Part shown: one piece after another, positions 1 through 43,155 of the stretch
Numbering within the stretch: position 1 is the stretch's first letter
How the letters are laid out: each line of letters starts with the position of its first letter
Assembly: GCA_045863855.1 (NCBI GenBank)
Contig: BTVV01000046.1
Coordinates: 1-43,155, forward strand
Source: Planctomycetota bacterium
Lineage (GTDB): Bacteria; Planctomycetota; SZUA-567; H5-PLA8
Length of the DNA stretch: 43,155 nt
Direction of reading: 5' to 3'
Notes under the pieces: generated by a model
Databases searched by the model: none
Told to the model about the DNA's origin: nothing
What the model saw: the letters and a program-made list of their open reading frames with translations, nothing else
Made by a program: the position numbers and the translations under genes

Positions 1-960
1 GCCCTCGCTGTTCGTCTTGGCTTCCTGGGCGACCTTGCGAACGCGGCTGACCAGCGTGCCCTTGAGCAGGAAGCGCGTGCCGTTGGCCTCGATGATTCCG
101 TCGCAGTGCCCGCCGGCCAGGGCCAGCGCCAAGTGCCCGCGCTTCAGCGGCATGAGCGGCCGTTCAGGCTTCGGCGGCGGCGCCATGGCTTCACCGAGCA
201 GGGCGTTGCGCAGCGGCGACTTGCTCAACGTCTCCACGATCAGGTCGGCCGCGATCTTCTCGCGGCGCAGTTCCATGTCGTGCGTGACAGGGCGCAGGGT
301 CGCGACCGGCGCCGGCTCGTCGGGCAGTTCGGGCCACGATTGCGGGCTCTCGGCCCACTCCGGATATGGGACGTGGTTCTGGGCGAGCGCCCGGTCGCGC
401 CGTTTGGCGACGAGCACGCACTGCTTGAAGACGCCGTACTCAGGCTCGGGAAAGCGCCAGAGTCCGAGCAGTTGGAAGTTGCGCTCGACCGAGACGGCGA
501 GCCCGCAGTACCGATCGGCCAGTACGTAGTCCGGCACGATCAGGACGAGGTGTCCGCCGCGTGCGACCCATTCGCGCACCGCATTAAAGAGCAGCAGCTC
601 CATGCGGGATGAACCGCGGATGCGATCGTACGGCGGGTTAAAGAACAGCAGCGAGGCGTCGGCATCGCAGGCGGCGTCCTCGATCGCGGACCAGAGCGCC
701 TCGCCGTCGAGGGCCTTGAAGCATGCGTCCGCCCGAAGGGCTCGCGTGCGGTCCAGTTCGATCCCGTACGGCCGGAATTGCGGGCCGTCTTCGCGCTGCC
801 ACGCCTGATGGAGTTGCTGGAGCGCCACGCCTTCGCCGCAGCCGGGGTCCAGGAGCGTGACGAGCCCGCCGGCGGGGCGTTCGAAGAGCTTGGATATGGA
901 GCGTACGATCCTCGGCGGCGTGGGGAAGAACCCCATGGCCACCCGTCCGATTTCCCTCAC
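1..960 (-). CDS. Class I SAM-dependent (N6-adenine-type) DNA methyltransferase, DUF6094-like; runs off the left edge
   Basis: Not in the ORF track because its stop lies outside the window. Manual translation from GTG 960 (GGAG upstream; alternative ATG 990): MREIGRVAMGFFPTP...LLDPGCGEG (motif I)...YGIELD...LFFNPPYD (motif IV)...RPLMPLKRGHLALALAGG. Confidence 0.85.
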   Translation of the reverse strand, partial: MREIGRVAMGFFPTPPRIVRSISKLFERPAGGLVTLLDPGCGEGVALQQLHQAWQREDGPQFRPYGIELDRTRALRADACFKALDGEALWSAIEDAACDADASLLFFNPPYDRIRGSSRMELLLFNAVREWVARGGHLVLIVPDYVLADRYCGLAVSVERNFQLLGLWRFPEPEYGVFKQCVLVAKRRDRALAQNHVPYPEWAESPQSWPELPDEPAPVATLRPVTHDMELRREKIAADLIVETLSKSPLRNALLGEAMAPPPKPERPLMPLKRGHLALALAGGHCDGIIEANGTRFLLKGTLVSRVRKVAQEAKTNSEG

Positions 961-1132
961 GTGCACTCCGATGTTCGGGCTTCCGCCCATGCAGCAGCGG
1001 AGGCGGTCGGGAAAGATCGTCCCAAGCCTCCGCTGCTGCATCGCTGCCGTTGCCCCCAGGCTGGCGGCAACTTACTTCAAACGATGGAACCTACCCGCTA
1101 CTTGTGACGAAACGCAAGTCGGGCGCAAAAAT

Positions 1133-3115
1133 TTACTGCGCGGCCGCCGGAAAGAGCTTGGCGTTGGCTGCCCGCAGTCGAGCGGCAAGGATGTGCAGCG
1201 CCGGCATGGAGGTGACGTTGCCGGCCTGCGGCCGCTCCGGTTCGGCGGCTTGCTGGACGGCGACGGGCTCGGGCTTCGGCGCCGGCGGTTCGGCCGGCTT
1301 GGCGCTTCCGCGCAGCGCCCAGATGCGCTTGTCGAAATCACCGCTCCTGGAAAGCCCCATCAGTACACCGGCCACCTTACCGCCGCGGTAGAGCGCCGCC
1401 GCCGAACCGCTGCCGCGCGTCGCGTTGAAGTCGAGGCGGATCTCATCGAAGCCCGTATGGATCTGCAGGTGCCGCAGGAGCTTCGCATCGAAGATCGCGA
1501 CCTTGTTCTTCGCGAACGGATCCTCCTTCGGTCCGACCAGGGCTATTGACTCCGCGTGTCCCTCGGATTCGAAGTAGTCCTTAGACACGCAGCCAATCAG
1601 TACCGCCGGACTCGCGCGTTTCGCGTTCAACTCGAGCGTCTGCCTGACCTTGTCGTTCTCGACGGGGTTTTGACCGGACCAGCGCGCGTTCTTCCTCGGC
1701 AGCGCCAGATGCAGGTGGTGCGCCTGATCGGTGATGAGCATCGAGCGCACGATCAGCATGTGCCCGTCGGTGAAGTAGTCCGATTCCAGCTCGCCGACGT
1801 GACCCTTGAACGCATCGACCGGAGGCACGATCTCTTCGAGCGGCCCCAGTTCGGGAAGCGGATGCGCCGACTTCTTCTTGCCTGCCTTGGGTAGCTTGGT
1901 ATCCCGCGCCAGCTTTACGGGCTCGGGCTTCGAGAGATCCGTCCGGCTGATCTCGCCCACCGTCTCGCCGACGCCGATCACCACCATCTCGGGGACCGAC
2001 GGCACTGTGGGGGCCTGGACTTTGACCCAGCCGGACTTCTCGAGCGCCGCGCGCTCGGAATGCTCCGGCGCTTCGTCCGCCGGCAGGATGCCCCGTTCGT
2101 GCTGCCGACCCAGCATCGCCACGTAGGCTTCGGGCAGATGCTCGCGGCTCCCGTACCAGCAGCCCCCGTTCAGGAACGTGAAGCGGAAGCGCGCGGCCTT
2201 TAGCGCGGCGCGCGTATCCTCGCTCGGCTTGGCGCCGAACTTCAGTTCGACCTTGCCCTCGTACTTGCCCGTGCGGATCTCGACTTCCACGCCGTCGATC
2301 TCGCCGGAACCCAGGACGCTCCCGTGCTCGGGGTTCTCGGCTCCCCCGCCCTGCGCCGTGGTGCTGCCCTGCTTGCCCACGGCCACGGCGTCGATCAGCT
2401 TGGCGATCGGCATGCCGGCTTCCGCCGAGTTGGTATGCGTCTTGTTGCGGATGCGGAGCACCTCGCTCAGCCCCTTACCCTTGGCGACGATCCGGCCGGC
2501 CTTCTCGACGTGCCAGGCCATACCCTTCGGCGTGGCTTGGAACGTCGGGTAGTGTCCGATCACTTCGACCTTCGGCGGCGCGACCGTATGCCCTTGGCCG
2601 TGGCAGCGGTGGCAGAGCAGGAAGTTCTCGCCGTCGCTGCTGAACGGGATGGGGCTCACGACGCCGGAGAGCGGCTGGACTATGCGCGTGCACGTGGTCC
2701 CGTCCGGGCTGGTGGAGCGCAGACCAGTCACGCGGCCCTGCGCGTCCTTCACTTCCTCGGCATCGGGGCAATCGAGCTTCGCGACGGCCAAGTGGTAAGC
2801 GTGCGGATTCTGCCGCGCCTGCTTGAGCGTGATGCGCAGCGGATCCTCGCCGGAGCCGCCGCAGCGTTCGCACTTCGGCCCCTGCTGCGGAATGCGGCGC
2901 TCGATCGGCTTCCCGGACTGGCCGACCGCGTACGCTCCGACATCGACGCAGGCGACAAACTCGCCCTTGGTCGCCACGCCGTCCCAGGATTCGGGGCTGA
3001 AGTAATCGGTCATGCTGTCCGACTGATCTTCCTTCCAGCCCAGGATCTCCCAGCCCAGTTCCTTCAACGCGCGGCCGACGCAGGCGACCGCGGCACGCTT
3101 CTCGGTGTAGTGCAT
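1133..3115 (-). CDS. Multidomain (polyvalent-type) mobile-element protein, 660 aa
   Basis: Contains SDSMTDYF (LPD29-like motif), split CxxCxGxG Zn finger (CERCGGSG / CHRCHGQG) and a KFGAKPSEDTRAALKAARFRF..WYG segment. Coding-like codon usage. Confidence 0.75.
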   Translation of the reverse strand: MHYTEKRAAVACVGRALKELGWEILGWKEDQSDSMTDYFSPESWDGVATKGEFVACVDVGAYAVGQSGKPIERRIPQQGPKCERCGGSGEDPLRITLKQARQNPHAYHLAVAKLDCPDAEEVKDAQGRVTGLRSTSPDGTTCTRIVQPLSGVVSPIPFSSDGENFLLCHRCHGQGHTVAPPKVEVIGHYPTFQATPKGMAWHVEKAGRIVAKGKGLSEVLRIRNKTHTNSAEAGMPIAKLIDAVAVGKQGSTTAQGGGAENPEHGSVLGSGEIDGVEVEIRTGKYEGKVELKFGAKPSEDTRAALKAARFRFTFLNGGCWYGSREHLPEAYVAMLGRQHERGILPADEAPEHSERAALEKSGWVKVQAPTVPSVPEMVVIGVGETVGEISRTDLSKPEPVKLARDTKLPKAGKKKSAHPLPELGPLEEIVPPVDAFKGHVGELESDYFTDGHMLIVRSMLITDQAHHLHLALPRKNARWSGQNPVENDKVRQTLELNAKRASPAVLIGCVSKDYFESEGHAESIALVGPKEDPFAKNKVAIFDAKLLRHLQIHTGFDEIRLDFNATRGSGSAAALYRGGKVAGVLMGLSRSGDFDKRIWALRGSAKPAEPPAPKPEPVAVQQAAEPERPQAGNVTSMPALHILAARLRAANAKLFPAAAQ

Positions 3116-3118
3116 GAA

Positions 3119-3319
3119 TTAAGCTCCTTCGTTCAGGCGCTCGATGAGCGCGTGGACTTCTTCCTGGTCGAGCGGTTCGTGCTTCCCGCCGTCGGCCGCG
3201 ACTTCCGAATGCAGCTCGCCGGCCACGGATGGATCGTCGAGGTCGTTGGCCCAGTAATTCAGCGCGGCCAGGACGGTGGCAAGTTCGCGATCGGTAAGCG
3301 GATAAAGATCGGGCTCCAT
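3119..3319 (-). CDS. Hypothetical protein
   Basis: ORF with AAGGAG RBS, in the minus-strand operon. Confidence 0.7.
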   Translation of the reverse strand: MEPDLYPLTDRELATVLAALNYWANDLDDPSVAGELHSEVAADGGKHEPLDQEEVHALIERLNEGA

Positions 3320-3328
3320 CGGTTCTCC

Positions 3329-3475
3329 TTAAAGCTGGACCGTGAGGTAGTGGAAGACCGCGTAGAACGTGCACGCGGCCACGAAGAGCGCGGCACCGAG
3401 ACTCGGCGGCTCGCCGGCCTGATCCTGCTTGGCGGCATGGTTGGCGACGGCGGACAACAGTTCGACGGGTTCGAT
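3329..3475 (-). CDS. Small protein with C-terminal hydrophobic segment; apparent ATC start
   Basis: AGGAGG RBS 6 nt before ATC. 48 codons with high GC3 that exactly fill the gap between neighbours. Confidence 0.45.
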   Translation of the reverse strand: MEPVELLSAVANHAAKQDQAGEPPSLGAALFVAACTFYAVFHYLTVQL

Positions 3476-3478
3476 GAG

Positions 3479-3790
3479 TCACCTCCTGGAGCGATAGGCC
3501 GAGCGGAGCGCCTGGACGAAGGGCGTCCATGCGTTCGTGCGGGCCTGGGTTTGCTGGAATGGAATGGCGACAAAGGTGTCGTAGAGGCGCGTGAGTTCGG
3601 GATGAAAGTCCGAGCGCCAAAAGAATTCGTACGGCTTCCCGTCCTTGAGCTTCAGGATCGCAGAATCCACGGGAACCTTGGCATTCCAGAGCGGGATCAG
3701 GTAGTCGCAGAGGTGGTCGAAGGAATCGGGCATCGGCACAGCGATGACGCGGCGGCTCGCTAGTTCCGCACGCAGGCGTTCGACCGTCAT
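3479..3790 (-). CDS. Hypothetical protein
   Basis: ORF abutting its neighbours in the operon. Confidence 0.7.
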   Translation of the reverse strand: MTVERLRAELASRRVIAVPMPDSFDHLCDYLIPLWNAKVPVDSAILKLKDGKPYEFFWRSDFHPELTRLYDTFVAIPFQQTQARTNAWTPFVQALRSAYRSRR

Positions 3791-3791
3791 G

Positions 3792-4289
3792 CTACGCGGT
3801 CCGTAGTTTGCGGAGGCGCAAGACGCCCCGGACCACGCCCTCCACCATCAAGACCTTTTCCGAAATTACGCGGCGCTTCAGGCGGACCGCCGGCTTGACC
3901 TTGCGCCGCTCCGACAGAACGATCTGCGCATGGGCCGCGAGTTCGCGATAGGTGAACAGTTCTCGCAAGCCAGCGTCGAACGGCAGCCCTGTGTTCATAT
4001 TGAACGAGACCACCGGAACCCCGTACTTGTCGCATTCGACCGATGCGTAGTCGCCGAAGAGCCCGACGGAGAGGATGCCGGCGCCGAGATCGGGTCCGAC
4101 GTGGGCCAGGAATACGATGCCGGGCCGTTTAGCCAGCCGCTTCAGGCATTCCTCCGAACAGGCATCCGATTCCATCGAGACGACCTGCGAGGTCCGCTTC
4201 GCCATGGTGCAGCGGGAAAAGCCGGATGCCGCGAACAGATAGGCGTCGTGCGCAAAACACTTAACCGATGCGGGCTGGGCTGGGTGCAT
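3792..4289 (-). CDS. Hypothetical protein
   Basis: Start reassigned to ATG 4289 (MHPAQP...) after an AAGGAG RBS. Confidence 0.6.
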   Translation of the reverse strand: MHPAQPASVKCFAHDAYLFAASGFSRCTMAKRTSQVVSMESDACSEECLKRLAKRPGIVFLAHVGPDLGAGILSVGLFGDYASVECDKYGVPVVSFNMNTGLPFDAGLRELFTYRELAAHAQIVLSERRKVKPAVRLKRRVISEKVLMVEGVVRGVLRLRKLRTA

Positions 4290-4315
4290 GATGGATCTCC
4301 TTGGATCAGCGCGGC

Positions 4316-4822
4316 TTAGTACACTTGATGCGGCAGCTTGCCGACGGCGAGCTGGGCGCGGTGCTGCTGCATGGTCTCGTAGACTTCTTCGTCGAGCGCG
4401 TCTTTCTGGCCGGCGGCGAGGCGGCGGCGGTATTCTTCTTCGTCGTCGCAGTCGATGATGCCGAGATCGAGGCCGGGGATGTTCGAGTGCGCGGAGGATA
4501 CGGTCCCGCCTTCGAGGATCACGACGACTTGCGGGCGCTCGGCCGGTGCGTCGGAAAGCCATGCTCGCGCCGCTTGCTCACCGTTTGGACCAAAGTCCGC
4601 CACGATTGCCTGGGGTGAACCTTTGCGGTTCACGACCCATGAACTTGGCCCATATCGTGAACTCCGCAGAGATAATTCTAGTTCGCTCGTCGGCAGTGTT
4701 GGCGGTAGAAGCGTAGCGATGATCTCGACGGCTCGGGCCGCATACCTTTCGGGGTAATGCACCAGCAACTCTCCGATTAGTCGGCGCGCAGCCTGCATGG
4801 GCATGGATTCGGGCTCGATCAT
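4316..4822 (-). CDS. Hypothetical protein
   Basis: ORF with AGGAG RBS; VVVILEGGTV motif resembles VIVVMHGGVV in 6027-6290. Confidence 0.65.
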   Translation of the reverse strand: MIEPESMPMQAARRLIGELLVHYPERYAARAVEIIATLLPPTLPTSELELSLRSSRYGPSSWVVNRKGSPQAIVADFGPNGEQAARAWLSDAPAERPQVVVILEGGTVSSAHSNIPGLDLGIIDCDDEEEYRRRLAAGQKDALDEEVYETMQQHRAQLAVGKLPHQVY

Positions 4823-4877
4823 GGCGATTCTCCTGGTTTTGCGGGGATTGAAGGCGTTTCGCGGCGTTTGCGGCGGA

Positions 4878-5120
4878 TTACTTGCCGCTTAGGAACGCTT
4901 CGATCGCCTTATACGTGTTCTTAATGCCGAACTGCTTGCAGGTGCGCTTGATCGCGGGGCCGTCGTGGTGGTAAGACCGATCCCTGAAGGCCGCGCGCAT
5001 GCGCTCCGCGATCACGGGTACGCGATCGACTCCGAAGGCGTAGTCGCCGGGCATTTCGCGGACGCAGTCGGTCAGGTGCTTCTCGTACGCGGCCATCCAT
5101 TCATCAAGGCGGGACATCAT
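4878..5120 (-). CDS. Hypothetical phage-type protein
   Basis: ORF overlapping the upstream gene stop; GGAGG RBS. Confidence 0.7.
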   Translation of the reverse strand: MMSRLDEWMAAYEKHLTDCVREMPGDYAFGVDRVPVIAERMRAAFRDRSYHHDGPAIKRTCKQFGIKNTYKAIEAFLSGK

Positions 5121-5383
5121 TGATTGTCCTCCGCCTCATTCTCATCGGCCATTTGGGCAATATCGGAGACGTGCTCGGCCAGCAGACCTTCCGGGTACAA
5201 GGCTTGCAGCTCTCCGGCCAGCACCGCGACGACCACGAGGTCTTGGTCGCGGTTCATTTGCGCATACAATTCGGCGGCACTCTGCGGATCGGTCGCCCAG
5301 ACGTGCTCGGCAATCGCGATTCCGTCCGTCTCGTTGAACGCGATGATGGTGTACGGATTGTTCGGCTTCGGGTCTGAACTCAT
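5117..5383 (-). CDS. Hypothetical acidic protein
   Basis: ORF with AAGGAG RBS. Confidence 0.7.
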   Translation of the reverse strand: MSSDPKPNNPYTIIAFNETDGIAIAEHVWATDPQSAAELYAQMNRDQDLVVVAVLAGELQALYPEGLLAEHVSDIAQMADENEAEDNQ

Positions 5384-5393
5384 AAGATCTCCT

Positions 5394-5543
5394 TCAGGGC
5401 CGCGGCGCGGCCAGGGTTCGAGGCTTGGGGCGTTGGACCACGCCGCACTGCTGGCAGGTCCACTCGGTCTCCTTGACCGTGTGCTTCTGGGTGGACTTGC
5501 AGGCTGCGCAGTAGCGCAGGTCCGTGGCTCGCGGGCGCTTCAT
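5394..5543 (-). CDS. Small Zn-ribbon protein
   Basis: CAAC...CQQC; ATGA overlap with the upstream gene. Confidence 0.6.
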   Translation of the reverse strand: MKRPRATDLRYCAACKSTQKHTVKETEWTCQQCGVVQRPKPRTLAAPRP

Positions 5544-5779
5544 GGATCGAACGCCCGGTCGATGCCGCCGTACTCGGCGCCGCGTTCGGCCGCGAGTTCG
5601 CGCGTGGTCTTGCGGCAGAGGGTCGCAATCTGGATCAGGCTCAGGCCCGGCCCTTCGTGCGAAACCGGAGCCGACTCGCCGTGTGCCGAGCCGGCTTGAT
5701 AAATGCTCTCTATCCCGTCGGGTCCGACCTGGAAGACCTCGTACCCGTGTTCGTTGTACTCTCCGCAAATCTTGGGCAT
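5540..5779 (-). CDS. Hypothetical protein
   Basis: ORF with GGAG RBS. Confidence 0.65.
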   Translation of the reverse strand: MPKICGEYNEHGYEVFQVGPDGIESIYQAGSAHGESAPVSHEGPGLSLIQIATLCRKTTRELAAERGAEYGGIDRAFDP

Positions 5780-5782
5780 GGC

Positions 5783-5881
5783 TCACGCTCCCGTCAGTAG
5801 GTAGATGATCCCGGCGAGCGCGGCGACAACGCACGCCACGCCGATCAGCAGGATCCAAACGTCACGCTCGGCGCGTTTCAT
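5783..5881 (-). CDS. 32-aa single-TM peptide
   Basis: Manual translation MKRAERDVWILLIGVACVVAALAGIIYLLTGA; GGAG RBS. Confidence 0.55.
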   Translation of the reverse strand: MKRAERDVWILLIGVACVVAALAGIIYLLTGA

Positions 5882-6026
5882 GGGAATCTCCGGGGTTTAA
5901 GTGGGCCTGGGCGCAGGAGAGAACCGGCGTTCGTAACGCGCCGGTGACTGCGTGAGGGGTACTTCGTGGAGATTGGGCGGGTGACTACGAGGCATACGTC
6001 GCCCGCGCCCAGGCCCCCTCTATTCT

Positions 6027-6290
6027 TCAGGCGTTCGCGATGCGCCGGTCGGCTGCCTCGATTACGGGCTCGAGCGCCTTCTCGGATTCGAGTTCGGACT
6101 CGTGCTCGGAGTAGACGGCAAGGCCCTTGAACTGGCCCTTAGCCACCTCTTCTTCGATCTCGCCGCTCAAATACTTCGGATCCTCCAGCACGATCACTCG
6201 CCCTATGGCGACCTTCGGGTTGTTGTGCACGACTCGATCCACGACGCCACCGTGCATGACGACAATCACTTCCACCGCTTCGGCGCACAT
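6027..6290 (-). CDS. Hypothetical protein
   Basis: ATG 6290 after GGAG; in frame with ORF 6027..6557. Confidence 0.6.
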   Translation of the reverse strand: MCAEAVEVIVVMHGGVVDRVVHNNPKVAIGRVIVLEDPKYLSGEIEEEVAKGQFKGLAVYSEHESELESEKALEPVIEAADRRIANA

Positions 6291-6294
6291 GAGT

Positions 6295-6984
6295 TCAGTT
6301 CTCCAGGGCCTCGTCGGTCTCATGCGGCGCTTCGACGACGGCCGGCTGCGCCGAGGACGCCGACTTCGGTTCTGGGAGCCGGGCGGGCGTGAGGTAGAGC
6401 GCGGACTGCCCGAGGCTCTTGCGGAACGCTTCGGCGGATTCGCGGGTGCTGAAGGCGATCGCCTTGCGCCACTGCCGGGTCGCGGCCTGCCCGTCGCCGT
6501 GGAGGTACTCGCGGGCGCTGAAGCGCAGCGACCACGGCATCCCGCCGTCTTCGGCACGCTCGACCCGGATCAGCTTCGGCTTCTTGCGGGCCGGCCGGTC
6601 GTAGTACGCGCGGATCTTCTCGATCCACGCCGGGCTCACGCTGTCCAACGCTGCGGTCGCCGACTTGTGCCGGGTGCTCGAGTGGAGCGCGATGCCGGGC
6701 TGGATGGGGTGGTTCGAGGGGCGCAGCCGGGCGACCGGGCGGCCGCACGAATCGACGTAGGTGAACCACGCCGACTTGCCGGACTCGACTTCGCGGATCT
6801 CGCGGCGCTGGGCCTCGATCTCCTTGCGCTGCGCGTCCCGCAGCGCCTTCAGTTCGGCGGCGCGCTTGCGAGCCGCGGCGGCTTGCTCCCGCGCGCGGCG
6901 GTCCGCGTCCTTGGACGCCTGGACGGCCTTGTCCACGGAATCCCGGCCGAGCGCTTGGCCGAGCACGTTCTGCATCACGATCAT
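6295..6984 (-). CDS. Hypothetical protein with coiled-coil N-terminus
   Basis: ATG 6984 after AGGAG; in frame with ORF 6295..7020. Confidence 0.65.
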   Translation of the reverse strand: MIVMQNVLGQALGRDSVDKAVQASKDADRRAREQAAAARKRAAELKALRDAQRKEIEAQRREIREVESGKSAWFTYVDSCGRPVARLRPSNHPIQPGIALHSSTRHKSATAALDSVSPAWIEKIRAYYDRPARKKPKLIRVERAEDGGMPWSLRFSAREYLHGDGQAATRQWRKAIAFSTRESAEAFRKSLGQSALYLTPARLPEPKSASSAQPAVVEAPHETDEALEN

Positions 6985-7029
6985 TTGGATTCTCCTGACC
7001 TCGTGGTTGACCCTACCCAATGCTTGTGA

Positions 7030-7260
7030 TTAAACGCAAACCGGGAGCGCGGAAATATAACTGCGCTGGCGTACGCGCTCCGCCTTGTCGGCCTGTTCGA
7101 GCCATCGCTCCGCGCCGACCTCGTCGCCGCGTTCGGCCGCCTGGGCGGCGAATTCGAGACAGTCTGCGTGCTCGACCAGGCGATCGAGATGTTCCTTCTC
7201 GGCCCGGCGGCGGGATCGGCGCGCGCGGCGGCGCAGGTCGGAGACGTAGTAACGGGGCAT
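7030..7260 (-). CDS. Hypothetical protein
   Basis: AGGAG RBS immediately after a terminator hairpin. Confidence 0.65.
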   Translation of the reverse strand: MPRYYVSDLRRRARRSRRRAEKEHLDRLVEHADCLEFAAQAAERGDEVGAERWLEQADKAERVRQRSYISALPVCV

Positions 7261-7272
7261 CGCGGTGCTCCT

Positions 7273-7301
7273 AACAAAAAGCCCCGCCGGATTGGCGGGG
7301 C
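7273..7301 (-). terminator. Intrinsic terminator-like hairpin
   Basis: Minus strand GCCCCGCC-AATCC-GGCGGGGC followed by TTTTTGTT. Confidence 0.7.
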
Positions 7302-7371
7302 ACGGGACGACGGCGGGCCGTCCGGCTCGGAGCCTGATCGCAGGCCCCGGCCCGGAGGGTCCGGCTACTCC

Positions 7372-7494
7372 TTAACCCACTTGGTCCGGGCGGCGTAGGT
7401 CGCCCTCGCAGTTCAGCCAGGGCGTGAAGCCTTCGTACGTGAACTCGGGCCACTTCCCGTCCTTCATCACGTCGATCTTGACGTAGCGGGTCAT
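7372..7494 (-). CDS. Small hypothetical protein
   Basis: MTRYVKIDVMKDG...; ATGA overlap. Confidence 0.5.
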   Translation of the reverse strand: MTRYVKIDVMKDGKWPEFTYEGFTPWLNCEGDLRRPDQVG

Positions 7495-7781
7495 GCGTAT
7501 TTCTTCTCCACGTGGGCCTTGAAGCTCTGGAGCGTCACGCCGTAGGGCAAGCGGCCGACAAAGATCAATCGCTCTCCGTTGGGCTGAATGGCCTCGAAAA
7601 CGTGGGCGCCACGAAGATTCCGGTTCACGATGTCGAGAAGCTGCTTGGTCATCTCGGCGATACTGACCTCGCACTCGCCCCGATTGCGCTCCAGGGACGC
7701 CTGCACGTCGGACAGGGCGTCGGGGTCGTCCGGTCCGTTGTCGATGATCCCTCGCTCGATTTGGATGATGCGCGGCTTCAT
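7491..7781 (-). CDS. Hypothetical protein
   Basis: MKPRIIQIERG...; AAGGAG RBS; ATGA overlap. Confidence 0.65.
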   Translation of the reverse strand: MKPRIIQIERGIIDNGPDDPDALSDVQASLERNRGECEVSIAEMTKQLLDIVNRNLRGAHVFEAIQPNGERLIFVGRLPYGVTLQSFKAHVEKKYA

Positions 7782-7951
7782 GCTTGCTCCTTTTGCAGGG
7801 CGCGTTCCACCGCCGCGGCGACTCGTAAATAGCCGCCGGCGCGCAGGATCGCGACGATCTCGCTTGCGTTGTTCTGCGCTCGGATGGTTTCCAAGTTGCT
7901 CCTGACCATCCACATCTCGAATGGATCGAGCGGCCGCTGTTTCGTCTTCAT
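7778..7951 (-). CDS. Hypothetical protein
   Basis: MKTKQRPLDPFEMW...; abuts neighbours. Confidence 0.55.
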   Translation of the reverse strand: MKTKQRPLDPFEMWMVRSNLETIRAQNNASEIVAILRAGGYLRVAAAVERALQKEQA

Positions 7952-7953
7952 AT

Positions 7954-8151
7954 TCAGCCCGCCGCCACCACGAACCGGAGCGGTTCGCGGAGTTCTTTGC
8001 GGGCGGCGCGTTGGGCCGCGAACTTGGTGACGTAGGGCAGATCGTCGGAATCGCCCTGGGACTGCCAGCGCCAGGTCTTGACGCCGGGCGTCGGGCACGG
8101 GTTCGTGCGGTCGCGTTCGATGTAGACGGTGCGCAGGTTCTTCATGCTCAA
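7954..8151 (-). CDS. Hypothetical protein
   Basis: GGAGG RBS. Confidence 0.55.
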   Translation of the reverse strand: MSMKNLRTVYIERDRTNPCPTPGVKTWRWQSQGDSDDLPYVTKFAAQRAARKELREPLRFVVAAG

Positions 8152-8360
8152 TCCTCCATTCCCAGGCCCTCTCGGGCGGACTCGGCGACAGCGTGCGCCA
8201 GTTCGTTTCGGGTGGCCGCAGGTCCGGAGCAGATGTCCAGGATTTCTTGCAGCTTTTGGCGCATGCGAGCGCGCGATTTCTCGTCTCGCTCGTGCGCTTT
8301 GGCATCGGTCGCGATGCGCGCGTGGTAGATACGAAGCTGTTCCGGTGTCAATCCCGTCAT
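8148..8360 (-). CDS. Hypothetical protein
   Basis: MTGLTPEQL...; GGAGG RBS; ATGA overlap. Confidence 0.6.
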   Translation of the reverse strand: MTGLTPEQLRIYHARIATDAKAHERDEKSRARMRQKLQEILDICSGPAATRNELAHAVAESAREGLGMED

Positions 8361-8767
8361 TCGAGCGCCTCCGAGGCTTGTTTGAGTGCGGCTTCCATGC
8401 CGGCCCGAATTTGGGCGGACACCTCGGATAGCCAGTCGTATGCCTGATCGAAGGTGACTTCGCGCAGATTGCCGCGCTCGTAGATGTAGACGTGCGCCCA
8501 AGGCAGCGTGATCTTCATGCGCTCGACATCGCCGGAATCCCCGAACGCCTTGACCAGGCAGCACAGGTAGTACGGTGCGCCTTCGTCGGTCCAGGGACAT
8601 ATCAAGTGAGTTCCGGACTCCCGGAGTATCCAAACAAACTTATCGAGCTGCTCTTTCTTGATCCATTTCACGTCGATGCCGAGATCGCCGTCGTAGTATT
8701 TGGGCCAGCCGTGCTTGCGCACTTCTGCGGCCATGCAGGCGGGTAGTCCATGGGGAATGATGGGCAT
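8357..8767 (-). CDS. Hypothetical protein
   Basis: AGGAG RBS; operon context. Confidence 0.7.
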   Translation of the reverse strand: MPIIPHGLPACMAAEVRKHGWPKYYDGDLGIDVKWIKKEQLDKFVWILRESGTHLICPWTDEGAPYYLCCLVKAFGDSGDVERMKITLPWAHVYIYERGNLREVTFDQAYDWLSEVSAQIRAGMEAALKQASEALE

Positions 8768-8776
8768 GACGTTCTC

Positions 8777-9235
8777 CTAGTAGCCGGCCGCCTCGGCGGC
8801 GTAGTCGCGCTGGAATGCCCGAACGGAGCGCCAGTCCGGGAACGCGATGCCCGGTCCCGGCCAATCGCTCTCGTTCGCGTAGCCGTTCTTGAGATCCGCG
8901 ACCGGGCAGCAGGATTCGCTATGGGAATCGAGCCGCCCGTCGCAATCGCGCGCGGACTCTTCGAATTCCGCGTAGATGACCGCTTCGTCCTTCGGGTACT
9001 CGTACTTCGAGTATCGATGGCAGTAGCCCTCTTCGGTCGCTCCGCCTTCGGCCAGTTCGATCGTGTCGCCGGGGCGCATGGTCAGCTTGACCGGGCTGCA
9101 TTTGTGCGTGATCCAGAAGCGGGCCGTCCGGGTCGGCGTCTCTTTCAGGCGCTCCGGTTCGCCGGACTCTTCGCAGCCGGCGCAGAAGCCGTCGCCGCAA
9201 GGACAGGGATCCTGCGTGTATCGTCGATCAGGCAT
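8777..9235 (-). CDS. Hypothetical phage-type protein (DCDGR motif, Cys-rich N-terminus)
   Basis: ORF overlapping the upstream gene. Confidence 0.7.
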   Translation of the reverse strand: MPDRRYTQDPCPCGDGFCAGCEESGEPERLKETPTRTARFWITHKCSPVKLTMRPGDTIELAEGGATEEGYCHRYSKYEYPKDEAVIYAEFEESARDCDGRLDSHSESCCPVADLKNGYANESDWPGPGIAFPDWRSVRAFQRDYAAEAAGY

Positions 9236-9620
9236 GACGCATCCCCTTTCGGGCTTCGTATTGGGCCTTGCCGCAGGCCGACGTATCCACGCAGGTCATT
9301 TCGGCGACATCCTGGGCGCAGTAGCCCCGCGCCAGCATGACCTCGCGGCACTGCGCTTCGCGCGACGCGATCACGGTCGCGACGAATCGCTGAAGGAAAT
9401 AGATGTTCCAGTATCGGTCGCGCGGAGCCGCGCTGTCTTTAGGCGCGGGCCTGGCTTCGACGGTCCAGTTGGATCCGCTCGCATCGCCGCGCCCTTTGCC
9501 AATCCGCAGTTCCTTGGCCCGATAGCGCGCCTCCATCTCGCACATGAACTCGTGCGATGTGAAAGGCTGGGCCTCGCCGGTTGCGCGGTTCACGTGGTAC
9601 AGCATCCAGAGTTCGTCCAT
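9228..9620 (-). CDS. Hypothetical protein
   Basis: ATG 9620 after GGGAGG. Confidence 0.6.
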   Translation of the reverse strand: MDELWMLYHVNRATGEAQPFTSHEFMCEMEARYRAKELRIGKGRGDASGSNWTVEARPAPKDSAAPRDRYWNIYFLQRFVATVIASREAQCREVMLARGYCAQDVAEMTCVDTSACGKAQYEARKGMRHA

Positions 9621-9733
9621 GCGTCCTCCCTTGCGAATCTGGTTCGGGTGAGGTAGGTTGCGGATGAGGCTTGCGCCGGTTCCGCTGTGCTGCCCCCGTG
9701 GTGACAACACGGGGGCTTCGTTTTTAGTGACAC

Positions 9734-9819
9734 TAGGGGCAGAGGGATTCGAACCCTCACGAGGCTTGCGCCTCGCGGTCGTGACAAGACCGCGCGTCTG
9801 CCAGTTCCGCCATACCCCC
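9734..9819 (-). tRNA. Non-canonical class II tRNA: tRNA-Leu-like body with GTC (Asp) anticodon; CCA not encoded
   Basis: Full cloverleaf: GGGGGTA-TG-GCGGAACTGGCAGACGC-G-CGGTC[TTGTCAC]GACCG-CGAGGC(GCAA)GCCTCG-T-GAGGG[TTCGAAT]CCCTC-TGCCCCT-A. Confidence 0.9.
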
Positions 9820-9831
9820 AGGCACTACCCT

Positions 9832-10062
9832 TCAAAACAGCCTGCGATGCTCGACGCAAACATCCTCAACCCCTGCCTCTTTGAGCAGCCGCCGCGCGTA
9901 CGAAACATTGACTGGGCTGTGCATCGTGAGGTATTGGCCATCCAGAGAAAGCTCGTAGGCCCACTGCTTGAAGTGGCGGCTCATTACGGCGTCCACCTCC
10001 GTCCACTTCCAGCGGTAGGCCGGAATGGCCGGCCTCGGCTTCGGGCTGAGTTCCATGCTCAA
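9832..10062 (-). CDS. Hypothetical protein
   Basis: ORF ending 12 nt before the tRNA. Confidence 0.6.
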   Translation of the reverse strand: MSMELSPKPRPAIPAYRWKWTEVDAVMSRHFKQWAYELSLDGQYLTMHSPVNVSYARRLLKEAGVEDVCVEHRRLF

Positions 10063-10271
10063 GATCCTTTCTTAGCGTGCCGGGCGGCGCAGCGGTCCGC
10101 TTCCACGTCGTCGTCGAGGCGGCGCCAGCCCAGCCGTTCGTAGCGCTCGGGATCGGCCTCGTAGCGCTTGATGCCCTCGCGGGCGAAGTTGAAGTCGAGA
10201 CGGCTCTGGACACAGTAGCGGAACCAGTCGTCCAGCCGGTCCGGAGGCATGGTGGTTCTCTCGGAGTTCAT
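10059..10271 (-). CDS. Hypothetical protein
   Basis: MNSERTTMPP...; ATGA overlap. Confidence 0.55.
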   Translation of the reverse strand: MNSERTTMPPDRLDDWFRYCVQSRLDFNFAREGIKRYEADPERYERLGWRRLDDDVEADRCAARHAKKGS

Positions 10272-10549
10272 CGGCGTGTTCTCCAATCTCGCTGAAGCTG
10301 CCGGTATTCGACCTTGGTGAGCTTCCCGTCGTGCGGGTACATGGAGCGGATCACGCGGGACTCTTCGAAGCGGATCGCCAGATCGTCTCGCGTCGGGTCC
10401 ATGTGCCGACGCATGTCCTCCAGCCATTCCACCTTTTCGCGGATCCGGTTCAGCGCGTTGCGTTCGGCGGCTTCGCGGGTGAATCCGCAACCCGTAAAGC
10501 CTTCCACCGCTCCGTCGTGGTGGCGGTAGGCCAGCCTGTACTCGTACAT
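10268..10549 (-). CDS. Hypothetical protein
   Basis: AAGGAGG RBS. Confidence 0.7.
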   Translation of the reverse strand: MYEYRLAYRHHDGAVEGFTGCGFTREAAERNALNRIREKVEWLEDMRRHMDPTRDDLAIRFEESRVIRSMYPHDGKLTKVEYRQLQRDWRTRR

Positions 10550-10679
10550 GCGAGTCCTCCTTGTTCAGATGCCCACGGCGATCCAGGGCATCGGTTCGAT
10601 CGGCAGGCCGGACCATGCGATCAGCACGGAGCCGTCCGAGACGATCTGGATTCCGTACGAGAGCGTGTAGAAGCGCATT

Positions 10680-10865
10680 TCAGCGCCTCCAGGCCAGCGA
10701 GTTGTTGTTCGGGTCGTCTTTCGGATCGAACGCAGCGACGCTGGGGTCGCGCTTGCAGATCCGCGCGGCATGAACGAGCGCGCAGGTTTCGACCCAGTTC
10801 CAGCGGCCGTCGTCGCCACGGGTCCAGATGGCCACGTAGGCGGTTCGGTGAAGCACAACGGACAT
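10680..10865 (-). CDS. Hypothetical protein
   Basis: MSVVLHRTAY...; TAAGGAG RBS. Confidence 0.6.
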   Translation of the reverse strand: MSVVLHRTAYVAIWTRGDDGRWNWVETCALVHAARICKRDPSVAAFDPKDDPNNNSLAWRR

Positions 10866-10876
10866 GGCGGTTCTCC

Positions 10877-11269
10877 TTAGCTCATGTAAGAGCGACGGCA
10901 CCCTTGGTCGCAGAACTGGGCGTGGTGCGGCTGGTAGGGCATGCTTCGTCCGCACCAGCGGCATTCGCTGCCGGCGGCTTCGCGGATGGCTTGCAGGCGT
11001 CGTTCGTGGCGCCGCTTGAGCTTCACTTCGCGGTCGCGCGGAAGCCCGCCGCGGATGTTGATGATCTCGTTCGCGTAGTGCGCGAAGTCGCGCAGGATCT
11101 CTTCGCGCGATTGGGGCCACCAAGCCGCCAGCCCCTTCTTGAACATGCTGCCGGGCGGCGCTGATTTGACGCGCTTGTACGCCTCGACGTATTGGCCGGC
11201 CGTGACCATGCGATCCATGCACTTAAAATGCTTGGGCACCCATGGGGCCGGGGACGCGGTCGCGGGCAC
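10877..11269 (-). CDS. Hypothetical protein with C-terminal Zn finger
   Basis: CRWC...FCDQGC; AGGAGG RBS. Confidence 0.7.
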   Translation of the reverse strand: MPATASPAPWVPKHFKCMDRMVTAGQYVEAYKRVKSAPPGSMFKKGLAAWWPQSREEILRDFAHYANEIINIRGGLPRDREVKLKRRHERRLQAIREAAGSECRWCGRSMPYQPHHAQFCDQGCRRSYMS

Positions 11270-11493
11270 TAAAACACCTCCTGTCCCATGAGGTAATCCA
11301 CGAAGCAGTCGAAGCGCGCGTACGCGCGTTTCAGCGCTTCAGGATCGGGGTCGCCGGAGAGCATCTGGCTTTCGGGCGTCGCGGCGCGCTTGCAGACGGT
11401 TCCGCGCGCTTCGTCGAGCGCGCGGATGACCTCGCGCTTTAAGCGCGCGCGTTCGAGACGTGTCTCGGCTTCGGTCATGGCAGTCCGTGGCAT
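11269..11493 (-). CDS. Hypothetical protein
   Basis: MPRTAMTEAE...; TAAGGAG RBS. Confidence 0.6.
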   Translation of the reverse strand: MPRTAMTEAETRLERARLKREVIRALDEARGTVCKRAATPESQMLSGDPDPEALKRAYARFDCFVDYLMGQEVF

Positions 11494-11504
11494 CGTGGTT
11501 CTCC

Positions 11505-11732
11505 TTAGCAGTCGTCGGGGCCGGGCGTCGCCGGGAGTTCGAAGTAGCCGGCTTCGGCGCGGAGCGTGCGGATGGTTCCGTCGTCCGCCTGGATCCGTTC
11601 GGCGTAAATCCATTCGGGCGCGTAGATGATCTCGGGATCGCGCGCGGCCTTCAGAAACCAGCCGGCCGCGAAGCAGAGGGCCGCAACTCCGAGCAGCACG
11701 AGCGCGCGGGTTCGGTCGTATTTGTCGGGCAT
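11505..11732 (-). CDS. Small membrane-anchored protein
   Basis: N-terminal hydrophobic helix; GGAG RBS after a terminator. Confidence 0.6.
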   Translation of the reverse strand: MPDKYDRTRALVLLGVAALCFAAGWFLKAARDPEIIYAPEWIYAERIQADDGTIRTLRAEAGYFELPATPGPDDC

Positions 11733-11745
11733 GGCGATTCTCCAG

Positions 11746-11776
11746 AAACAAAAAAGCCCCACGGGATCGCGGGGCT
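11746..11776 (-). terminator. Intrinsic terminator-like hairpin
   Basis: Minus strand AGCCCCGCG-ATCC-CGTGGGGCT followed by a T-rich tract. Confidence 0.7.
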
Positions 11777-11869
11777 GACGTTGCGAATGAAAAGGCCGGG
11801 CGCGTCACATGTCGGCGTCGTGGACTCGATACAAGCTCCGTCTTGCCCGTGGCACGCGCCCGGCCCAGT

Positions 11870-12235
11870 TCATTTTCCTTGCGGCTTACGAACGTATTCC
11901 CCCAGCCGCACGTCGTAGCGGTACACGCGATCCAGCGGGGCGTAGGGCATCTTGTCGCACGTGCCGCACATTCGAGGCTTGTGTCCGCGCGGGATGTCCA
12001 TGTGATTCGGGCAGATGCAGCCGCGGTCGCAACAGCCGCACGTGAGGTGCTTGGTCGGCGCGCGTTCGATCGAGAACGCCGGCGCCGCTCCCCCGCCCCC
12101 GCTGAAGACTTCGCCCCGTTCGAGCGTGCGGGTAATCAGAGCGGCGTCATCGCGGAGCCCGTCGTCCTGGGCCAGCAGGGACGCAAGGGTGCCGCGCCAT
12201 TCGTGCGACGTGCCCTTATTGACGATGATGCGCAT
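11870..12235 (-). CDS. Cys-rich hypothetical protein
   Basis: CGCCDRGCICPNH...CGTC; AGGAGG RBS. Confidence 0.6.
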   Translation of the reverse strand: MRIIVNKGTSHEWRGTLASLLAQDDGLRDDAALITRTLERGEVFSGGGGAAPAFSIERAPTKHLTCGCCDRGCICPNHMDIPRGHKPRMCGTCDKMPYAPLDRVYRYDVRLGEYVRKPQGK

Positions 12236-12246
12236 GCAACGTCCTC

Positions 12247-12483
12247 CTATTTCGAGATCAGGACTGCCGGGTAGCGCTCGATCGTGTTCGCCCAATCCGC
12301 GCGGGGCTCGACGGCGATCACCTTCATCCGGCCGTCGAACGTGACGCCGGACGATACAACCGACTCGGCCGTGAGTTCGCGGATCTCGATGTCGCGCTGC
12401 CGCCAAAGGCTCTTGTGGAGTCCAATGACCGGGAGCGCCTCGATCTCGGACTCCGAGAGTCCGGAATGGTTGTGCGTAACCAT
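12247..12483 (-). CDS. Hypothetical protein
   Basis: AGGAG RBS. Confidence 0.65.
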   Translation of the reverse strand: MVTHNHSGLSESEIEALPVIGLHKSLWRQRDIEIRELTAESVVSSGVTFDGRMKVIAVEPRADWANTIERYPAVLISK

Positions 12484-12573
12484 GGCAATCGTTCTCCTGG
12501 GTTCAGGAACCTTCGTTCGAGGGCGACGTAGCGGCGTGCCGATTCAACGTCGCCCCCGTACGGAAGCGCCTGG

Positions 12574-12759
12574 TTAGTCGGCGGCGGCCGGGGTGAGCGT
12601 CCGCGCCGGCCGATAGTTCAGGTAGCCGAGCAGGTTCTCGCGCTGGCTGTTCAGGCGTTCGAGCTTGGCCATGAGCTTCGCGCGTTCGCGTTCGCACTTC
12701 GCCAGGTTCTGCGCCGCCATCGCGCGGTTGCGGATTTCTTCGATCGTGTCTTCGGGCAT
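12574..12759 (-). CDS. Small coiled-coil protein
   Basis: GGAGGT RBS. Confidence 0.65.
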   Translation of the reverse strand: MPEDTIEEIRNRAMAAQNLAKCERERAKLMAKLERLNSQRENLLGYLNYRPARTLTPAAAD

Positions 12760-12771
12760 GGTGCTACCTCC

Positions 12772-12801
12772 AAGAAAAGCCCCCGCCCGATTGGCAGGGG
12801 C
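12772..12801 (-). terminator. Intrinsic terminator-like hairpin
   Basis: Minus strand GCCCCTGCC-AATCG-GGCGGGGGC followed by TTTTCTT. Confidence 0.7.
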
Positions 12802-12831
12802 GAACGCTCGGGCTCTTAGGAGCGCGGGCGT

Positions 12832-13020
12832 TCAGGCGACCTGCTGCTTGGTTCGAGGCATGTAGAGCGGAGCGCCGTATTGCTTCGCGGTCAGCTCGGC
12901 GAGCGGGCGGATGGCCTCGGGCTTGCCCTGGACCGACTCTTCGGGAATTTCCTTCCCGTTGGCGTCCTCGACTTTCAGAGTCCACCATTCCGGCGAGTTC
13001 TGCGAAACGATCACGCGCAT
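12832..13020 (-). CDS. Hypothetical protein, first gene after the structured leader
   Basis: GAGGA RBS; ORF. Confidence 0.65.
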   Translation of the reverse strand: MRVIVSQNSPEWWTLKVEDANGKEIPEESVQGKPEAIRPLAELTAKQYGAPLYMPRTKQQVA

Positions 13021-13038
13021 GACGTTTCCTCTTTTCCA

Positions 13039-13567
13039 GGAAAGTCGGGACAGAGTTTCTCTGCGGATTTCGGTGAGAATTTAGGACGGCTGTTCAATGG
13101 AGATGCCTGGGGCCGGAGCGGTGCCTTGCGACACGACTCCGGCGCCCAGGCGATCCGTGTACGTCGTTCTAGCAGTTAGCTTTGACCCTCGGGCTACCGA
13201 CCTGGCTGGCCCCCAGCTTTAAGAGCGCTAGGTTCTCGAACTGGCTTGACGTTGGGAAGGGTTCAGGCGCTATGGCCTCGCAGACGGGATCCAGGGCATA
13301 CCTTTTTCGCCTGTTCTTTAGGATTTCGCTGGGCATGGTGTCCCAGCTACTACCAGGCACCCGACGCTGCGGCGTGACTCCCCGGCACGTTCAGCCGGAT
13401 AGGACATTCGAGTTACAAGCGGGCACGTGGTATCAGCACGATGCCGGCTTCCCGGTTCGGGCGGGCCGGCCACGGTGGACAGAGTTGCTCTGCACACCTG
13501 GCCAGTCCGGTTCAGGGACTCGCGGTTCCTGCAACGTCACGGTCGCCCAGTTCACACCCGACTTTCC
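13039..13567 (-). ncRNA. Candidate large structured non-coding RNA or leader (~530 nt)
   Basis: 11-bp closing stem 13039-13049/13557-13567; nested helices 13238-13244/13547-13553 and 13247-13254/13532-13539; many local hairpins; no convincing ORF. Confidence 0.55.
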
Positions 13568-14135
13568 GTAGGGACAGAGCATCTAAGGCGTTGCTCGACG
13601 CTAGGCGCGTCCAGCCTTCGATGCCTTGCCAGTCCGGAAAATCGGAACAAGCAACGGCTACGCTGCATATTGGATAGACTCGCCGATTGCATCCTGGACG
13701 GTTTAGCCGCTCCATACCGGAGCGACCGTCTAGGACCGCGCTCGACTGCAAACGCGCCTCTAGGACGCGCGCTATCGCTTGCGACCGGACTTCGCGAAGG
13801 AATCGGCTATGAGCGGAAAGCAGTAGAGCAATCGGAATGGAGCGTAGGGTTTGCCCGGATTCGATGGAGCGCGCTATCGGATGCCCGATTCCCAGACGGA
13901 TAAGGCGCGCCACTTGTTGAGGTGGCCACAATCCGGGTTAGGACTCATTCCGAACGGCTAACGCGCGTAATCGAGCGGATTCTACCTATCGCGCCGATTG
14001 TTGCGGCTTTCCCTACCGATTCCCTCGTACCTATCCGGCCTATTCACTGCATCCGGAACGGATCACAATTCCATTCCAATAGAGCAGGCGCGCCAGACTT
14101 CTAGGCGCGCCTACCCTACGGAAACGGATTAGCGT

Positions 14136-14786
14136 TTACGAAGCCGCCGCCGCCGTATACTCCGGCTTTTCCGAACCGACCGAAGCCGCAACGGTGGAAA
14201 CGCTGGCCGATTCCTTCGCGGCCGATTCCACGCGCTCCAATACGCCCTTGGTCAAGGATTGGAGCGCTTCCCCGTTGCATCCTTGCGCGATATGGAGCGC
14301 CAGCCGGACCGTTTCGTCCGTCGTCAAGTGCCGTAGGGAATCGACGGCGCGCTCGTACTTGGTCTTTTCCTTCGGAGTTGAGCGCTTGCGACCCATAGCG
14401 CTATCGAGAATCGAAAGCGCTTCCTTGTCCGAACCGGCATCCGCCCAGTCTTGAAAGCATCCGTGTTTGTTGGCGTCTTTCATTTGAGCGGCGAGACTGC
14501 ACGCGCGCTCGACTCGCGACCGATCGACGATGCAAGGCAGACAAGCCACTTCGAAACGGTCCAGCGCTTCCTTGCGCGTTTCGGTCGGATGCTTGGCTTT
14601 GATCCAAGCCACGACACGTTTGCCCAGCGTTGCCAGCCGAACGCGCGTTTCCCTGGACAACGCGCTAAAATCCTTCGCGATTGCCAAGGGCGATTCGACT
14701 TCCTTCACTTCCTGGACAGGCTGAACCGGAGCGCGCTCCGCTTGCGCATCCGCTTCCACGTCCAACGGCACAAATCCGCTATCCAT
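14136..14786 (-). CDS. Hypothetical protein
   Basis: ATG 14786 (MDSGF...) after AGGAG; long ORF in a compositionally distinct segment. Confidence 0.6.
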   Translation of the reverse strand: MDSGFVPLDVEADAQAERAPVQPVQEVKEVESPLAIAKDFSALSRETRVRLATLGKRVVAWIKAKHPTETRKEALDRFEVACLPCIVDRSRVERACSLAAQMKDANKHGCFQDWADAGSDKEALSILDSAMGRKRSTPKEKTKYERAVDSLRHLTTDETVRLALHIAQGCNGEALQSLTKGVLERVESAAKESASVSTVAASVGSEKPEYTAAAAS

Positions 14787-14999
14787 GACTCCTACTCCTA
14801 TCCGCTCCATACCGGAGCGCTCCTAAGCGCTTCCGACCAAACCCGAACGGGCTTGCAATCGGGAAGTGCTCGACTACAAACCGACCGAACGCGCAAGCCA
14901 AACGAGACCGACAAGCCCGACCATTCCAGGAAGGCAAACGAGGAAGGCAACGGCTAGGGATTTTGGCGACATAGGAAGCGCTCCGAACGGTTTTCGATA

Positions 15000-15950
15000 C
15001 GGGAAGTAAACAACCTAATTCCGATTTTGCAATCGTCGCAATTGTAATTTTGCAAGTATCTCATAAAGTGAATGCAGAAAAGTATTTAGGATATACACAA
15101 AATCAATTATGATTCAGTGTGAGTTTATAAGTATATGGTATTAAAAGAGTTAACGAATTGAATCTAAATTGAAGCATTAGAGAATCTTTATTGAATCATT
15201 AAGACCAATTACCATTTTAATCTCATAACTGCATTACATATAATTACTTACGAGATTGAACTACCTATGTTGTACCTAGGTTGAATATCGTGTAAAGGCT
15301 TGTAAGGCAGGGAGTTAGAGGGGGAATCCTAACTTTCCCGGACTAGTTCCGAGACTTAGGTACCTAAGTGAAATTTTTCGATTTTCCCGCAGGTCATATC
15401 AATATGATAAATTTTTCCTAATCATACCCTAAATGATATTTATATCTTTTCCCTCGTTTTCCTAACTTAGGTTAGAGCAACGATAATATAACCTCAATAC
15501 TTGCAAGCGCTTGCGTCGAGCATAGGGGGGATATTTTCCCAAGTTAGGTCTATTTTAGCAAGGTAGCCGGGGAGGTCCTCACCTCACACTATCCCCCATT
15601 TCAAACCGCCAGTCCCATTTCAAATTTGCAAAAATTTAGGGTACATCCGGTCCTTCTGATTGAATCATCCTCGTTTCCAGGGAGGGGGGATGTGTTTGGC
15701 AGCAAGGGGTTACGAATACTCAGAGCCCCTCCCCTACTACCAAAGGCGTGTACTCTATATATTGTATAAGAGTATTGAATATATATAGATATAGGGGGTT
15801 AAAAAGGAAAACACTTCCCTTATATAGACTATTCTGAAGCGCATACTGCCTGTTTAGCCCTCGCGCTCAATTATTAAACCTTGTCTATCAAACGAGTTAA
15901 GACGCCACGATTCGCCTCATATTAAAGCGCAAACAGCGGGACTTACGTGG
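15000..15950. other. AT-rich non-coding block with repeated protein-binding-type motifs (candidate packaging terminus, origin or oriT)
   Basis: TAA-N19-TT(A/G) at 15064, 15128, 15226, 15293, 15489 and 15875; repeated CCTAA/TTAGG; 16-bp palindrome ACTTAGGTACCTAAGT at 15354-15369. Confidence 0.6.
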
Positions 15951-16049
15951 GATTCTGGGCGAAACGCTGGAAAGCCCGGTTTGCTGCGCGAACGCTCGAT
16001 CGGTTGAGAATTGGGGGTCCAGAGAGCTAGTGTTTATGCAGGAGGCCCT

Positions 16050-16238
16050 ATGCGAGCGATCAACTCCGATGACCCCGAAGCCGCGACCGACAGTTCGGTT
16101 GACCGGAAGATCCGCCGGCTCGCGCTCAACTGCTCGTACTGCCGGCCTCACCGCGGCGAGAACGCACGCAGGCAAGCGCGGCGCTCCTGGAAGCACCGAA
16201 GCAAAGCGCGCAAAAGCTGGGCACGGGGTGCGGGGTGA
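16050..16238 (+). CDS. Small basic protein (CSYCRPH motif)
   Basis: GGAGG RBS, ATG 16050. Confidence 0.6.
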   Translation: MRAINSDDPEAATDSSVDRKIRRLALNCSYCRPHRGENARRQARRSWKHRSKARKSWARGAG

Positions 16239-16242
16239 GTCT

Positions 16243-16542
16243 ATGGGCTGGGCGACTAGGCATATCGAGCGGCTGAAAGCTGGCGAGACAGTCTCGTTCC
16301 GGCCACATGGCAACTCGATGAAGGGCAAGATCGAGTCGGGCCAGCTTTGCACCGTCGCCCCCGTTGGCGCCGAGGGCCTTCAGGTCGGAGACGTGGTCTT
16401 GTGCAAGGTGAACGGGAATGAGTTCCTGCACCTGATTAAAGCCATACGCGGCAACCAGTACCAGATCGGAAACAACCGCGGCGGGATCAACGGGTGGACG
16501 TCGGCGAACCAGATCTACGGCCGCTGCATTCGAGTTCAATAA
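16243..16542 (+). CDS. Small S24/S26 peptidase-fold protein
   Basis: FRPHGNSM...VGDVVLCKV...LHLIKA...GNN pattern. Confidence 0.7.
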   Translation: MGWATRHIERLKAGETVSFRPHGNSMKGKIESGQLCTVAPVGAEGLQVGDVVLCKVNGNEFLHLIKAIRGNQYQIGNNRGGINGWTSANQIYGRCIRVQ

Positions 16543-16607
16543 CCGCGATTTCATCGACATGATCGGCCGTACATGTACGCGCCATAAGCACGAGAGACGC
16601 TGCCGCC

Positions 16608-17012
16608 ATGATCGAAGGCCATGAGGTAGGGGTGAAGTGGTCGCGCGAGGATTCGTGCTGGATCGCCGAAGCGATCGACCTGCCGTTCGTTGCGGCACAC
16701 GGGGAATCGCTCGACGAGGCGATCCGCCAGCTCGAGATCTGTATCCAGGCTGTCGCGGAGGAACGCAACCGGGAAGCGTTTAGACGCAACGTGGATCGAC
16801 TTTTCGACCGCCACCCGTGGAAATACGCGATCTTCCACGAAGCACGCCTGGCCGGCATCGCGCCGGATCGAGCGACCGCGCTGCGGTACGCGCGCACGAA
16901 GCCTGGGGCGCTGGCCCGGCAGATCGTCCGCGCGAGCATGACGCACCGCGGCCGGCCGTGCTTCACGATGGAGGACGCCGCGAAGATGGATTGCCCGTGG
17001 CCGCCGTACTAA
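16608..17012 (+). CDS. HicB-like antitoxin domain protein (no adjacent hicA seen)
   Basis: WSREDSCWIAEAIDLPFVAAHGESLDEAIRQL matches the HicB N-terminal pattern. Confidence 0.65.
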   Translation: MIEGHEVGVKWSREDSCWIAEAIDLPFVAAHGESLDEAIRQLEICIQAVAEERNREAFRRNVDRLFDRHPWKYAIFHEARLAGIAPDRATALRYARTKPGALARQIVRASMTHRGRPCFTMEDAAKMDCPWPPY

Positions 17013-17252
17013 GCCCGCTTATTTAATTCGAATCCACGATTCGCGAATTGCGAACACCTAACTACTTGCCGGGCTACGGATTGTTTATTTGACTGGATCC
17101 CCGAATCGGGCCAGCAATCGGGCCATTGTGGCCCGTAAGCCGCAATCGCCCCGGCGCCCGAGTCGCTTCGAAACATCGGCACTTATCACGAACTACCGAC
17201 GTTCCGGATTCAAAATCCGCTGCTTTCCTATGGGCGCCGCCTCGCCGCAACA

Positions 17253-17295
17253 CCGGCACACGAACCGGCACAAATTCCGGCACAAATCCGGCGCA
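17253..17295. repeat. Four CCGGC(A/G)CA direct repeats (integrase arm-site-like) of the left element
   Basis: Copies at 17253, 17265, 17277 and 17288, ending ~35 bp from the tRNA 3' end. Confidence 0.6.
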
Positions 17296-17328
17296 CGATA
17301 TATAAGTCCTTGGCGTTAGAAGCTTTTA

Positions 17329-17405
17329 TGGCGTCCCCAGGAGGACTCGAACCTCCAACCTGCGGATTAGAAATCCGCTGCTCTGTCCGGTTGAGCTATG
17401 GGGAC
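17329..17405 (-). tRNA. tRNA-Arg(TCT), CCA encoded
   Basis: GTCCCCA-TA-GCTCAACCGGACAGAGC-A-GCGGA[TTTCTAA]TCCGC-AGGTT-GGAGG[TTCGAGT]CCTCC-TGGGGAC-GCCA. Confidence 0.97.
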
Positions 17406-17406
17406 G
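17364..17406. repeat. att direct repeat, left copy (43 bp)
   Basis: Identical to 33939-33981. Confidence 0.95.
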
Positions 17407-17503
17407 TTACTTAAAGCCTTTATTATCAAACACTTTGCTTGTTGACTCGCTCCCGATACTATGATACAACACCGGTACAACGATACTACGGGAGACAACA
17501 CCC

Positions 17504-19087
17504 ATGCAGATCACGCCGAAGCCGAATCCAGGGCGCCCGGGCTGGCGGGTTACGTTCCGGCATCCGGTCACGAAGCGCATCGTCACGGGCGGCCTTTCCA
17601 CAAGGGACGAGTCGGCGGCAGTCACGGTCTGCCGGCACCTCTCCAGCCTATCCGATCGGCCGGAACTCTGGCAAGAACCCGAGAACCCCGTTCTCCTGGG
17701 CTTCGCCTTGCGGGCGGTGGAATTGTGGTTCGGTTCGGACTCCGCACACGCGGCTTTCGTGCGCAAGAACACCGACCCCAACCGGCCGCTGGTCAAGCCT
17801 GACGAGGCGGCGGCGCTGCGCTCTGTCGAGGACAACCGGAAGCTGCTGGCGGAAGTCGCCGCGGCGACGGGCGCGACGGTGAACGCGCCAAGCCTTGACG
17901 ACGTGTTGCAGCGCATCCCGTCCACGTTCTTTGCCGAGTATGTGGCGCTGCAAAACCGCTGCCGGGAGCAGGCGGCGCGGCTGGCCGATATTGAGCCTGA
18001 GCTTGAATCGTACCGAGTGGAGCTTGACCGCATCCGGCGCAAGGCGAACGAGCACGTCAAGGTGAGCATGGGCGCGGCGTGGGACGCCTTTACCCAAGAC
18101 GACGATTACAAAGCGCTGCACCCCAAGACGCAAGCGGACCTAGACCGCGTGGCGGCGTCTTTCATTGGATCCCTTCGCGGCGGGCGGCACTTCCGGCTTG
18201 CTGAGGTTCGGGCGGCGCATGTGGGGACGTGGCTTTCCGCGCTGCGTAGCGCCAAGCGGACCAAGGACGGGAAGGCGACCGGGGCCGCGCTGTCGGCAGT
18301 CACGAAGGCGAAACAAAAGCGGTATCTGTCCGTGTGGATGACCTTCGCGTTTAAGAAATTCGACCTGAGCGAAAACCCGATGGACAAGACGGGCAAGGTA
18401 AAGGGCGCGGCCGTGGGGCGTGAGGACATCGCGGCCTTCCGGGTGGCTGACCTCCGCGCGTTCCGCGAGATGCTCGATACGCTCGCAACTCAAGACCACT
18501 ACTGGCACGCGCTGGTTGCCACGGCGACGCTTGCCGGGCCGCGCTACTCTGAACTTGCTTGGATGAAGATTGAGCACGTGAACTTGCAGGCGAACGAGAT
18601 TGTCATAGCCACGCGGCGCGACGGGGAGACGGTGACAGGGACCAAGACGGGCCGGGAGCGGCGCTTGCCTATCGAGTCCACCGTTCTACGCGCGGCGCTG
18701 GAGGCGCATATCAAGCGGCGGCTGGCCGAACAAAAGCGCAAGGGCGCGACGGCTGCCGAGCGCTCCCCTTTCCTGTTTCCGTCCACCGTGGGCGACCATC
18801 CGGGCAAGCCGCGCACCCTGACGCCGGCGGGCATCTGGTGCGAGTCGAGTACGTTCCTGCGCGCATGGCGCGGCGTGGCGGCGCGGTGCGAGGAAGTCAC
18901 CGGCGCGCGCGACTACTGGCGCTTTGGGCCTCGTGAGTGGCGGCACTGTGCCGGTACGGCCATGGGGTATTCGGGGAACGATTCGCTCCGCATCTCCGCA
19001 TGGCTGGGCAACTCTGAGGACGTTTGCCGAAAGCACTACATCAGGACTTCGGAGAAGGGCGAGCGGTGGCCGTTTGAGTGGCGCTAA
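17504..19087 (+). CDS. int: Tyrosine recombinase / integrase
   Basis: GPRYSEL (Arg), TKTG (Lys), PREWRH, WLGNS, KHY (Tyr); adjacent to att. Confidence 0.92.
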   Translation: MQITPKPNPGRPGWRVTFRHPVTKRIVTGGLSTRDESAAVTVCRHLSSLSDRPELWQEPENPVLLGFALRAVELWFGSDSAHAAFVRKNTDPNRPLVKPDEAAALRSVEDNRKLLAEVAAATGATVNAPSLDDVLQRIPSTFFAEYVALQNRCREQAARLADIEPELESYRVELDRIRRKANEHVKVSMGAAWDAFTQDDDYKALHPKTQADLDRVAASFIGSLRGGRHFRLAEVRAAHVGTWLSALRSAKRTKDGKATGAALSAVTKAKQKRYLSVWMTFAFKKFDLSENPMDKTGKVKGAAVGREDIAAFRVADLRAFREMLDTLATQDHYWHALVATATLAGPRYSELAWMKIEHVNLQANEIVIATRRDGETVTGTKTGRERRLPIESTVLRAALEAHIKRRLAEQKRKGATAAERSPFLFPSTVGDHPGKPRTLTPAGIWCESSTFLRAWRGVAARCEEVTGARDYWRFGPREWRHCAGTAMGYSGNDSLRISAWLGNSEDVCRKHYIRTSEKGERWPFEWR

Positions 19088-19440
19088 CCCGTTGCGGAAA
19101 AATGGGTTAGGCAAGGCTGAAACAAACCGGGCGGAAAGTTCTATTTTTCGCGCGGGACGGTGGTAAAAGGTGGCTGGCTTCGTGGCTGTGAACCGCGCGA
19201 GCCGATGGAACCGAACAAGACAACCGAATATCGCCCCGAGGGATGCGTAAGCCGAAAGGCTCGCGGCCTTCACCGCCAGGTGAACGCTTCACAATCCCGA
19301 CCGGGGCGGTTGTTGTCCAAGGAAGGGGTGCGGCGGGACGGCGCTTGAGACTCTCTATCCATGGCAAGGCACGGCTTGGCAAGGGGTGGTGTCGTACTTC
19401 GTGAAGTAGAAAACCAAACCCTTGAATTAGGAGAAAAGTC

Positions 19441-19641
19441 ATGGTTACAGAGACGCGCGTTGGACCGAAGCGGTGCAATAAGGCATCGTTGGCTAAGGTT
19501 GGCGTGACGTTTGGAGAGGGCTATCCCTATCGCCTCTCGTTTCTTTGTGATGAATGCGGGAACGAGTGGTGGCCCAATCTGAAGTCTGGCGGGAAGCTGC
19601 CGCGCGGATATTGGAAGTGCCCGCGTGGTTGTAACCACTAA
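19441..19641 (+). CDS. Small Zn-ribbon protein
   Basis: CDECG...WKCPRGC; AGGAG RBS. Confidence 0.65.
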   Translation: MVTETRVGPKRCNKASLAKVGVTFGEGYPYRLSFLCDECGNEWWPNLKSGGKLPRGYWKCPRGCNH

Positions 19642-19686
19642 GTTTTAGCGTCACCCGCCGCACCTAGACTTGGAAAAGGAAGGTAC

Positions 19687-19893
19687 ATGGGAAAGCGTAA
19701 GAAGAAGTCGGAACGGCTTTTGAAAGTGCAGGAGTATTCCGCACCCCAAAAGCCGCAACTCGTGAAGGTACAGATTGAGGAAGTACCACAAAAGCCGCAA
19801 CTCGTGAGAGTACAGATTACGGAAGCACCCCAAAAGCCGCGACTTTTGAGGGTGAAAGTGCGCGCTGCGAAAGGAGGCTCTATCGGTGATTGA
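19687..19893 (+). CDS. Small basic protein with three 14-aa repeats
   Basis: (A/V)PQKP(Q/R)L x3 encoded by 42-bp tandem repeats at 19741-19866; AAGGAAGG RBS. Confidence 0.55.
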   Translation: MGKRKKKSERLLKVQEYSAPQKPQLVKVQIEEVPQKPQLVRVQITEAPQKPRLLRVKVRAAKGGSIGD

Positions 19894-20030
19894 GCAGTAA
19901 AGAAGCGGGGCCGGCCAGTGTTGGAATCACCGACCGACCCCTAACCGTTCCACGTGAAATAGGCACGCGGCCCGGCTGCCGATTGTATCGGCAGATTCGG
20001 CGCTGCCCTACACTTTGAGAGGGGCAGACC

Positions 20031-20297
20031 ATGCAGCAACCAACACCGGATGTAATCTTAGAGTCCTTGCGCCCGCTCGCGGCGCTGATTTTGGAATCGG
20101 AAACGGCGCGTGACTGGTTCGCGGGCCACCTCGCGGAAGTCGCGGGCACTTTCACCTACACCCTGCAAATGCAGGAAGTCTACCTCGATACCTTCGAGCG
20201 CTTCGCCACGGCGACCGGTCAACCTGATTTGATACAGGAGGCGGCGGATTATCGGCGCGACCACAATGAGCACCACGGGAAGGCGGTGAGCGCATGA
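20031..20297 (+). CDS. Hypothetical protein
   Basis: ORF; ATGA overlap with the next gene. Confidence 0.65.
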   Translation: MQQPTPDVILESLRPLAALILESETARDWFAGHLAEVAGTFTYTLQMQEVYLDTFERFATATGQPDLIQEAADYRRDHNEHHGKAVSA

Positions 20298-20914
20298 AGC
20301 GCCAAACGATTCCGAGTGAGCTTGAACCGCTGGCGGCGTATTTCAAGGACGACCCGGAAGGGCTGGCTTGGGGGCTGCTGCGGGCGGTGGCTGACGACAT
20401 GAACCTCGACGAAGAATGGACCGGGCATTACGTCGAGACGGCGGCGCGGATCGCGGAAGGGCTTGCGCCCGACTGCGATTCGCGCGTGTTCGCGTGGGCG
20501 CTGGAATGGGGCGGGCGGTTCGGCGACCGGACGCGGCGAAAGGAAAGGACGCTCCGCGCGGTGAAGTACATGAAGGAAAACGCGGCGCTGGACGGGTGCG
20601 CGACTTGGGGCACGGCGGCGTTGTTCGGCGCTGAAACGATGTGTGAGTTAGGCGACGGCGCGGCGGCGCTGTCCTTGTTGGGCGAGTATATCAGTTGGTG
20701 TGCAGGGAAAACCGTACCGACTTGGGAATATGGAATCACCGAAGAAAGCAGCGACACCGTGGCGCGCATCCATGCGGCGGTGAAGGCGGGCGCATCCGCG
20801 CACGACGCGGGCTTGATGTTAGAGCGCGTGACGTGCGAGCTAGAACCGGCGCTGAAGGCGGCGGAGAAGCTGAGAGATGAGGCGAACGGCCGCCGAGAGG
20901 CGGTGAGCGTATGA
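20294..20914 (+). CDS. Hypothetical protein
   Basis: ORF; ATGA overlaps on both sides. Confidence 0.7.
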   Translation: MKRQTIPSELEPLAAYFKDDPEGLAWGLLRAVADDMNLDEEWTGHYVETAARIAEGLAPDCDSRVFAWALEWGGRFGDRTRRKERTLRAVKYMKENAALDGCATWGTAALFGAETMCELGDGAAALSLLGEYISWCAGKTVPTWEYGITEESSDTVARIHAAVKAGASAHDAGLMLERVTCELEPALKAAEKLRDEANGRREAVSV

Positions 20915-21495
20915 GCACCGAGGTTGAAGAACATCGGCGCGAACAGGAACGCGCGGCGGCGCATATTGCCCGCGAGGCGCGGAAGCGCGCGAAGGCTCGC
21001 GAGGCGTTGAAGGCAGAGCGGGACGCGCTGCGGGCGGAACTGGACGCGCTGCGTGAGACGTTTCGATTGAAGCCGAAAGAGGAATTGCTTTCGGAGTTGA
21101 ACGGCAAGACGTTCGCATGGGGCGGCATCTTCGTTTCAGGTGGGCGCGAAGAACGTATCGACTTCCAGCTAAATGCGGGGCTTATCGGCTCTGAAATGGT
21201 TGCAACGATTATGGAAAAGGGTTTCGAGCATCGCGGTTTAGCGCTCTGGAACTGCGAGGGCTTTCACGAAGGCAACCGGCTTGAGCAGTTGCGGGGCTGG
21301 GCGCAGACGGCGCGCGTTGGGTTCGCGCTGTCGGAACTGCGGGCGCGCTGTTCGTTGTGCACGGCGGTTGCGCTGACGAATGCGCAGTCGGGCTATTACG
21401 CGCGGCGCGGGCCGGACATGTGTTCCGACGCGCTGAAAACCGCCTTCGCGAAGGAGTACAAGCAGCGCATGGGATGGGCAAAGGACGCCGAGTAA
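20911..21495 (+). CDS. Hypothetical protein with coiled-coil N-terminus
   Basis: ORF; ATGA overlap. Confidence 0.7.
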   Translation: MSTEVEEHRREQERAAAHIAREARKRAKAREALKAERDALRAELDALRETFRLKPKEELLSELNGKTFAWGGIFVSGGREERIDFQLNAGLIGSEMVATIMEKGFEHRGLALWNCEGFHEGNRLEQLRGWAQTARVGFALSELRARCSLCTAVALTNAQSGYYARRGPDMCSDALKTAFAKEYKQRMGWAKDAE

Positions 21496-21579
21496 TTCTC
21501 GCGCGAAAATGCGGGGAATTGGTAGGCTTGGAGCATGGGCTAGGGTAGCTCCCGAAAAGCGGCCTCCGACCGCCTGCCC

Positions 21580-22398
21580 ATGGATTCATCTTCGGAACTG
21601 CACGCGCAACGGAGGCGCGACTACATGGCGATTCAACCGGCATCTGGCAAGTGTAAGCTCTGTGGTGAGGCAACATCGCTTCTTGTTCGCCAAGTAGAAA
21701 ACGAGCCTGCCGAGTTTTACTGCGCGAAGCACAACCCGATTCCGGTTGAGGCTGCGCACGCGGTATTTAAGCAGTGGGCTGGCTTGGTGAACCGCAAGCA
21801 TGGTCAACTTGTCCGGGGTGAATTGAACGAGCTTAAGCGCCTCGCGGCTTTGCGGTGGGGTTCCTGGGAAGCGGCGCAAAGTAGGCTAATGCTGTTCGTT
21901 TGTAAGCATCACGGCTTCACGGCCGAGCAAGCGGAGCGGCTGAACGAAGCGGAACGCATCGCGGCGGCGCTCGATGCCTTGCAAGCGGGCGGTGAGGAAA
22001 AGGAAGCGCCAGCGACCGTGGAGGCGTTGAAGGCGAAGACCGCGAAAACGCCGGGGGCGAAAGCAGAAGCCGTAGAACCACCTGAGCCGCTTTTGACCGG
22101 ATACCGGGCTATATTTGCAGCGCTTGGGCGTAGTTATTCTAACGAAGCTGTTCGGCAGTTTAAGGGCGCGTGCAAGTCTGACTCCCGCTGTCCGATCGTG
22201 TTCCATCGCAACGGCGGGCCGCCCAAGGTAAAGAAGTCGGAATTGCTGGCCTGGGCAAATCAGGTGGACGCCGATTACGAAGCCATGAAGGCCAAGCAGG
22301 GCGACGCCAGCGCCACCACCGGCAGCACCTACAAGCAAGGCCGGAAGGGTGTTGCGGTCGTGAAGGACATTAGCGGAACCGTAAGGCGGAAAATCTGA
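21580..22398 (+). CDS. Hypothetical protein, possible regulator upstream of xis
   Basis: ORF with CKLC...YCAKH; position immediately before the Xis-like gene. Confidence 0.6.
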   Translation: MDSSSELHAQRRRDYMAIQPASGKCKLCGEATSLLVRQVENEPAEFYCAKHNPIPVEAAHAVFKQWAGLVNRKHGQLVRGELNELKRLAALRWGSWEAAQSRLMLFVCKHHGFTAEQAERLNEAERIAAALDALQAGGEEKEAPATVEALKAKTAKTPGAKAEAVEPPEPLLTGYRAIFAALGRSYSNEAVRQFKGACKSDSRCPIVFHRNGGPPKVKKSELLAWANQVDADYEAMKAKQGDASATTGSTYKQGRKGVAVVKDISGTVRRKI

Positions 22399-22477
22399 CC
22401 TGACAAAAGCTGACAAAACCCGCCCAAGCTGACCGGCAACCCCTGCCCTCCCCTGAGATTACAGGAGGACATGGGAT

Positions 22478-22669
22478 ATGGGCGAAAGCATTTTACTCCC
22501 TGACGAAGTTGACGCGTTGTGTAGGTGGACGCCCGGCAGGGCGGAGAAGTTGGCGCGGCGCGGTAAGATTCCGCACTTCGTACTGCCCGACGGCTCGATC
22601 CGGTTTGATCGTGCGGACGTTGCGGCTTTCATCCGGCGCGTGGACCCCGAGCAAGGGGACCGCGCGTGA
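22478..22669 (+). CDS. Excisionase/AlpA-like HTH protein
   Basis: LLPDEVDAL...LARRGKIPHFVLPDGSIRFDRADV; AGGAGG RBS; CTGAC repeats upstream (22395-22433). Confidence 0.8.
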   Translation: MGESILLPDEVDALCRWTPGRAEKLARRGKIPHFVLPDGSIRFDRADVAAFIRRVDPEQGDRA

Positions 22670-22905
22670 TTCTGAAATACACCCTCACCGCCGGCGAGAC
22701 CGTCGAGCACCTCGACGCCGACCCCTCCAACCCTACCGACCGGGCGCGCGTGCTGGCGGCGTGGCGTCGGCTGGCTGACCTGCACCCGCGCGAGCGCGTG
22801 GAGCTGATCGGGCGCCTACCGTCCGATGCGCCCAAGCACATCGCCGACGTGCTCAACCCGATCTTGGCTGAGATGAGCGCGCGGCGGGAAGGCGGTGCGG
22901 CATGA
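22666..22905 (+). CDS. Hypothetical protein
   Basis: Overlapping start and stop with neighbours. Confidence 0.6.
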   Translation: MILKYTLTAGETVEHLDADPSNPTDRARVLAAWRRLADLHPRERVELIGRLPSDAPKHIADVLNPILAEMSARREGGAA

Positions 22906-23687
22906 GCCTTTGGATTGAGTCGCACGTCACCCTTGGGCGGCACCCGAAGTTGATCAGGCTGGCGGAAGCGCTGGGCGTTTCGCGGGCCGCGGCCATGGGG
23001 CACCTGCATTACCTCTGGCACTGGTCGCTGGTCTACACCGAAGGCGGTGATTTGTCCCCGTTCCGTCACAAAGATGTGTCACACGCTGCGGAATGGGACG
23101 GTGATCCCGACGTCTTCGTAAATGCTCTCAAAGAGTCTGGTTTCATGGACTCGGACGGCAACCTGCATGACTGGAAGGACTACGCGGGCCGCATACTGGA
23201 AAGACGTGCTGCTGCAAGGGATAGGAAGCGTAGGTGGCGGGAGAAAAGCGAGCGGAACGGGGACAGAACGAGGACAGGAACGGTGACGGAACGCGCTACC
23301 TTACCTGACCTTACCTTACCAACTACAACACCACGCGCGAAAACGCGCGGACGCTCGAAAGCCAAGAACTGCACTACTGCGAAGATTCAGATACCCGAAA
23401 GCCTGAACACCGAAGCCTTCAAAGCGGCTTGGTCTGAGTGGCAACAGCACCGGCGGGAAGCGCGTAAACCGCTGACGCCTACGGCGGAGCGGCAGCAGCT
23501 TGGGAAGCTGGAAGCCTGGGGTGCTGATCGCGCGGTGGCGGCGATTCGGCAAAGCCTCGCGAACGGCTGGCAAGGGCTCTTTGAGCCTCGTTGCGAAGCC
23601 GGCGGGCAGGAACTCACCTTCGCCGAATCCGAAGCGGAAGCCGAGCGGCGAATTTCCGCGAATCTGCAAGCCAAATCGGGAGCTTGA
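22902..23687 (+). CDS. Phage-type replication initiator protein
   Basis: N-term WIESHVTLGRHPKLIRLA...GHLHYLW...HDW; C-term AWSEWQQHRREARKPLT...SLANGWQGLF; directly upstream of the helicase. Confidence 0.75.
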   Translation: MSLWIESHVTLGRHPKLIRLAEALGVSRAAAMGHLHYLWHWSLVYTEGGDLSPFRHKDVSHAAEWDGDPDVFVNALKESGFMDSDGNLHDWKDYAGRILERRAAARDRKRRWREKSERNGDRTRTGTVTERATLPDLTLPTTTPRAKTRGRSKAKNCTTAKIQIPESLNTEAFKAAWSEWQQHRREARKPLTPTAERQQLGKLEAWGADRAVAAIRQSLANGWQGLFEPRCEAGGQELTFAESEAEAERRISANLQAKSGA

Positions 23688-23689
23688 AA

Positions 23690-25012
23690 ATGCACGACAA
23701 GATACCGGCGCACGACGCGGAAGCGGAGCTTGGCCTACTGGCCGGGATGCTGGCGGCACCGGAAGCGGCGCGCGGCGCGGTCTCCAGCCTGACGCCCGAT
23801 TGCTTCTACGTGCCGGCCTACGCGAAAGCCTTTCGGCTGTTCGCCGAAATCTGGCGCGCAACCGGGACGCTCGACGGCCACCAAGTCGTGAGCGAAGCGA
23901 CTAAGCGCGGGCTCGATGTGGGGCAACTGATCGAGGCTGCGGCGCGCGGCGCGCACGCTCCGGCATTCGAGCGGCATATCCGCGTGATTCTGGAGCACGA
24001 CCGGTCGCGGCGCCTTCAAGCCGCGCTGAGTGAAGCCGAACGGGCGGCTGCGGCTGGGATCCCTGCGGCTGAAGTCGAAACAAGCCTACGCGCCAAGCTG
24101 GGGGCGATTGCGCAACCCGAAGGCTCTGACGCGCTGGCCGAATTGCACGACGATCTACAGGCGGCCGTGAACGGTGAGCGCTTCGCGGTTCCCCTGCCCT
24201 GGCCGATGCTTTCGCGCGCAACGCGGGCGCTACAACCCGGCACGGTAACGGACCTGTGCGGTTCTCCGGGCTCGACCAAGAGCTTCGCGGGAACGCAAGC
24301 CATGGCCGCGTTGCAATTGGGCGGGTATCGAACAGCCGTTTTAGAGCTTGAGGACGGGCGCGCGTACCACTTGCGCCGCGTCTTAGCTCAAGTCTCCGGT
24401 TGTTCGCGGTTGACCGATGACGACTGGTGCCGAGCGAATCCGGGCTCTGTCGCTGAAGCCATGGCGGCGCACCGTGACACCATGCAGAAACTGGAATCTT
24501 GCATAGACGTTCTTCCGGACGGCGTGAGCCCAACGCCTGACTCGCTGCTTGCGTGGGTGCAGCGCAAAGCAGACGCGGGCTTCCGCGTGCTGGTTGTCGA
24601 TCCGATCACGCTGATGATTCGAGGGCGGGCAAGCTGGGAAGCGGACGAAAAGTTTCTGTTCGGAGCGAAGCGCATTGTCGAGAAGGCGGGCGCCTCGCTG
24701 GTCCTGGTGACGCATCCGCGGCGGCTCCCGCATGGCGCGAAGAATGCGCAACTCACCATGGACGACTTGGCCGGCGGCGCGGCCTATGCCAGATTCTCGC
24801 AAACGATTCTTTACCTTCGCGCGCATGACCCACAAAGCGGGGAAGTGAAAACAGCGCTTGGGACAAGCCGCGAGACTTGGAATCGAACCTTCACGATCTT
24901 CAAGGCGCGTAATGGGCCTTTCGGTCCAGGCGGGCGCTATGCCTGCCAGTTCGATCCTGAAAGCCTGACCCTGCGTGAGCTTGGGCGCATCGTGAGCGAG
25001 GACAAGCGGTAA
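23690..25012 (+). CDS. DnaB-like replicative helicase
   Basis: DnaB N-term PAHDAEAELGLLAGML; Walker A GSPGSTKS; Walker B VLVVD; KARNGP. Confidence 0.85.
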   Translation: MHDKIPAHDAEAELGLLAGMLAAPEAARGAVSSLTPDCFYVPAYAKAFRLFAEIWRATGTLDGHQVVSEATKRGLDVGQLIEAAARGAHAPAFERHIRVILEHDRSRRLQAALSEAERAAAAGIPAAEVETSLRAKLGAIAQPEGSDALAELHDDLQAAVNGERFAVPLPWPMLSRATRALQPGTVTDLCGSPGSTKSFAGTQAMAALQLGGYRTAVLELEDGRAYHLRRVLAQVSGCSRLTDDDWCRANPGSVAEAMAAHRDTMQKLESCIDVLPDGVSPTPDSLLAWVQRKADAGFRVLVVDPITLMIRGRASWEADEKFLFGAKRIVEKAGASLVLVTHPRRLPHGAKNAQLTMDDLAGGAAYARFSQTILYLRAHDPQSGEVKTALGTSRETWNRTFTIFKARNGPFGPGGRYACQFDPESLTLRELGRIVSEDKR

Positions 25013-25072
25013 ACGTGCTTGAAACTACCCTGCCTTGTGGCGGGGAAATCCAATCGGATAGGAGTCAAAGAC

Positions 25073-25297
25073 ATGTTGATTTTCGACGGATTTAAGACGT
25101 CGGCTGGGGCCGATGCGTTCGCGCGGGCGGTTGGCGGAACGGTGTACCAGAGCCAAGACGAGTCCGACCAAGTGGACCCAATCCCCTGCGACCTGATCCC
25201 GCCGATTGTCCTTGTTGCTCGCGCTGATTCCGATGTGGCAGAGCAACGCTTAGCAAGGCGCGTCAAGCGCTACGGCGGCGAGTTTGCGGGAACCTAA
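25073..25297 (+). CDS. Hypothetical protein
   Basis: AGGAG RBS, ATG 25073. Confidence 0.6.
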   Translation: MLIFDGFKTSAGADAFARAVGGTVYQSQDESDQVDPIPCDLIPPIVLVARADSDVAEQRLARRVKRYGGEFAGT

Positions 25298-25301
25298 AGA
25301 C

Positions 25302-25505
25302 ATGGAACCAAACAAATCCTCCGGCCTGCGCTGTCCCTCGTGCGGTGCTCGCGGGTTGCGCGTGCTGAATACGCATCCCTACCCGGAACGCATCGTGCGG
25401 TATCGGGAGTGCGAAGCCTGCGGGCATCGGCTGAAATCGGTTGAGAAAATTGATTTCAAAAACATGGGTACTAATGCCCAAGCGAAAGAATCGAGCGCGA
25501 ATTGA
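25302..25505 (+). CDS. Ogr/Delta-like (NrdR-type) Zn-finger regulator
   Basis: CPSCG...RVLNT...RYRECEACGHRLKSVE. Confidence 0.7.
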   Translation: MEPNKSSGLRCPSCGARGLRVLNTHPYPERIVRYRECEACGHRLKSVEKIDFKNMGTNAQAKESSAN

Positions 25506-25570
25506 TGCGCGAATTTGTGTGGAAAATGGTACGTGATAAGTGTGCAGGTTCGGACCGGGAGGAAGAACCA

Positions 25571-25807
25571 ATGGCTATGCTTGACCTGGCGCAAGTGCTG
25601 ACGTTCGGCCAAGTCTGTGAACGGCTTGGCACGCGGGAGCACATCATCGAACACGCGGTGAGAAGCGGGAAGCTGAAGCCCTGCGGGCGCGTTGGAATCC
25701 TGCGCGTGTTCTCGCCGGAAGCGGTGGATGAGTTCGGGAAGCTGCTGGCCGAACGCGGGAAGCATGACCGGGATTCGAGCGCGTTGCTTGTCGAGGGTGA
25801 AGGCTGA
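25571..25807 (+). CDS. MerR/Xis-like HTH DNA-binding protein
   Basis: LTFGQVCERLG...IEHAVRSGKLKP..RVGILRVFS; GGAGG RBS. Confidence 0.7.
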   Translation: MAMLDLAQVLTFGQVCERLGTREHIIEHAVRSGKLKPCGRVGILRVFSPEAVDEFGKLLAERGKHDRDSSALLVEGEG

Positions 25808-25949
25808 TGCACGGCGCGTGGATTCAGAGCGAGGGCCACCCCCAGACCCATTTTTTCTCTGGTGAGGTTTGTATGCGACCGTTCGCAAAGGCTTACGCGA
25901 ACTATCGCGTTCCCAGAAAAGAGAAAAATTTTCCTGCGGGGGCTGCTCA

Positions 25950-26306
25950 ATGATGGTCGCCAAGGCAAATCTGCCCAAGGCTCCCGGCTCCCTCGGGCCT
26001 GCTGGCTCTGCGCTGTGGGCCTCGCTCGTAGCTGAATACGAGTTCGGCGCGCATCACCTCGAAACGCTCCGGCTTGCCTGTGAGTGCTTGGATCGCCTCG
26101 CGGCGGCGTCTGAGGCGCTGCGGGCCGATGGGCTTTTCTGCGAGGACCGATTCGGACAGAAGCGCGCGCACCCAGCGGTTGAAACGGAACTGAGCAACAA
26201 GCGCGTGTTCTCGAAGCTGATTCGCGAGCTTGGGCTCGACGTTGCACAAGTCGATGAAGGCTACAGTCGGCCGGCGCATAGCATCCAATCGCGGGGGCGG
26301 CGCTGA
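25950..26306 (+). CDS. Terminase small subunit, P27-like
   Basis: PKAPGSLGPAGSALW...LRLACE...LRADGL..EDRFGQKRAHPAV...LIRELGL. Confidence 0.8.
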   Translation: MMVAKANLPKAPGSLGPAGSALWASLVAEYEFGAHHLETLRLACECLDRLAAASEALRADGLFCEDRFGQKRAHPAVETELSNKRVFSKLIRELGLDVAQVDEGYSRPAHSIQSRGRR

Positions 26307-26689
26307 TGCCACGTGTTCGACGGCGCGAACTGACGGCGCGGCGCGGCTGGACAGACGCCCACTTGATGCACGCGGTATGGGGCCACGACTTCTTTGGCGA
26401 CGGCTTCGGCAAGGGCGACGCGGGCCGCGAGGCGCTGCGCGAAGCGTGGGCAGACGAAGATTTCCGCACGCGTGTTTACGAGCGGCTGCGCGAACGGTTC
26501 GAGATGGAACGTTGCAGCGAGGTTATGCCCGCTGCGAACGCGATACGCGAAGCCTATCCGGTTCCTCGGGAGCACGCGGAATGGTTGCGCTGGGCGGTTC
26601 CTGAACGCAAGCGACGCGAAGGCGAACGCGCCGGGGCGCGGGCTGTGCTTGCTGGCGCTGCGAATGACGAGGTGGACCCGGATGATTGA
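26306..26689 (+). CDS. Hypothetical protein
   Basis: TGATG overlap with terS. Confidence 0.65.
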   Translation: MPRVRRRELTARRGWTDAHLMHAVWGHDFFGDGFGKGDAGREALREAWADEDFRTRVYERLRERFEMERCSEVMPAANAIREAYPVPREHAEWLRWAVPERKRREGERAGARAVLAGAANDEVDPDD

Positions 26690-26945
26690 GTTCTTCAACG
26701 CGGTACTGGCAGCGCTGTTGCCTTCGCCTGCGAAGCCGAAAGCCGACGCGCCGGAGCTTTTCACGCTGACCGGTACAGAAAAGGCGGCGCGGCTCCCGTT
26801 CGCCTCGAAGCCTGACGCCGAATCGAACCTTCGTGGGCCTGCGGGCGCCTGCGCCTACCACGTGGGCCAGCGTGAACAGAGCATGCCTGCGGCGCCCGCG
26901 GCTGACTCGATTCCGGTGTTTGGTCCGTCCGATTGGAGTAACTAA
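26682..26945 (+). CDS. Hypothetical protein
   Basis: MIEFFNAVLA...; GAGG RBS; fills the gap. Confidence 0.5.
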   Translation: MIEFFNAVLAALLPSPAKPKADAPELFTLTGTEKAARLPFASKPDAESNLRGPAGACAYHVGQREQSMPAAPAADSIPVFGPSDWSN

Positions 26946-26947
26946 GC

Positions 26948-27745
26948 ATGGCTGCTCCCTTCCCGACCTGCGTACACGAAGCCGGTCACCTCGTCGCCTG
27001 CGTTGCGCTGGGCGGCTTCGTTGACTCGGCCACGGTGGGCGCGGAAGGCGGGCGCGTGACCTCCCAAGGTCTGACGTCCTGGCGCGATGTGGTGGCTTTC
27101 GCCATGGCCGGCGAGGTGGCGCAAGCGAAGCTCCAGACTCGGGCGCTCGATTGGGCCAGTGCCGCCACCAAGGGCGACCGCGCCTTGATCGGCGAAGCCT
27201 TCGCCGCGGGCCTGGGGTTCACTCCGGATTACTTGGCAACGCATCCGGCATTTCTTCGTGAGCTTCAGCGCGCGCGGCTGCTCATCGTCGAGCGCTGGGC
27301 GGAAGTGCTTCAACTCGCCCATAGACTCCAGGTCTGCGGCTCCGTCTCGGACTCGGAAGCGCGGCGCGTGGTGAAGCTGGCGGCCGATGTAATCGAGCCC
27401 CCGCTTCCACATAGCGCCTTGTGCGATTCTGTATCGGACCTGGAAGTGGCGGCGGTGATGGTTCAGGACTGGCGGCGCTGGGCGACGGCGAGGCATGGAT
27501 ACAACCGCGAAAACTGGTTGCGGGCGACGGCAATTCTCGAAGCCCTCGAAGCGCGGCGGGAAGAGCTGGTTTATGCGGCTGATGCGCCCGCGAGAATGGA
27601 ACGCGCGCGGCGGCGGAAAGAGGCTGGCTTGCCTGTCGCTGGTGACGTTGGCGTGGTTCAACTGGCCGACCGTGACCGGCTCGGCGCAATCAAAGCATAC
27701 TGTGATTCATTCGGAATCACTGGCGAGCAAGGGAGAGAGGAATAA
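26948..27745 (+). CDS. HExxH metallopeptidase-like protein (M41/M50-like fold)
   Basis: HEAGHLVA...AMAGEVAQ...GD pattern of FtsH-type protease domains. Confidence 0.7.
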   Translation: MAAPFPTCVHEAGHLVACVALGGFVDSATVGAEGGRVTSQGLTSWRDVVAFAMAGEVAQAKLQTRALDWASAATKGDRALIGEAFAAGLGFTPDYLATHPAFLRELQRARLLIVERWAEVLQLAHRLQVCGSVSDSEARRVVKLAADVIEPPLPHSALCDSVSDLEVAAVMVQDWRRWATARHGYNRENWLRATAILEALEARREELVYAADAPARMERARRRKEAGLPVAGDVGVVQLADRDRLGAIKAYCDSFGITGEQGREE

Positions 27746-28542
27746 TGTTCAGCGCATTCGTTGAAAAAATCTTGGGTCGGCGCAACGCCGATGACGTGGC
27801 CGCGCGCGCGGCGGTAGCGGAATTGGCGGCGGCGGAAGCTGCCGGCAACGCGGATTCCGGCACGCTGGCAAATCTCGAAAAGCGCCTCGCGGGCCTGCAA
27901 ATCAGTCGCGACGAGTTCCGCGAGCAAGTCGAGCTGCACCGGAAGCGGGCACGGCTGAAGGCTTCGGCTGCCACGGCTCCAGCGCTCGCGAAGAAAGCGG
28001 ACGAAGCGGCCTTCAATGCCGATGCAACGGTCTGGAAGGAACGCGAGACGACGCACCGGTTGCGCGCTGAGGTTCAGGCTGCGGAACTGGCAGCGCAGAA
28101 CGCGCGGAGTCTGGCGAACGCGGCGGAACGTGACGCGCGCGAACTGGCGGCGCTCGAATATCAGAACGCGGAAGCATTCGGCCTGCCGCGGCGTGACTTG
28201 GATTCCTGCTCCCTACGCCATGGCGAGAACTATCTCGCGCATGGGGACGATGACGCGCCGGTGCAGGACGTTCCGGCCGACGTGTTCCATCGTGAGTTGC
28301 TGCGCCGGCGGGATCTTCTGGACGCTGCCCAAAAGGAAGCCTATGTAGCGCATCAGCGCGCATGGGAAATCTACGCGGCGGCGATTACCCGGCCGGGCGA
28401 TCCGTCCATGCTCGAAAGCGACGCGCACGAAGCCGAGTGGAAGGCCGCCGTTGCCAGGCGCGCGAAAGCTGCCGGCGTGGTCCGGCCGCCGATGCAGGCG
28501 CCGCGGCTGACCTGGGCCGATGTGGTGAAGGCTTCCAAGTGA
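27745..28542 (+). CDS. Ala-rich coiled-coil protein
   Basis: TAATG overlap; GAGG RBS; helical composition. Confidence 0.7.
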   Translation: MFSAFVEKILGRRNADDVAARAAVAELAAAEAAGNADSGTLANLEKRLAGLQISRDEFREQVELHRKRARLKASAATAPALAKKADEAAFNADATVWKERETTHRLRAEVQAAELAAQNARSLANAAERDARELAALEYQNAEAFGLPRRDLDSCSLRHGENYLAHGDDDAPVQDVPADVFHRELLRRRDLLDAAQKEAYVAHQRAWEIYAAAITRPGDPSMLESDAHEAEWKAAVARRAKAAGVVRPPMQAPRLTWADVVKASK

Positions 28543-28814
28543 TGAACGCGAGCGCGATTCATGCAGGAATCGAGGCGGAAATTCAACTCCACGAAGCTCG
28601 CGGGACCAAGGCGCGGCTGGCGTGTGAAAGCATCTTAGAGGCGGCGCTGGGCGTGGGCCGCGAAAAACTGAGCGCCGAAGAACAGCGGGAATATGACCTC
28701 TACTCCCGTGAACTGGAAAGCGCCCAAGCGGCCATTGACGCGCTGGCGGATCGTCTCGAAGCGCTGAACGCGGCCGGTTCGGCGTTCATCCGGGCTTGTG
28801 AGGTGCGGGCTTAA
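28542..28814 (+). CDS. Small coiled-coil protein resembling an HK97 capsid delta/scaffold segment
   Basis: REKLSAEEQREYDLYSRELESAQAAIDAL; TGATG overlap. Confidence 0.55.
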   Translation: MNASAIHAGIEAEIQLHEARGTKARLACESILEAALGVGREKLSAEEQREYDLYSRELESAQAAIDALADRLEALNAAGSAFIRACEVRA

Positions 28815-28816
28815 TC

Positions 28817-30496
28817 ATGGCAAACGTTCGAACACTCTCTGTATCAATCGTTGCTCGAACCGCGGGCTTCGCGAAGGGCATCAAGCAAGCAATCGGGCTG
28901 AACAAAAGTTTTTCGGCGTCCGTGAAAAACGCAAGCGTGGGCCTGGCGAAAATGTCGGCGGGCTTCGCCGTGGCTGCGGGCGCGGGCCTCGCTGCGCTCA
29001 CCAAGTCGTCAATGGAAAGCATTGACACGGCTGCGAAGCTGTCTGACAAGCTGGGCCTCTCCATTGACAGCCTACGCGGCCTTCAGTACGCGGCGGGGCT
29101 CGCGGGTTCATCGTCCGAAACGATGAACAAATCGCTGGAAAAGATGAGTCAGAATCTCGGCAACGCGCTGGGCGGCTCCGGTGAAGTAGCTGAGCAACTT
29201 AAAGGCATGGGCCTGAGCGCGGCGGCGTTGGTTCAAATGGACGCCGGGGAAGCGTTCGGGAAGATCGCCGATGGTATCCGGGCGCTGCCTACGCCTGCCC
29301 AACAAAGCGCCGCCGCCATGTCCATATTCGGGCGCGCGGGTACGGAGTTGCTGCCTACGATTCTACAGGGTAGCGCGGCGCTGAGGGACCAGACCAAGGA
29401 GTTCATCGGGCTGCGCGGCGCTATGTCGCGGGTGGATGCGTCGTTTGTGGAGCACGCGAACGATGCGCTTACACGCGCGGGTGAGGCTGTCAAGGGCCTT
29501 GGTGACCGGCTCGCCGTCGTGCTCGCTCCTGCTGTTTCGGCGGTGGCCGAGTCCTTTACGAGTTGGATTGTAGGCGCGATTCCGAACACAAACACGCTCA
29601 ATGCAAGCGTGGAGCGCCTGGCGCAACTCACGGGCTTTGCTGCCGATGCTGCGGTGGGCCTCGCGGCAATCTGGAACGATATTCGATATTCAGCCGATAA
29701 GGCGAGCGCCGCGGCGCTGCGCATGACCGGCGACCTTAGCTTGCTCGGTACGGGCAACCTTGGCGATTCGTACACGGGCCAGGAAGCGATACGCAAACAA
29801 ATGAAGGCGCTTGAAGCGAAGGGGCTTCAGGGCGGCTCGGTCTACAAGAATTTACAGAATCGCCTGCGCGCGAAGTCTCAATTCGAGCGCATGGCCGACC
29901 TTGCAGATGCGCAAGCGGGCGACCGCTTCAGCGCGGGCACGGGCTACCGAAACCAGTTCAAAACGGGCGCCGGGAGTGCGGCCGTCAACGAAGCACTGGC
30001 CGGCGTGCGAGCGCGGCAGGCGGAAGCGGCGGCGGCGCTGGCGACGATGAAGAAAAGTATCGGCGGCGGTGCGTCTCCGGGCGTGCTCCTGGGTAAGAGC
30101 ATCGGCGACGGGATCGCGCAAGGTATCAAGATGGCGCGGGACCATCTCGAAGAAATGAAGGGCTTCGCCGATGGCCTGCTTGAAAGCATCGCCAGCCCGG
30201 AAGCCAAGTTGCAGGACTTCATTACGAAAGTAGGCGCGGCCATGCGCGCGGGGCTGCTCGACGCAACGCAAGGGGCGGCGGGCATCAAAGCCGAGATGGA
30301 CAGGCTATTTCCGGGTGGCGAAACAGGCGGGCGGTTCGGCGCGTTCCAGCAGATTGATTTAAGCCGCGTGAGCGTCGGGGCGATTGCTTCGAACAAGCCG
30401 CAGAAGGTGGAAGGCACGATGGACAAGCCGATGTTGAACGCGCTGAAGAAGATTGAAGCGAACACGAAGCGGCCGCCCGTGGCGGTGTTTGGATAA
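28817..30496 (+). CDS. Phage tail tape-measure-like protein
   Basis: N-term MANVRTLSVSIVARTAGFAKG; IDTAAKLSDKLG..LRGLQYAA..AG and AAAMSIFGRAGTELLP motifs; Ala/Gly-rich helical. Confidence 0.85.
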   Translation: MANVRTLSVSIVARTAGFAKGIKQAIGLNKSFSASVKNASVGLAKMSAGFAVAAGAGLAALTKSSMESIDTAAKLSDKLGLSIDSLRGLQYAAGLAGSSSETMNKSLEKMSQNLGNALGGSGEVAEQLKGMGLSAAALVQMDAGEAFGKIADGIRALPTPAQQSAAAMSIFGRAGTELLPTILQGSAALRDQTKEFIGLRGAMSRVDASFVEHANDALTRAGEAVKGLGDRLAVVLAPAVSAVAESFTSWIVGAIPNTNTLNASVERLAQLTGFAADAAVGLAAIWNDIRYSADKASAAALRMTGDLSLLGTGNLGDSYTGQEAIRKQMKALEAKGLQGGSVYKNLQNRLRAKSQFERMADLADAQAGDRFSAGTGYRNQFKTGAGSAAVNEALAGVRARQAEAAAALATMKKSIGGGASPGVLLGKSIGDGIAQGIKMARDHLEEMKGFADGLLESIASPEAKLQDFITKVGAAMRAGLLDATQGAAGIKAEMDRLFPGGETGGRFGAFQQIDLSRVSVGAIASNKPQKVEGTMDKPMLNALKKIEANTKRPPVAVFG

Positions 30497-30499
30497 CCG

Positions 30500-31297
30500 A
30501 TGCCGACCGTTAAAGACCTCGTAGAAGAAAGCAGCCTCGAAGAAGGCTCCGAAGGCTACACCTGCACGCGCGCCTTCATGGTGTCCGGGTTGACGGGTGA
30601 CGCCGACCGCAAGCTGTTTTCGGCGCTCGAAGCAGACGGCATTCCTCGTCGTGGTGACTTCCATCCTTCGATTCCAAACCTCGTCGCGGTTGGGCGCTCC
30701 ACCGATGCTATCGACGTTGGCACCATCAAGGTACGGGTGACGTACAAGCCGTACAACGCTTCGACGGTGATTAACGAAGTGGCTCCGCCGAAGGTGAGCA
30801 TGGGCGCGACGGTGCAGGACTTGGAAACTTACAAGGACCACACCGGCGCGACTATGTACGTGTACTACACCTCCACCCCTGTCAACGGGGCGAGCGTGTA
30901 CGACAAAACGAAGGACAGCGGGAAGGCTACGGGCAAAGTAAACCGCTCGTATCCAATGCCCGTCGCGCGGCTGACCCGGCGCGAACGCAAGAACCCGCTG
31001 GACCTCGCGTTGCAATACGTCGGCCGCGTCAACCTGCTTGCCTTCCGTGGCGGGGCGGCGCGCACGTGGCTTATCACTCGCATCGAAGGTGACAGCGAGG
31101 ACGGCGGCGAGAGCTTCACGAATACGTATGAACTCGCCTACAACCCGTCCACGTGGGATGCAACGGTTATCTTTGCCGACAAGGAAACCGGCGAGATTCC
31201 GAACGCGCCTGAACCGAGCGAAGGCAACGGCATCGCCACGTTCCAAATCTATCCTGCCGTGGACTTTGACCCGCTGAACCTGGGGGCGCTGTCGTGA
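30500..31297 (+). CDS. Putative tail (distal/tip-associated) protein
   Basis: Follows the TMP; beta-rich, GIPRRGDFHP...VRVTY. Confidence 0.55.
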   Translation: MPTVKDLVEESSLEEGSEGYTCTRAFMVSGLTGDADRKLFSALEADGIPRRGDFHPSIPNLVAVGRSTDAIDVGTIKVRVTYKPYNASTVINEVAPPKVSMGATVQDLETYKDHTGATMYVYYTSTPVNGASVYDKTKDSGKATGKVNRSYPMPVARLTRRERKNPLDLALQYVGRVNLLAFRGGAARTWLITRIEGDSEDGGESFTNTYELAYNPSTWDATVIFADKETGEIPNAPEPSEGNGIATFQIYPAVDFDPLNLGALS

Positions 31298-31833
31298 GCG
31301 ATTCCCCTTCGATGCCGCTTCCGAAAGTGGTCACGGGCCAAGCCGTCACTGCGGGCAAGTGGAATGACCACGTTTCCGCAATCAACACGCTGCGGAAGGG
31401 CGTGCATCCGCCGGAACAAATCTTCCCCGAGCGGCAGGCGCGGGCGGCGACGATTGCGCTATTCCAGGTCGTGAGCGTGAGCACCGATTACCTCGTTTGC
31501 AATCCCTTCGACGGCGCAAGCGGCGAAGCGGGTACGGATGTGGTCAACGTGGCGCTGCCGTACCTGCTCCGGCGTACTCCGTTCCATGGATCTACGCGCG
31601 AGGGTATCGCGTACTCCTACACTTCGGCGACGGCGCGCACGGCAACGCTTGGAAGCGATACAGAGTCGCAAGTGATTGTGCCGAGCTACGCGGCGGGGGA
31701 TTTAATCTTCGCGGTTCGCGGCGTGCTGCGGGGCACCGGCGCGGTGCTGACGGACGGGAACAACATCACAACGGCGCTCGAATGGATTGATATGAACTTC
31801 GACGGCCGCGCCTGGGCGAAGGACGACGCATGA
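31294..31833 (+). CDS. Putative tail-tip/structural protein
   Basis: VVTGQAVTAGKWN N-terminus typical of tail-associated proteins; position in the module. Confidence 0.5.
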   Translation: MSDSPSMPLPKVVTGQAVTAGKWNDHVSAINTLRKGVHPPEQIFPERQARAATIALFQVVSVSTDYLVCNPFDGASGEAGTDVVNVALPYLLRRTPFHGSTREGIAYSYTSATARTATLGSDTESQVIVPSYAAGDLIFAVRGVLRGTGAVLTDGNNITTALEWIDMNFDGRAWAKDDA

Positions 31834-32012
31834 CGAGCGCGAAGATTCAAACCGGGAGCGTAGCGCGGTTTCGCGACCTCCCGCGGGCGAAGCACCACAA
31901 GGGCCAAGTGTGGCGCGTGCTCAAAGATGATGGGTGGTCGCTGCTGCGCGTGGGCAAGCAACCGGGCTTGTATCGCAGTGACGGCTTGGTCTGGGAACGA
32001 ATCGAGGGTTAA
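31830..32012 (+). CDS. Hypothetical protein
   Basis: ATGA overlap. Confidence 0.5.
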   Translation: MTSAKIQTGSVARFRDLPRAKHHKGQVWRVLKDDGWSLLRVGKQPGLYRSDGLVWERIEG

Positions 32013-32015
32013 ATC

Positions 32016-32453
32016 GTGTCTTACAACGCAACTCTGCTCGAAGACGTGGAAACGCTGGTTGCTGGCACCAAGTGCGACAAGAAAATCGAAGTCGCGTACA
32101 CAAGCGGCGGCGCGGAGCGGCTGCTGTACTGGACGCCAGGCGTCACGAATCGGGCGCGGGGCATCTGGTCGGTGAACAAAGCCACGGGCACGCCGACCGC
32201 GATTGCGAGCCTGACGGGCGCCGAACGCTTCGATGCGACCTGGGCCGCGTATCCACTAATGCAGGAAATGCGCGCGCACGTGAGGACGCTTTTCAACGGG
32301 AGCATAGCGGCGGCTGAAGTATCCGCCTTCGATGATGCTTTCGCGGCGCTGTGGGAGATGCGGCTGTACTGGAAGGAGTACCGAAAGACGCTGGGCGGCG
32401 GCGATCCGAAAAGCTGGTTCCAGTATACCCCTTCGCCGACGCATTACGTTTGA
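32016..32453 (+). CDS. Hypothetical protein
   Basis: GTG start after GAGG. Confidence 0.6.
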   Translation: MSYNATLLEDVETLVAGTKCDKKIEVAYTSGGAERLLYWTPGVTNRARGIWSVNKATGTPTAIASLTGAERFDATWAAYPLMQEMRAHVRTLFNGSIAAAEVSAFDDAFAALWEMRLYWKEYRKTLGGGDPKSWFQYTPSPTHYV

Positions 32454-32641
32454 GGCGCAAAAATCGCGCCGTCCTTGACCGCGTGGTCAAGGCTGAGGGC
32501 TCTACCGTCCCCTTCCGGTATCCCTCGTAACTTTCTTTTTTTCGCTGAACCGCGCTCGCTCTCCCGACGCGGTACGGCGTAGGTTCAGGTAAGGAGTGTC
32601 GGGAGCGCTCCAAGCCTGAACCCACAAGGGAGAATAATTCC

Positions 32642-33370
32642 ATGAGCGTTTACAAAAGAAACTCGCGCGCTGCTGGTCGTGAGATTCGGCGTGCGCTCTC
32701 GGCTCGCAACGCGGCGGAAGCGCTGGGCGAGATTACGCGCGGCTGCGAGATATACGGGCTGAGCAAGGGACAGTTCTCCCTCGTCGATATCATCGAACAC
32801 TGCTTGAAGGCCACGGGGCCGGCTGATGTGGTCTTGAGCACGTGGACCGCGGCCGGCGCGGATATTGACTTTGCCTTGGCGCTGCTGCGGAATGGCTCTA
32901 TCCGCTCGATGCGTTTCATTGTGGATTTCTCTTTTCCGACGCGGCAACCGGCTTACTGTGCGGCGCTGCGCGAGCGGTTCGGCGACGACGCAATCCGGCT
33001 GACCAAGACACACGCGAAATTCGTAACGATTACTAATACCGATTGGAACCTCGTGATTCGTTCGTCAATGAACCTGAACGAAAACCGGCGCTTGGAATCG
33101 TTCGAGATTTCGGACGATGCGGGCATGGCTGCGTACCTGCGCGAAGTCTGCCAGGAGCTATTCGACGGGCACGCGGCCGGGAAGCAATTCGCCCAGCGGC
33201 CGTTCGACGTGTGCAAGGACTTTGAATCCTTCGGCGAGTCTGAACCCGTGGCCGATGCGGAGCGGAAGGCGCTGGCCGGGGACGGCGGGAAGTATTTCAA
33301 CGATGGACCGACCGGCACGGATTTACGGCGCGCGGGCTGGACCACGGCGAAGGGGAAGGGCTTGGAATGA
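32642..33370 (+). CDS. Phospholipase D-fold (HKD-like) protein, possible nuclease
   Basis: THAKFVTI...IRSSMNLNEN..E motif. Confidence 0.7.
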   Translation: MSVYKRNSRAAGREIRRALSARNAAEALGEITRGCEIYGLSKGQFSLVDIIEHCLKATGPADVVLSTWTAAGADIDFALALLRNGSIRSMRFIVDFSFPTRQPAYCAALRERFGDDAIRLTKTHAKFVTITNTDWNLVIRSSMNLNENRRLESFEISDDAGMAAYLREVCQELFDGHAAGKQFAQRPFDVCKDFESFGESEPVADAERKALAGDGGKYFNDGPTGTDLRRAGWTTAKGKGLE

Positions 33371-33672
33371 GCGCACCGGAACATCTGAGCGACGCGCAAC
33401 GCGCGGTATGGGATGAGGTTGAAGCGGTGGCCGGTCCTTGCGTCTCCGAGTCGGCGGCGCAACTCCGTGAGGCGTACTGTATCGAGCGGGCAAGGTGGCT
33501 CGAAGCTGAGGCTTACCTTCGCGAGAATGGCGACGTGCTGACGCTGCGGAACGACAAGGGCCAAGTGCTTAAGGTGCTCGAAGCGCCGCAACTCAAGATC
33601 GCCCAACGGTCCCGAGACGCGGCCTTGCGCCTGGCTGGCCGGATCGGGTTAAGCGCGCGGCGGAAGGCCTGA
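33367..33672 (+). CDS. Second P27-like terminase small subunit
   Basis: APEHLSDAQRAVW...YC...LRENG...PQLKI...LAGRIGLSARR. Confidence 0.7.
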   Translation: MSAPEHLSDAQRAVWDEVEAVAGPCVSESAAQLREAYCIERARWLEAEAYLRENGDVLTLRNDKGQVLKVLEAPQLKIAQRSRDAALRLAGRIGLSARRKA

Positions 33673-33938
33673 GCCACCCGCCCGGGTATTTCATCTCTGG
33701 CATGGATTCCCTGAGACCCTAGTTGCAGGCACACGTATTACCCGGACAGTTTTGGGGGTGGGGGGTGCTCGACGCGGGAAGGGCTCGCGACTGCGCACCG
33801 TTGGCGCTGGTGAGGCGTTCGCGGCCGCGGCTCGATGAAGTGACGGGCGCCGGAAAGAACGGGCCAGGATGCACGGGAACGCAAGCTAGACCGATACAAC
33901 AAAGAGACAACGCGCTAAAATCTCTATAGATAAATCAG

Positions 33939-33981
33939 GGATTAGAAATCCGCTGCTCTGTCCGGTTGAGCTATGGGGACG
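33939..33981 (-). repeat. att direct repeat, right copy = isolated 5' half of tRNA-Arg(TCT)
   Basis: Identical to 17364-17406; covers the acceptor 5' strand through the anticodon loop only. Confidence 0.95.
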
Positions 33982-34022
33982 CAGGGCGAGCGACGGGATA
34001 GGCCGCCGCATACGCCGGGGTC

Positions 34023-34051
34023 AATATACGCCATCTTTTAGGCTGCGCCAA
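34023..34051 (-). promoter_or_regulatory. Candidate native sigma70 promoter of tRNA-Arg
   Basis: Minus strand TTGGCG-N17-TATATT, ~40 nt upstream of the tRNA 5' fragment. Confidence 0.55.
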
Positions 34052-34180
34052 TGGGGAGCGATCTCAAGGCCGCGAATCTATCGCATGACCCTCTCCTCCT
34101 TATATTGCCTTCACTACCACCCTCCTTCAGCCGATACCGAACGGGACTCGGTATGCCTAATGCCCGGGGAGGGGTGCGTC

Positions 34181-35617
34181 ATGGCTTGGTCGACACCGGA
34201 AAAACGGCGGCAACGCGCCTTGGAATACACGGCGCTGGGCTTCGCGGCGCTCGGAATCGTGGTGCTGGGCGTGGTGGTGCTGGGTGGACATGCGGCGCCG
34301 CAGCGCCAGACTCCGGCCGAGCCTTCGGTGGCCCTTGTGCCTTCCGCGCCGCCGATCCCGATGCCCGCTTTGCCCGCGGGGCCTTCGCTCCTGCAGGTCG
34401 CGGGGCATCCGGAATCGGCCGGCCCCTTGCCGCCGGGCGGTACTATCGTGCCGCTGCGCGGAACCGATCCGTCGACTGAGGCGCAGCCTCCCGCCACTCG
34501 CGGCACGGCTTCGATCGTGCGCTGGCGAGGGCCGTTGGCGCAAGGGTTGCTCCTGTTGGACCAGGCGCGCGCGGGCGATGCGTTGGCTTGGGCGCAGCAA
34601 CACGACGCGCACCTCGGCGCCGCCGGACGCCTGATCCAGGCACGCGCGCTGCTCGATCTGAGACGCCTCAACGACGCGCGGCTGGCATTTGCGGCCGCTC
34701 AGCGCGACGCACAGGATGCGGGCACGCGCTCCGACGCGCAATTCGGCCTGGCGCTCTGCGCGGCCGGCGGACAACCCGAACTGATCGCCTCCGACGCGCT
34801 GGCGGTTCTGGCCGCCGATGCTTCGGCGAGCTGGGGCATGGCGCGCGCCGCGCTGGCATACGCTCAAGCGGTGGAAGACGGACACGCCACGGTGAACGCG
34901 CCGGGGGGAACCGATCCGAAGCCGTATGCCGAAGAATTGGCGCGCGCGTACTATCAGAAGGCGTTTCTCGCACAGACCCTGGAACGTTCCCACGAAGACC
35001 TCTGCCGCCAACGCCTGGAAGCGCTTACCGAACGCATCGTGCTCAATCCCGGACGCGCACATCTGACCGAGCAGCCCCGCGCAACAATGCACGCGGTCGA
35101 GCCCGGCCAGTCGCTCTACGCGATCGCCAAGCGCTACGGCGTCAGCATCGGCGCGCTGGCGCGGCTCAATCGGCTGGAACGCAATGCGTTTCTGCGCGTC
35201 GGACAGACCCTCAAAGTGCTTCCGGGGCGGGTGTCCTTGCACGTGGACCGCTGGCGCCTGACCGCCACGCTCCTCGTCGATGGCGCCTACCTGAAGCAAT
35301 GGCCGGTGGGCATCGGGCCGGACGAGAAGACGCCGTCGGGCGCCTTCTCCGTGCGTACCAAACTGGTGAACCCCGACTGGTACTACGGTGGGCAACGCAT
35401 CCCCTTCGGGCATCCGGAGAATATCCTCGGCACGCGCTGGCTGGGCTTCGACCGCGACGAGCACGGCGGCAAGGGCGCCGGGATTGGCGTACACGGCACC
35501 GCGATTCCGGAAAGCGTGCCTGGACGAGAGAGCAAAGGGTGCGTGCGCATGCGCAACGCGGAAGTCGAAGAACTGTACGATTGGCTGCCGCAGGGCGGGC
35601 TGGTCGTCATTCCGTAG
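34181..35617 (+). CDS. Membrane-anchored LysM + YkuD L,D-transpeptidase
   Basis: N-terminal TM helix; LysM HAVEPGQSLYAIAKRYGVS..L..LN; catalytic GVHGT...SKGCVRM. Confidence 0.9.
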   Translation: MAWSTPEKRRQRALEYTALGFAALGIVVLGVVVLGGHAAPQRQTPAEPSVALVPSAPPIPMPALPAGPSLLQVAGHPESAGPLPPGGTIVPLRGTDPSTEAQPPATRGTASIVRWRGPLAQGLLLLDQARAGDALAWAQQHDAHLGAAGRLIQARALLDLRRLNDARLAFAAAQRDAQDAGTRSDAQFGLALCAAGGQPELIASDALAVLAADASASWGMARAALAYAQAVEDGHATVNAPGGTDPKPYAEELARAYYQKAFLAQTLERSHEDLCRQRLEALTERIVLNPGRAHLTEQPRATMHAVEPGQSLYAIAKRYGVSIGALARLNRLERNAFLRVGQTLKVLPGRVSLHVDRWRLTATLLVDGAYLKQWPVGIGPDEKTPSGAFSVRTKLVNPDWYYGGQRIPFGHPENILGTRWLGFDRDEHGGKGAGIGVHGTAIPESVPGRESKGCVRMRNAEVEELYDWLPQGGLVVIP

Positions 35618-35632
35618 CCGGCCGGGCGCGCT

Positions 35633-36424
35633 TCAGTCGCCGGCAACCGGCACTTTCGGCGTTGCTTCGAGTTCCACGCCGGTTTGCGAGGGCAGCACCA
35701 CCGTATCGCTCTGTTCCAGCGGCGTGGCTACGTTGAGCTTCCCATCGACGATATGGTCGACGCGCGTGGCAAAGCGTTCGAGGCGCGGGTCGTGGGTCAC
35801 TACCAGCGCGGCCTTGCGCCCCTGCATCACCTCGTCGCGCAAAAGCGCCATGATCTGAAGGCCGGTGGCGGTATCGAGCGCCGCCGTGGGCTCGTCGGCC
35901 AGAATGACGTCGCTGTTTCCCGCCATCGCGCGCGCGATGCAGACGCGCTGGCGCTGCCCGCCGGAAAGCTGGTCGGGCTTGCGGTGCATGCAGTCGGCCA
36001 GACCCACGCGCGCGAGAATCTCCTTCGCTTCGCGGTTGCGCTGCACGTACCCATAGCCTTTTAGCCTCAGCGCCAAGGTTACATTCTGAACCGCGGTGAG
36101 CGCAGGGAAAAGATTGTACGACTGAAATATGAAGCCGATGTGCTTCAAACGCAGGCCGGGCAACTGATCCTCGCCCATATTGGTGACGTCCTGCCCATCG
36201 AGCCAAACGCGCCCGCGGGTAGGCTTCATCAGCAGGCCCATGATCGAAAGCAGAGTGGTTTTGCCGCTGCCGGAAGGCCCCTGGAGCAGCACAAAATCGC
36301 CGCGCTTAAGAGAAAGCGATGCGTGTTCGACCGCGTGCACCGTAACGGGGCCGGAGCGGAACTCTTTGGTGATTCCGTGCAACTGAATCAGCGTGTCGGT
36401 CGCCCGACCCGAAGGTGCGCTCAT
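35633..36424 (-). CDS. ABC transporter ATP-binding protein (LolD/MacB-like)
   Basis: GPSGSGKT, LSGGQRQR, ILADEPT, VTHD. Confidence 0.93.
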   Translation of the reverse strand: MSAPSGRATDTLIQLHGITKEFRSGPVTVHAVEHASLSLKRGDFVLLQGPSGSGKTTLLSIMGLLMKPTRGRVWLDGQDVTNMGEDQLPGLRLKHIGFIFQSYNLFPALTAVQNVTLALRLKGYGYVQRNREAKEILARVGLADCMHRKPDQLSGGQRQRVCIARAMAGNSDVILADEPTAALDTATGLQIMALLRDEVMQGRKAALVVTHDPRLERFATRVDHIVDGKLNVATPLEQSDTVVLPSQTGVELEATPKVPVAGD

Positions 36425-36532
36425 GCCGCCGGTGGTTCCTTGGCCGATCCAACATCAGGCAAACGAAACTTCATCTTAGCTTAATTTAGGCCGCTGTCAG
36501 CCCCCATCCGCAGACTTCCGGGCGCCCGCCGG

Positions 36533-38389
36533 CTATTCGACGGTCACGCTCTTGGCCAGGTTTCTAGGCTTATCCACGTCGCAGCCGCGCGCCACGGCCA
36601 TGTGGTAGGCCATGAGCTGCAGCGGAATGGTGCAGACGATCGAGTTCATGATGCCGCGGTCGTCGTGCACGGGGATCACGTCGTCGACGTAATGCCCGAT
36701 CTCCGCATCGTCGTGGCTGGCGATGGCGATGACGCGCCCCCCGCGGGCTTTCACTTCCTGAATGTTGCTGACGATCTTCTCGTAACGACGGCCGCGCAGC
36801 GCGAGAATCACCACCGGCATGCGTTCGTCGATCAAGGCGATGGGGCCGTGCTTCATCTCGGCGGCGTCGTATCCTTCGGCGTGGATGTAACTGACTTCCT
36901 TAAGCTTCAGCGCCCCCTCGAGCGCCAGCGGGTAGCCGGTGCCGCGCCCCAAATACAGCGCGTTCGTGGCGTCCTTGTATTTCAAAGCGACGGCCTCGAT
37001 CCGCTCCGCGTAGGCCAGCGTCTCCTCGACACGCACGGGCACCTGCAGGATGTCCTGCACGCGCCGCCGGGCTTCGGCCGGGTCGAGCCGCCCGCGCAGG
37101 ATGCCCAGGTGAATCGCGAAGACGTAGAGCGCCGCAAGCTGCCCCGTGAATGCCTTGGTCGATGCGACCCCGATCTCGGGACCGACATGCATGTAGATCG
37201 TGCCGTCGCTCTCCCGCGCCAGAGTGCTGCCTTGAACGTTCAGCACGGCGACGGTCTTGCAGCCGGCTTCGCGAGCCACGCGTATGGCGCCGAGCGTATC
37301 GGCGGTCTCGCCGGACTGCGAAACGGCCAGCACCAGCACGCTGGGATCCAGCACCGGATCGCGGTACCTGAAATCGCTGCCGTACTCGACCTGCACCGGA
37401 ATCCGCGCGGTGCGTTCGATCATGTTCCGCCCGACCATCGCGGCGTGGAGGGCCGTCCCCTGCCCCACCATGACGATGCGCGAGACACCACGCAGGGCGC
37501 CGCCGTCGAGCTTCAGGTCCGGCAAATCGAAGCGCGGGTAGGTGCCCGGACGGCCTTCGACACCGGCATCGGCGATCAGCTTCGCGGCCAGCCGGCGCAG
37601 CGCGCCTGGCTGTTCGTGAATTTCCTTGAGCATGAAATGCGCGTAGCCGCCGCGCTCCACGTCGGCCACGTCCCAGCGAATCTCCTGCACGCGCGGTTCG
37701 ACCGGCTTGCCTCCGGCACGCAGTTCGAACCGGCCCGGCGCCAGCGCGACGACTTGATCGTCGTCCAGGTACACCACACTCCGTGTATGTTCGACGATGG
37801 GCACCGCATCGCTGGCCAGGAAGAATTCCTTGCGCTCCGCCCCCAGCCCCACGGCCAGCGGCGAACCGCGCCGCGCGCCGACGATCAGACCCGGTTCCTG
37901 AACGGCCAGCACGGCAAAGGCAAACGAACCTTCGATGCGCGCGATGGCGGCTTCGACGGCAGCCATCAGATTGCCGCGATACAAGGACGCCACCAGATTC
38001 GCCGCGGCTTCGGTGTCGGTCTCGCTCGAGAAGCGATATCCGCCGGATTCCAGCTCTTGCCGAAGCGCGGCGTAGTTTTCGATGATGCCGTTGTGAACCA
38101 GCGCGATGCGGCCGTCGGAACTGAGGTGCGGGTGCGCGTTGGCCACGGTGGGCCGTCCGTGCGTGGCCCAGCGCGTATGCCCAATGGCGGTGTGCGCATC
38201 CGCTCCGGCATCGCCAACCCGAGCTTGCAGGTCGGCCACGCGTCCCACGACTCGAGTGGTTTCGATCCGCCCGCCGGCTTGCGTGGCGATCCCCGCGCTG
38301 TCGTAGCCGCGATACTCAAGCCGCTGCAGGCCGCTCAGCACGAACGGCACCGCCTGCCCGGGACCGGTGTAGCCGACGATTCCGCACAT
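36533..38389 (-). CDS. glmS: Glutamine--fructose-6-phosphate transaminase
   Basis: MCGIVG, LEYRGYDSAG, GHTRWATHG, SQSGETAD, PRNLAKSVTVE. Confidence 0.98.
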   Translation of the reverse strand: MCGIVGYTGPGQAVPFVLSGLQRLEYRGYDSAGIATQAGGRIETTRVVGRVADLQARVGDAGADAHTAIGHTRWATHGRPTVANAHPHLSSDGRIALVHNGIIENYAALRQELESGGYRFSSETDTEAAANLVASLYRGNLMAAVEAAIARIEGSFAFAVLAVQEPGLIVGARRGSPLAVGLGAERKEFFLASDAVPIVEHTRSVVYLDDDQVVALAPGRFELRAGGKPVEPRVQEIRWDVADVERGGYAHFMLKEIHEQPGALRRLAAKLIADAGVEGRPGTYPRFDLPDLKLDGGALRGVSRIVMVGQGTALHAAMVGRNMIERTARIPVQVEYGSDFRYRDPVLDPSVLVLAVSQSGETADTLGAIRVAREAGCKTVAVLNVQGSTLARESDGTIYMHVGPEIGVASTKAFTGQLAALYVFAIHLGILRGRLDPAEARRRVQDILQVPVRVEETLAYAERIEAVALKYKDATNALYLGRGTGYPLALEGALKLKEVSYIHAEGYDAAEMKHGPIALIDERMPVVILALRGRRYEKIVSNIQEVKARGGRVIAIASHDDAEIGHYVDDVIPVHDDRGIMNSIVCTIPLQLMAYHMAVARGCDVDKPRNLAKSVTVE

Positions 38390-38392
38390 GGG

Positions 38393-38845
38393 CTACATCG
38401 GCTTCCAGTCTTCTTCGTAGACCTTCTTGTAAGCCCAGTCGCCGACGTAATAGTAGCGCGCGTCTTCGCCTTTGCTGGCTTTGATGCCGGTCAAGACCAC
38501 GTAGACCAGGATGGCAAGCGATAACAAAACAAAAATAGGGGCCGCGATAAAAATGATCAGACCCCCGGTGATAAAGAACAGTACCGCAAAGGGAATGGCC
38601 AGCACTATTCCGATGGCCGTCATTCCCAACTGAAAGGCAAAAGACTGGATGGCGTGGAATCGAACATACTTCGACTCATCCTTCTTGACGAAGTAGGCGA
38701 TCAGTGGACCGACCAGATTCCCGAACGGTACACCGACAACGCCGATGAAGACCAGGATATGCGCCAGCATCCCCCAGTTCTTCTCGTCTTCTTTCAAACT
38801 GCCGTCGGCTTGGGGTGCCGGTGCGGCAGGCGGGGTCTCGGACAT
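38393..38845 (-). CDS. DUF4870-like membrane protein
   Basis: EKNWGMLAH...GPLI...VRFHAIQS...IKASKGE..Y pattern; three hydrophobic segments. Confidence 0.8.
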   Translation of the reverse strand: MSETPPAAPAPQADGSLKEDEKNWGMLAHILVFIGVVGVPFGNLVGPLIAYFVKKDESKYVRFHAIQSFAFQLGMTAIGIVLAIPFAVLFFITGGLIIFIAAPIFVLLSLAILVYVVLTGIKASKGEDARYYYVGDWAYKKVYEEDWKPM

Positions 38846-38881
38846 GAACAGTTCTCCTTAAAGGGAAAGTCGGGCGAAACG

Positions 38882-40261
38882 TCAGCCGCCCGCCAATTCT
38901 TTGATCCGGCTGGAATACTTATCCACCAAGGCCTGCGCTTCTGCTTCGCTGCGCGCTTCGGCGATCACGCGCATCACCGGTTCGGTATTGCTCGCACGCA
39001 AATGCACCCAGCGGTCGGACCAGTCCAATCGCAGGCCATCCTCCGTGTTTACTTCGGCCTCATGGCTCTCGGCCTTCAACCGTCGCAGCAGTTCGCGGCT
39101 GCGAGCGGCGGGAATCTCGATGCGGCTCTTGACCATATTCCACTTCGGCAGCTTGGCGGCCAGTTCGGAAATCGTCTTTCCGCTGTCGGCCAGATGTTCC
39201 AGGATCAACCCCATGCCCACAATCGCATCGCGGCCGCAGTGAATCTGCGGATCCATCACGCCGCCGTTGCCTTCGCCCCCGAAGACCGCGCCTTCGTGCT
39301 TCATATGCTCGGCCACGTTCACTTCGCCCACCGCGGTGCGCTCGACCCGCGCCCCAGCCGCCCGCGCCACGTCCTCGCTCACCCGGCTGGTGGACATGTT
39401 GATCACCACCAGGCCATCCTTGCCGCCGCGCTTGCCGAGCACGTATTGCATGGCCAGCGCGAGACTCAATTCCTCGCCCAAAAACGCGCCCTGGTCGCTG
39501 ACCACCGCGACACGGTCGGCGTCGGGATCGGCCGCGAAGCCGATATCGGCCCCACGCTCGCGCGTAAAGCGGCACAAATCCTGCAGGTTATCGAAGTTGG
39601 GCTCGGGCGTGTGCGGGAACAATCCATCGGGCGTGCAGTGAATCGGTTCCACTTGGCAGCCCAGACTGCGCAGCAGCCGCAAGCTCACCCCCACCCCCGC
39701 CCCGTTGCAGCAATCCAGCGCGACCTTGAACTTGCGAGCTTTTATTTTTTCCACATCCAGGATCGAGAGCACTTTCTCGACGTGGTGCGCCTCGGCATCG
39801 GGGACGAGTTCAACCGTGCGCAACCCGTCCCACGGCTTGGTAACGTAGTCCCCGCTGTAGTAAATATTGAGCAGATCGCGGCCTTCGTCGGCATTCAAGT
39901 AAATGCCATCGGCACGAAAAAACTTGAGCGCGTTCCACTCGACGGGGTTGTGGCTCGCCGAAATCACGATCCCGCCATCGGCCTTGAGATCCTCGATCAT
40001 CAGCGTGGCGGTGGGCGTGGCGACGACTCCGATATCGAGCACTTGGCAACCGGCGCTGATCAATCCGCCCAACACCGCGTGCTTGACCATCTCCCCCGAC
40101 ACGCGCGTATCGCGCCCGACCACCACACGGCCCGAGCAGAGGTAAGTCCCGAAGGCCTGACCCAGCCGCGCCACGAGTTCCGGTGTGAGGCTCCGGCCTA
40201 CGATGCCCCGCACCCCGGAAATGGATATCATCAAGTCGCTGCGCGGTCCGGTTGTGGACAT
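38882..40261 (-). CDS. glmM: Phosphoglucosamine mutase (alpha-D-phosphohexomutase family)
   Basis: ISGVRG, GRDTR, ISASHNP, DPDADR, GGEGNGG, RASNTEP; upstream of glmS. Confidence 0.88.
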   Translation of the reverse strand: MSTTGPRSDLMISISGVRGIVGRSLTPELVARLGQAFGTYLCSGRVVVGRDTRVSGEMVKHAVLGGLISAGCQVLDIGVVATPTATLMIEDLKADGGIVISASHNPVEWNALKFFRADGIYLNADEGRDLLNIYYSGDYVTKPWDGLRTVELVPDAEAHHVEKVLSILDVEKIKARKFKVALDCCNGAGVGVSLRLLRSLGCQVEPIHCTPDGLFPHTPEPNFDNLQDLCRFTRERGADIGFAADPDADRVAVVSDQGAFLGEELSLALAMQYVLGKRGGKDGLVVINMSTSRVSEDVARAAGARVERTAVGEVNVAEHMKHEGAVFGGEGNGGVMDPQIHCGRDAIVGMGLILEHLADSGKTISELAAKLPKWNMVKSRIEIPAARSRELLRRLKAESHEAEVNTEDGLRLDWSDRWVHLRASNTEPVMRVIAEARSEAEAQALVDKYSSRIKELAGG

Positions 40262-40272
40262 GCTGGAATTCC

Positions 40273-41289
40273 TCACGGGTTGTCGGTCGAAGCAGAGCCG
40301 CGCAATGCCGGCGCAAGACGCTTGAGGCGGTAGGTTACGTTCAGCTCCTGCATCATCTTGCGCTCGCGATTCGAACATTCCACCGAGCTCAAGTACCGCT
40401 CCGCGGCTTCGTCGAGCATGCCCGTCTCCGCGTCGAAGACCGCGCGCCCCTCCAGCATCTCGACCGTTCCGGGCCGCAAGGTGAGACTACCCGCACGATC
40501 GTTGAGCCCATCCAGCTTAACCGGCTCGGTAGAGAGCACTTCGCGCTTCAAGCCCAGCTTCAACCGTCCCTGCCCCTGCTCGCCTTCCACGCTCACGCGC
40601 CTGACCAGCCGCAACCGCTCCAATTCCGATTTACCTTCCGCCGAGGGCGCTTGCTCCAAGGCCGGCAACAGTTCGGCATCCACGCTCCCGGGCTTAAGGC
40701 CAAAGTCCCTTTGCAGCGCATCATCCAACTGCTGCACCGATTTGCGCGGAACGGCAAGCGTGCGCTGCAGCCGATGCAACGCGTCGGTCAAATGTTCGGG
40801 CTGCCGCGAGCGAACGTCCACGCGGCCCATGGCGTCAAGGCGCACTTTCCAAGACAACTCGCGAAACGTCTCTTCGATCACGCGCGCCAGCAATTCGCCG
40901 CGCTCCGCGTCTTCCCGAACTTTACTCACGTCGTCGTCGTAGCGCCGGTACGGAGGCAACGTAAGCCGCACGCTTTCCAACGTCATTTCGGCATTCGCCA
41001 TGCCGTCGGATTCGACCTCTTCAGTCTTAAAGACCAGCACGCCCTGCATCTCGGTTACACGGATCAGCGGCTCGAGACCCGGCGTATCCTGCTTGATCTC
41101 GATGCGCTTTTCGTACTGAAAGCGGTACACCGTTTTCGGCAGCCAGCGGTAGCGCAAAGGTCCGGCATGACCCGGCGCATGCGGTGGCCGCTGCTCCGGC
41201 ACGATCTGCTCGGCCAGCGCCGAACCCGCCGCCATCCATGCGATGCATAAGCACAGACGCAGCCATACCGTCCCCATAACACGGCTCAT
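40273..41289 (-). CDS. Exported hypothetical protein
   Basis: Start at ATG 41289 (ATGA overlap); signal-peptide-like LCLCIAWMAAGSALA. Confidence 0.7.
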   Translation of the reverse strand: MSRVMGTVWLRLCLCIAWMAAGSALAEQIVPEQRPPHAPGHAGPLRYRWLPKTVYRFQYEKRIEIKQDTPGLEPLIRVTEMQGVLVFKTEEVESDGMANAEMTLESVRLTLPPYRRYDDDVSKVREDAERGELLARVIEETFRELSWKVRLDAMGRVDVRSRQPEHLTDALHRLQRTLAVPRKSVQQLDDALQRDFGLKPGSVDAELLPALEQAPSAEGKSELERLRLVRRVSVEGEQGQGRLKLGLKREVLSTEPVKLDGLNDRAGSLTLRPGTVEMLEGRAVFDAETGMLDEAAERYLSSVECSNRERKMMQELNVTYRLKRLAPALRGSASTDNP

Positions 41290-42851
41290 CGGGGCGGCCT
41301 CTCGATATTCAGCTTGGCGACCCGGTATCGGATCGATCGGAAGGTCATGCCCAGCAGCTTTGCGGCCTCTGTCATATTCCAGCCCGTGCGTTCCAAGGCC
41401 TGAATGATGTAGGCGCGCTCCGTTTCCAGCAAGAATCGTTCGAGGTCCATTCCCGCGTCGGGCAGGATCTGAGAGGTATCGGTCTGCGGCATCCCGGCCA
41501 CCGGGATGACGCCCATGGGCGTCACAGGCAACCGCCGCGAACTGGGCGTGGGCGTCATTAGCGCCGACTCGCCTTTGCGCACCGCCGGAATGGCGTACCC
41601 GCTCGCAAGCTGCGCGGAACTGGCGCCCATCCCGCTGCCGGCCCCCGGCGCCATCGGACCCACCAGTTCGCCGATCGTAATGCGGTCGGATATCGAGAGC
41701 GCCACCGCGCGCTCGATCGTATTCTCCAGTTCGCGGACGTTGCCGGGCCAATGATAGGCGATCAGGCGCTTCATCGCGGCTTCTTCGATGGTGCGCACCG
41801 ACTTGCCCATGCGCTTGCCGTAGCGGGCCAGGAAATGCCCCGCCAGCATCGGCACGTCTTCAGGGCGCTCGCGTAGCGGCGGCAACGCGATGGGAATTAC
41901 GTTCAAGCGGTGGAACAAATCCTCGCGGAAATCGCCCTCCGCGCACATCTGCGCCAGCACCCGGTTGGTGGCGGCGATGATGCGCACGTCGGATTTCGTT
42001 TCACGGCTTCCGCCCACCGGCTTAAAGGTGTGGGATTCCAGCACGCGCAACAGCTTCACCTGCATCAGCAGGCTCATTTCGCCCACTTCGTCGAGAAAAA
42101 GCGTGCCGCGGTCGGCCGACTCGAATACGCCCTTGCGGTCGGCGATGGCGTTGGTGAACGCGCCCTTCACGTGCCCGAACAGTTCCGACTCGAGCAGCGT
42201 CTCGGTAAACGCACCGCAGTTGACGGGCACGAACGGCCCCTTCGCGCGCAGCGAATTGTAATGAATCCCACGCGCAATGAGTTCCTTGCCGGTTCCGCTT
42301 TCGCCCGTGATCAGCACCGTCGTATCGGTCGGCGCGATGCGCTTGACCATCTGGACCACGGCGTTCATCGCCGCGCTGTTGCCCACCAGGTCCAGCAGCG
42401 GGAAGTGTTCGCGGGCCGAGCCCTGTTCCGCAAGTTCGCGCCGCTCCAGCGCGCGCGCGACAAGCTGCCGGAATTCCTCGGTGTCGAACGGTTTGGTCAG
42501 GTGCGTGTACGCGCCCAGCCGCATCGCCTCGACCGCGGTCTCCCAAGTGCCGAAGGCCGTGACGACGATGGATAGCGTTTCGGGGCGCTTTTCTTTAAGC
42601 AGGCGCAGGAACGTAAGCCCGTCCATCTTGGGCATGCGCAAGTCCTGGATAACCAGATCGAATGCGTTTTCGTCCACCAATCGCAGCGCTTCGTGCCCGT
42701 CGTCGGTGACGAGCACCGTGTACCCTTCGCCTTCCAAAATCACGCGCATGAGGCGCTGCATGCCGGGTTCGTCGTCGACGACGAGGATGCGGCGCAGCGC
42801 TTTGGACGGCGCGCCCATTTGAGCCGTAGGCGTGGCGTTGGCGGTGCTCAT
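41286..42851 (-). CDS. Sigma54-dependent response regulator (NtrC/PilR family)
   Basis: Receiver ILVVDDE...DLRMP; GESGTGKE; GAFTNA; WPGNVRELEN; C-terminal Fis-type HTH. Confidence 0.95.
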   Translation of the reverse strand: MSTANATPTAQMGAPSKALRRILVVDDEPGMQRLMRVILEGEGYTVLVTDDGHEALRLVDENAFDLVIQDLRMPKMDGLTFLRLLKEKRPETLSIVVTAFGTWETAVEAMRLGAYTHLTKPFDTEEFRQLVARALERRELAEQGSAREHFPLLDLVGNSAAMNAVVQMVKRIAPTDTTVLITGESGTGKELIARGIHYNSLRAKGPFVPVNCGAFTETLLESELFGHVKGAFTNAIADRKGVFESADRGTLFLDEVGEMSLLMQVKLLRVLESHTFKPVGGSRETKSDVRIIAATNRVLAQMCAEGDFREDLFHRLNVIPIALPPLRERPEDVPMLAGHFLARYGKRMGKSVRTIEEAAMKRLIAYHWPGNVRELENTIERAVALSISDRITIGELVGPMAPGAGSGMGASSAQLASGYAIPAVRKGESALMTPTPSSRRLPVTPMGVIPVAGMPQTDTSQILPDAGMDLERFLLETERAYIIQALERTGWNMTEAAKLLGMTFRSIRYRVAKLNIERPPR

Positions 42852-43155
42852 GCCTTCAACCGCTCCGCCACGGGTTTGCGAACATCTTCACCGGATTCCG
42901 GCTGCAGATCCGAAGGCAACCAGATGCTGAAGCTCGTACCCTGACCCTCCGTGCTCTTGAACGACACCAGTCCTTCGTGCCCCTGAACGATACGGTCGGC
43001 GATGGCCAACCCCAGTCCGGTTCCGCTGGGCTTAGTCGTGAAGAAGGGTTCGAAGATCTGGGCTTGAACATCTTCAGGCATGCCCGGGCCGTTGTCGGTG
43101 ATCTCGATCAGCACACCGGGCCGGTTAAGCCGGTTTTCGACGGCTTTGGCTTCCA
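42848..43155 (-). CDS. Sensor histidine kinase, C-terminal HATPase part (truncated by the window)
   Basis: DNGPG, IFEPFFTTK, GTGLGL; ATGA overlap with the regulator. Confidence 0.9.
   Translation of the reverse strand, partial: EAKAVENRLNRPGVLIEITDNGPGMPEDVQAQIFEPFFTTKPSGTGLGLAIADRIVQGHEGLVSFKSTEGQGTSFSIWLPSDLQPESGEDVRKPVAERLKA

Follow-up and report, generated by a model that had tools for sequence, protein, structure and literature searches.

How can a bacterium carry a transfer RNA gene that joins the body of a leucine tRNA to an aspartate anticodon, and what might such an RNA do? The question is raised by a gene on the minus strand of the window, as the whole 43,155-nucleotide stretch of planctomycete DNA analysed here is called. 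The gene lies among small ORFs of an integrative element, next to a predicted small RNA (sRNA) read from the other strand. The features that bear on the question are the following; G001 and G002 are two sister genomes.

1..17328, minus strand: portion of an integrative element, inserted where tRNA-Arg(TCT) has its 3' end; includes the module within a run of about 29 small co-directional ORFs
9228..9620, minus strand: small ORF of 130 aa downstream of the tRNA, no family match; other genes stand in its place in G001 and G002
9631..9659, plus strand: promoter-like site TTGCGA-17-TAGGTT upstream of the sRNA
9664..9725, plus strand: predicted 62-nt antisense sRNA, putative antitoxin, convergent with the tRNA and not overlapping it; its start is placed from the promoter-like site
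9664..9677, plus strand: sRNA segment 1, a 14-nt complement of the variable arm (-27.9 kcal/mol)
9678..9691, plus strand: sRNA segment 2, 14 nt complementary to tRNA nucleotides 4-17 (5' strand of the acceptor and D-arm)
9692..9725, plus strand: intrinsic terminator of the sRNA, a 9-bp stem (9692-9716) and a U-tail
9734..9819, minus strand: tRNA with leucine identity elements and a GUC anticodon, putative toxin
9759..9775, minus strand: long variable arm, 5 bp plus C44-G, with a GCAA loop
9781..9787, minus strand: anticodon loop UUGUCAC, with the anticodon GUC at 9783-9785
9832..10056, minus strand: small ORF of 74 aa, upstream of the tRNA and without a family match
9840..9861, minus strand: terminator-like hairpin immediately upstream of the tRNA; G001 and G002 do not conserve it
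17329..17405, minus strand: host tRNA-Arg(TCT), the inferred integration site

The tRNA gene is called by ARAGORN as tRNA-Asp(gtc) at 9733-9820 on the minus strand, and 9734-9819 matches the Rfam model RF00005 with a full cloverleaf (47.5 bits, E 7.8e-9); it is absent from a whole-window Rfam scan at the gathering threshold. The acceptor stem has 7 bp and the T-stem 5 bp (7/5). The acceptor is intact, starts with a G1.U72 wobble pair and includes G2-C71, the discriminator is A73 (the A at 9734), and CCA is not encoded. The D-arm is of the leucine type, with A15 (facing U48), G18G19 and A20a, and the bases of the tertiary contacts G18:U55, G19-C56 and U54:A58 are all present. The anticodon stem is paired throughout (5/5), and a single G separates the variable stem from U48, as in the tRNA-Leu genes of the host. 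The fold z-score is -3.14, with 0 of 200 shuffles equally stable, and the minimum-energy fold departs from the cloverleaf in the D and anticodon arms. A sequence-only reading of this DNA had described most of this anatomy, and the cloverleaf, the D-arm that it quoted, A15:U48, A73, the loop UUGUCAC and the GCAA variable loop were all recovered by inspection, Rfam and ARAGORN. It had passed over the minus strand, the G1.U72 pair, the missing CCA and the antisense neighbour.

Passages of PMC9976931 state that A73 counts towards tRNA-Leu identity and that E. coli LeuRS does not need the leucine anticodon, that the anticodon is the strongest aspartate determinant in bacteria, and that G73 and G1-C72 belong to the aspartate set. 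By E. coli rules the window tRNA has the leucine elements A73, A15:U48, G18G19 and A20a, and lacks the leucine anticodon base A35. It also carries every aspartate determinant of the anticodon region (G34, U35, C36 and C38), and has A73 and G1.U72 in place of G73 and G1-C72. An assembly error, which the earlier reading had named as a risk, is ruled out by a 938-nt contig from a second sample of the same study (X2) that spans 9687-10624 with 0 differences, and by a GUC gene in both G001 and G002.

The tRNA belongs to a family. Scans with patterns that combine a leucine D-arm with GUC and a long variable arm returned 12 stretches from the genome collection, 47 from metagenomes and 1 from IMG/VR, which together hold 57 distinct tRNAs, a lower bound because the patterns were exact. 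The host names of the 12 genome-collection stretches belong to what we take to be six phyla. The D-loop bases were fixed by the search pattern, so their conservation is no evidence; outside the pattern, A73 is kept in 46 of 57 and U48 in 56 of 57, and the aspartate marks G73 and C38 occur in 5/57 and 16/57. The anticodon stem is fully paired in 54 of the 57, with 44 different sequences, the 1:72 pair is formed in 39, and loop positions 32 and 38 vary freely. GUC is kept in 25 tRNAs (25/57) whose acceptor is imperfect. The earlier claim of a leucine body with a conserved GUC is borne out by these relatives, which come from genomes and metagenomes alike.

Such tRNAs are rare. When any non-leucine anticodon is allowed, matches occur in 6 of 401 genomes of the phylum, in 3 of 17 genomes of the family, all of one genus, and in 50 viral stretches, led by GUU, GCC and UUA. 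The GUC form is on only 1 IMG/VR contig. BLAST of the module against 50,697 phage records returned nothing, and against plasmids two weak matches, one of which was inspected and has a leucine (CAA) anticodon. Related Leu-body tRNAs without an antisense partner include ochre-suppressor-like (UUA; L072, L091, L097, L117, L118) and amber-suppressor-like (CUA; L078, L126) forms. Viral long-arm GUU tRNAs with G73, likewise without a partner (L077, L081, L083, L084, L086-L089, L093, L096, L101, L106, L110, L114, L115), are probably a separate family.

A further subclass (GUC, GCC or AGG) has perfect inner stems, acceptor pairs 1-3 unpaired and no trans antisense (L024, L035, L038, L040, L043, L057, L060, L061), with further members at L063, L069, L073, L079, L099, L102 and L103. 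These frayed tRNAs could be uncharged decoys or pro-forms that need end repair; the pattern presumably resembles 5'-edited mitochondrial tRNAs, a speculative parallel. At L015, L021, L032, L048 and L063 the 5' leader is complementary to the 3' end of its own tRNA, possibly a cis lock on maturation that replaces a trans antisense RNA. A hairpin upstream of the tRNA, in part complementary to it, is found at L045, L055, L066 and L070.

The ordinary tRNAs of the host do not appear to be missing. The host genome (G000) has a tRNA-Asp(GUC), a full tRNA-Leu set, one LeuRS and one AspRS by profile counts over the cut-off, a gene of the CCA/poly(A)-polymerase family and RNase III. An ordinary tRNA-Asp-like match, in most cases judged by the pattern that it matched, occurs in 12 of 13 host genomes, with L019 and L022 outside the count; a strict tRNA-Asp pattern missed the gene in 6 of 10 genomes, and a looser one recovered 5 of those 6. 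Recoding of GAC to leucine was considered and rejected: when orthologues are aligned with those of G002, Asp is kept at 84 of 110 Asp positions, 0 of the 110 are opposite Leu, and 0 of 122 Leu positions face Asp. The Asp content is 5.8% in the element versus 5.4% in five host genes. Host-wide recoding was also rejected, as host GlmS keeps Asp at conserved motifs and sites. Programmed recoding of the element's own genes and the replacement tRNA-Asp proposed by the sequence-only reading are both disfavoured, the first by the lack of any Asp/Leu exchange and the second by the scarcity of G73 and C38 and the coexisting tRNA-Asp-like genes. The activity best supported for the window tRNA would be Asp-to-Leu mistranslation.

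The predicted sRNA combines two complementary segments with a terminator. Segment 2 pairs with tRNA nucleotides 4-17 through 9 Watson-Crick and 5 G.U pairs and zero mismatches; its differences from a perfect complement are all transitions. The terminator loop GUGACAA (9701-9707, plus strand) is the exact complement of the anticodon loop. The terminator lies beyond the tRNA's 3' end, on the opposite strand, and a 9-nt gap separates the end of the sRNA (9725) from that of the tRNA (9734). Because the segments stand in a different order from that in the tRNA, the sRNA is not a simple duplicate of it. The hexamers and spacing of the promoter-like site are kept in G001 and G002 while the spacer varies; the promoter scan called nothing, the site being below threshold (7 of 12), and its -35 is next to what is likely the ribosome-binding site of the ORF on the opposite strand. 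No Rfam family covers the sRNA.

Co-folding of the sRNA with its own tRNA gives -21.8 kcal/mol, compared with -12.5 for the runner-up among 70 tRNA calls and -7.0 kcal/mol for the host tRNA-Asp. When the 28 nt at the 5' end of the sRNA are shuffled, 0 of 1000 versions equal the energy of the duplex. In the predicted complex the D-arm, the variable arm and the acceptor are opened. Contigs of RNA runs X11 and X12, from related strains, cover the flanks and not 9414-10071; such contigs carry neither level nor strand, and small RNAs are often lost from them. The complementarity suggests that the tRNA and a cognate antisense RNA would make up a two-RNA module, rather than the tRNA being a lone oddity.

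A partner of this kind was sought in the own flank of each tRNA, within 150 nt, as complementarity to the anticodon and variable arms compared with shuffles (p<=0.05). It is detected beside 20 of 32 GUC tRNAs with an intact acceptor, meaning fully paired and followed by A73, versus 4 of 25 frayed ones, a split chosen after the trend was seen and applied to loci that are related rather than independent. The controls give 1 of 9 canonical tRNA-Leu and 0 of 13 viral long-arm GUU tRNAs (1/22 together), and Fisher tests of the intact GUC tRNAs versus the comparison groups give p of 5e-4 and 1e-5. Among tRNAs with other anticodons the counts are 6/19 intact and 0/14 frayed. No antisense is detectable within 150 nt of the remaining 12 of the 32 intact GUC tRNAs. 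From these frequencies, the partner accompanies the chargeable-looking form.

The partner also follows changes in the tRNA. The own flank ranks first against the flanks of other loci for 11 of 57 tRNAs; L049 stands outside this count, as its top score comes from a paralogous tRNA and not from an sRNA, and outside the 150-nt positives. The bases facing loop positions 32 and 38 are Watson-Crick partners in 18 and 20 of 23 selected loci (permutation p 2.5e-4 and below 5e-5), in a test that is partly circular, some loci having been selected on a helix that spans the loop, and for which the borderline positives L022 and L069 were left out and L049 was added. In G001, loop positions 32 and 38 and the variable loop of the tRNA have changed, and the flanking RNA mirrors every change. 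The terminator stem of L098 (GCC) is the same as that of L014 (GUC), with the loop core TGACA replaced by GGCAA, and L121 (CUC), L122 and L127 (both CGC) each carry the complement of their own anticodon and no TGACA. At L049:700-1111, beside recA, the convergent module is present in two tandem copies; one sRNA matches its own variable arm exactly, and the sRNA of the other copy no longer matches.

Two layouts occur: convergent, as in the window, and tandem, with tRNA, promoter and sRNA on one strand. Both place the U-tailed terminator on the complementary strand, and the anticodon complement lies within the terminator loop at 11 loci. Tandem loci have an extra copy of the anticodon complement 9-28 nt past the tRNA, at the expected position of a -35 box. 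This copy follows the anticodon in L080, L121, L122 and L127, three of which are from one genus, and not in L098. An anticodon complement TTGACA that doubles as a -35 box would explain the dominance of GUC. Among named genomes, the clear antisense cases are all from planctomycetes.

The genomic context is that of a mobile element. As the sequence-only reading had noted for a small-gene operon, the tRNA sits inside the run of about 29 small co-directional ORFs, which have almost no family matches. A 45-bp copy of the 3' end of tRNA-Arg(TCT), with an adjacent tyrosine integrase, lies on contig C8 of G000 and probably marks the far end of the element, a link inferred across contigs. The run is syntenic with an island of G002 that also carries a type I restriction system, and G001 has its module in another island, which carries DUF932, an integrase and a RelE-type pair. 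The ORFs that flank the module differ in all three genomes; the 74-aa ORF is not shared with G002 and so is not a fixed partner. None of the 137 neighbouring ORFs from 54 other loci is a widely common protein neighbour, and none is a synthetase, although an ArgRS gene adjoins one module with a CGC anticodon. Of these loci, 6 have transposases and 1 an integrase among the neighbours, several have restriction or defence-like genes, and others have housekeeping genes. GUC tRNAs adjoin IS1595-type or DDE+SWIM transposases at L023, L026, L034, L044, L045 and L055, in none of which the antisense score is significant. Nuclease or defence-like genes stand beside L017, L030, L038 and L054, and at L011, L028 and L064 the module stands alone between housekeeping genes. 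The two hairpins of the window that contain TTGTCAC were also considered as recombination sites; this reading was rejected, as the 7-mer is observed 2 times versus 2.67 expected, no recombinase is near and the att sites of the element map elsewhere.

Other parts of the DNA have features of their own. A phage-satellite-like island at 17364-33981, with an integrase, an int-alpA RNA, a DnaB/AAA primase-helicase and a small terminase, is bounded by direct repeats, 43 bp long, of the 5' part of tRNA-Arg(TCT), so that the one tRNA gene serves two elements, one per end. At the head of the small-gene run, 13100-14100 and 14950-15950 have no convincing ORFs, one of them at 40% GC; they are conserved in G002 (82% and 95%) and may hold promoters, an origin or non-coding RNAs of the element. 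An ORF of 660 aa at 1133-3115 has no Pfam match, a weak PHROG hit and viral neighbours in the Atlas only below threshold. On contig C1 of G000, 23.6-28.2 kb holds an array of 26 tRNA genes, many with unusual D-arms.

The explanation that we favour, and hold to be somewhat better than an even bet, is that the tRNA is an Asp-to-Leu mistranslating toxin held off by a cognate antisense RNA antitoxin, without any protein. The host CCA-adding enzyme and LeuRS would mature the tRNA and charge it with leucine, which the GUC anticodon would deliver at GAC and GAU codons, poisoning the proteome. The sRNA, which would be transcribed separately, would keep the tRNA off. Its terminator loop, complementary to the anticodon loop and co-varying with it, would kiss that loop, and its 5' part would then zip into the variable arm, the D-arm and the acceptor strand, leaving the tRNA unfolded or exposed to nucleases and perhaps to decay. 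If the tRNA is the more stable of the two RNAs, the toxin would be released when the element is lost or transcription is shut off, with addiction that stabilises the element, or abortive infection, as the outcome. In favour of this explanation, leucine marks outside the search pattern are kept and aspartate marks are not. Toxicity is argued for most strongly, if indirectly, by the distribution of the partner, which accompanies tRNAs that look chargeable and is mostly absent beside frayed and ordinary ones. Excerpts of PMC5389517 supply a precedent, a serine-inserting allo-tRNA that killed E. coli. Toxicity alone does not explain why GUC is kept in the 25 tRNAs with imperfect acceptors. At even odds, in our estimate, the loci represent something wider: protein-free modules of roughly 200 bp, selfish or anti-phage, that form a widespread family, in which a host-charged leucine tRNA toxin with a swappable anticodon (Asp, Gly, Glu, Ala) would co-evolve with an antitoxin that reads its anticodon loop, and in whose tandem layout the anticodon complement in the trailer would also be the -35 box of the antitoxin.

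Parts of the evidence can be read in other ways. Perhaps the sRNA instead tunes a sub-lethal level of Asp-to-Leu substitution, which slows growth or diversifies proteins under stress or at some stage of the element's cycle. The three modules that stand alone between housekeeping genes could then mean domestication, and the window tRNA, inside the small-gene run and lacking its own conserved promoter, may be produced only on induction of the run. However, Asp-to-Leu is a drastic substitution, and a distribution so patchy and rare, often beside transposases, an integrase or defence-like genes, fits a selfish module, so that we think a regulated, non-lethal switch unlikely. An anticodon-nuclease decoy, cut in place of the host tRNA-Asp and kept harmless or silent by the sRNA until needed, was among the functions proposed from the sequence alone. 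It would account for the constancy of GUC in many versions with unpaired acceptor ends, which are possibly not chargeable and mostly without an antisense partner, and it suits the nuclease or defence-like genes at four loci. A decoy would not need A73 or U48, however, there is free variation at positions 32 and 38, the sRNA keeps pace when the anticodon changes to Gly, Glu and Ala, and the acceptor in the window is intact. We give the decoy little credence for the module, and it may stay mainly as a reading of the frayed subclass.

Nor does the sRNA have to be an inhibitor: it might help the tRNA as a chaperone or guide during its folding, its processing or the editing of its anticodon, or act like a T-box, as a sensor in which the tRNA switches the terminator. 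At 11 loci the complement of the anticodon lies in a terminator loop, where a tRNA-sensing switch would need it, but the predicted complex, in which three parts of the tRNA are opened, fits inactivation better than sensing, the genes past the terminator differ in identity and direction, and convergent read-through yields only more antisense; we therefore regard these roles as doubtful. It is very improbable that the RNA is a genuine aspartate tRNA on an unusual body, whether as a replacement or to evade a nuclease, or that it recodes GAC to leucine for the element. G34-U35-C36-C38 and G2-C71 could allow some aspartylation in the window, yet A73, G1.U72, the rarity of G73 and the orthologue alignments all speak against it, and a harmless tRNA-Asp would need no cognate antisense RNA. 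Least credible of all is a neutral by-product, in which a tRNA-Leu decays and duplications have left the neighbouring matches as scars. In its favour, integration sites commonly have short repeats next to tRNA genes, and the differences in segment 2 are all transitions. Against this, the segment order differs from the tRNA, both orientations occur, a promoter-like site and a terminator enclose the segments, the segments track changes in the tRNA, and stems are compensated across the 57 sequences; the co-variation has already largely refuted it.

Among known systems, the nearest relatives of the tRNA are allo-tRNAs, long-arm bacterial tRNAs from metagenomes whose anticodon is mismatched to their identity; in the available parts of Mukai et al. 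(PMC5389517) and a review (PMC7609411), GUC is among their three commonest anticodons, and they are often near toxin-antitoxin genes and transposons. The mismatched anticodon, including GUC, is shared, and the allo-tRNA tested in PMC5389517 mistranslated and killed E. coli. The stems differ: allo-tRNAs have 8/4 or 9/3 acceptor/T stems and, in the missense cases tested, serine identity, whereas the window family has 7/5 stems, a leucine D-arm and A73, and two GUC allo-tRNA rows in the supplement of PMC5389517 have a different D-arm. The word "antisense" is absent from the main-text portions of PMC5389517 and PMC7609411 and from the allo-tRNA supplement. In Streptomyces and Kitasatospora, tRNA-ProX and ProRSx include dual-identity tRNAs with several anticodons that mistranslate and are toxic in E. 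coli, according to extracts of PMC11415595. That system needs a dedicated, co-encoded synthetase and has A34, whereas the window module has G34, an RNA partner, a single LeuRS and no synthetase partner. Part of the tRNAscan-SE 2.0 paper (PMC8450103) treats hybrid tRNAs in general, with no Leu-body GUC case there.

As a pair of RNAs, the module would resemble type VIII toxin-antitoxin systems, whose validated loci in the consulted entries of TADB 3.0 are only CreTA and SdsR-RyeA (PMC10767807); in these, two RNA partners lie next to each other on one strand or on opposite strands, as would the tRNA and the sRNA predicted here from sequence. SdsR and RyeA overlap on opposite strands, whereas the predicted sRNA does not overlap its tRNA and is on the same strand in tandem loci. 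In CreTA, CreA is reported to repress transcription through CRISPR Cascade and CreT to sequester tRNA, whereas here the putative toxin is the tRNA itself. The CreTA antitoxin has CRISPR-like repeats on its flanks; for the module, no CRISPR repeat family was matched in the Rfam scans, and direct complementarity between sRNA and tRNA would make Cascade unnecessary. Type I antisense antitoxins and the kissing-loop antisense RNAs of plasmids have their own promoter and terminator, pair loop first and target an mRNA or a primer RNA. The module is like them in its convergent or tandem layout and loop-first pairing, and unlike them in that the target is a tRNA and not, as for type I, the message of a peptide toxin. 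A full-text literature search, in which most subscription papers were outside reach and hits were mostly by title, returned neither a GUC family with a leucine body nor an antisense RNA directed at a tRNA toxin. Taken by itself, the tRNA family may already have been listed, and the GUC tRNA without its partner would count as a variant among natural mistranslating tRNAs. For a tRNA with a separately encoded, co-varying antisense RNA no match was found, and the combination appears to be new at the level of sequence architecture.

How hosts survive natural mistranslating tRNAs, and what purpose these serve, is left open for tRNA-ProX in the available text of PMC11415595 and left as an association for allo-tRNAs in that of PMC5389517. 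A cognate antisense RNA would be a concrete answer to the question of survival, testable with two short RNAs. If the favoured explanation is true, the module would be a toxin-antitoxin system whose toxin corrupts the genetic code and in which a small RNA targets a tRNA. It would also represent a class that annotation pipelines file as ordinary tRNA-Asp, and a natural, allele-specific off-switch for suppressor tRNAs.

Follow-up and report, generated by a model that had tools for sequence, protein, structure and literature searches.

The window, a stretch of 43,155 nucleotides that makes up contig C46 of a 6.9-Mb planctomycete genome (G000), was found to hold a real and new structured non-coding RNA of about 1.1 kb that belongs to no catalogued family. 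Its fold, its conservation and its lack of a reading frame were all evident in silico. We tentatively propose, at somewhat less than an even chance, that the element flagged in this window is the 3' half of a leader of about 1.1 kb, and that this leader would gate an early operon of small genes in the manner of the lambda pL-nutL-N-tL1 region, with a much larger RNA (about five times the lambda leader).

Extent and fold of the leader RNA

The preliminary description of the window had marked about 530 nt as a structured element ending just before the ribosome-binding site (RBS) of the first operon gene. The position next to the RBS was correct, but the gene lies on the minus strand (ATG at 13020); because the small genes run leftward from this ATG, the RNA is the minus strand, the reverse complement of the letters that had been quoted. 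The length given was too short: structure and conservation extend upstream, without an ORF, as far as about 14130. The structured feature is the entire gap between the two genes (14135-13021, minus strand, about 1.1 kb), and the flagged part is its downstream half. We treated the feature as a leader of about 1.1 kb because the adjacent spacer is also structured and conserved. This upstream half had been overlooked, as had the alternative pairings that turn the end helix into a putative switch. The leader was compared with that of G002, a Planctomycetota MAG of the same genus and the sole genome with a homologous leader. The parts of the locus are listed here with their window coordinates.

14136 to 14786, minus strand: upstream gene, 216-224 aa, all-helical; 87% DNA identity in G002; covered by RNA contigs
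13593 to 14130, minus strand: upstream structured domain with a 12-bp hairpin (14083-14115), a long rod (about 13790-14035, invariant core CAAUCGG/CCGAUUG) and further hairpins
13039 to 13567, minus strand: flagged element; core 96-100% conserved, two variable hairpins (13462-13509 and 13309-13358) that keep their shape
12832 to 13020, minus strand: first gene, 62 aa, small beta-beta-beta-alpha fold, in the position of lambda N

Comparison with shuffled sequences, proposed in the preliminary description, showed that the 529 nt of the flagged element fold better than expected on both strands (z -4.43 for the plus and -5.90 for the minus strand, with 0 of 100 shuffles as good), the ends of this sequence having been picked at the perfect helix. 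The G002 version of the element gave z -4.8, and the spacer between the stop of the upstream gene and the element gave z -7.1 in G000 and -5.4 in G002. The upstream domain keeps its fold although the two genomes are only about 51% identical over 13839-14135. When 19 windows of 529 nt were each compared with 20 shuffles, z fell below -2.8 in two of them only, namely the element (-5.6) and its neighbouring spacer at 13600-14128 (-5.05). Sub-windows of 300 nt within the element folded weakly (z -0.7, +1.6 and -2.5), so the fold signal of the element comes from its long-range helices. With DNA parameters the minus strand also folded (z -4.4).

The perfect pairing of the ends was present as 11 bp (13039-13049/13557-13567). 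A perfect 11-bp inverted repeat appeared by chance in 2.7% of 150 shuffles, and a second one nearby (13563-73/14114-24) is absent from G002, so that repeats of this length also arise as chance events. Two long-range helices spanning about 300 nt had been noted, and both were found: GAACTGG/CCAGTTC at 13238-44/13547-53 and TGACGTTG/CAACGTCA at 13247-54/13532-39. The latter is invariant in G002, but the former is not kept whole there, since a U>C change at 13240 gives A.C and costs one pair; the same change mends a local helix, CCAG(U/C)U/AGCUGG, by turning U.G into C-G. The long hairpin described in the element was recovered at 13105-13151. The two near-identical hairpins correspond to a 17-nt repeat at 13048 and 13477 (94% identity), but the copy at 13479 does not persist as such in G002, where GCAGAG alone is kept.

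No credible reading frame had been seen in the element, and none was conserved between the two leaders. The interior indels that separate them measure 7, 5, 1, 2, 5, 3, 1, 4 and 8 nt, so the leaders share no reading frame; the open stretches that they have in common shift frame.

Conservation and compensatory change

The core blocks of the element are 96-100% identical between G000 and G002, compared with 80-93% for the flanking genes, and the changes cluster in the two shape-keeping hairpins. Three adjacent compensatory pairs were found in an element hairpin (13505-13503/13466-13468), and the 12-bp hairpin at 14083-14115 carries three compensatory and two consistent changes. In a covariation test, pairs with a probability above 0.9 in one genome were scored on the other; the test has two haplotypes only, and the alignment is poor in the region of about 50% identity. 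On the minus strand, both-sided changes that remained paired numbered 19 of 33 (null 12.5, P 0.013) in one direction and 12 of 18 (null 7.3, P 0.022) in the other, whereas the plus strand gave no significant excess (8 of 11, P 0.07; 13 of 30, P 0.52). One-sided changes showed no enrichment of kept pairing (11 of 38, P 0.28; 7 of 17, P 0.12). The collection of homologues and the covariation analysis suggested in the preliminary description thus yielded one homologue and compensatory change (P 0.01-0.02) that gives modest backing to the RNA fold, as judged from two sequences. It speaks neither for nor against the end helix and TGACGTTG/CAACGTCA, because both are invariant in the two genomes. A candidate pseudoknot of 8 bp (13581-74/13493-86), with a G-C>G.U change in G002, competes with the hairpin formed by strands A and B of the switch.

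Chance hairpins in decayed genes or in GC-rich intergenic DNA could in principle look similar, and the weakly folding sub-windows, the chance occurrence of 11-bp repeats and the single relative would agree with that. However, the contrast in identity between the core and the flanking genes, the peripheral hairpins that diverge yet stay paired, and the standing of both leader halves as outliers among the 19 windows largely refute this explanation, which is highly improbable. A new large RNA, one of the possibilities originally offered, is instead upheld by the fold, the island of conservation, the compensatory changes in variable hairpins, contigs from metatranscriptomes and the absence of an Rfam match.

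Searches for homologues and known RNA families

DNA searches of 101 relatives, 62 genomes of the class and 401 genomes of the phylum returned no third version of the leader; a weak match in the class set (G017, E 0.009), assessed by alignment, and a match inside a coding frame in the phylum set (G277) were not counted as versions of it. A covariance model of 13550-13740 run on the 62 class genomes gave no further version, and neither did blastn against phages and plasmids. Sequence patterns searched in IMG/VR gave 98, 0 and 3 matches, none of them homologous (the adjoining DNA was examined for 80 of the 98). All seven matches of a metagenome pattern search were due to chance, the genome pattern search matched G002 alone, and protein-based routes led to no further leader locus.

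The Rfam comparison, likewise proposed at the outset, gave no match to the leader at the gathering level or at E<=10 for G000, and none at E<=1 for the loci of both genomes. The segment GGAAAGUC presumably resembles RNase P, a reading that was rejected in the absence of an Rfam match. Group II introns have a domain V with a catalytic triad and a domain VI with a bulged A. A group II intron was also considered, from GUGUG after strand B and CCCGAC at the element end, and was rejected: Rfam gave no match, a domain V was lacking, and the last bases held no bulged A at a distance of 7-8 nt from the end. Rfam includes models of GOLLD, ROOL and OLE (PMC12286853, in the excerpt used), and identity with any of the three was ruled out because no covariance model matched. 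No description of the leader RNA was found in the literature, the scope being mostly open papers, with screen supplements that hold motif lists outside it.

The probable prophage and its attachment sites

The left 17.3 kb of the window is part of an element integrated in tRNA-Arg(TCT).

17329 to 17373, minus strand: attachment site (3' half of tRNA-Arg TCT); second copy at 2572-2616 of contig C8 of G000, adjoining an integrase and a cI-like repressor

The end of the G002 element that matches contig C8 encodes a tyrosine integrase and a repressor in which HTH and S24 domains were recognised. The G002 copy is inserted at tRNA-Thr, and the element is mobile because the two copies occupy different tRNA sites. 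No P-loop_TraG (TraG/VirB4-type) match was found in G000, which is 94% complete. Read from the cI-like repressor and integrase at its far end and from this lack of a TraG/VirB4-type match, the element is most likely a temperate phage. A further antiterminator gene could exist, or the element could be an ICE, since the middle of the prophage is missing from both assemblies. No head-tail module could be linked to the prophage, and a phage structural contig of G000 (C67) was not assignable to it.

The template strand of Frpo folds into a -35/-10 duplex, and cI-like repressors occur in ICEs too. A single-stranded DNA promoter of this kind, or an origin, in the leading region of a conjugative element was another of the possibilities first put forward, and it would accord with the repressor, with a minus strand that folds under DNA parameters, with the small-gene operon and with the unassembled middle of the element. 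The results ran against it. Covariation and GNRA loops favour the sense strand, not the template, no -35/-10 pair was found in the stems of the leader, and the element is likely a prophage, with no match to a TraG-type protein in its nearly complete host genome; a DNA promoter is accordingly a very remote prospect.

Several other features were observed around the attachment sites. Words of the form CCGGCACA are repeated at window 17240-17300 and at 2430-2500 of contig C8, beside both att sites, and also at the att site of G002; they are probable integrase arm sites, common to both prophages despite the different tRNAs. A contig end in G002 (L138, contig C7, 15696-15945) is 87% like window 16940-17211, suggesting the end of a second related element. 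Window positions 17364-33981 form a 16.6-kb satellite-like island at the same tRNA-Arg with a 43-bp att repeat; its genes encode an integrase, a replication initiator, a DnaB-like helicase, two small terminase subunits, a tape-measure protein and an endonuclease, no capsid family was recognised among the ORFs scanned, and an int-alpA RNA match lies within it at 21533-21596. A gene-free AT-rich block at 15000-15900 (40% GC), partly 95% conserved in G002, is a candidate promoter, origin or packaging region. Elsewhere in G000, an array of 26 tRNA genes (contig C1, 23667-28178) lies about 18 kb from terminase and capsid-like genes.

A putative four-strand switch at the first ribosome site

The end helix of the element shares its strands with two competing helices, one of which covers the RBS of the first gene.

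13635 to 13645, minus strand: strand A; pairs with B over 11 bp with one G.U and closes a -48 kcal/mol hairpin
13557 to 13568, minus strand: strand B, 5' arm of the end helix; partner A or C
13038 to 13049, minus strand: strand C, 3' arm of the end helix; partner B or D
13021 to 13030, minus strand: strand D, Shine-Dalgarno region of the first gene; C:D hairpin -9.5 kcal/mol

All four strands are invariant in G002. Shuffling the upstream 100 nt gave B an A-like partner in 0.19% of 20000 trials. The forced OFF (A:B plus C:D) and ON (B:C) states had energies of -331.2 and -328.3 kcal/mol in G000 and of -336.9 and -337.2 kcal/mol in G002, so that the states lie within 3 kcal/mol of each other (gaps of 2.9 and 0.3 kcal/mol). 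The computed probability of A:B was about 1.0 until C is transcribed. At equilibrium B:C was preferred in G002 (0.85-0.90) and A:B in G000. Removal of A in silico brought B:C to 1.00 and C:D to 0.00 in both genomes. Without A, some pairing between the ribosome site and the first codons persisted (mean unpaired 0.37-0.46, compared with about 0.30), so the ON state is not fully open. No sigma-70-type promoter was found between A and B, and the trigger of the switch would therefore have to be processing or binding. From these computed structures it is plausible that the leader holds an RBS switch with an on/off role for the gene cluster.

A 17-bp palindrome, CGCTCC-N5-GGAGCG, occurs in exact copies in G000 at two places only, and both copies are kept in G002.

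14803 to 14819, minus strand: palindrome copy 1, directly preceding the upstream gene's RBS; candidate operator or protein-binding hairpin
13708 to 13724, minus strand: palindrome copy 2, at the apex of a conserved hairpin above A; a C-G>U.G change in G002 keeps RNA pairing

The pair is a candidate binding site.

Systems of the P4 CI and IsrK kind use an RNA of about 80 nt in trans, and Rfam holds a C4 model. An RNA-based switch of immunity or lysis-lysogeny could work here in the same way if a processed piece of a constitutive transcript paired with A- or C-like repeats and so controlled termination as well as translation of the 62-aa gene. Strand B has a complementary site on either side of it (A upstream, C downstream), much as P4 CI has seqA and seqC, the transcript is present in community RNA, and the Gifsy-1 IsrK-orf45 mRNA is likewise a prophage leader in which two alternative structures gate a small ORF, there upstream of an antiterminator cascade (for both systems, the excerpt of PMC4825925). 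However, B sits in cis stems and not in the loop of a small tRNA-like RNA, the leader is far larger, no trans RNA was identified at the locus, and neither a C4-type nor any other Rfam model matched. Most of the 1.1 kb would be left unexplained, and we regard such a switch as distinctly unlikely.

The leader in metatranscriptomes

Parts of the window were contained in 20 of the 22 sequencing runs listed, and 5 runs were recorded as RNA. Four runs were compared with the window, including two RNA runs (X11 and X18) and a DNA run of the same sample as X18 (X7). In X11, one contig of a G002-like strain (depth 181) covers 12749-13838; it spans spacer, element, first gene and terminator 1, extending 225 nt past both ends, and other contigs of this run cover the upstream gene to 14954. 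In X18, which belongs to another study, contigs cover 13166-14894. The RNA contigs are consistent with transcription of the upstream gene, the leader and the first gene, DNA in an RNA library being possible and contigs showing neither strand, ends nor RNA level. The upstream gene is probably co-transcribed with the leader. Its product has 12 relatives at E<=0.001, which form a small unnamed all-helical family with the motif KxAN..W; no Pfam or PHROG family and no fold match were found for it.

The depth in X11 was 133-181 on the main contigs over 12749-14954 (12-33 on contigs of minor strains), compared with 3.2-3.7 on two downstream pieces; with one figure per contig, at least two strains and a different gene after terminator 1 in the main strain, this contrast was not used as evidence. 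Positions 15066-15600 were uncovered in both RNA runs, and X18 lacked the downstream operon except for a spurious 40-nt piece, absent cover proving nothing, whereas the DNA run X7 covers parts of both. This pattern would fit termination after the first gene and was not counted as evidence. As a separate observation, a CAAAAT hexamer that the promoter scan did not list stands 6 nt above the contig end at 14954, and contigs cannot show starts.

The contigs also bear on a reading in which a large ornate RNA with a GOLLD- or ROOL-like role, either the 530-nt domain or all of the 1.1 kb, is excised from its transcript and stands free, with the end helix as a processing stem and the RBS pairing as incidental. 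RNAs of the GOLLD, ROOL and OLE group are discrete and abundant, with an oligomeric cage. The size, the prophage location, the closed ends, the rRNA-like pattern of an invariant core with variable peripheral hairpins and the presence in RNA runs of two studies would all suit this. GOLLD and ROOL are prophage RNAs of unknown function that share the size class, location and multi-domain fold, and the conserved 3' and variable 5' regions of the leader resemble those of GOLLD (PMC12286853, in the same excerpt). In contrast, the leader is embedded in an mRNA and coupled to the RBS. It has no terminator or promoter of its own and ends 18 nt before the start codon, its strand C overlaps the anti-RBS helix, the RNA contigs are continuous across its boundaries, and no Rfam model matched even at E up to 10. 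It also lies outside any tRNA island, with a single tRNA-like gene 3.2 kb downstream. Excision as an independent RNA seems rather unlikely.

Terminators, boxA and proposed read-through of the operon

The preliminary description had also offered an antiterminator as a role for the element, and this received indirect support from three conserved terminators directly before ribosome sites and from a boxA in the leader.

1133 to 12759, minus strand: operon of about 30 mostly small genes without family, a mosaic between the two prophages
12770 to 12801, minus strand: intrinsic terminator 1; next RBS 7-8 nt past the stem; compensatory C-G>G-C in G002
about 11748 to 11776, minus strand: intrinsic terminator 2; next RBS at +12; kept in G002
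7274 to 7301, minus strand: intrinsic terminator 3; next RBS at +8; kept in G002
13219 to 13227, minus strand: lambda-type boxA (CGCUCUUAA), located 207 nt above the first start codon in a loop with weak pairing; invariant in G002
13105 to 13151, minus strand: 20-bp hairpin with a GCAA tetraloop, between boxA and the RBS; invariant
13050 to 13064, minus strand: small hairpin GCAGA-GAAAC-UCUGU, about 155 nt beyond boxA, with a loop that is boxB-like by eye; invariant

All three terminators are strong and are followed by an RBS and start codon at +7 to +12 in both genomes. Because no promoter fits the gap between terminator and RBS, expression of the genes farther down requires read-through, unless undetected promoters lie above the terminators. 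Stretches of the leader complementary to terminator loops (6-8 nt) were dismissed, as they occur at about chance level by rough estimate.

The 9-mer boxA has 16 copies in the 6.9-Mb genome, which corresponds to a probability of 0.13% per 1.1 kb of one strand, and looser patterns reach up to 1% per leader, both for a motif spotted post hoc. The rRNA leaders of the host carry the box GCUCUUUGACAA, from which the leader boxA departs after GCUCUU, and the host encodes nusB. The 13105-13151 hairpin is a candidate RNase III or protein site. The lambda pL leader has an RNase III site and the terminator tL1. A boxB 7-8 nt behind boxA is absent from the leader, and the sequence there forms other helices.

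The 62-aa gene has 98.9% DNA identity in G002, the highest of 12 genes (80-93% for the other 11), which suggests RNA-level constraint or recent exchange. By analogy with the position of lambda N, its product is a candidate regulator. It has no relative outside its own cluster and no family match, its best fold matches (Z 5.5-6.3) are not decisive, and no arginine-rich motif was read from its sequence. A search with N36 gave no match and detected no control either, and the product may be an analogue of N without homology to it. No recognisable antiterminator protein was found in the window.

Among known systems, the leader would work most like the lambda pL leader, in which boxA is CGCUCUUA (PMC2724277, in excerpt) and nutL, placed about 200 bp above N with a structured gap between them, represses the translation of N (PMC5725501, in excerpt). 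The boxA 8-mer is identical to that of lambda and stands about 200 nt above a small first gene, with a long hairpin between; a terminator right after the first gene, more terminators in an operon of small genes and putative translational control of the first gene complete the likeness. The leader is nevertheless not a member of the nut/N class, as the boxB arrangement was not found in it and N was not found. It is about five times longer, has no boxB beside boxA, holds an explicit four-strand RBS switch and precedes a 62-aa protein without an arginine-rich motif or N-like match. The transcript also carries an extra upstream gene, the host is a planctomycete, and the operon points away from the attachment site.

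The RNA itself might instead be a processive antiterminator of the put or EAR type that needs no phage protein, the 530-nt domain closed by B:C binding RNA polymerase and the A/B exchange deciding its folding. The terminators directly before RBSs, the large invariant core, which includes unpaired stretches such as 13100-13065, and the window without a recognisable antiterminator protein point this way. HK022 putL and putR are structured RNAs that precede early genes interrupted by terminators, an N gene not being recognisable there, and put works without a trans factor over 10 kb (PMC9378689, in excerpt). Binding of put to the beta' zinc-binding domain is independent of protein. However, put is about 70 nt with two stem-loops and, in that excerpt, no reported need of boxA, whereas the leader measures 530-1100 nt, has a boxA and overlaps an RBS switch. 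A two-stem RNA of about 70 nt just below an early promoter was not found, nor was such a promoter in the leader. Moreover, the domain closes no sooner than 520 nt after B, A:B forms first, and boxA points to host Nus factors, so a protein-free antiterminator is on the improbable side.

Also unlikely, but deserving mention, is that the leader represents an undescribed class of ornate phage RNA of about 1.1 kb that combines a bistable fold with an antitermination machine. In such an RNA the upstream domain would hold the system off, and the released 530-nt domain would close, load Nus factors via boxA, itself replace an N-type protein in the read-through of intrinsic terminators and open the first ribosome site.

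In the lambda-like gating that we tentatively favour, a transcript presumed to start near or above 14950 on the minus strand would take in the upstream gene, the leader and the 62-aa gene and extend as far as terminator 1. As the RNA emerges, A is computed to capture B, and C would then fold onto the ribosome site and keep the 62-aa gene off. B could be freed for C by a trigger, for example if the A-B hairpin were cleaved or a protein or RNA bound near A. The B:C end helix would close the 530-nt domain and lift that block from the ribosome site. BoxA would load NusB/E of the host, and the leader would let RNA polymerase pass the terminators, probably with help from the 62-aa product or some other protein of the phage.

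Processive antitermination of phage early operons is understood in a few enterobacterial phages (N/nut and put). The present locus, in a prophage of an uncultured planctomycete, shows the same need of read-through and has a boxA identical to that of lambda at the distance of nutL. If the proposal is right, Nus-based phage control would extend to a distant phylum. Unlike GOLLD and ROOL, this large phage RNA would also have an obvious read-out, in the passage of terminators and in the translation of a single small gene.

Three further features of the operon region were observed. A second boxA-like 9-mer (CGCUCUUAC, the nutR form) lies at 10886-10894 on the minus strand, at the end of a 130-aa gene; it is kept in G002, and its conservation may reflect coding constraint. 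A conserved hairpin at 12803-12834 (minus strand), which follows the stop of the 62-aa gene and precedes terminator 1, has a 6-nt insertion in the strain of X11 and X7. The tRNA-like gene inside the operon (9733-9820, minus strand) was called by ARAGORN as tRNA-Asp(GTC), 88 nt with a long variable arm; it scores below the Rfam tRNA threshold, is closest to the host tRNA-Leu and is kept in G002.

Follow-up and report, generated by a model that had tools for sequence, protein, structure and literature searches.

The window, by which we mean the whole 43,155-nucleotide stretch of Planctomycetota DNA that was analysed, carries an integrated island delimited by two 43-nt att repeats that are 100% identical and lie 16,575 bp apart, at 17364-17406 (left core) and 33939-33981 (right core). 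No third copy was found elsewhere in the assembly. Each repeat corresponds to the 5′ part of a tRNA-Arg(TCT) gene (17329..17405, minus strand), ending at the anticodon loop; the 5′ half of this gene is the left att copy, while the right core is the chromosome's own tRNA-Arg 5′ half. The integration site is unoccupied in a congener (G002) and likewise in contigs from two other studies. Coding sequence makes up about 91% of the island, and all recognised genes are on the plus strand; its late genes overlap or are separated by 2-3 nt, with no scars. An intact element of about 16.6 kb with perfect att repeats and coupled genes on one strand, as read initially from sequence alone, is thus borne out. 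In run X1, read depth over the island contigs (9-12.6x) was not raised relative to the flanks (7.5x and 10.5x). No circle junction is listed in four contig runs, data of a kind that cannot show its absence.

The leftmost gene of the island (17504..19087) encodes a tyrosine integrase of 527 aa (PF00589; PHROG1, 3e-22). It is followed by accessory ORFs (19441..22398) to which profile searches assigned no function and one of which contains three 42-nt repeats (19743-19868). None of 15 ORFs, five of the accessory ORFs among them, matched a PADLOC defence gene. Further downstream are an excisionase-like HTH gene, xis (22478..22669; HTH_17, 2e-5; 53% identity to a gene of a related island, G003), a replication initiator gene, rep (22902..23687; PHROG9474, 4e-36), and a DnaB-like helicase gene (23690..25012; PHROG19, 8e-25). 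The next product (25284..25505), a possible late regulator, had been called Ogr-like, which the searches do not support: it is a zinc-ribbon protein whose best match is NrdR-N (2.5e-8), with Ogr/Delta unmatched. An HTH_17 protein identified by Pfam (25502..25807) completes this part of the island, and the HTH_17 genes could be AlpA-like. No minus-strand ORF had a PHROG match, and a divergent regulator pair was not found. The likely start codons of the helicase, terS1 and cc2 genes, corrected from those given earlier, are at 23690, 25950 and 28542, respectively.

The late region begins with a candidate cos/packaging site (25873..25930), recognised by comparison with the G003 island: 40 of its 58 nucleotides are identical to the gap between HNH and terS in G003, and none of 300 shuffles aligned as well. 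The match exceeded chance at this one of seven loci, the remaining six giving no significant match, and the site after terS2 reached a z of 2.4 at best. A cos motif common to all islands was therefore rejected, as only the window-G003 pair beat the shuffles. Directly downstream lies the gene for TerS1, a P27-like small terminase (25950..26306; 46% identity to TerS of the G005 island), and a second small terminase, TerS2, is encoded at the far end of the late region (33367..33672); both proteins pass the Terminase_4 cut-off (9e-6 and 3e-6). TerS2 is under purifying selection (dN/dS of 0.14 against close relatives). It is preceded by a PLD-like endonuclease gene (32642..33370; PHROG16945, 6e-50), whose product is 65% identical to that of a packaging-region gene of a complete HK97-type phage. 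In that phage, as well as in islands G001 and G002, a TerS2 homologue follows the PLD gene.

Between terS1 and the tail genes are two small ORFs with no assigned function (26306..26945) and a block of three genes. The product of the first (26948..27745, M50B/M41-like) had been described as a peptidase; the HEXXH motif is indeed present, but the M50B match of the window protein is below the cut-off (0.0015), the G005 homologue being the one that passes (5.6e-6). The second gene, cc1 (27745..28542), encodes a helical coiled-coil protein. A search of 401 genomes with the cc1 profile gave four strong matches, every one in the islands described here, and the single match in viral contigs was the G003 island itself. 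Neither the HEXXH gene nor cc1 was found in C67, a complete prophage of the same genome, or elsewhere in that genome. The third gene, cc2 (28542..28814), codes for a 90-aa coiled coil of unassigned function that occupies the position of a tail chaperone and has no profile match. The idea that the small coiled coils mimic the delta scaffold domain of HK97 was dropped, the best capsid N-terminus ranking 160th (E of 63). A relation of cc1 to Sid or Psu found no support, with profile match probabilities of 0.2% and 0.1%. An Atlas lead for cc1 (PF07455 cluster, 0.76) found no confirmation in hhalign comparisons with individual P4 sequences or in a PDB sequence search.

A tape measure protein (TMP) of 559 aa is encoded at 28817..30496 (PHROG9483, 5e-45), followed by t1 (30500..31297), t2 (31294..31833) and two ORFs of 60 and 145 aa with no assigned function (31830..32453). 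The TMP aligns over its full length with that of the G002 island (37% identity). Two unrelated TMP types occur among the islands, with lengths of 423-585 aa compared to 404-798 aa in phages. The tail-like character of the two genes after the TMP was upheld, since homologues of t1 and t2 follow the TMP, in this order, in several viral contigs, complete siphophages included. The island's host genome itself contains a TMP-t1 tail: the gene order of C67 is TerL, portal, protease, capsid, connector, gp10, terminator, tube, chaperone, TMP and a t1 homologue, as called by Pfam, except for the chaperone and TMP, which were identified by inspection and BLAST. Scans of viral contigs with the single t1 and TMP proteins produced no matches, and a metagenome scan returned 17 loci, mostly too short for classing. 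A tail chaperone was not detected in the window island by Pfam or PHROG; the G003 island encodes one (PHROG344, 1.5e-20).

From gene order in siphophages and a structure model, t1 is predicted to be a tail-tip ring protein, either distal tail or hub-like. The model (pLDDT of 84) has two beta domains and gave 20 matches in BFVD at E ≤ 0.001, with every named one being a Caudovirales protein. Tail tube, terminator, hub and Dit folds make up most of its top PDB matches, which are weak (best Foldseek E of 0.02; best Z of 5.8, over residues 1-85 only), and PDB sequences yielded no match below an E of 0.95. The model thus predicts a tube/hub-like beta protein and does not fold as a capsid. A dN/dS of 0.16 against close relatives points to purifying selection on t1, its comparison partner (L049) possibly being a phage. 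The t2 model is poor (pLDDT of 55), with weak matches to OB folds.

The absence of TerL, portal, major capsid, tail tube and lysis genes, claimed at the outset, was confirmed by profile searches. None of 30 plus-strand ORFs matched these families in Pfam or PHROG, nor did 21 further ORFs of the window (19 on the minus and two on the plus strand) in PHROG or any of 12 late ORFs in NCBIfam. The matches of the genome to PF05065 and PF04860 are confined to C67.

Islands of the same type were then looked for elsewhere; four more were found, and none of them is a full prophage. The five att-bounded islands (13,843-16,575 bp; 13.8-16.2 kb for the four relatives) belong to one Planctomycetota family and represent three genera and three integrase lineages, the window integrase having no BLAST match to the other four. 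Their target tRNAs are all different (Arg, Leu, Gln, Pro and Ala). Scanning of 17, 21, 22 and 18 ORFs in the four relatives revealed no match to TerL, portal, capsid or tube. TerS and the HEXXH protein are common to all five, cc1 (by profile) and the TMP are found in four, t1 and HNH in three, t2 and HK97-gp10 in two, and the tail chaperone in one. The tail genes thus form graded subsets: none in G001, the TMP alone in G002, TMP and t1 in G005, and chaperone, gp10, TMP, t1 and t2 in G003. Since G001 has no TMP, and G002 has a TMP with neither t1 nor t2, membership of the family does not depend on the tail module. G002 has a shortened PLD gene, and that of G001 looks frameshifted. General traits of satellites are seen here: a discrete integrative element with att and integrase, an incomplete virion gene set in which the TerL, portal, capsid, tube and lysis families are all unmatched, and an architecture conserved in five islands across diverged hosts, as opposed to random decay.

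The neighbouring element had been suggested as a helper. Positions 1-17328 of the window belong to another element inserted in the island's tRNA gene, with its other att at G000:C8:2572 and an integrase-like ORF at C8:1272-2435. We find no support for this role, since the element is integrated separately and none of its 34 ORFs scanned matched a structural gene; its middle could be linked neither by end overlap nor by 4-mer profile, and it may still be a phage. Matches to PF03354 TerL were found neither in the island's own genome nor in any of 17 family genomes, so that no resident helper matching a P27-type TerS was found, and PF05876 and PF04466 also gave no matches in the search for a resident cos-type helper. 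Two PF03237 TerLs (in C67 and C1) were rejected as a helper source, the TerS proteins of their elements being unlike those of the island. Phages of the required type do exist. G440 has a PF03354 TerL as well as a TMP-t1 tail, and G443, which provides the best match for PLD-TerS2 and has no t1 homologue, shows the order HNH-PLD-TerS-TerS-TerL-portal-capsid.

The presence of TerS, TMP and tail-tip genes with no head, TerL or tube gene detected indicates a likely phage parasite with tails that are partly its own and partly borrowed. We consider it probable that the island exploits an HK97-like cos siphophage as a satellite and places its own TMP and tail-tip core in a borrowed tail. This reading starts from features observed directly (boundaries, gene content, empty site, recurrence, the place of t1 and t2 in phage tails, and purifying selection on t1 and TerS2); every step that uses a helper, incorporation into particles included, is one that we infer. 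An HK97-like cos-type siphophage, on infecting the cell or being induced, would trigger excision by Int and Xis at the 43-nt att, and the island would be replicated by Rep and DnaB. Island TerS would steer the helper large terminase to the conserved site before terS1, and island DNA would be packed into heads made by the helper; the HEXXH and coiled-coil proteins, which are specific to the family, are candidate modifiers of these heads. TMP, t1 and t2 would act as a tail initiator on which helper chaperones and tube protein would polymerise. The resulting particles would combine a tube and fibres from the helper with the island's own TMP and tip core, and lysis would also be provided by the helper. 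A satellite bringing its own tape measure and tail tip and borrowing the rest had been proposed in the sequence-only reading; the tail-tip genes agree with this part, which neither of the two checks made on it (capsid folds, relatives that are full prophages) refuted, but the strategy itself is not new (see below). The accompanying idea of host-range redirection is unsupported, as no fibre could be recognised in the window island.

Other explanations account for parts of the same data. The tail genes could mainly interfere, with TMP, t1 or t2 poisoning helper tail assembly instead of being built into island particles. PICI-borne genes reportedly interfere with tail assembly (PMC11364771), and the tail-gene subset differs from island to island. 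However, the genes are full length, stand in the order seen in phages and are still translationally coupled, which is what a role in assembly would predict. The Rta protein of PLE11 does target the helper TMP (PMC12987554), but it is a separate 80-aa protein and not a structural copy. We therefore regard interference as unlikely. That the island is PICI-like, relying on TerS redirection only with phage tail genes as neutral cargo, appears very unlikely. Tail genes are missing from one of the five islands, and not one of 200 bootstrap trees united the three island t1 proteins, which, together with the two unrelated TMP types, fits repeated capture; a single t1 origin is nevertheless not rejected (AU p of 0.07). 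Cargo would not be expected to leave an intact TMP in four of five islands at the same position after the HEXXH/coiled-coil block, the full-length window-G002 TMP alignment or purifying selection on t1, with the reservation on L049 given above.

Siphophage prophages that lost their head and tube blocks by deletion would explain the phage-like order of int, rep, terS and tail genes. Complete prophages with TMP-t1 tails are present in the same and related genomes, and decay is visible in some relatives. Yet each island would need two separate clean deletions (TerL to capsid, and tube), and five islands in five tRNAs, with three integrase lineages, would all have converged on 14-17 kb. The coupled late genes of the window island show no scars, and the HEXXH and cc1 genes, with strong cc1 matches limited to islands, were not found in C67 or elsewhere in the genome. 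As the five islands share TerS and HEXXH with no head gene detected, a deletion remnant is disfavoured, and we hold it to be scarcely probable.

Among known satellites, PICIs and cos-type SaPIs integrate at tRNA or att sites, have an int-xis-rep/helicase-terS layout and are about a third of the helper genome in size; classical PICIs are not known to have a TMP or tail-tip gene and carry a divergent regulator pair (stl/str) or alpA. The island resembles them in int, xis, the replication module and terS, and differs in carrying TMP, t1 and t2 and in having all recognised genes on one strand. Capsid-forming cf-PICIs (bioRxiv 2022.09.08.507074 and 2025.02.11.637232), which have HK97-type packaging genes, make their own heads and TerL and require helper tails; their own capsid, portal, protease and TerL are missing from the island. 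P4 is likewise a small integrated satellite, with a late-region zinc-binding protein and a coiled coil of about 250 aa, but its annotated genes include neither TerS nor TMP, unlike those of the island, and cc1 lacks a profile match to its Sid and Psu, as described above. Some cf-PICIs encode putative TMPs (PMC12987554). The EPIPs of Mycolicibacterium aichiense, ~11-kb satellites, share integrase, TerS and TMP with the island and form tails longer than the helper's (PMC12822802), an own-TMP strategy being only suggested for them. They are said to have no tail protein besides the TMP, and statements on a capsid gene disagree within the paper (PMC12822802). EPIPs possess a serine integrase and a head-tail adaptor/stopper, whereas the island has a tyrosine integrase, no connector match, replication genes of its own and two likely tail-tip genes.

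The closest parallel is provided by PLEs, the ICP1 satellites of Vibrio cholerae (PMC12987554). Like the island, they are integrated, have no capsid of their own and encode a TMP, and their TMPs fall into two divergent types, as do those of the islands. PLE tails are chimeric, with TMP, chaperone and hub supplied by the satellite: PLE11 virions contain the PLE TMP and hub along with a capsid and most tail parts from ICP1. Vibrio PLEs are so far the only satellites for which chimeric tails were shown experimentally, and these tails are contractile. The island tail genes instead match non-contractile HK97-like siphophages, with P27-type TerS/HNH packaging, and the host is a planctomycete and not Vibrio. 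PLEs have a hub of their own, whereas the counterpart t1 matches tube, hub and Dit folds only weakly; they carry a chaperone, while none was detected in the window island, which has t2. No PHROG or Pfam match links the island to PLEs.

A broader proposal is that these are tail-initiator satellites, the mirror of cf-PICIs, whose whole siphophage tip-and-ruler unit (TMP, hub-like t1 and OB-fold t2) nucleates the tubes of several unrelated helpers, the two TerS proteins serving two packaging systems; irrespective of the phage that provides the head, the islands would then have their own ejection machinery and some their own receptor binding, for which a repeat protein of the G005 island could be responsible. 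We put this forward tentatively, as a possible but doubtful extension.

No planctomycete satellite with a TMP was found in the literature searched, where supplements of the PLE and EPIP papers may list more TMP-bearing satellites, and neither the island family nor the siphophage tip module seems to have been described so far. Such islands can pass for decayed prophages, and t1/t2 represent a widespread family of likely tail-tip proteins that has so far had no annotation. The gradient from no tail gene through TMP, TMP-t1 and TMP-t1-t2 to the set with chaperone and gp10 offers a comparison for which parts tail takeover requires. If the preferred reading of a satellite with its own TMP and tail-tip core is true, then the chimeric-tail strategy would have arisen again, in a Planctomycetota family that looks unrelated in sequence and with non-contractile tail genes.

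The island is bounded by two identical 43-nt repeats (17364-17406 and 33939-33981) that enclose 16,575 bp; no third copy was found elsewhere in the assembly. The repeat corresponds to the 5′ portion of a tRNA-Arg(TCT) gene (17329-17405, minus strand). Coding sequence makes up about 91% of the island, and its late genes are coupled. Profile scans of its 30 plus-strand ORFs matched an integrase, an excisionase-like HTH, a replication initiator, a DnaB-like helicase, two P27-like small terminases (TerS1, 25950-26306; TerS2, 33367-33672), a tape measure protein (TMP) and a PLD-like endonuclease (32642-33370). The island proposed by the sequence-only reading is real. That reading also saw no large terminase (TerL), portal, capsid, tube or lysis gene in it; indeed, none of these families was matched by the 30 ORFs or by 21 further window ORFs. 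The sole PF05065 capsid and PF04860 portal matches of the genome lie outside the window, on contig C67. The gene labelled "Ogr-like" codes for a zinc ribbon, and its Ogr identity was not borne out. In the accessory region, a 68-aa ORF contains three 42-nt tandem repeats (19743-19868).

In the congener G002, the tRNA-Arg gene is intact, the flanks of the site are 91-94% identical to those of the island, and the window's right flank directly meets DNA matching contig C8 of the window's assembly from position 2572 on. G002 lacks both the island and its left neighbour. Since the right flank is joined there straight to C8 DNA, the left neighbour is a separate second element in the same tRNA-Arg gene; it has its own integrase-like gene (C8:1272-2435), and the suggestion that the large element next door is a candidate helper is not supported. 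This second element (window 1-17328 plus C8:1-2617) contains many small minus-strand ORFs of unassigned function, and a tRNA-Asp gene (9733-9820). Its sequence is AT-rich at 15-16 kb, and a degenerate att-like 20-mer lies at 17205-17224. One tRNA-Arg gene hosts two elements, each replacing one half. The island replaces the 5′ half; its four relatives, described below, duplicate 3′ ends. Contigs of two other studies also span the empty site, with a short side of only 35 letters. In the likely source run, the depth of the island equals that of its flanks; no circle junction is listed in contig runs, which cannot show absence.

The two genes directly downstream of the TMP gene were named t1 (30500-31297) and t2 (31294-31833). 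Homologues of t1 were found in 2 other genomes among 151, and the TerS family in 7 of 62 genomes of the class. By following these matches, four related att-bounded islands were located, in tRNA-Leu (G005:C30, 15,639 bp), tRNA-Gln (G003:C5, 16,182 bp), tRNA-Pro (G002:C1, 15,120 bp) and tRNA-Ala (G001:C3, 13,843 bp) genes. A genome-collection scan returned two loci, both titled Planctomycetota, and no islands beyond the five. The integrases belong to three lineages and the replication genes are mosaic; the common part is the late block, with TerS and an HEXXH protein (26948-27745) in all five islands. The coiled-coil gene cc1 (27745-28542) was detected by profile in four, G005 having a shorter helical ORF at the same place; among 401 phylum genomes, cc1 gave four strong matches, all islands, and two marginal ones. 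HNH is present in 3/5 islands, TMP in 4/5, t1 in 3/5, t2 and HK97-gp10 in 2/5 each and a tail chaperone in 1/5. The TMPs of the window island and of G002 align over their full length with 37% identity. Those of G003 and G005 are a second type, which matched no TMP profile and was named from length, position and 25% mutual identity; the G003 TMP lies after the chaperone and gp10 genes.

The TMP-less G001 island has umuDC-like genes in place of tail genes (L147:12009-13698). In the G003 island, a 170-aa ORF before HNH (L009:8753-9265) is head-decoration-like by inspection, with no PHROG, Pfam or NCBIfam match. Two loci are kin of another make: G036:C55, with HNH and TerS only, and G005:C35, with HNH, TerS, S49 protease and capsid and no TMP. 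The latter (L015:5215-9158) is island-like, with an HK97 capsid and no TerL or portal seen, and has TerS and small ORFs in common with the G005:C30 island.

Alignment of t1 led to 11 viral loci. Six of them contain head or tube genes, assigned by BLAST against reference genes or by inspection; four could not be classed, being too short or unclear, and the eleventh is the G003 island itself. At those six loci, as in the complete, Pfam-typed prophage that the genome itself carries on C67, t1 follows TMP; a t2 homologue (36-41% identical) follows t1 in L020, L021, L022 and L026. The predicted t1 fold (pLDDT 84) has two beta domains. Twenty BFVD proteins matched it at E<=0.001, the named ones being uncharacterised Caudovirales proteins, and weak but consistent PDB matches (best E 0.02; best Z 5.8, over residues 1-85) were to T5-family tail tip, baseplate, Dit, terminator and VgrG/gp27 hub proteins. 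We therefore conclude that t1 is likely a distal-tail or hub ring and not the capsid whose discovery would have spoken against the sequence-only reading. For t2, the predicted structure is of low quality (pLDDT 55); its weak matches, mostly to OB-fold proteins, would suit a spike or adaptor. Complete phages have genes of 400-800 aa after t2; the window island lacks them, and its fibres would therefore come from a helper. At the corresponding place, after its tail genes, the G005 island encodes a 317-aa repeat protein. The three island t1 proteins were grouped in 0 of 200 bootstrap trees; a single origin was not rejected (AU p 0.07).

P27-like TerS proteins partner HNH and a PF03354 TerL in HK97-type phages, acting at a cos site. 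The 58 nt before terS1 are identical at 40 positions to the gap between HNH and terS in the G003 island, a value reached by 0/300 shuffles; they matched none of six other loci compared. PLD and TerS2 are matched as a pair (65% and 42%, respectively) in the complete 41-kb HK97-type phage G443 (gene order HNH, PLD, TerS, TerS, TerL, portal, protease, capsid), which contains no t1 homologue. Phage record G440 joins a PF03354 TerL with a TMP-t1 tail, and thus the needed helper type exists. PF03354 was found in 0 of 17 family genomes; prophage C67 has a t1 homologue, but its TerL is PF03237.

That prophage (L038, L039) has a transposase-like gene at one of its ends and codes for a Terminase_6 TerL, an HK97 capsid, a tube, a TMP and the t1 homologue. 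Tail blocks related to its own are found in many genomes of the class, G002 having two. The genome of the window contains a second, 17.3-kb att-bounded island at tRNA-Tyr (C44:1271-18618, L040), whose integrase is 34-38% identical to those of the G003 and G005 islands and whose 426-aa possible capsid and 448-aa TMP-like ORF had no Pfam match. Contig C1 of that genome carries a small phage-like cluster (45500-62000; L080, L081) in which a Terminase_6 gene is accompanied by ORFs labelled, by inspection, as portal-, scaffold- and capsid-like; the contig also has an array of 26 tRNA genes (23667-28178).

Taken together, the island is probably a satellite whose TerS would redirect the terminase of a cos-type siphophage and whose TMP-t1-t2 unit would start tails, the helper lending heads, TerL, chaperone, tube, fibres and lysis. 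Counted against this are the G001 relative without tail genes, the PLD gene decaying in two relatives, and the fact that neither particle nor circle was seen. The tail genes might instead act as interference, which we consider unlikely.

It is less likely again that they are neutral cargo. For t1, dN/dS is 0.16 over 230 codons compared with a metagenome fragment that is 94% identical to it and may come from a phage; for TerS2 compared with G002 it is 0.14. Least probable, by a little, is that the islands are prophage remnants. The sequence-only reading had pointed to full prophages with a head module among close relatives as the sign of this; TerL, portal, capsid and tube gave no PHROG match among the 17, 21, 22 and 18 ORFs of the four relative islands.

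A satellite building tails on its own TMP has a precedent. According to PMC12987554, PLE11 virions take TMP and hub from the PLE and capsid and most tail parts from ICP1, deletion of the PLE tmp lowers transfer by ~99.9%, and putative tmp genes are pointed out in other satellites, cf-PICIs included. EPIPs encode TerS and TMP (PMC12822802), and PMC13230959 deals with satellites that lack tail genes. By the proposed strategy, the window island would work like a PLE, yet it is not one; nor does it belong to the cf-PICIs or EPIPs by their membership tests. No planctomycete example of such a satellite was found in the literature searched. The strategy is thus already known from PLEs, and the planctomycete island family is a variant on it; beyond a single TMP island, it offers five members whose tail genes form a graded set, together with two conserved tip genes that were traced to the tails of real siphophages.
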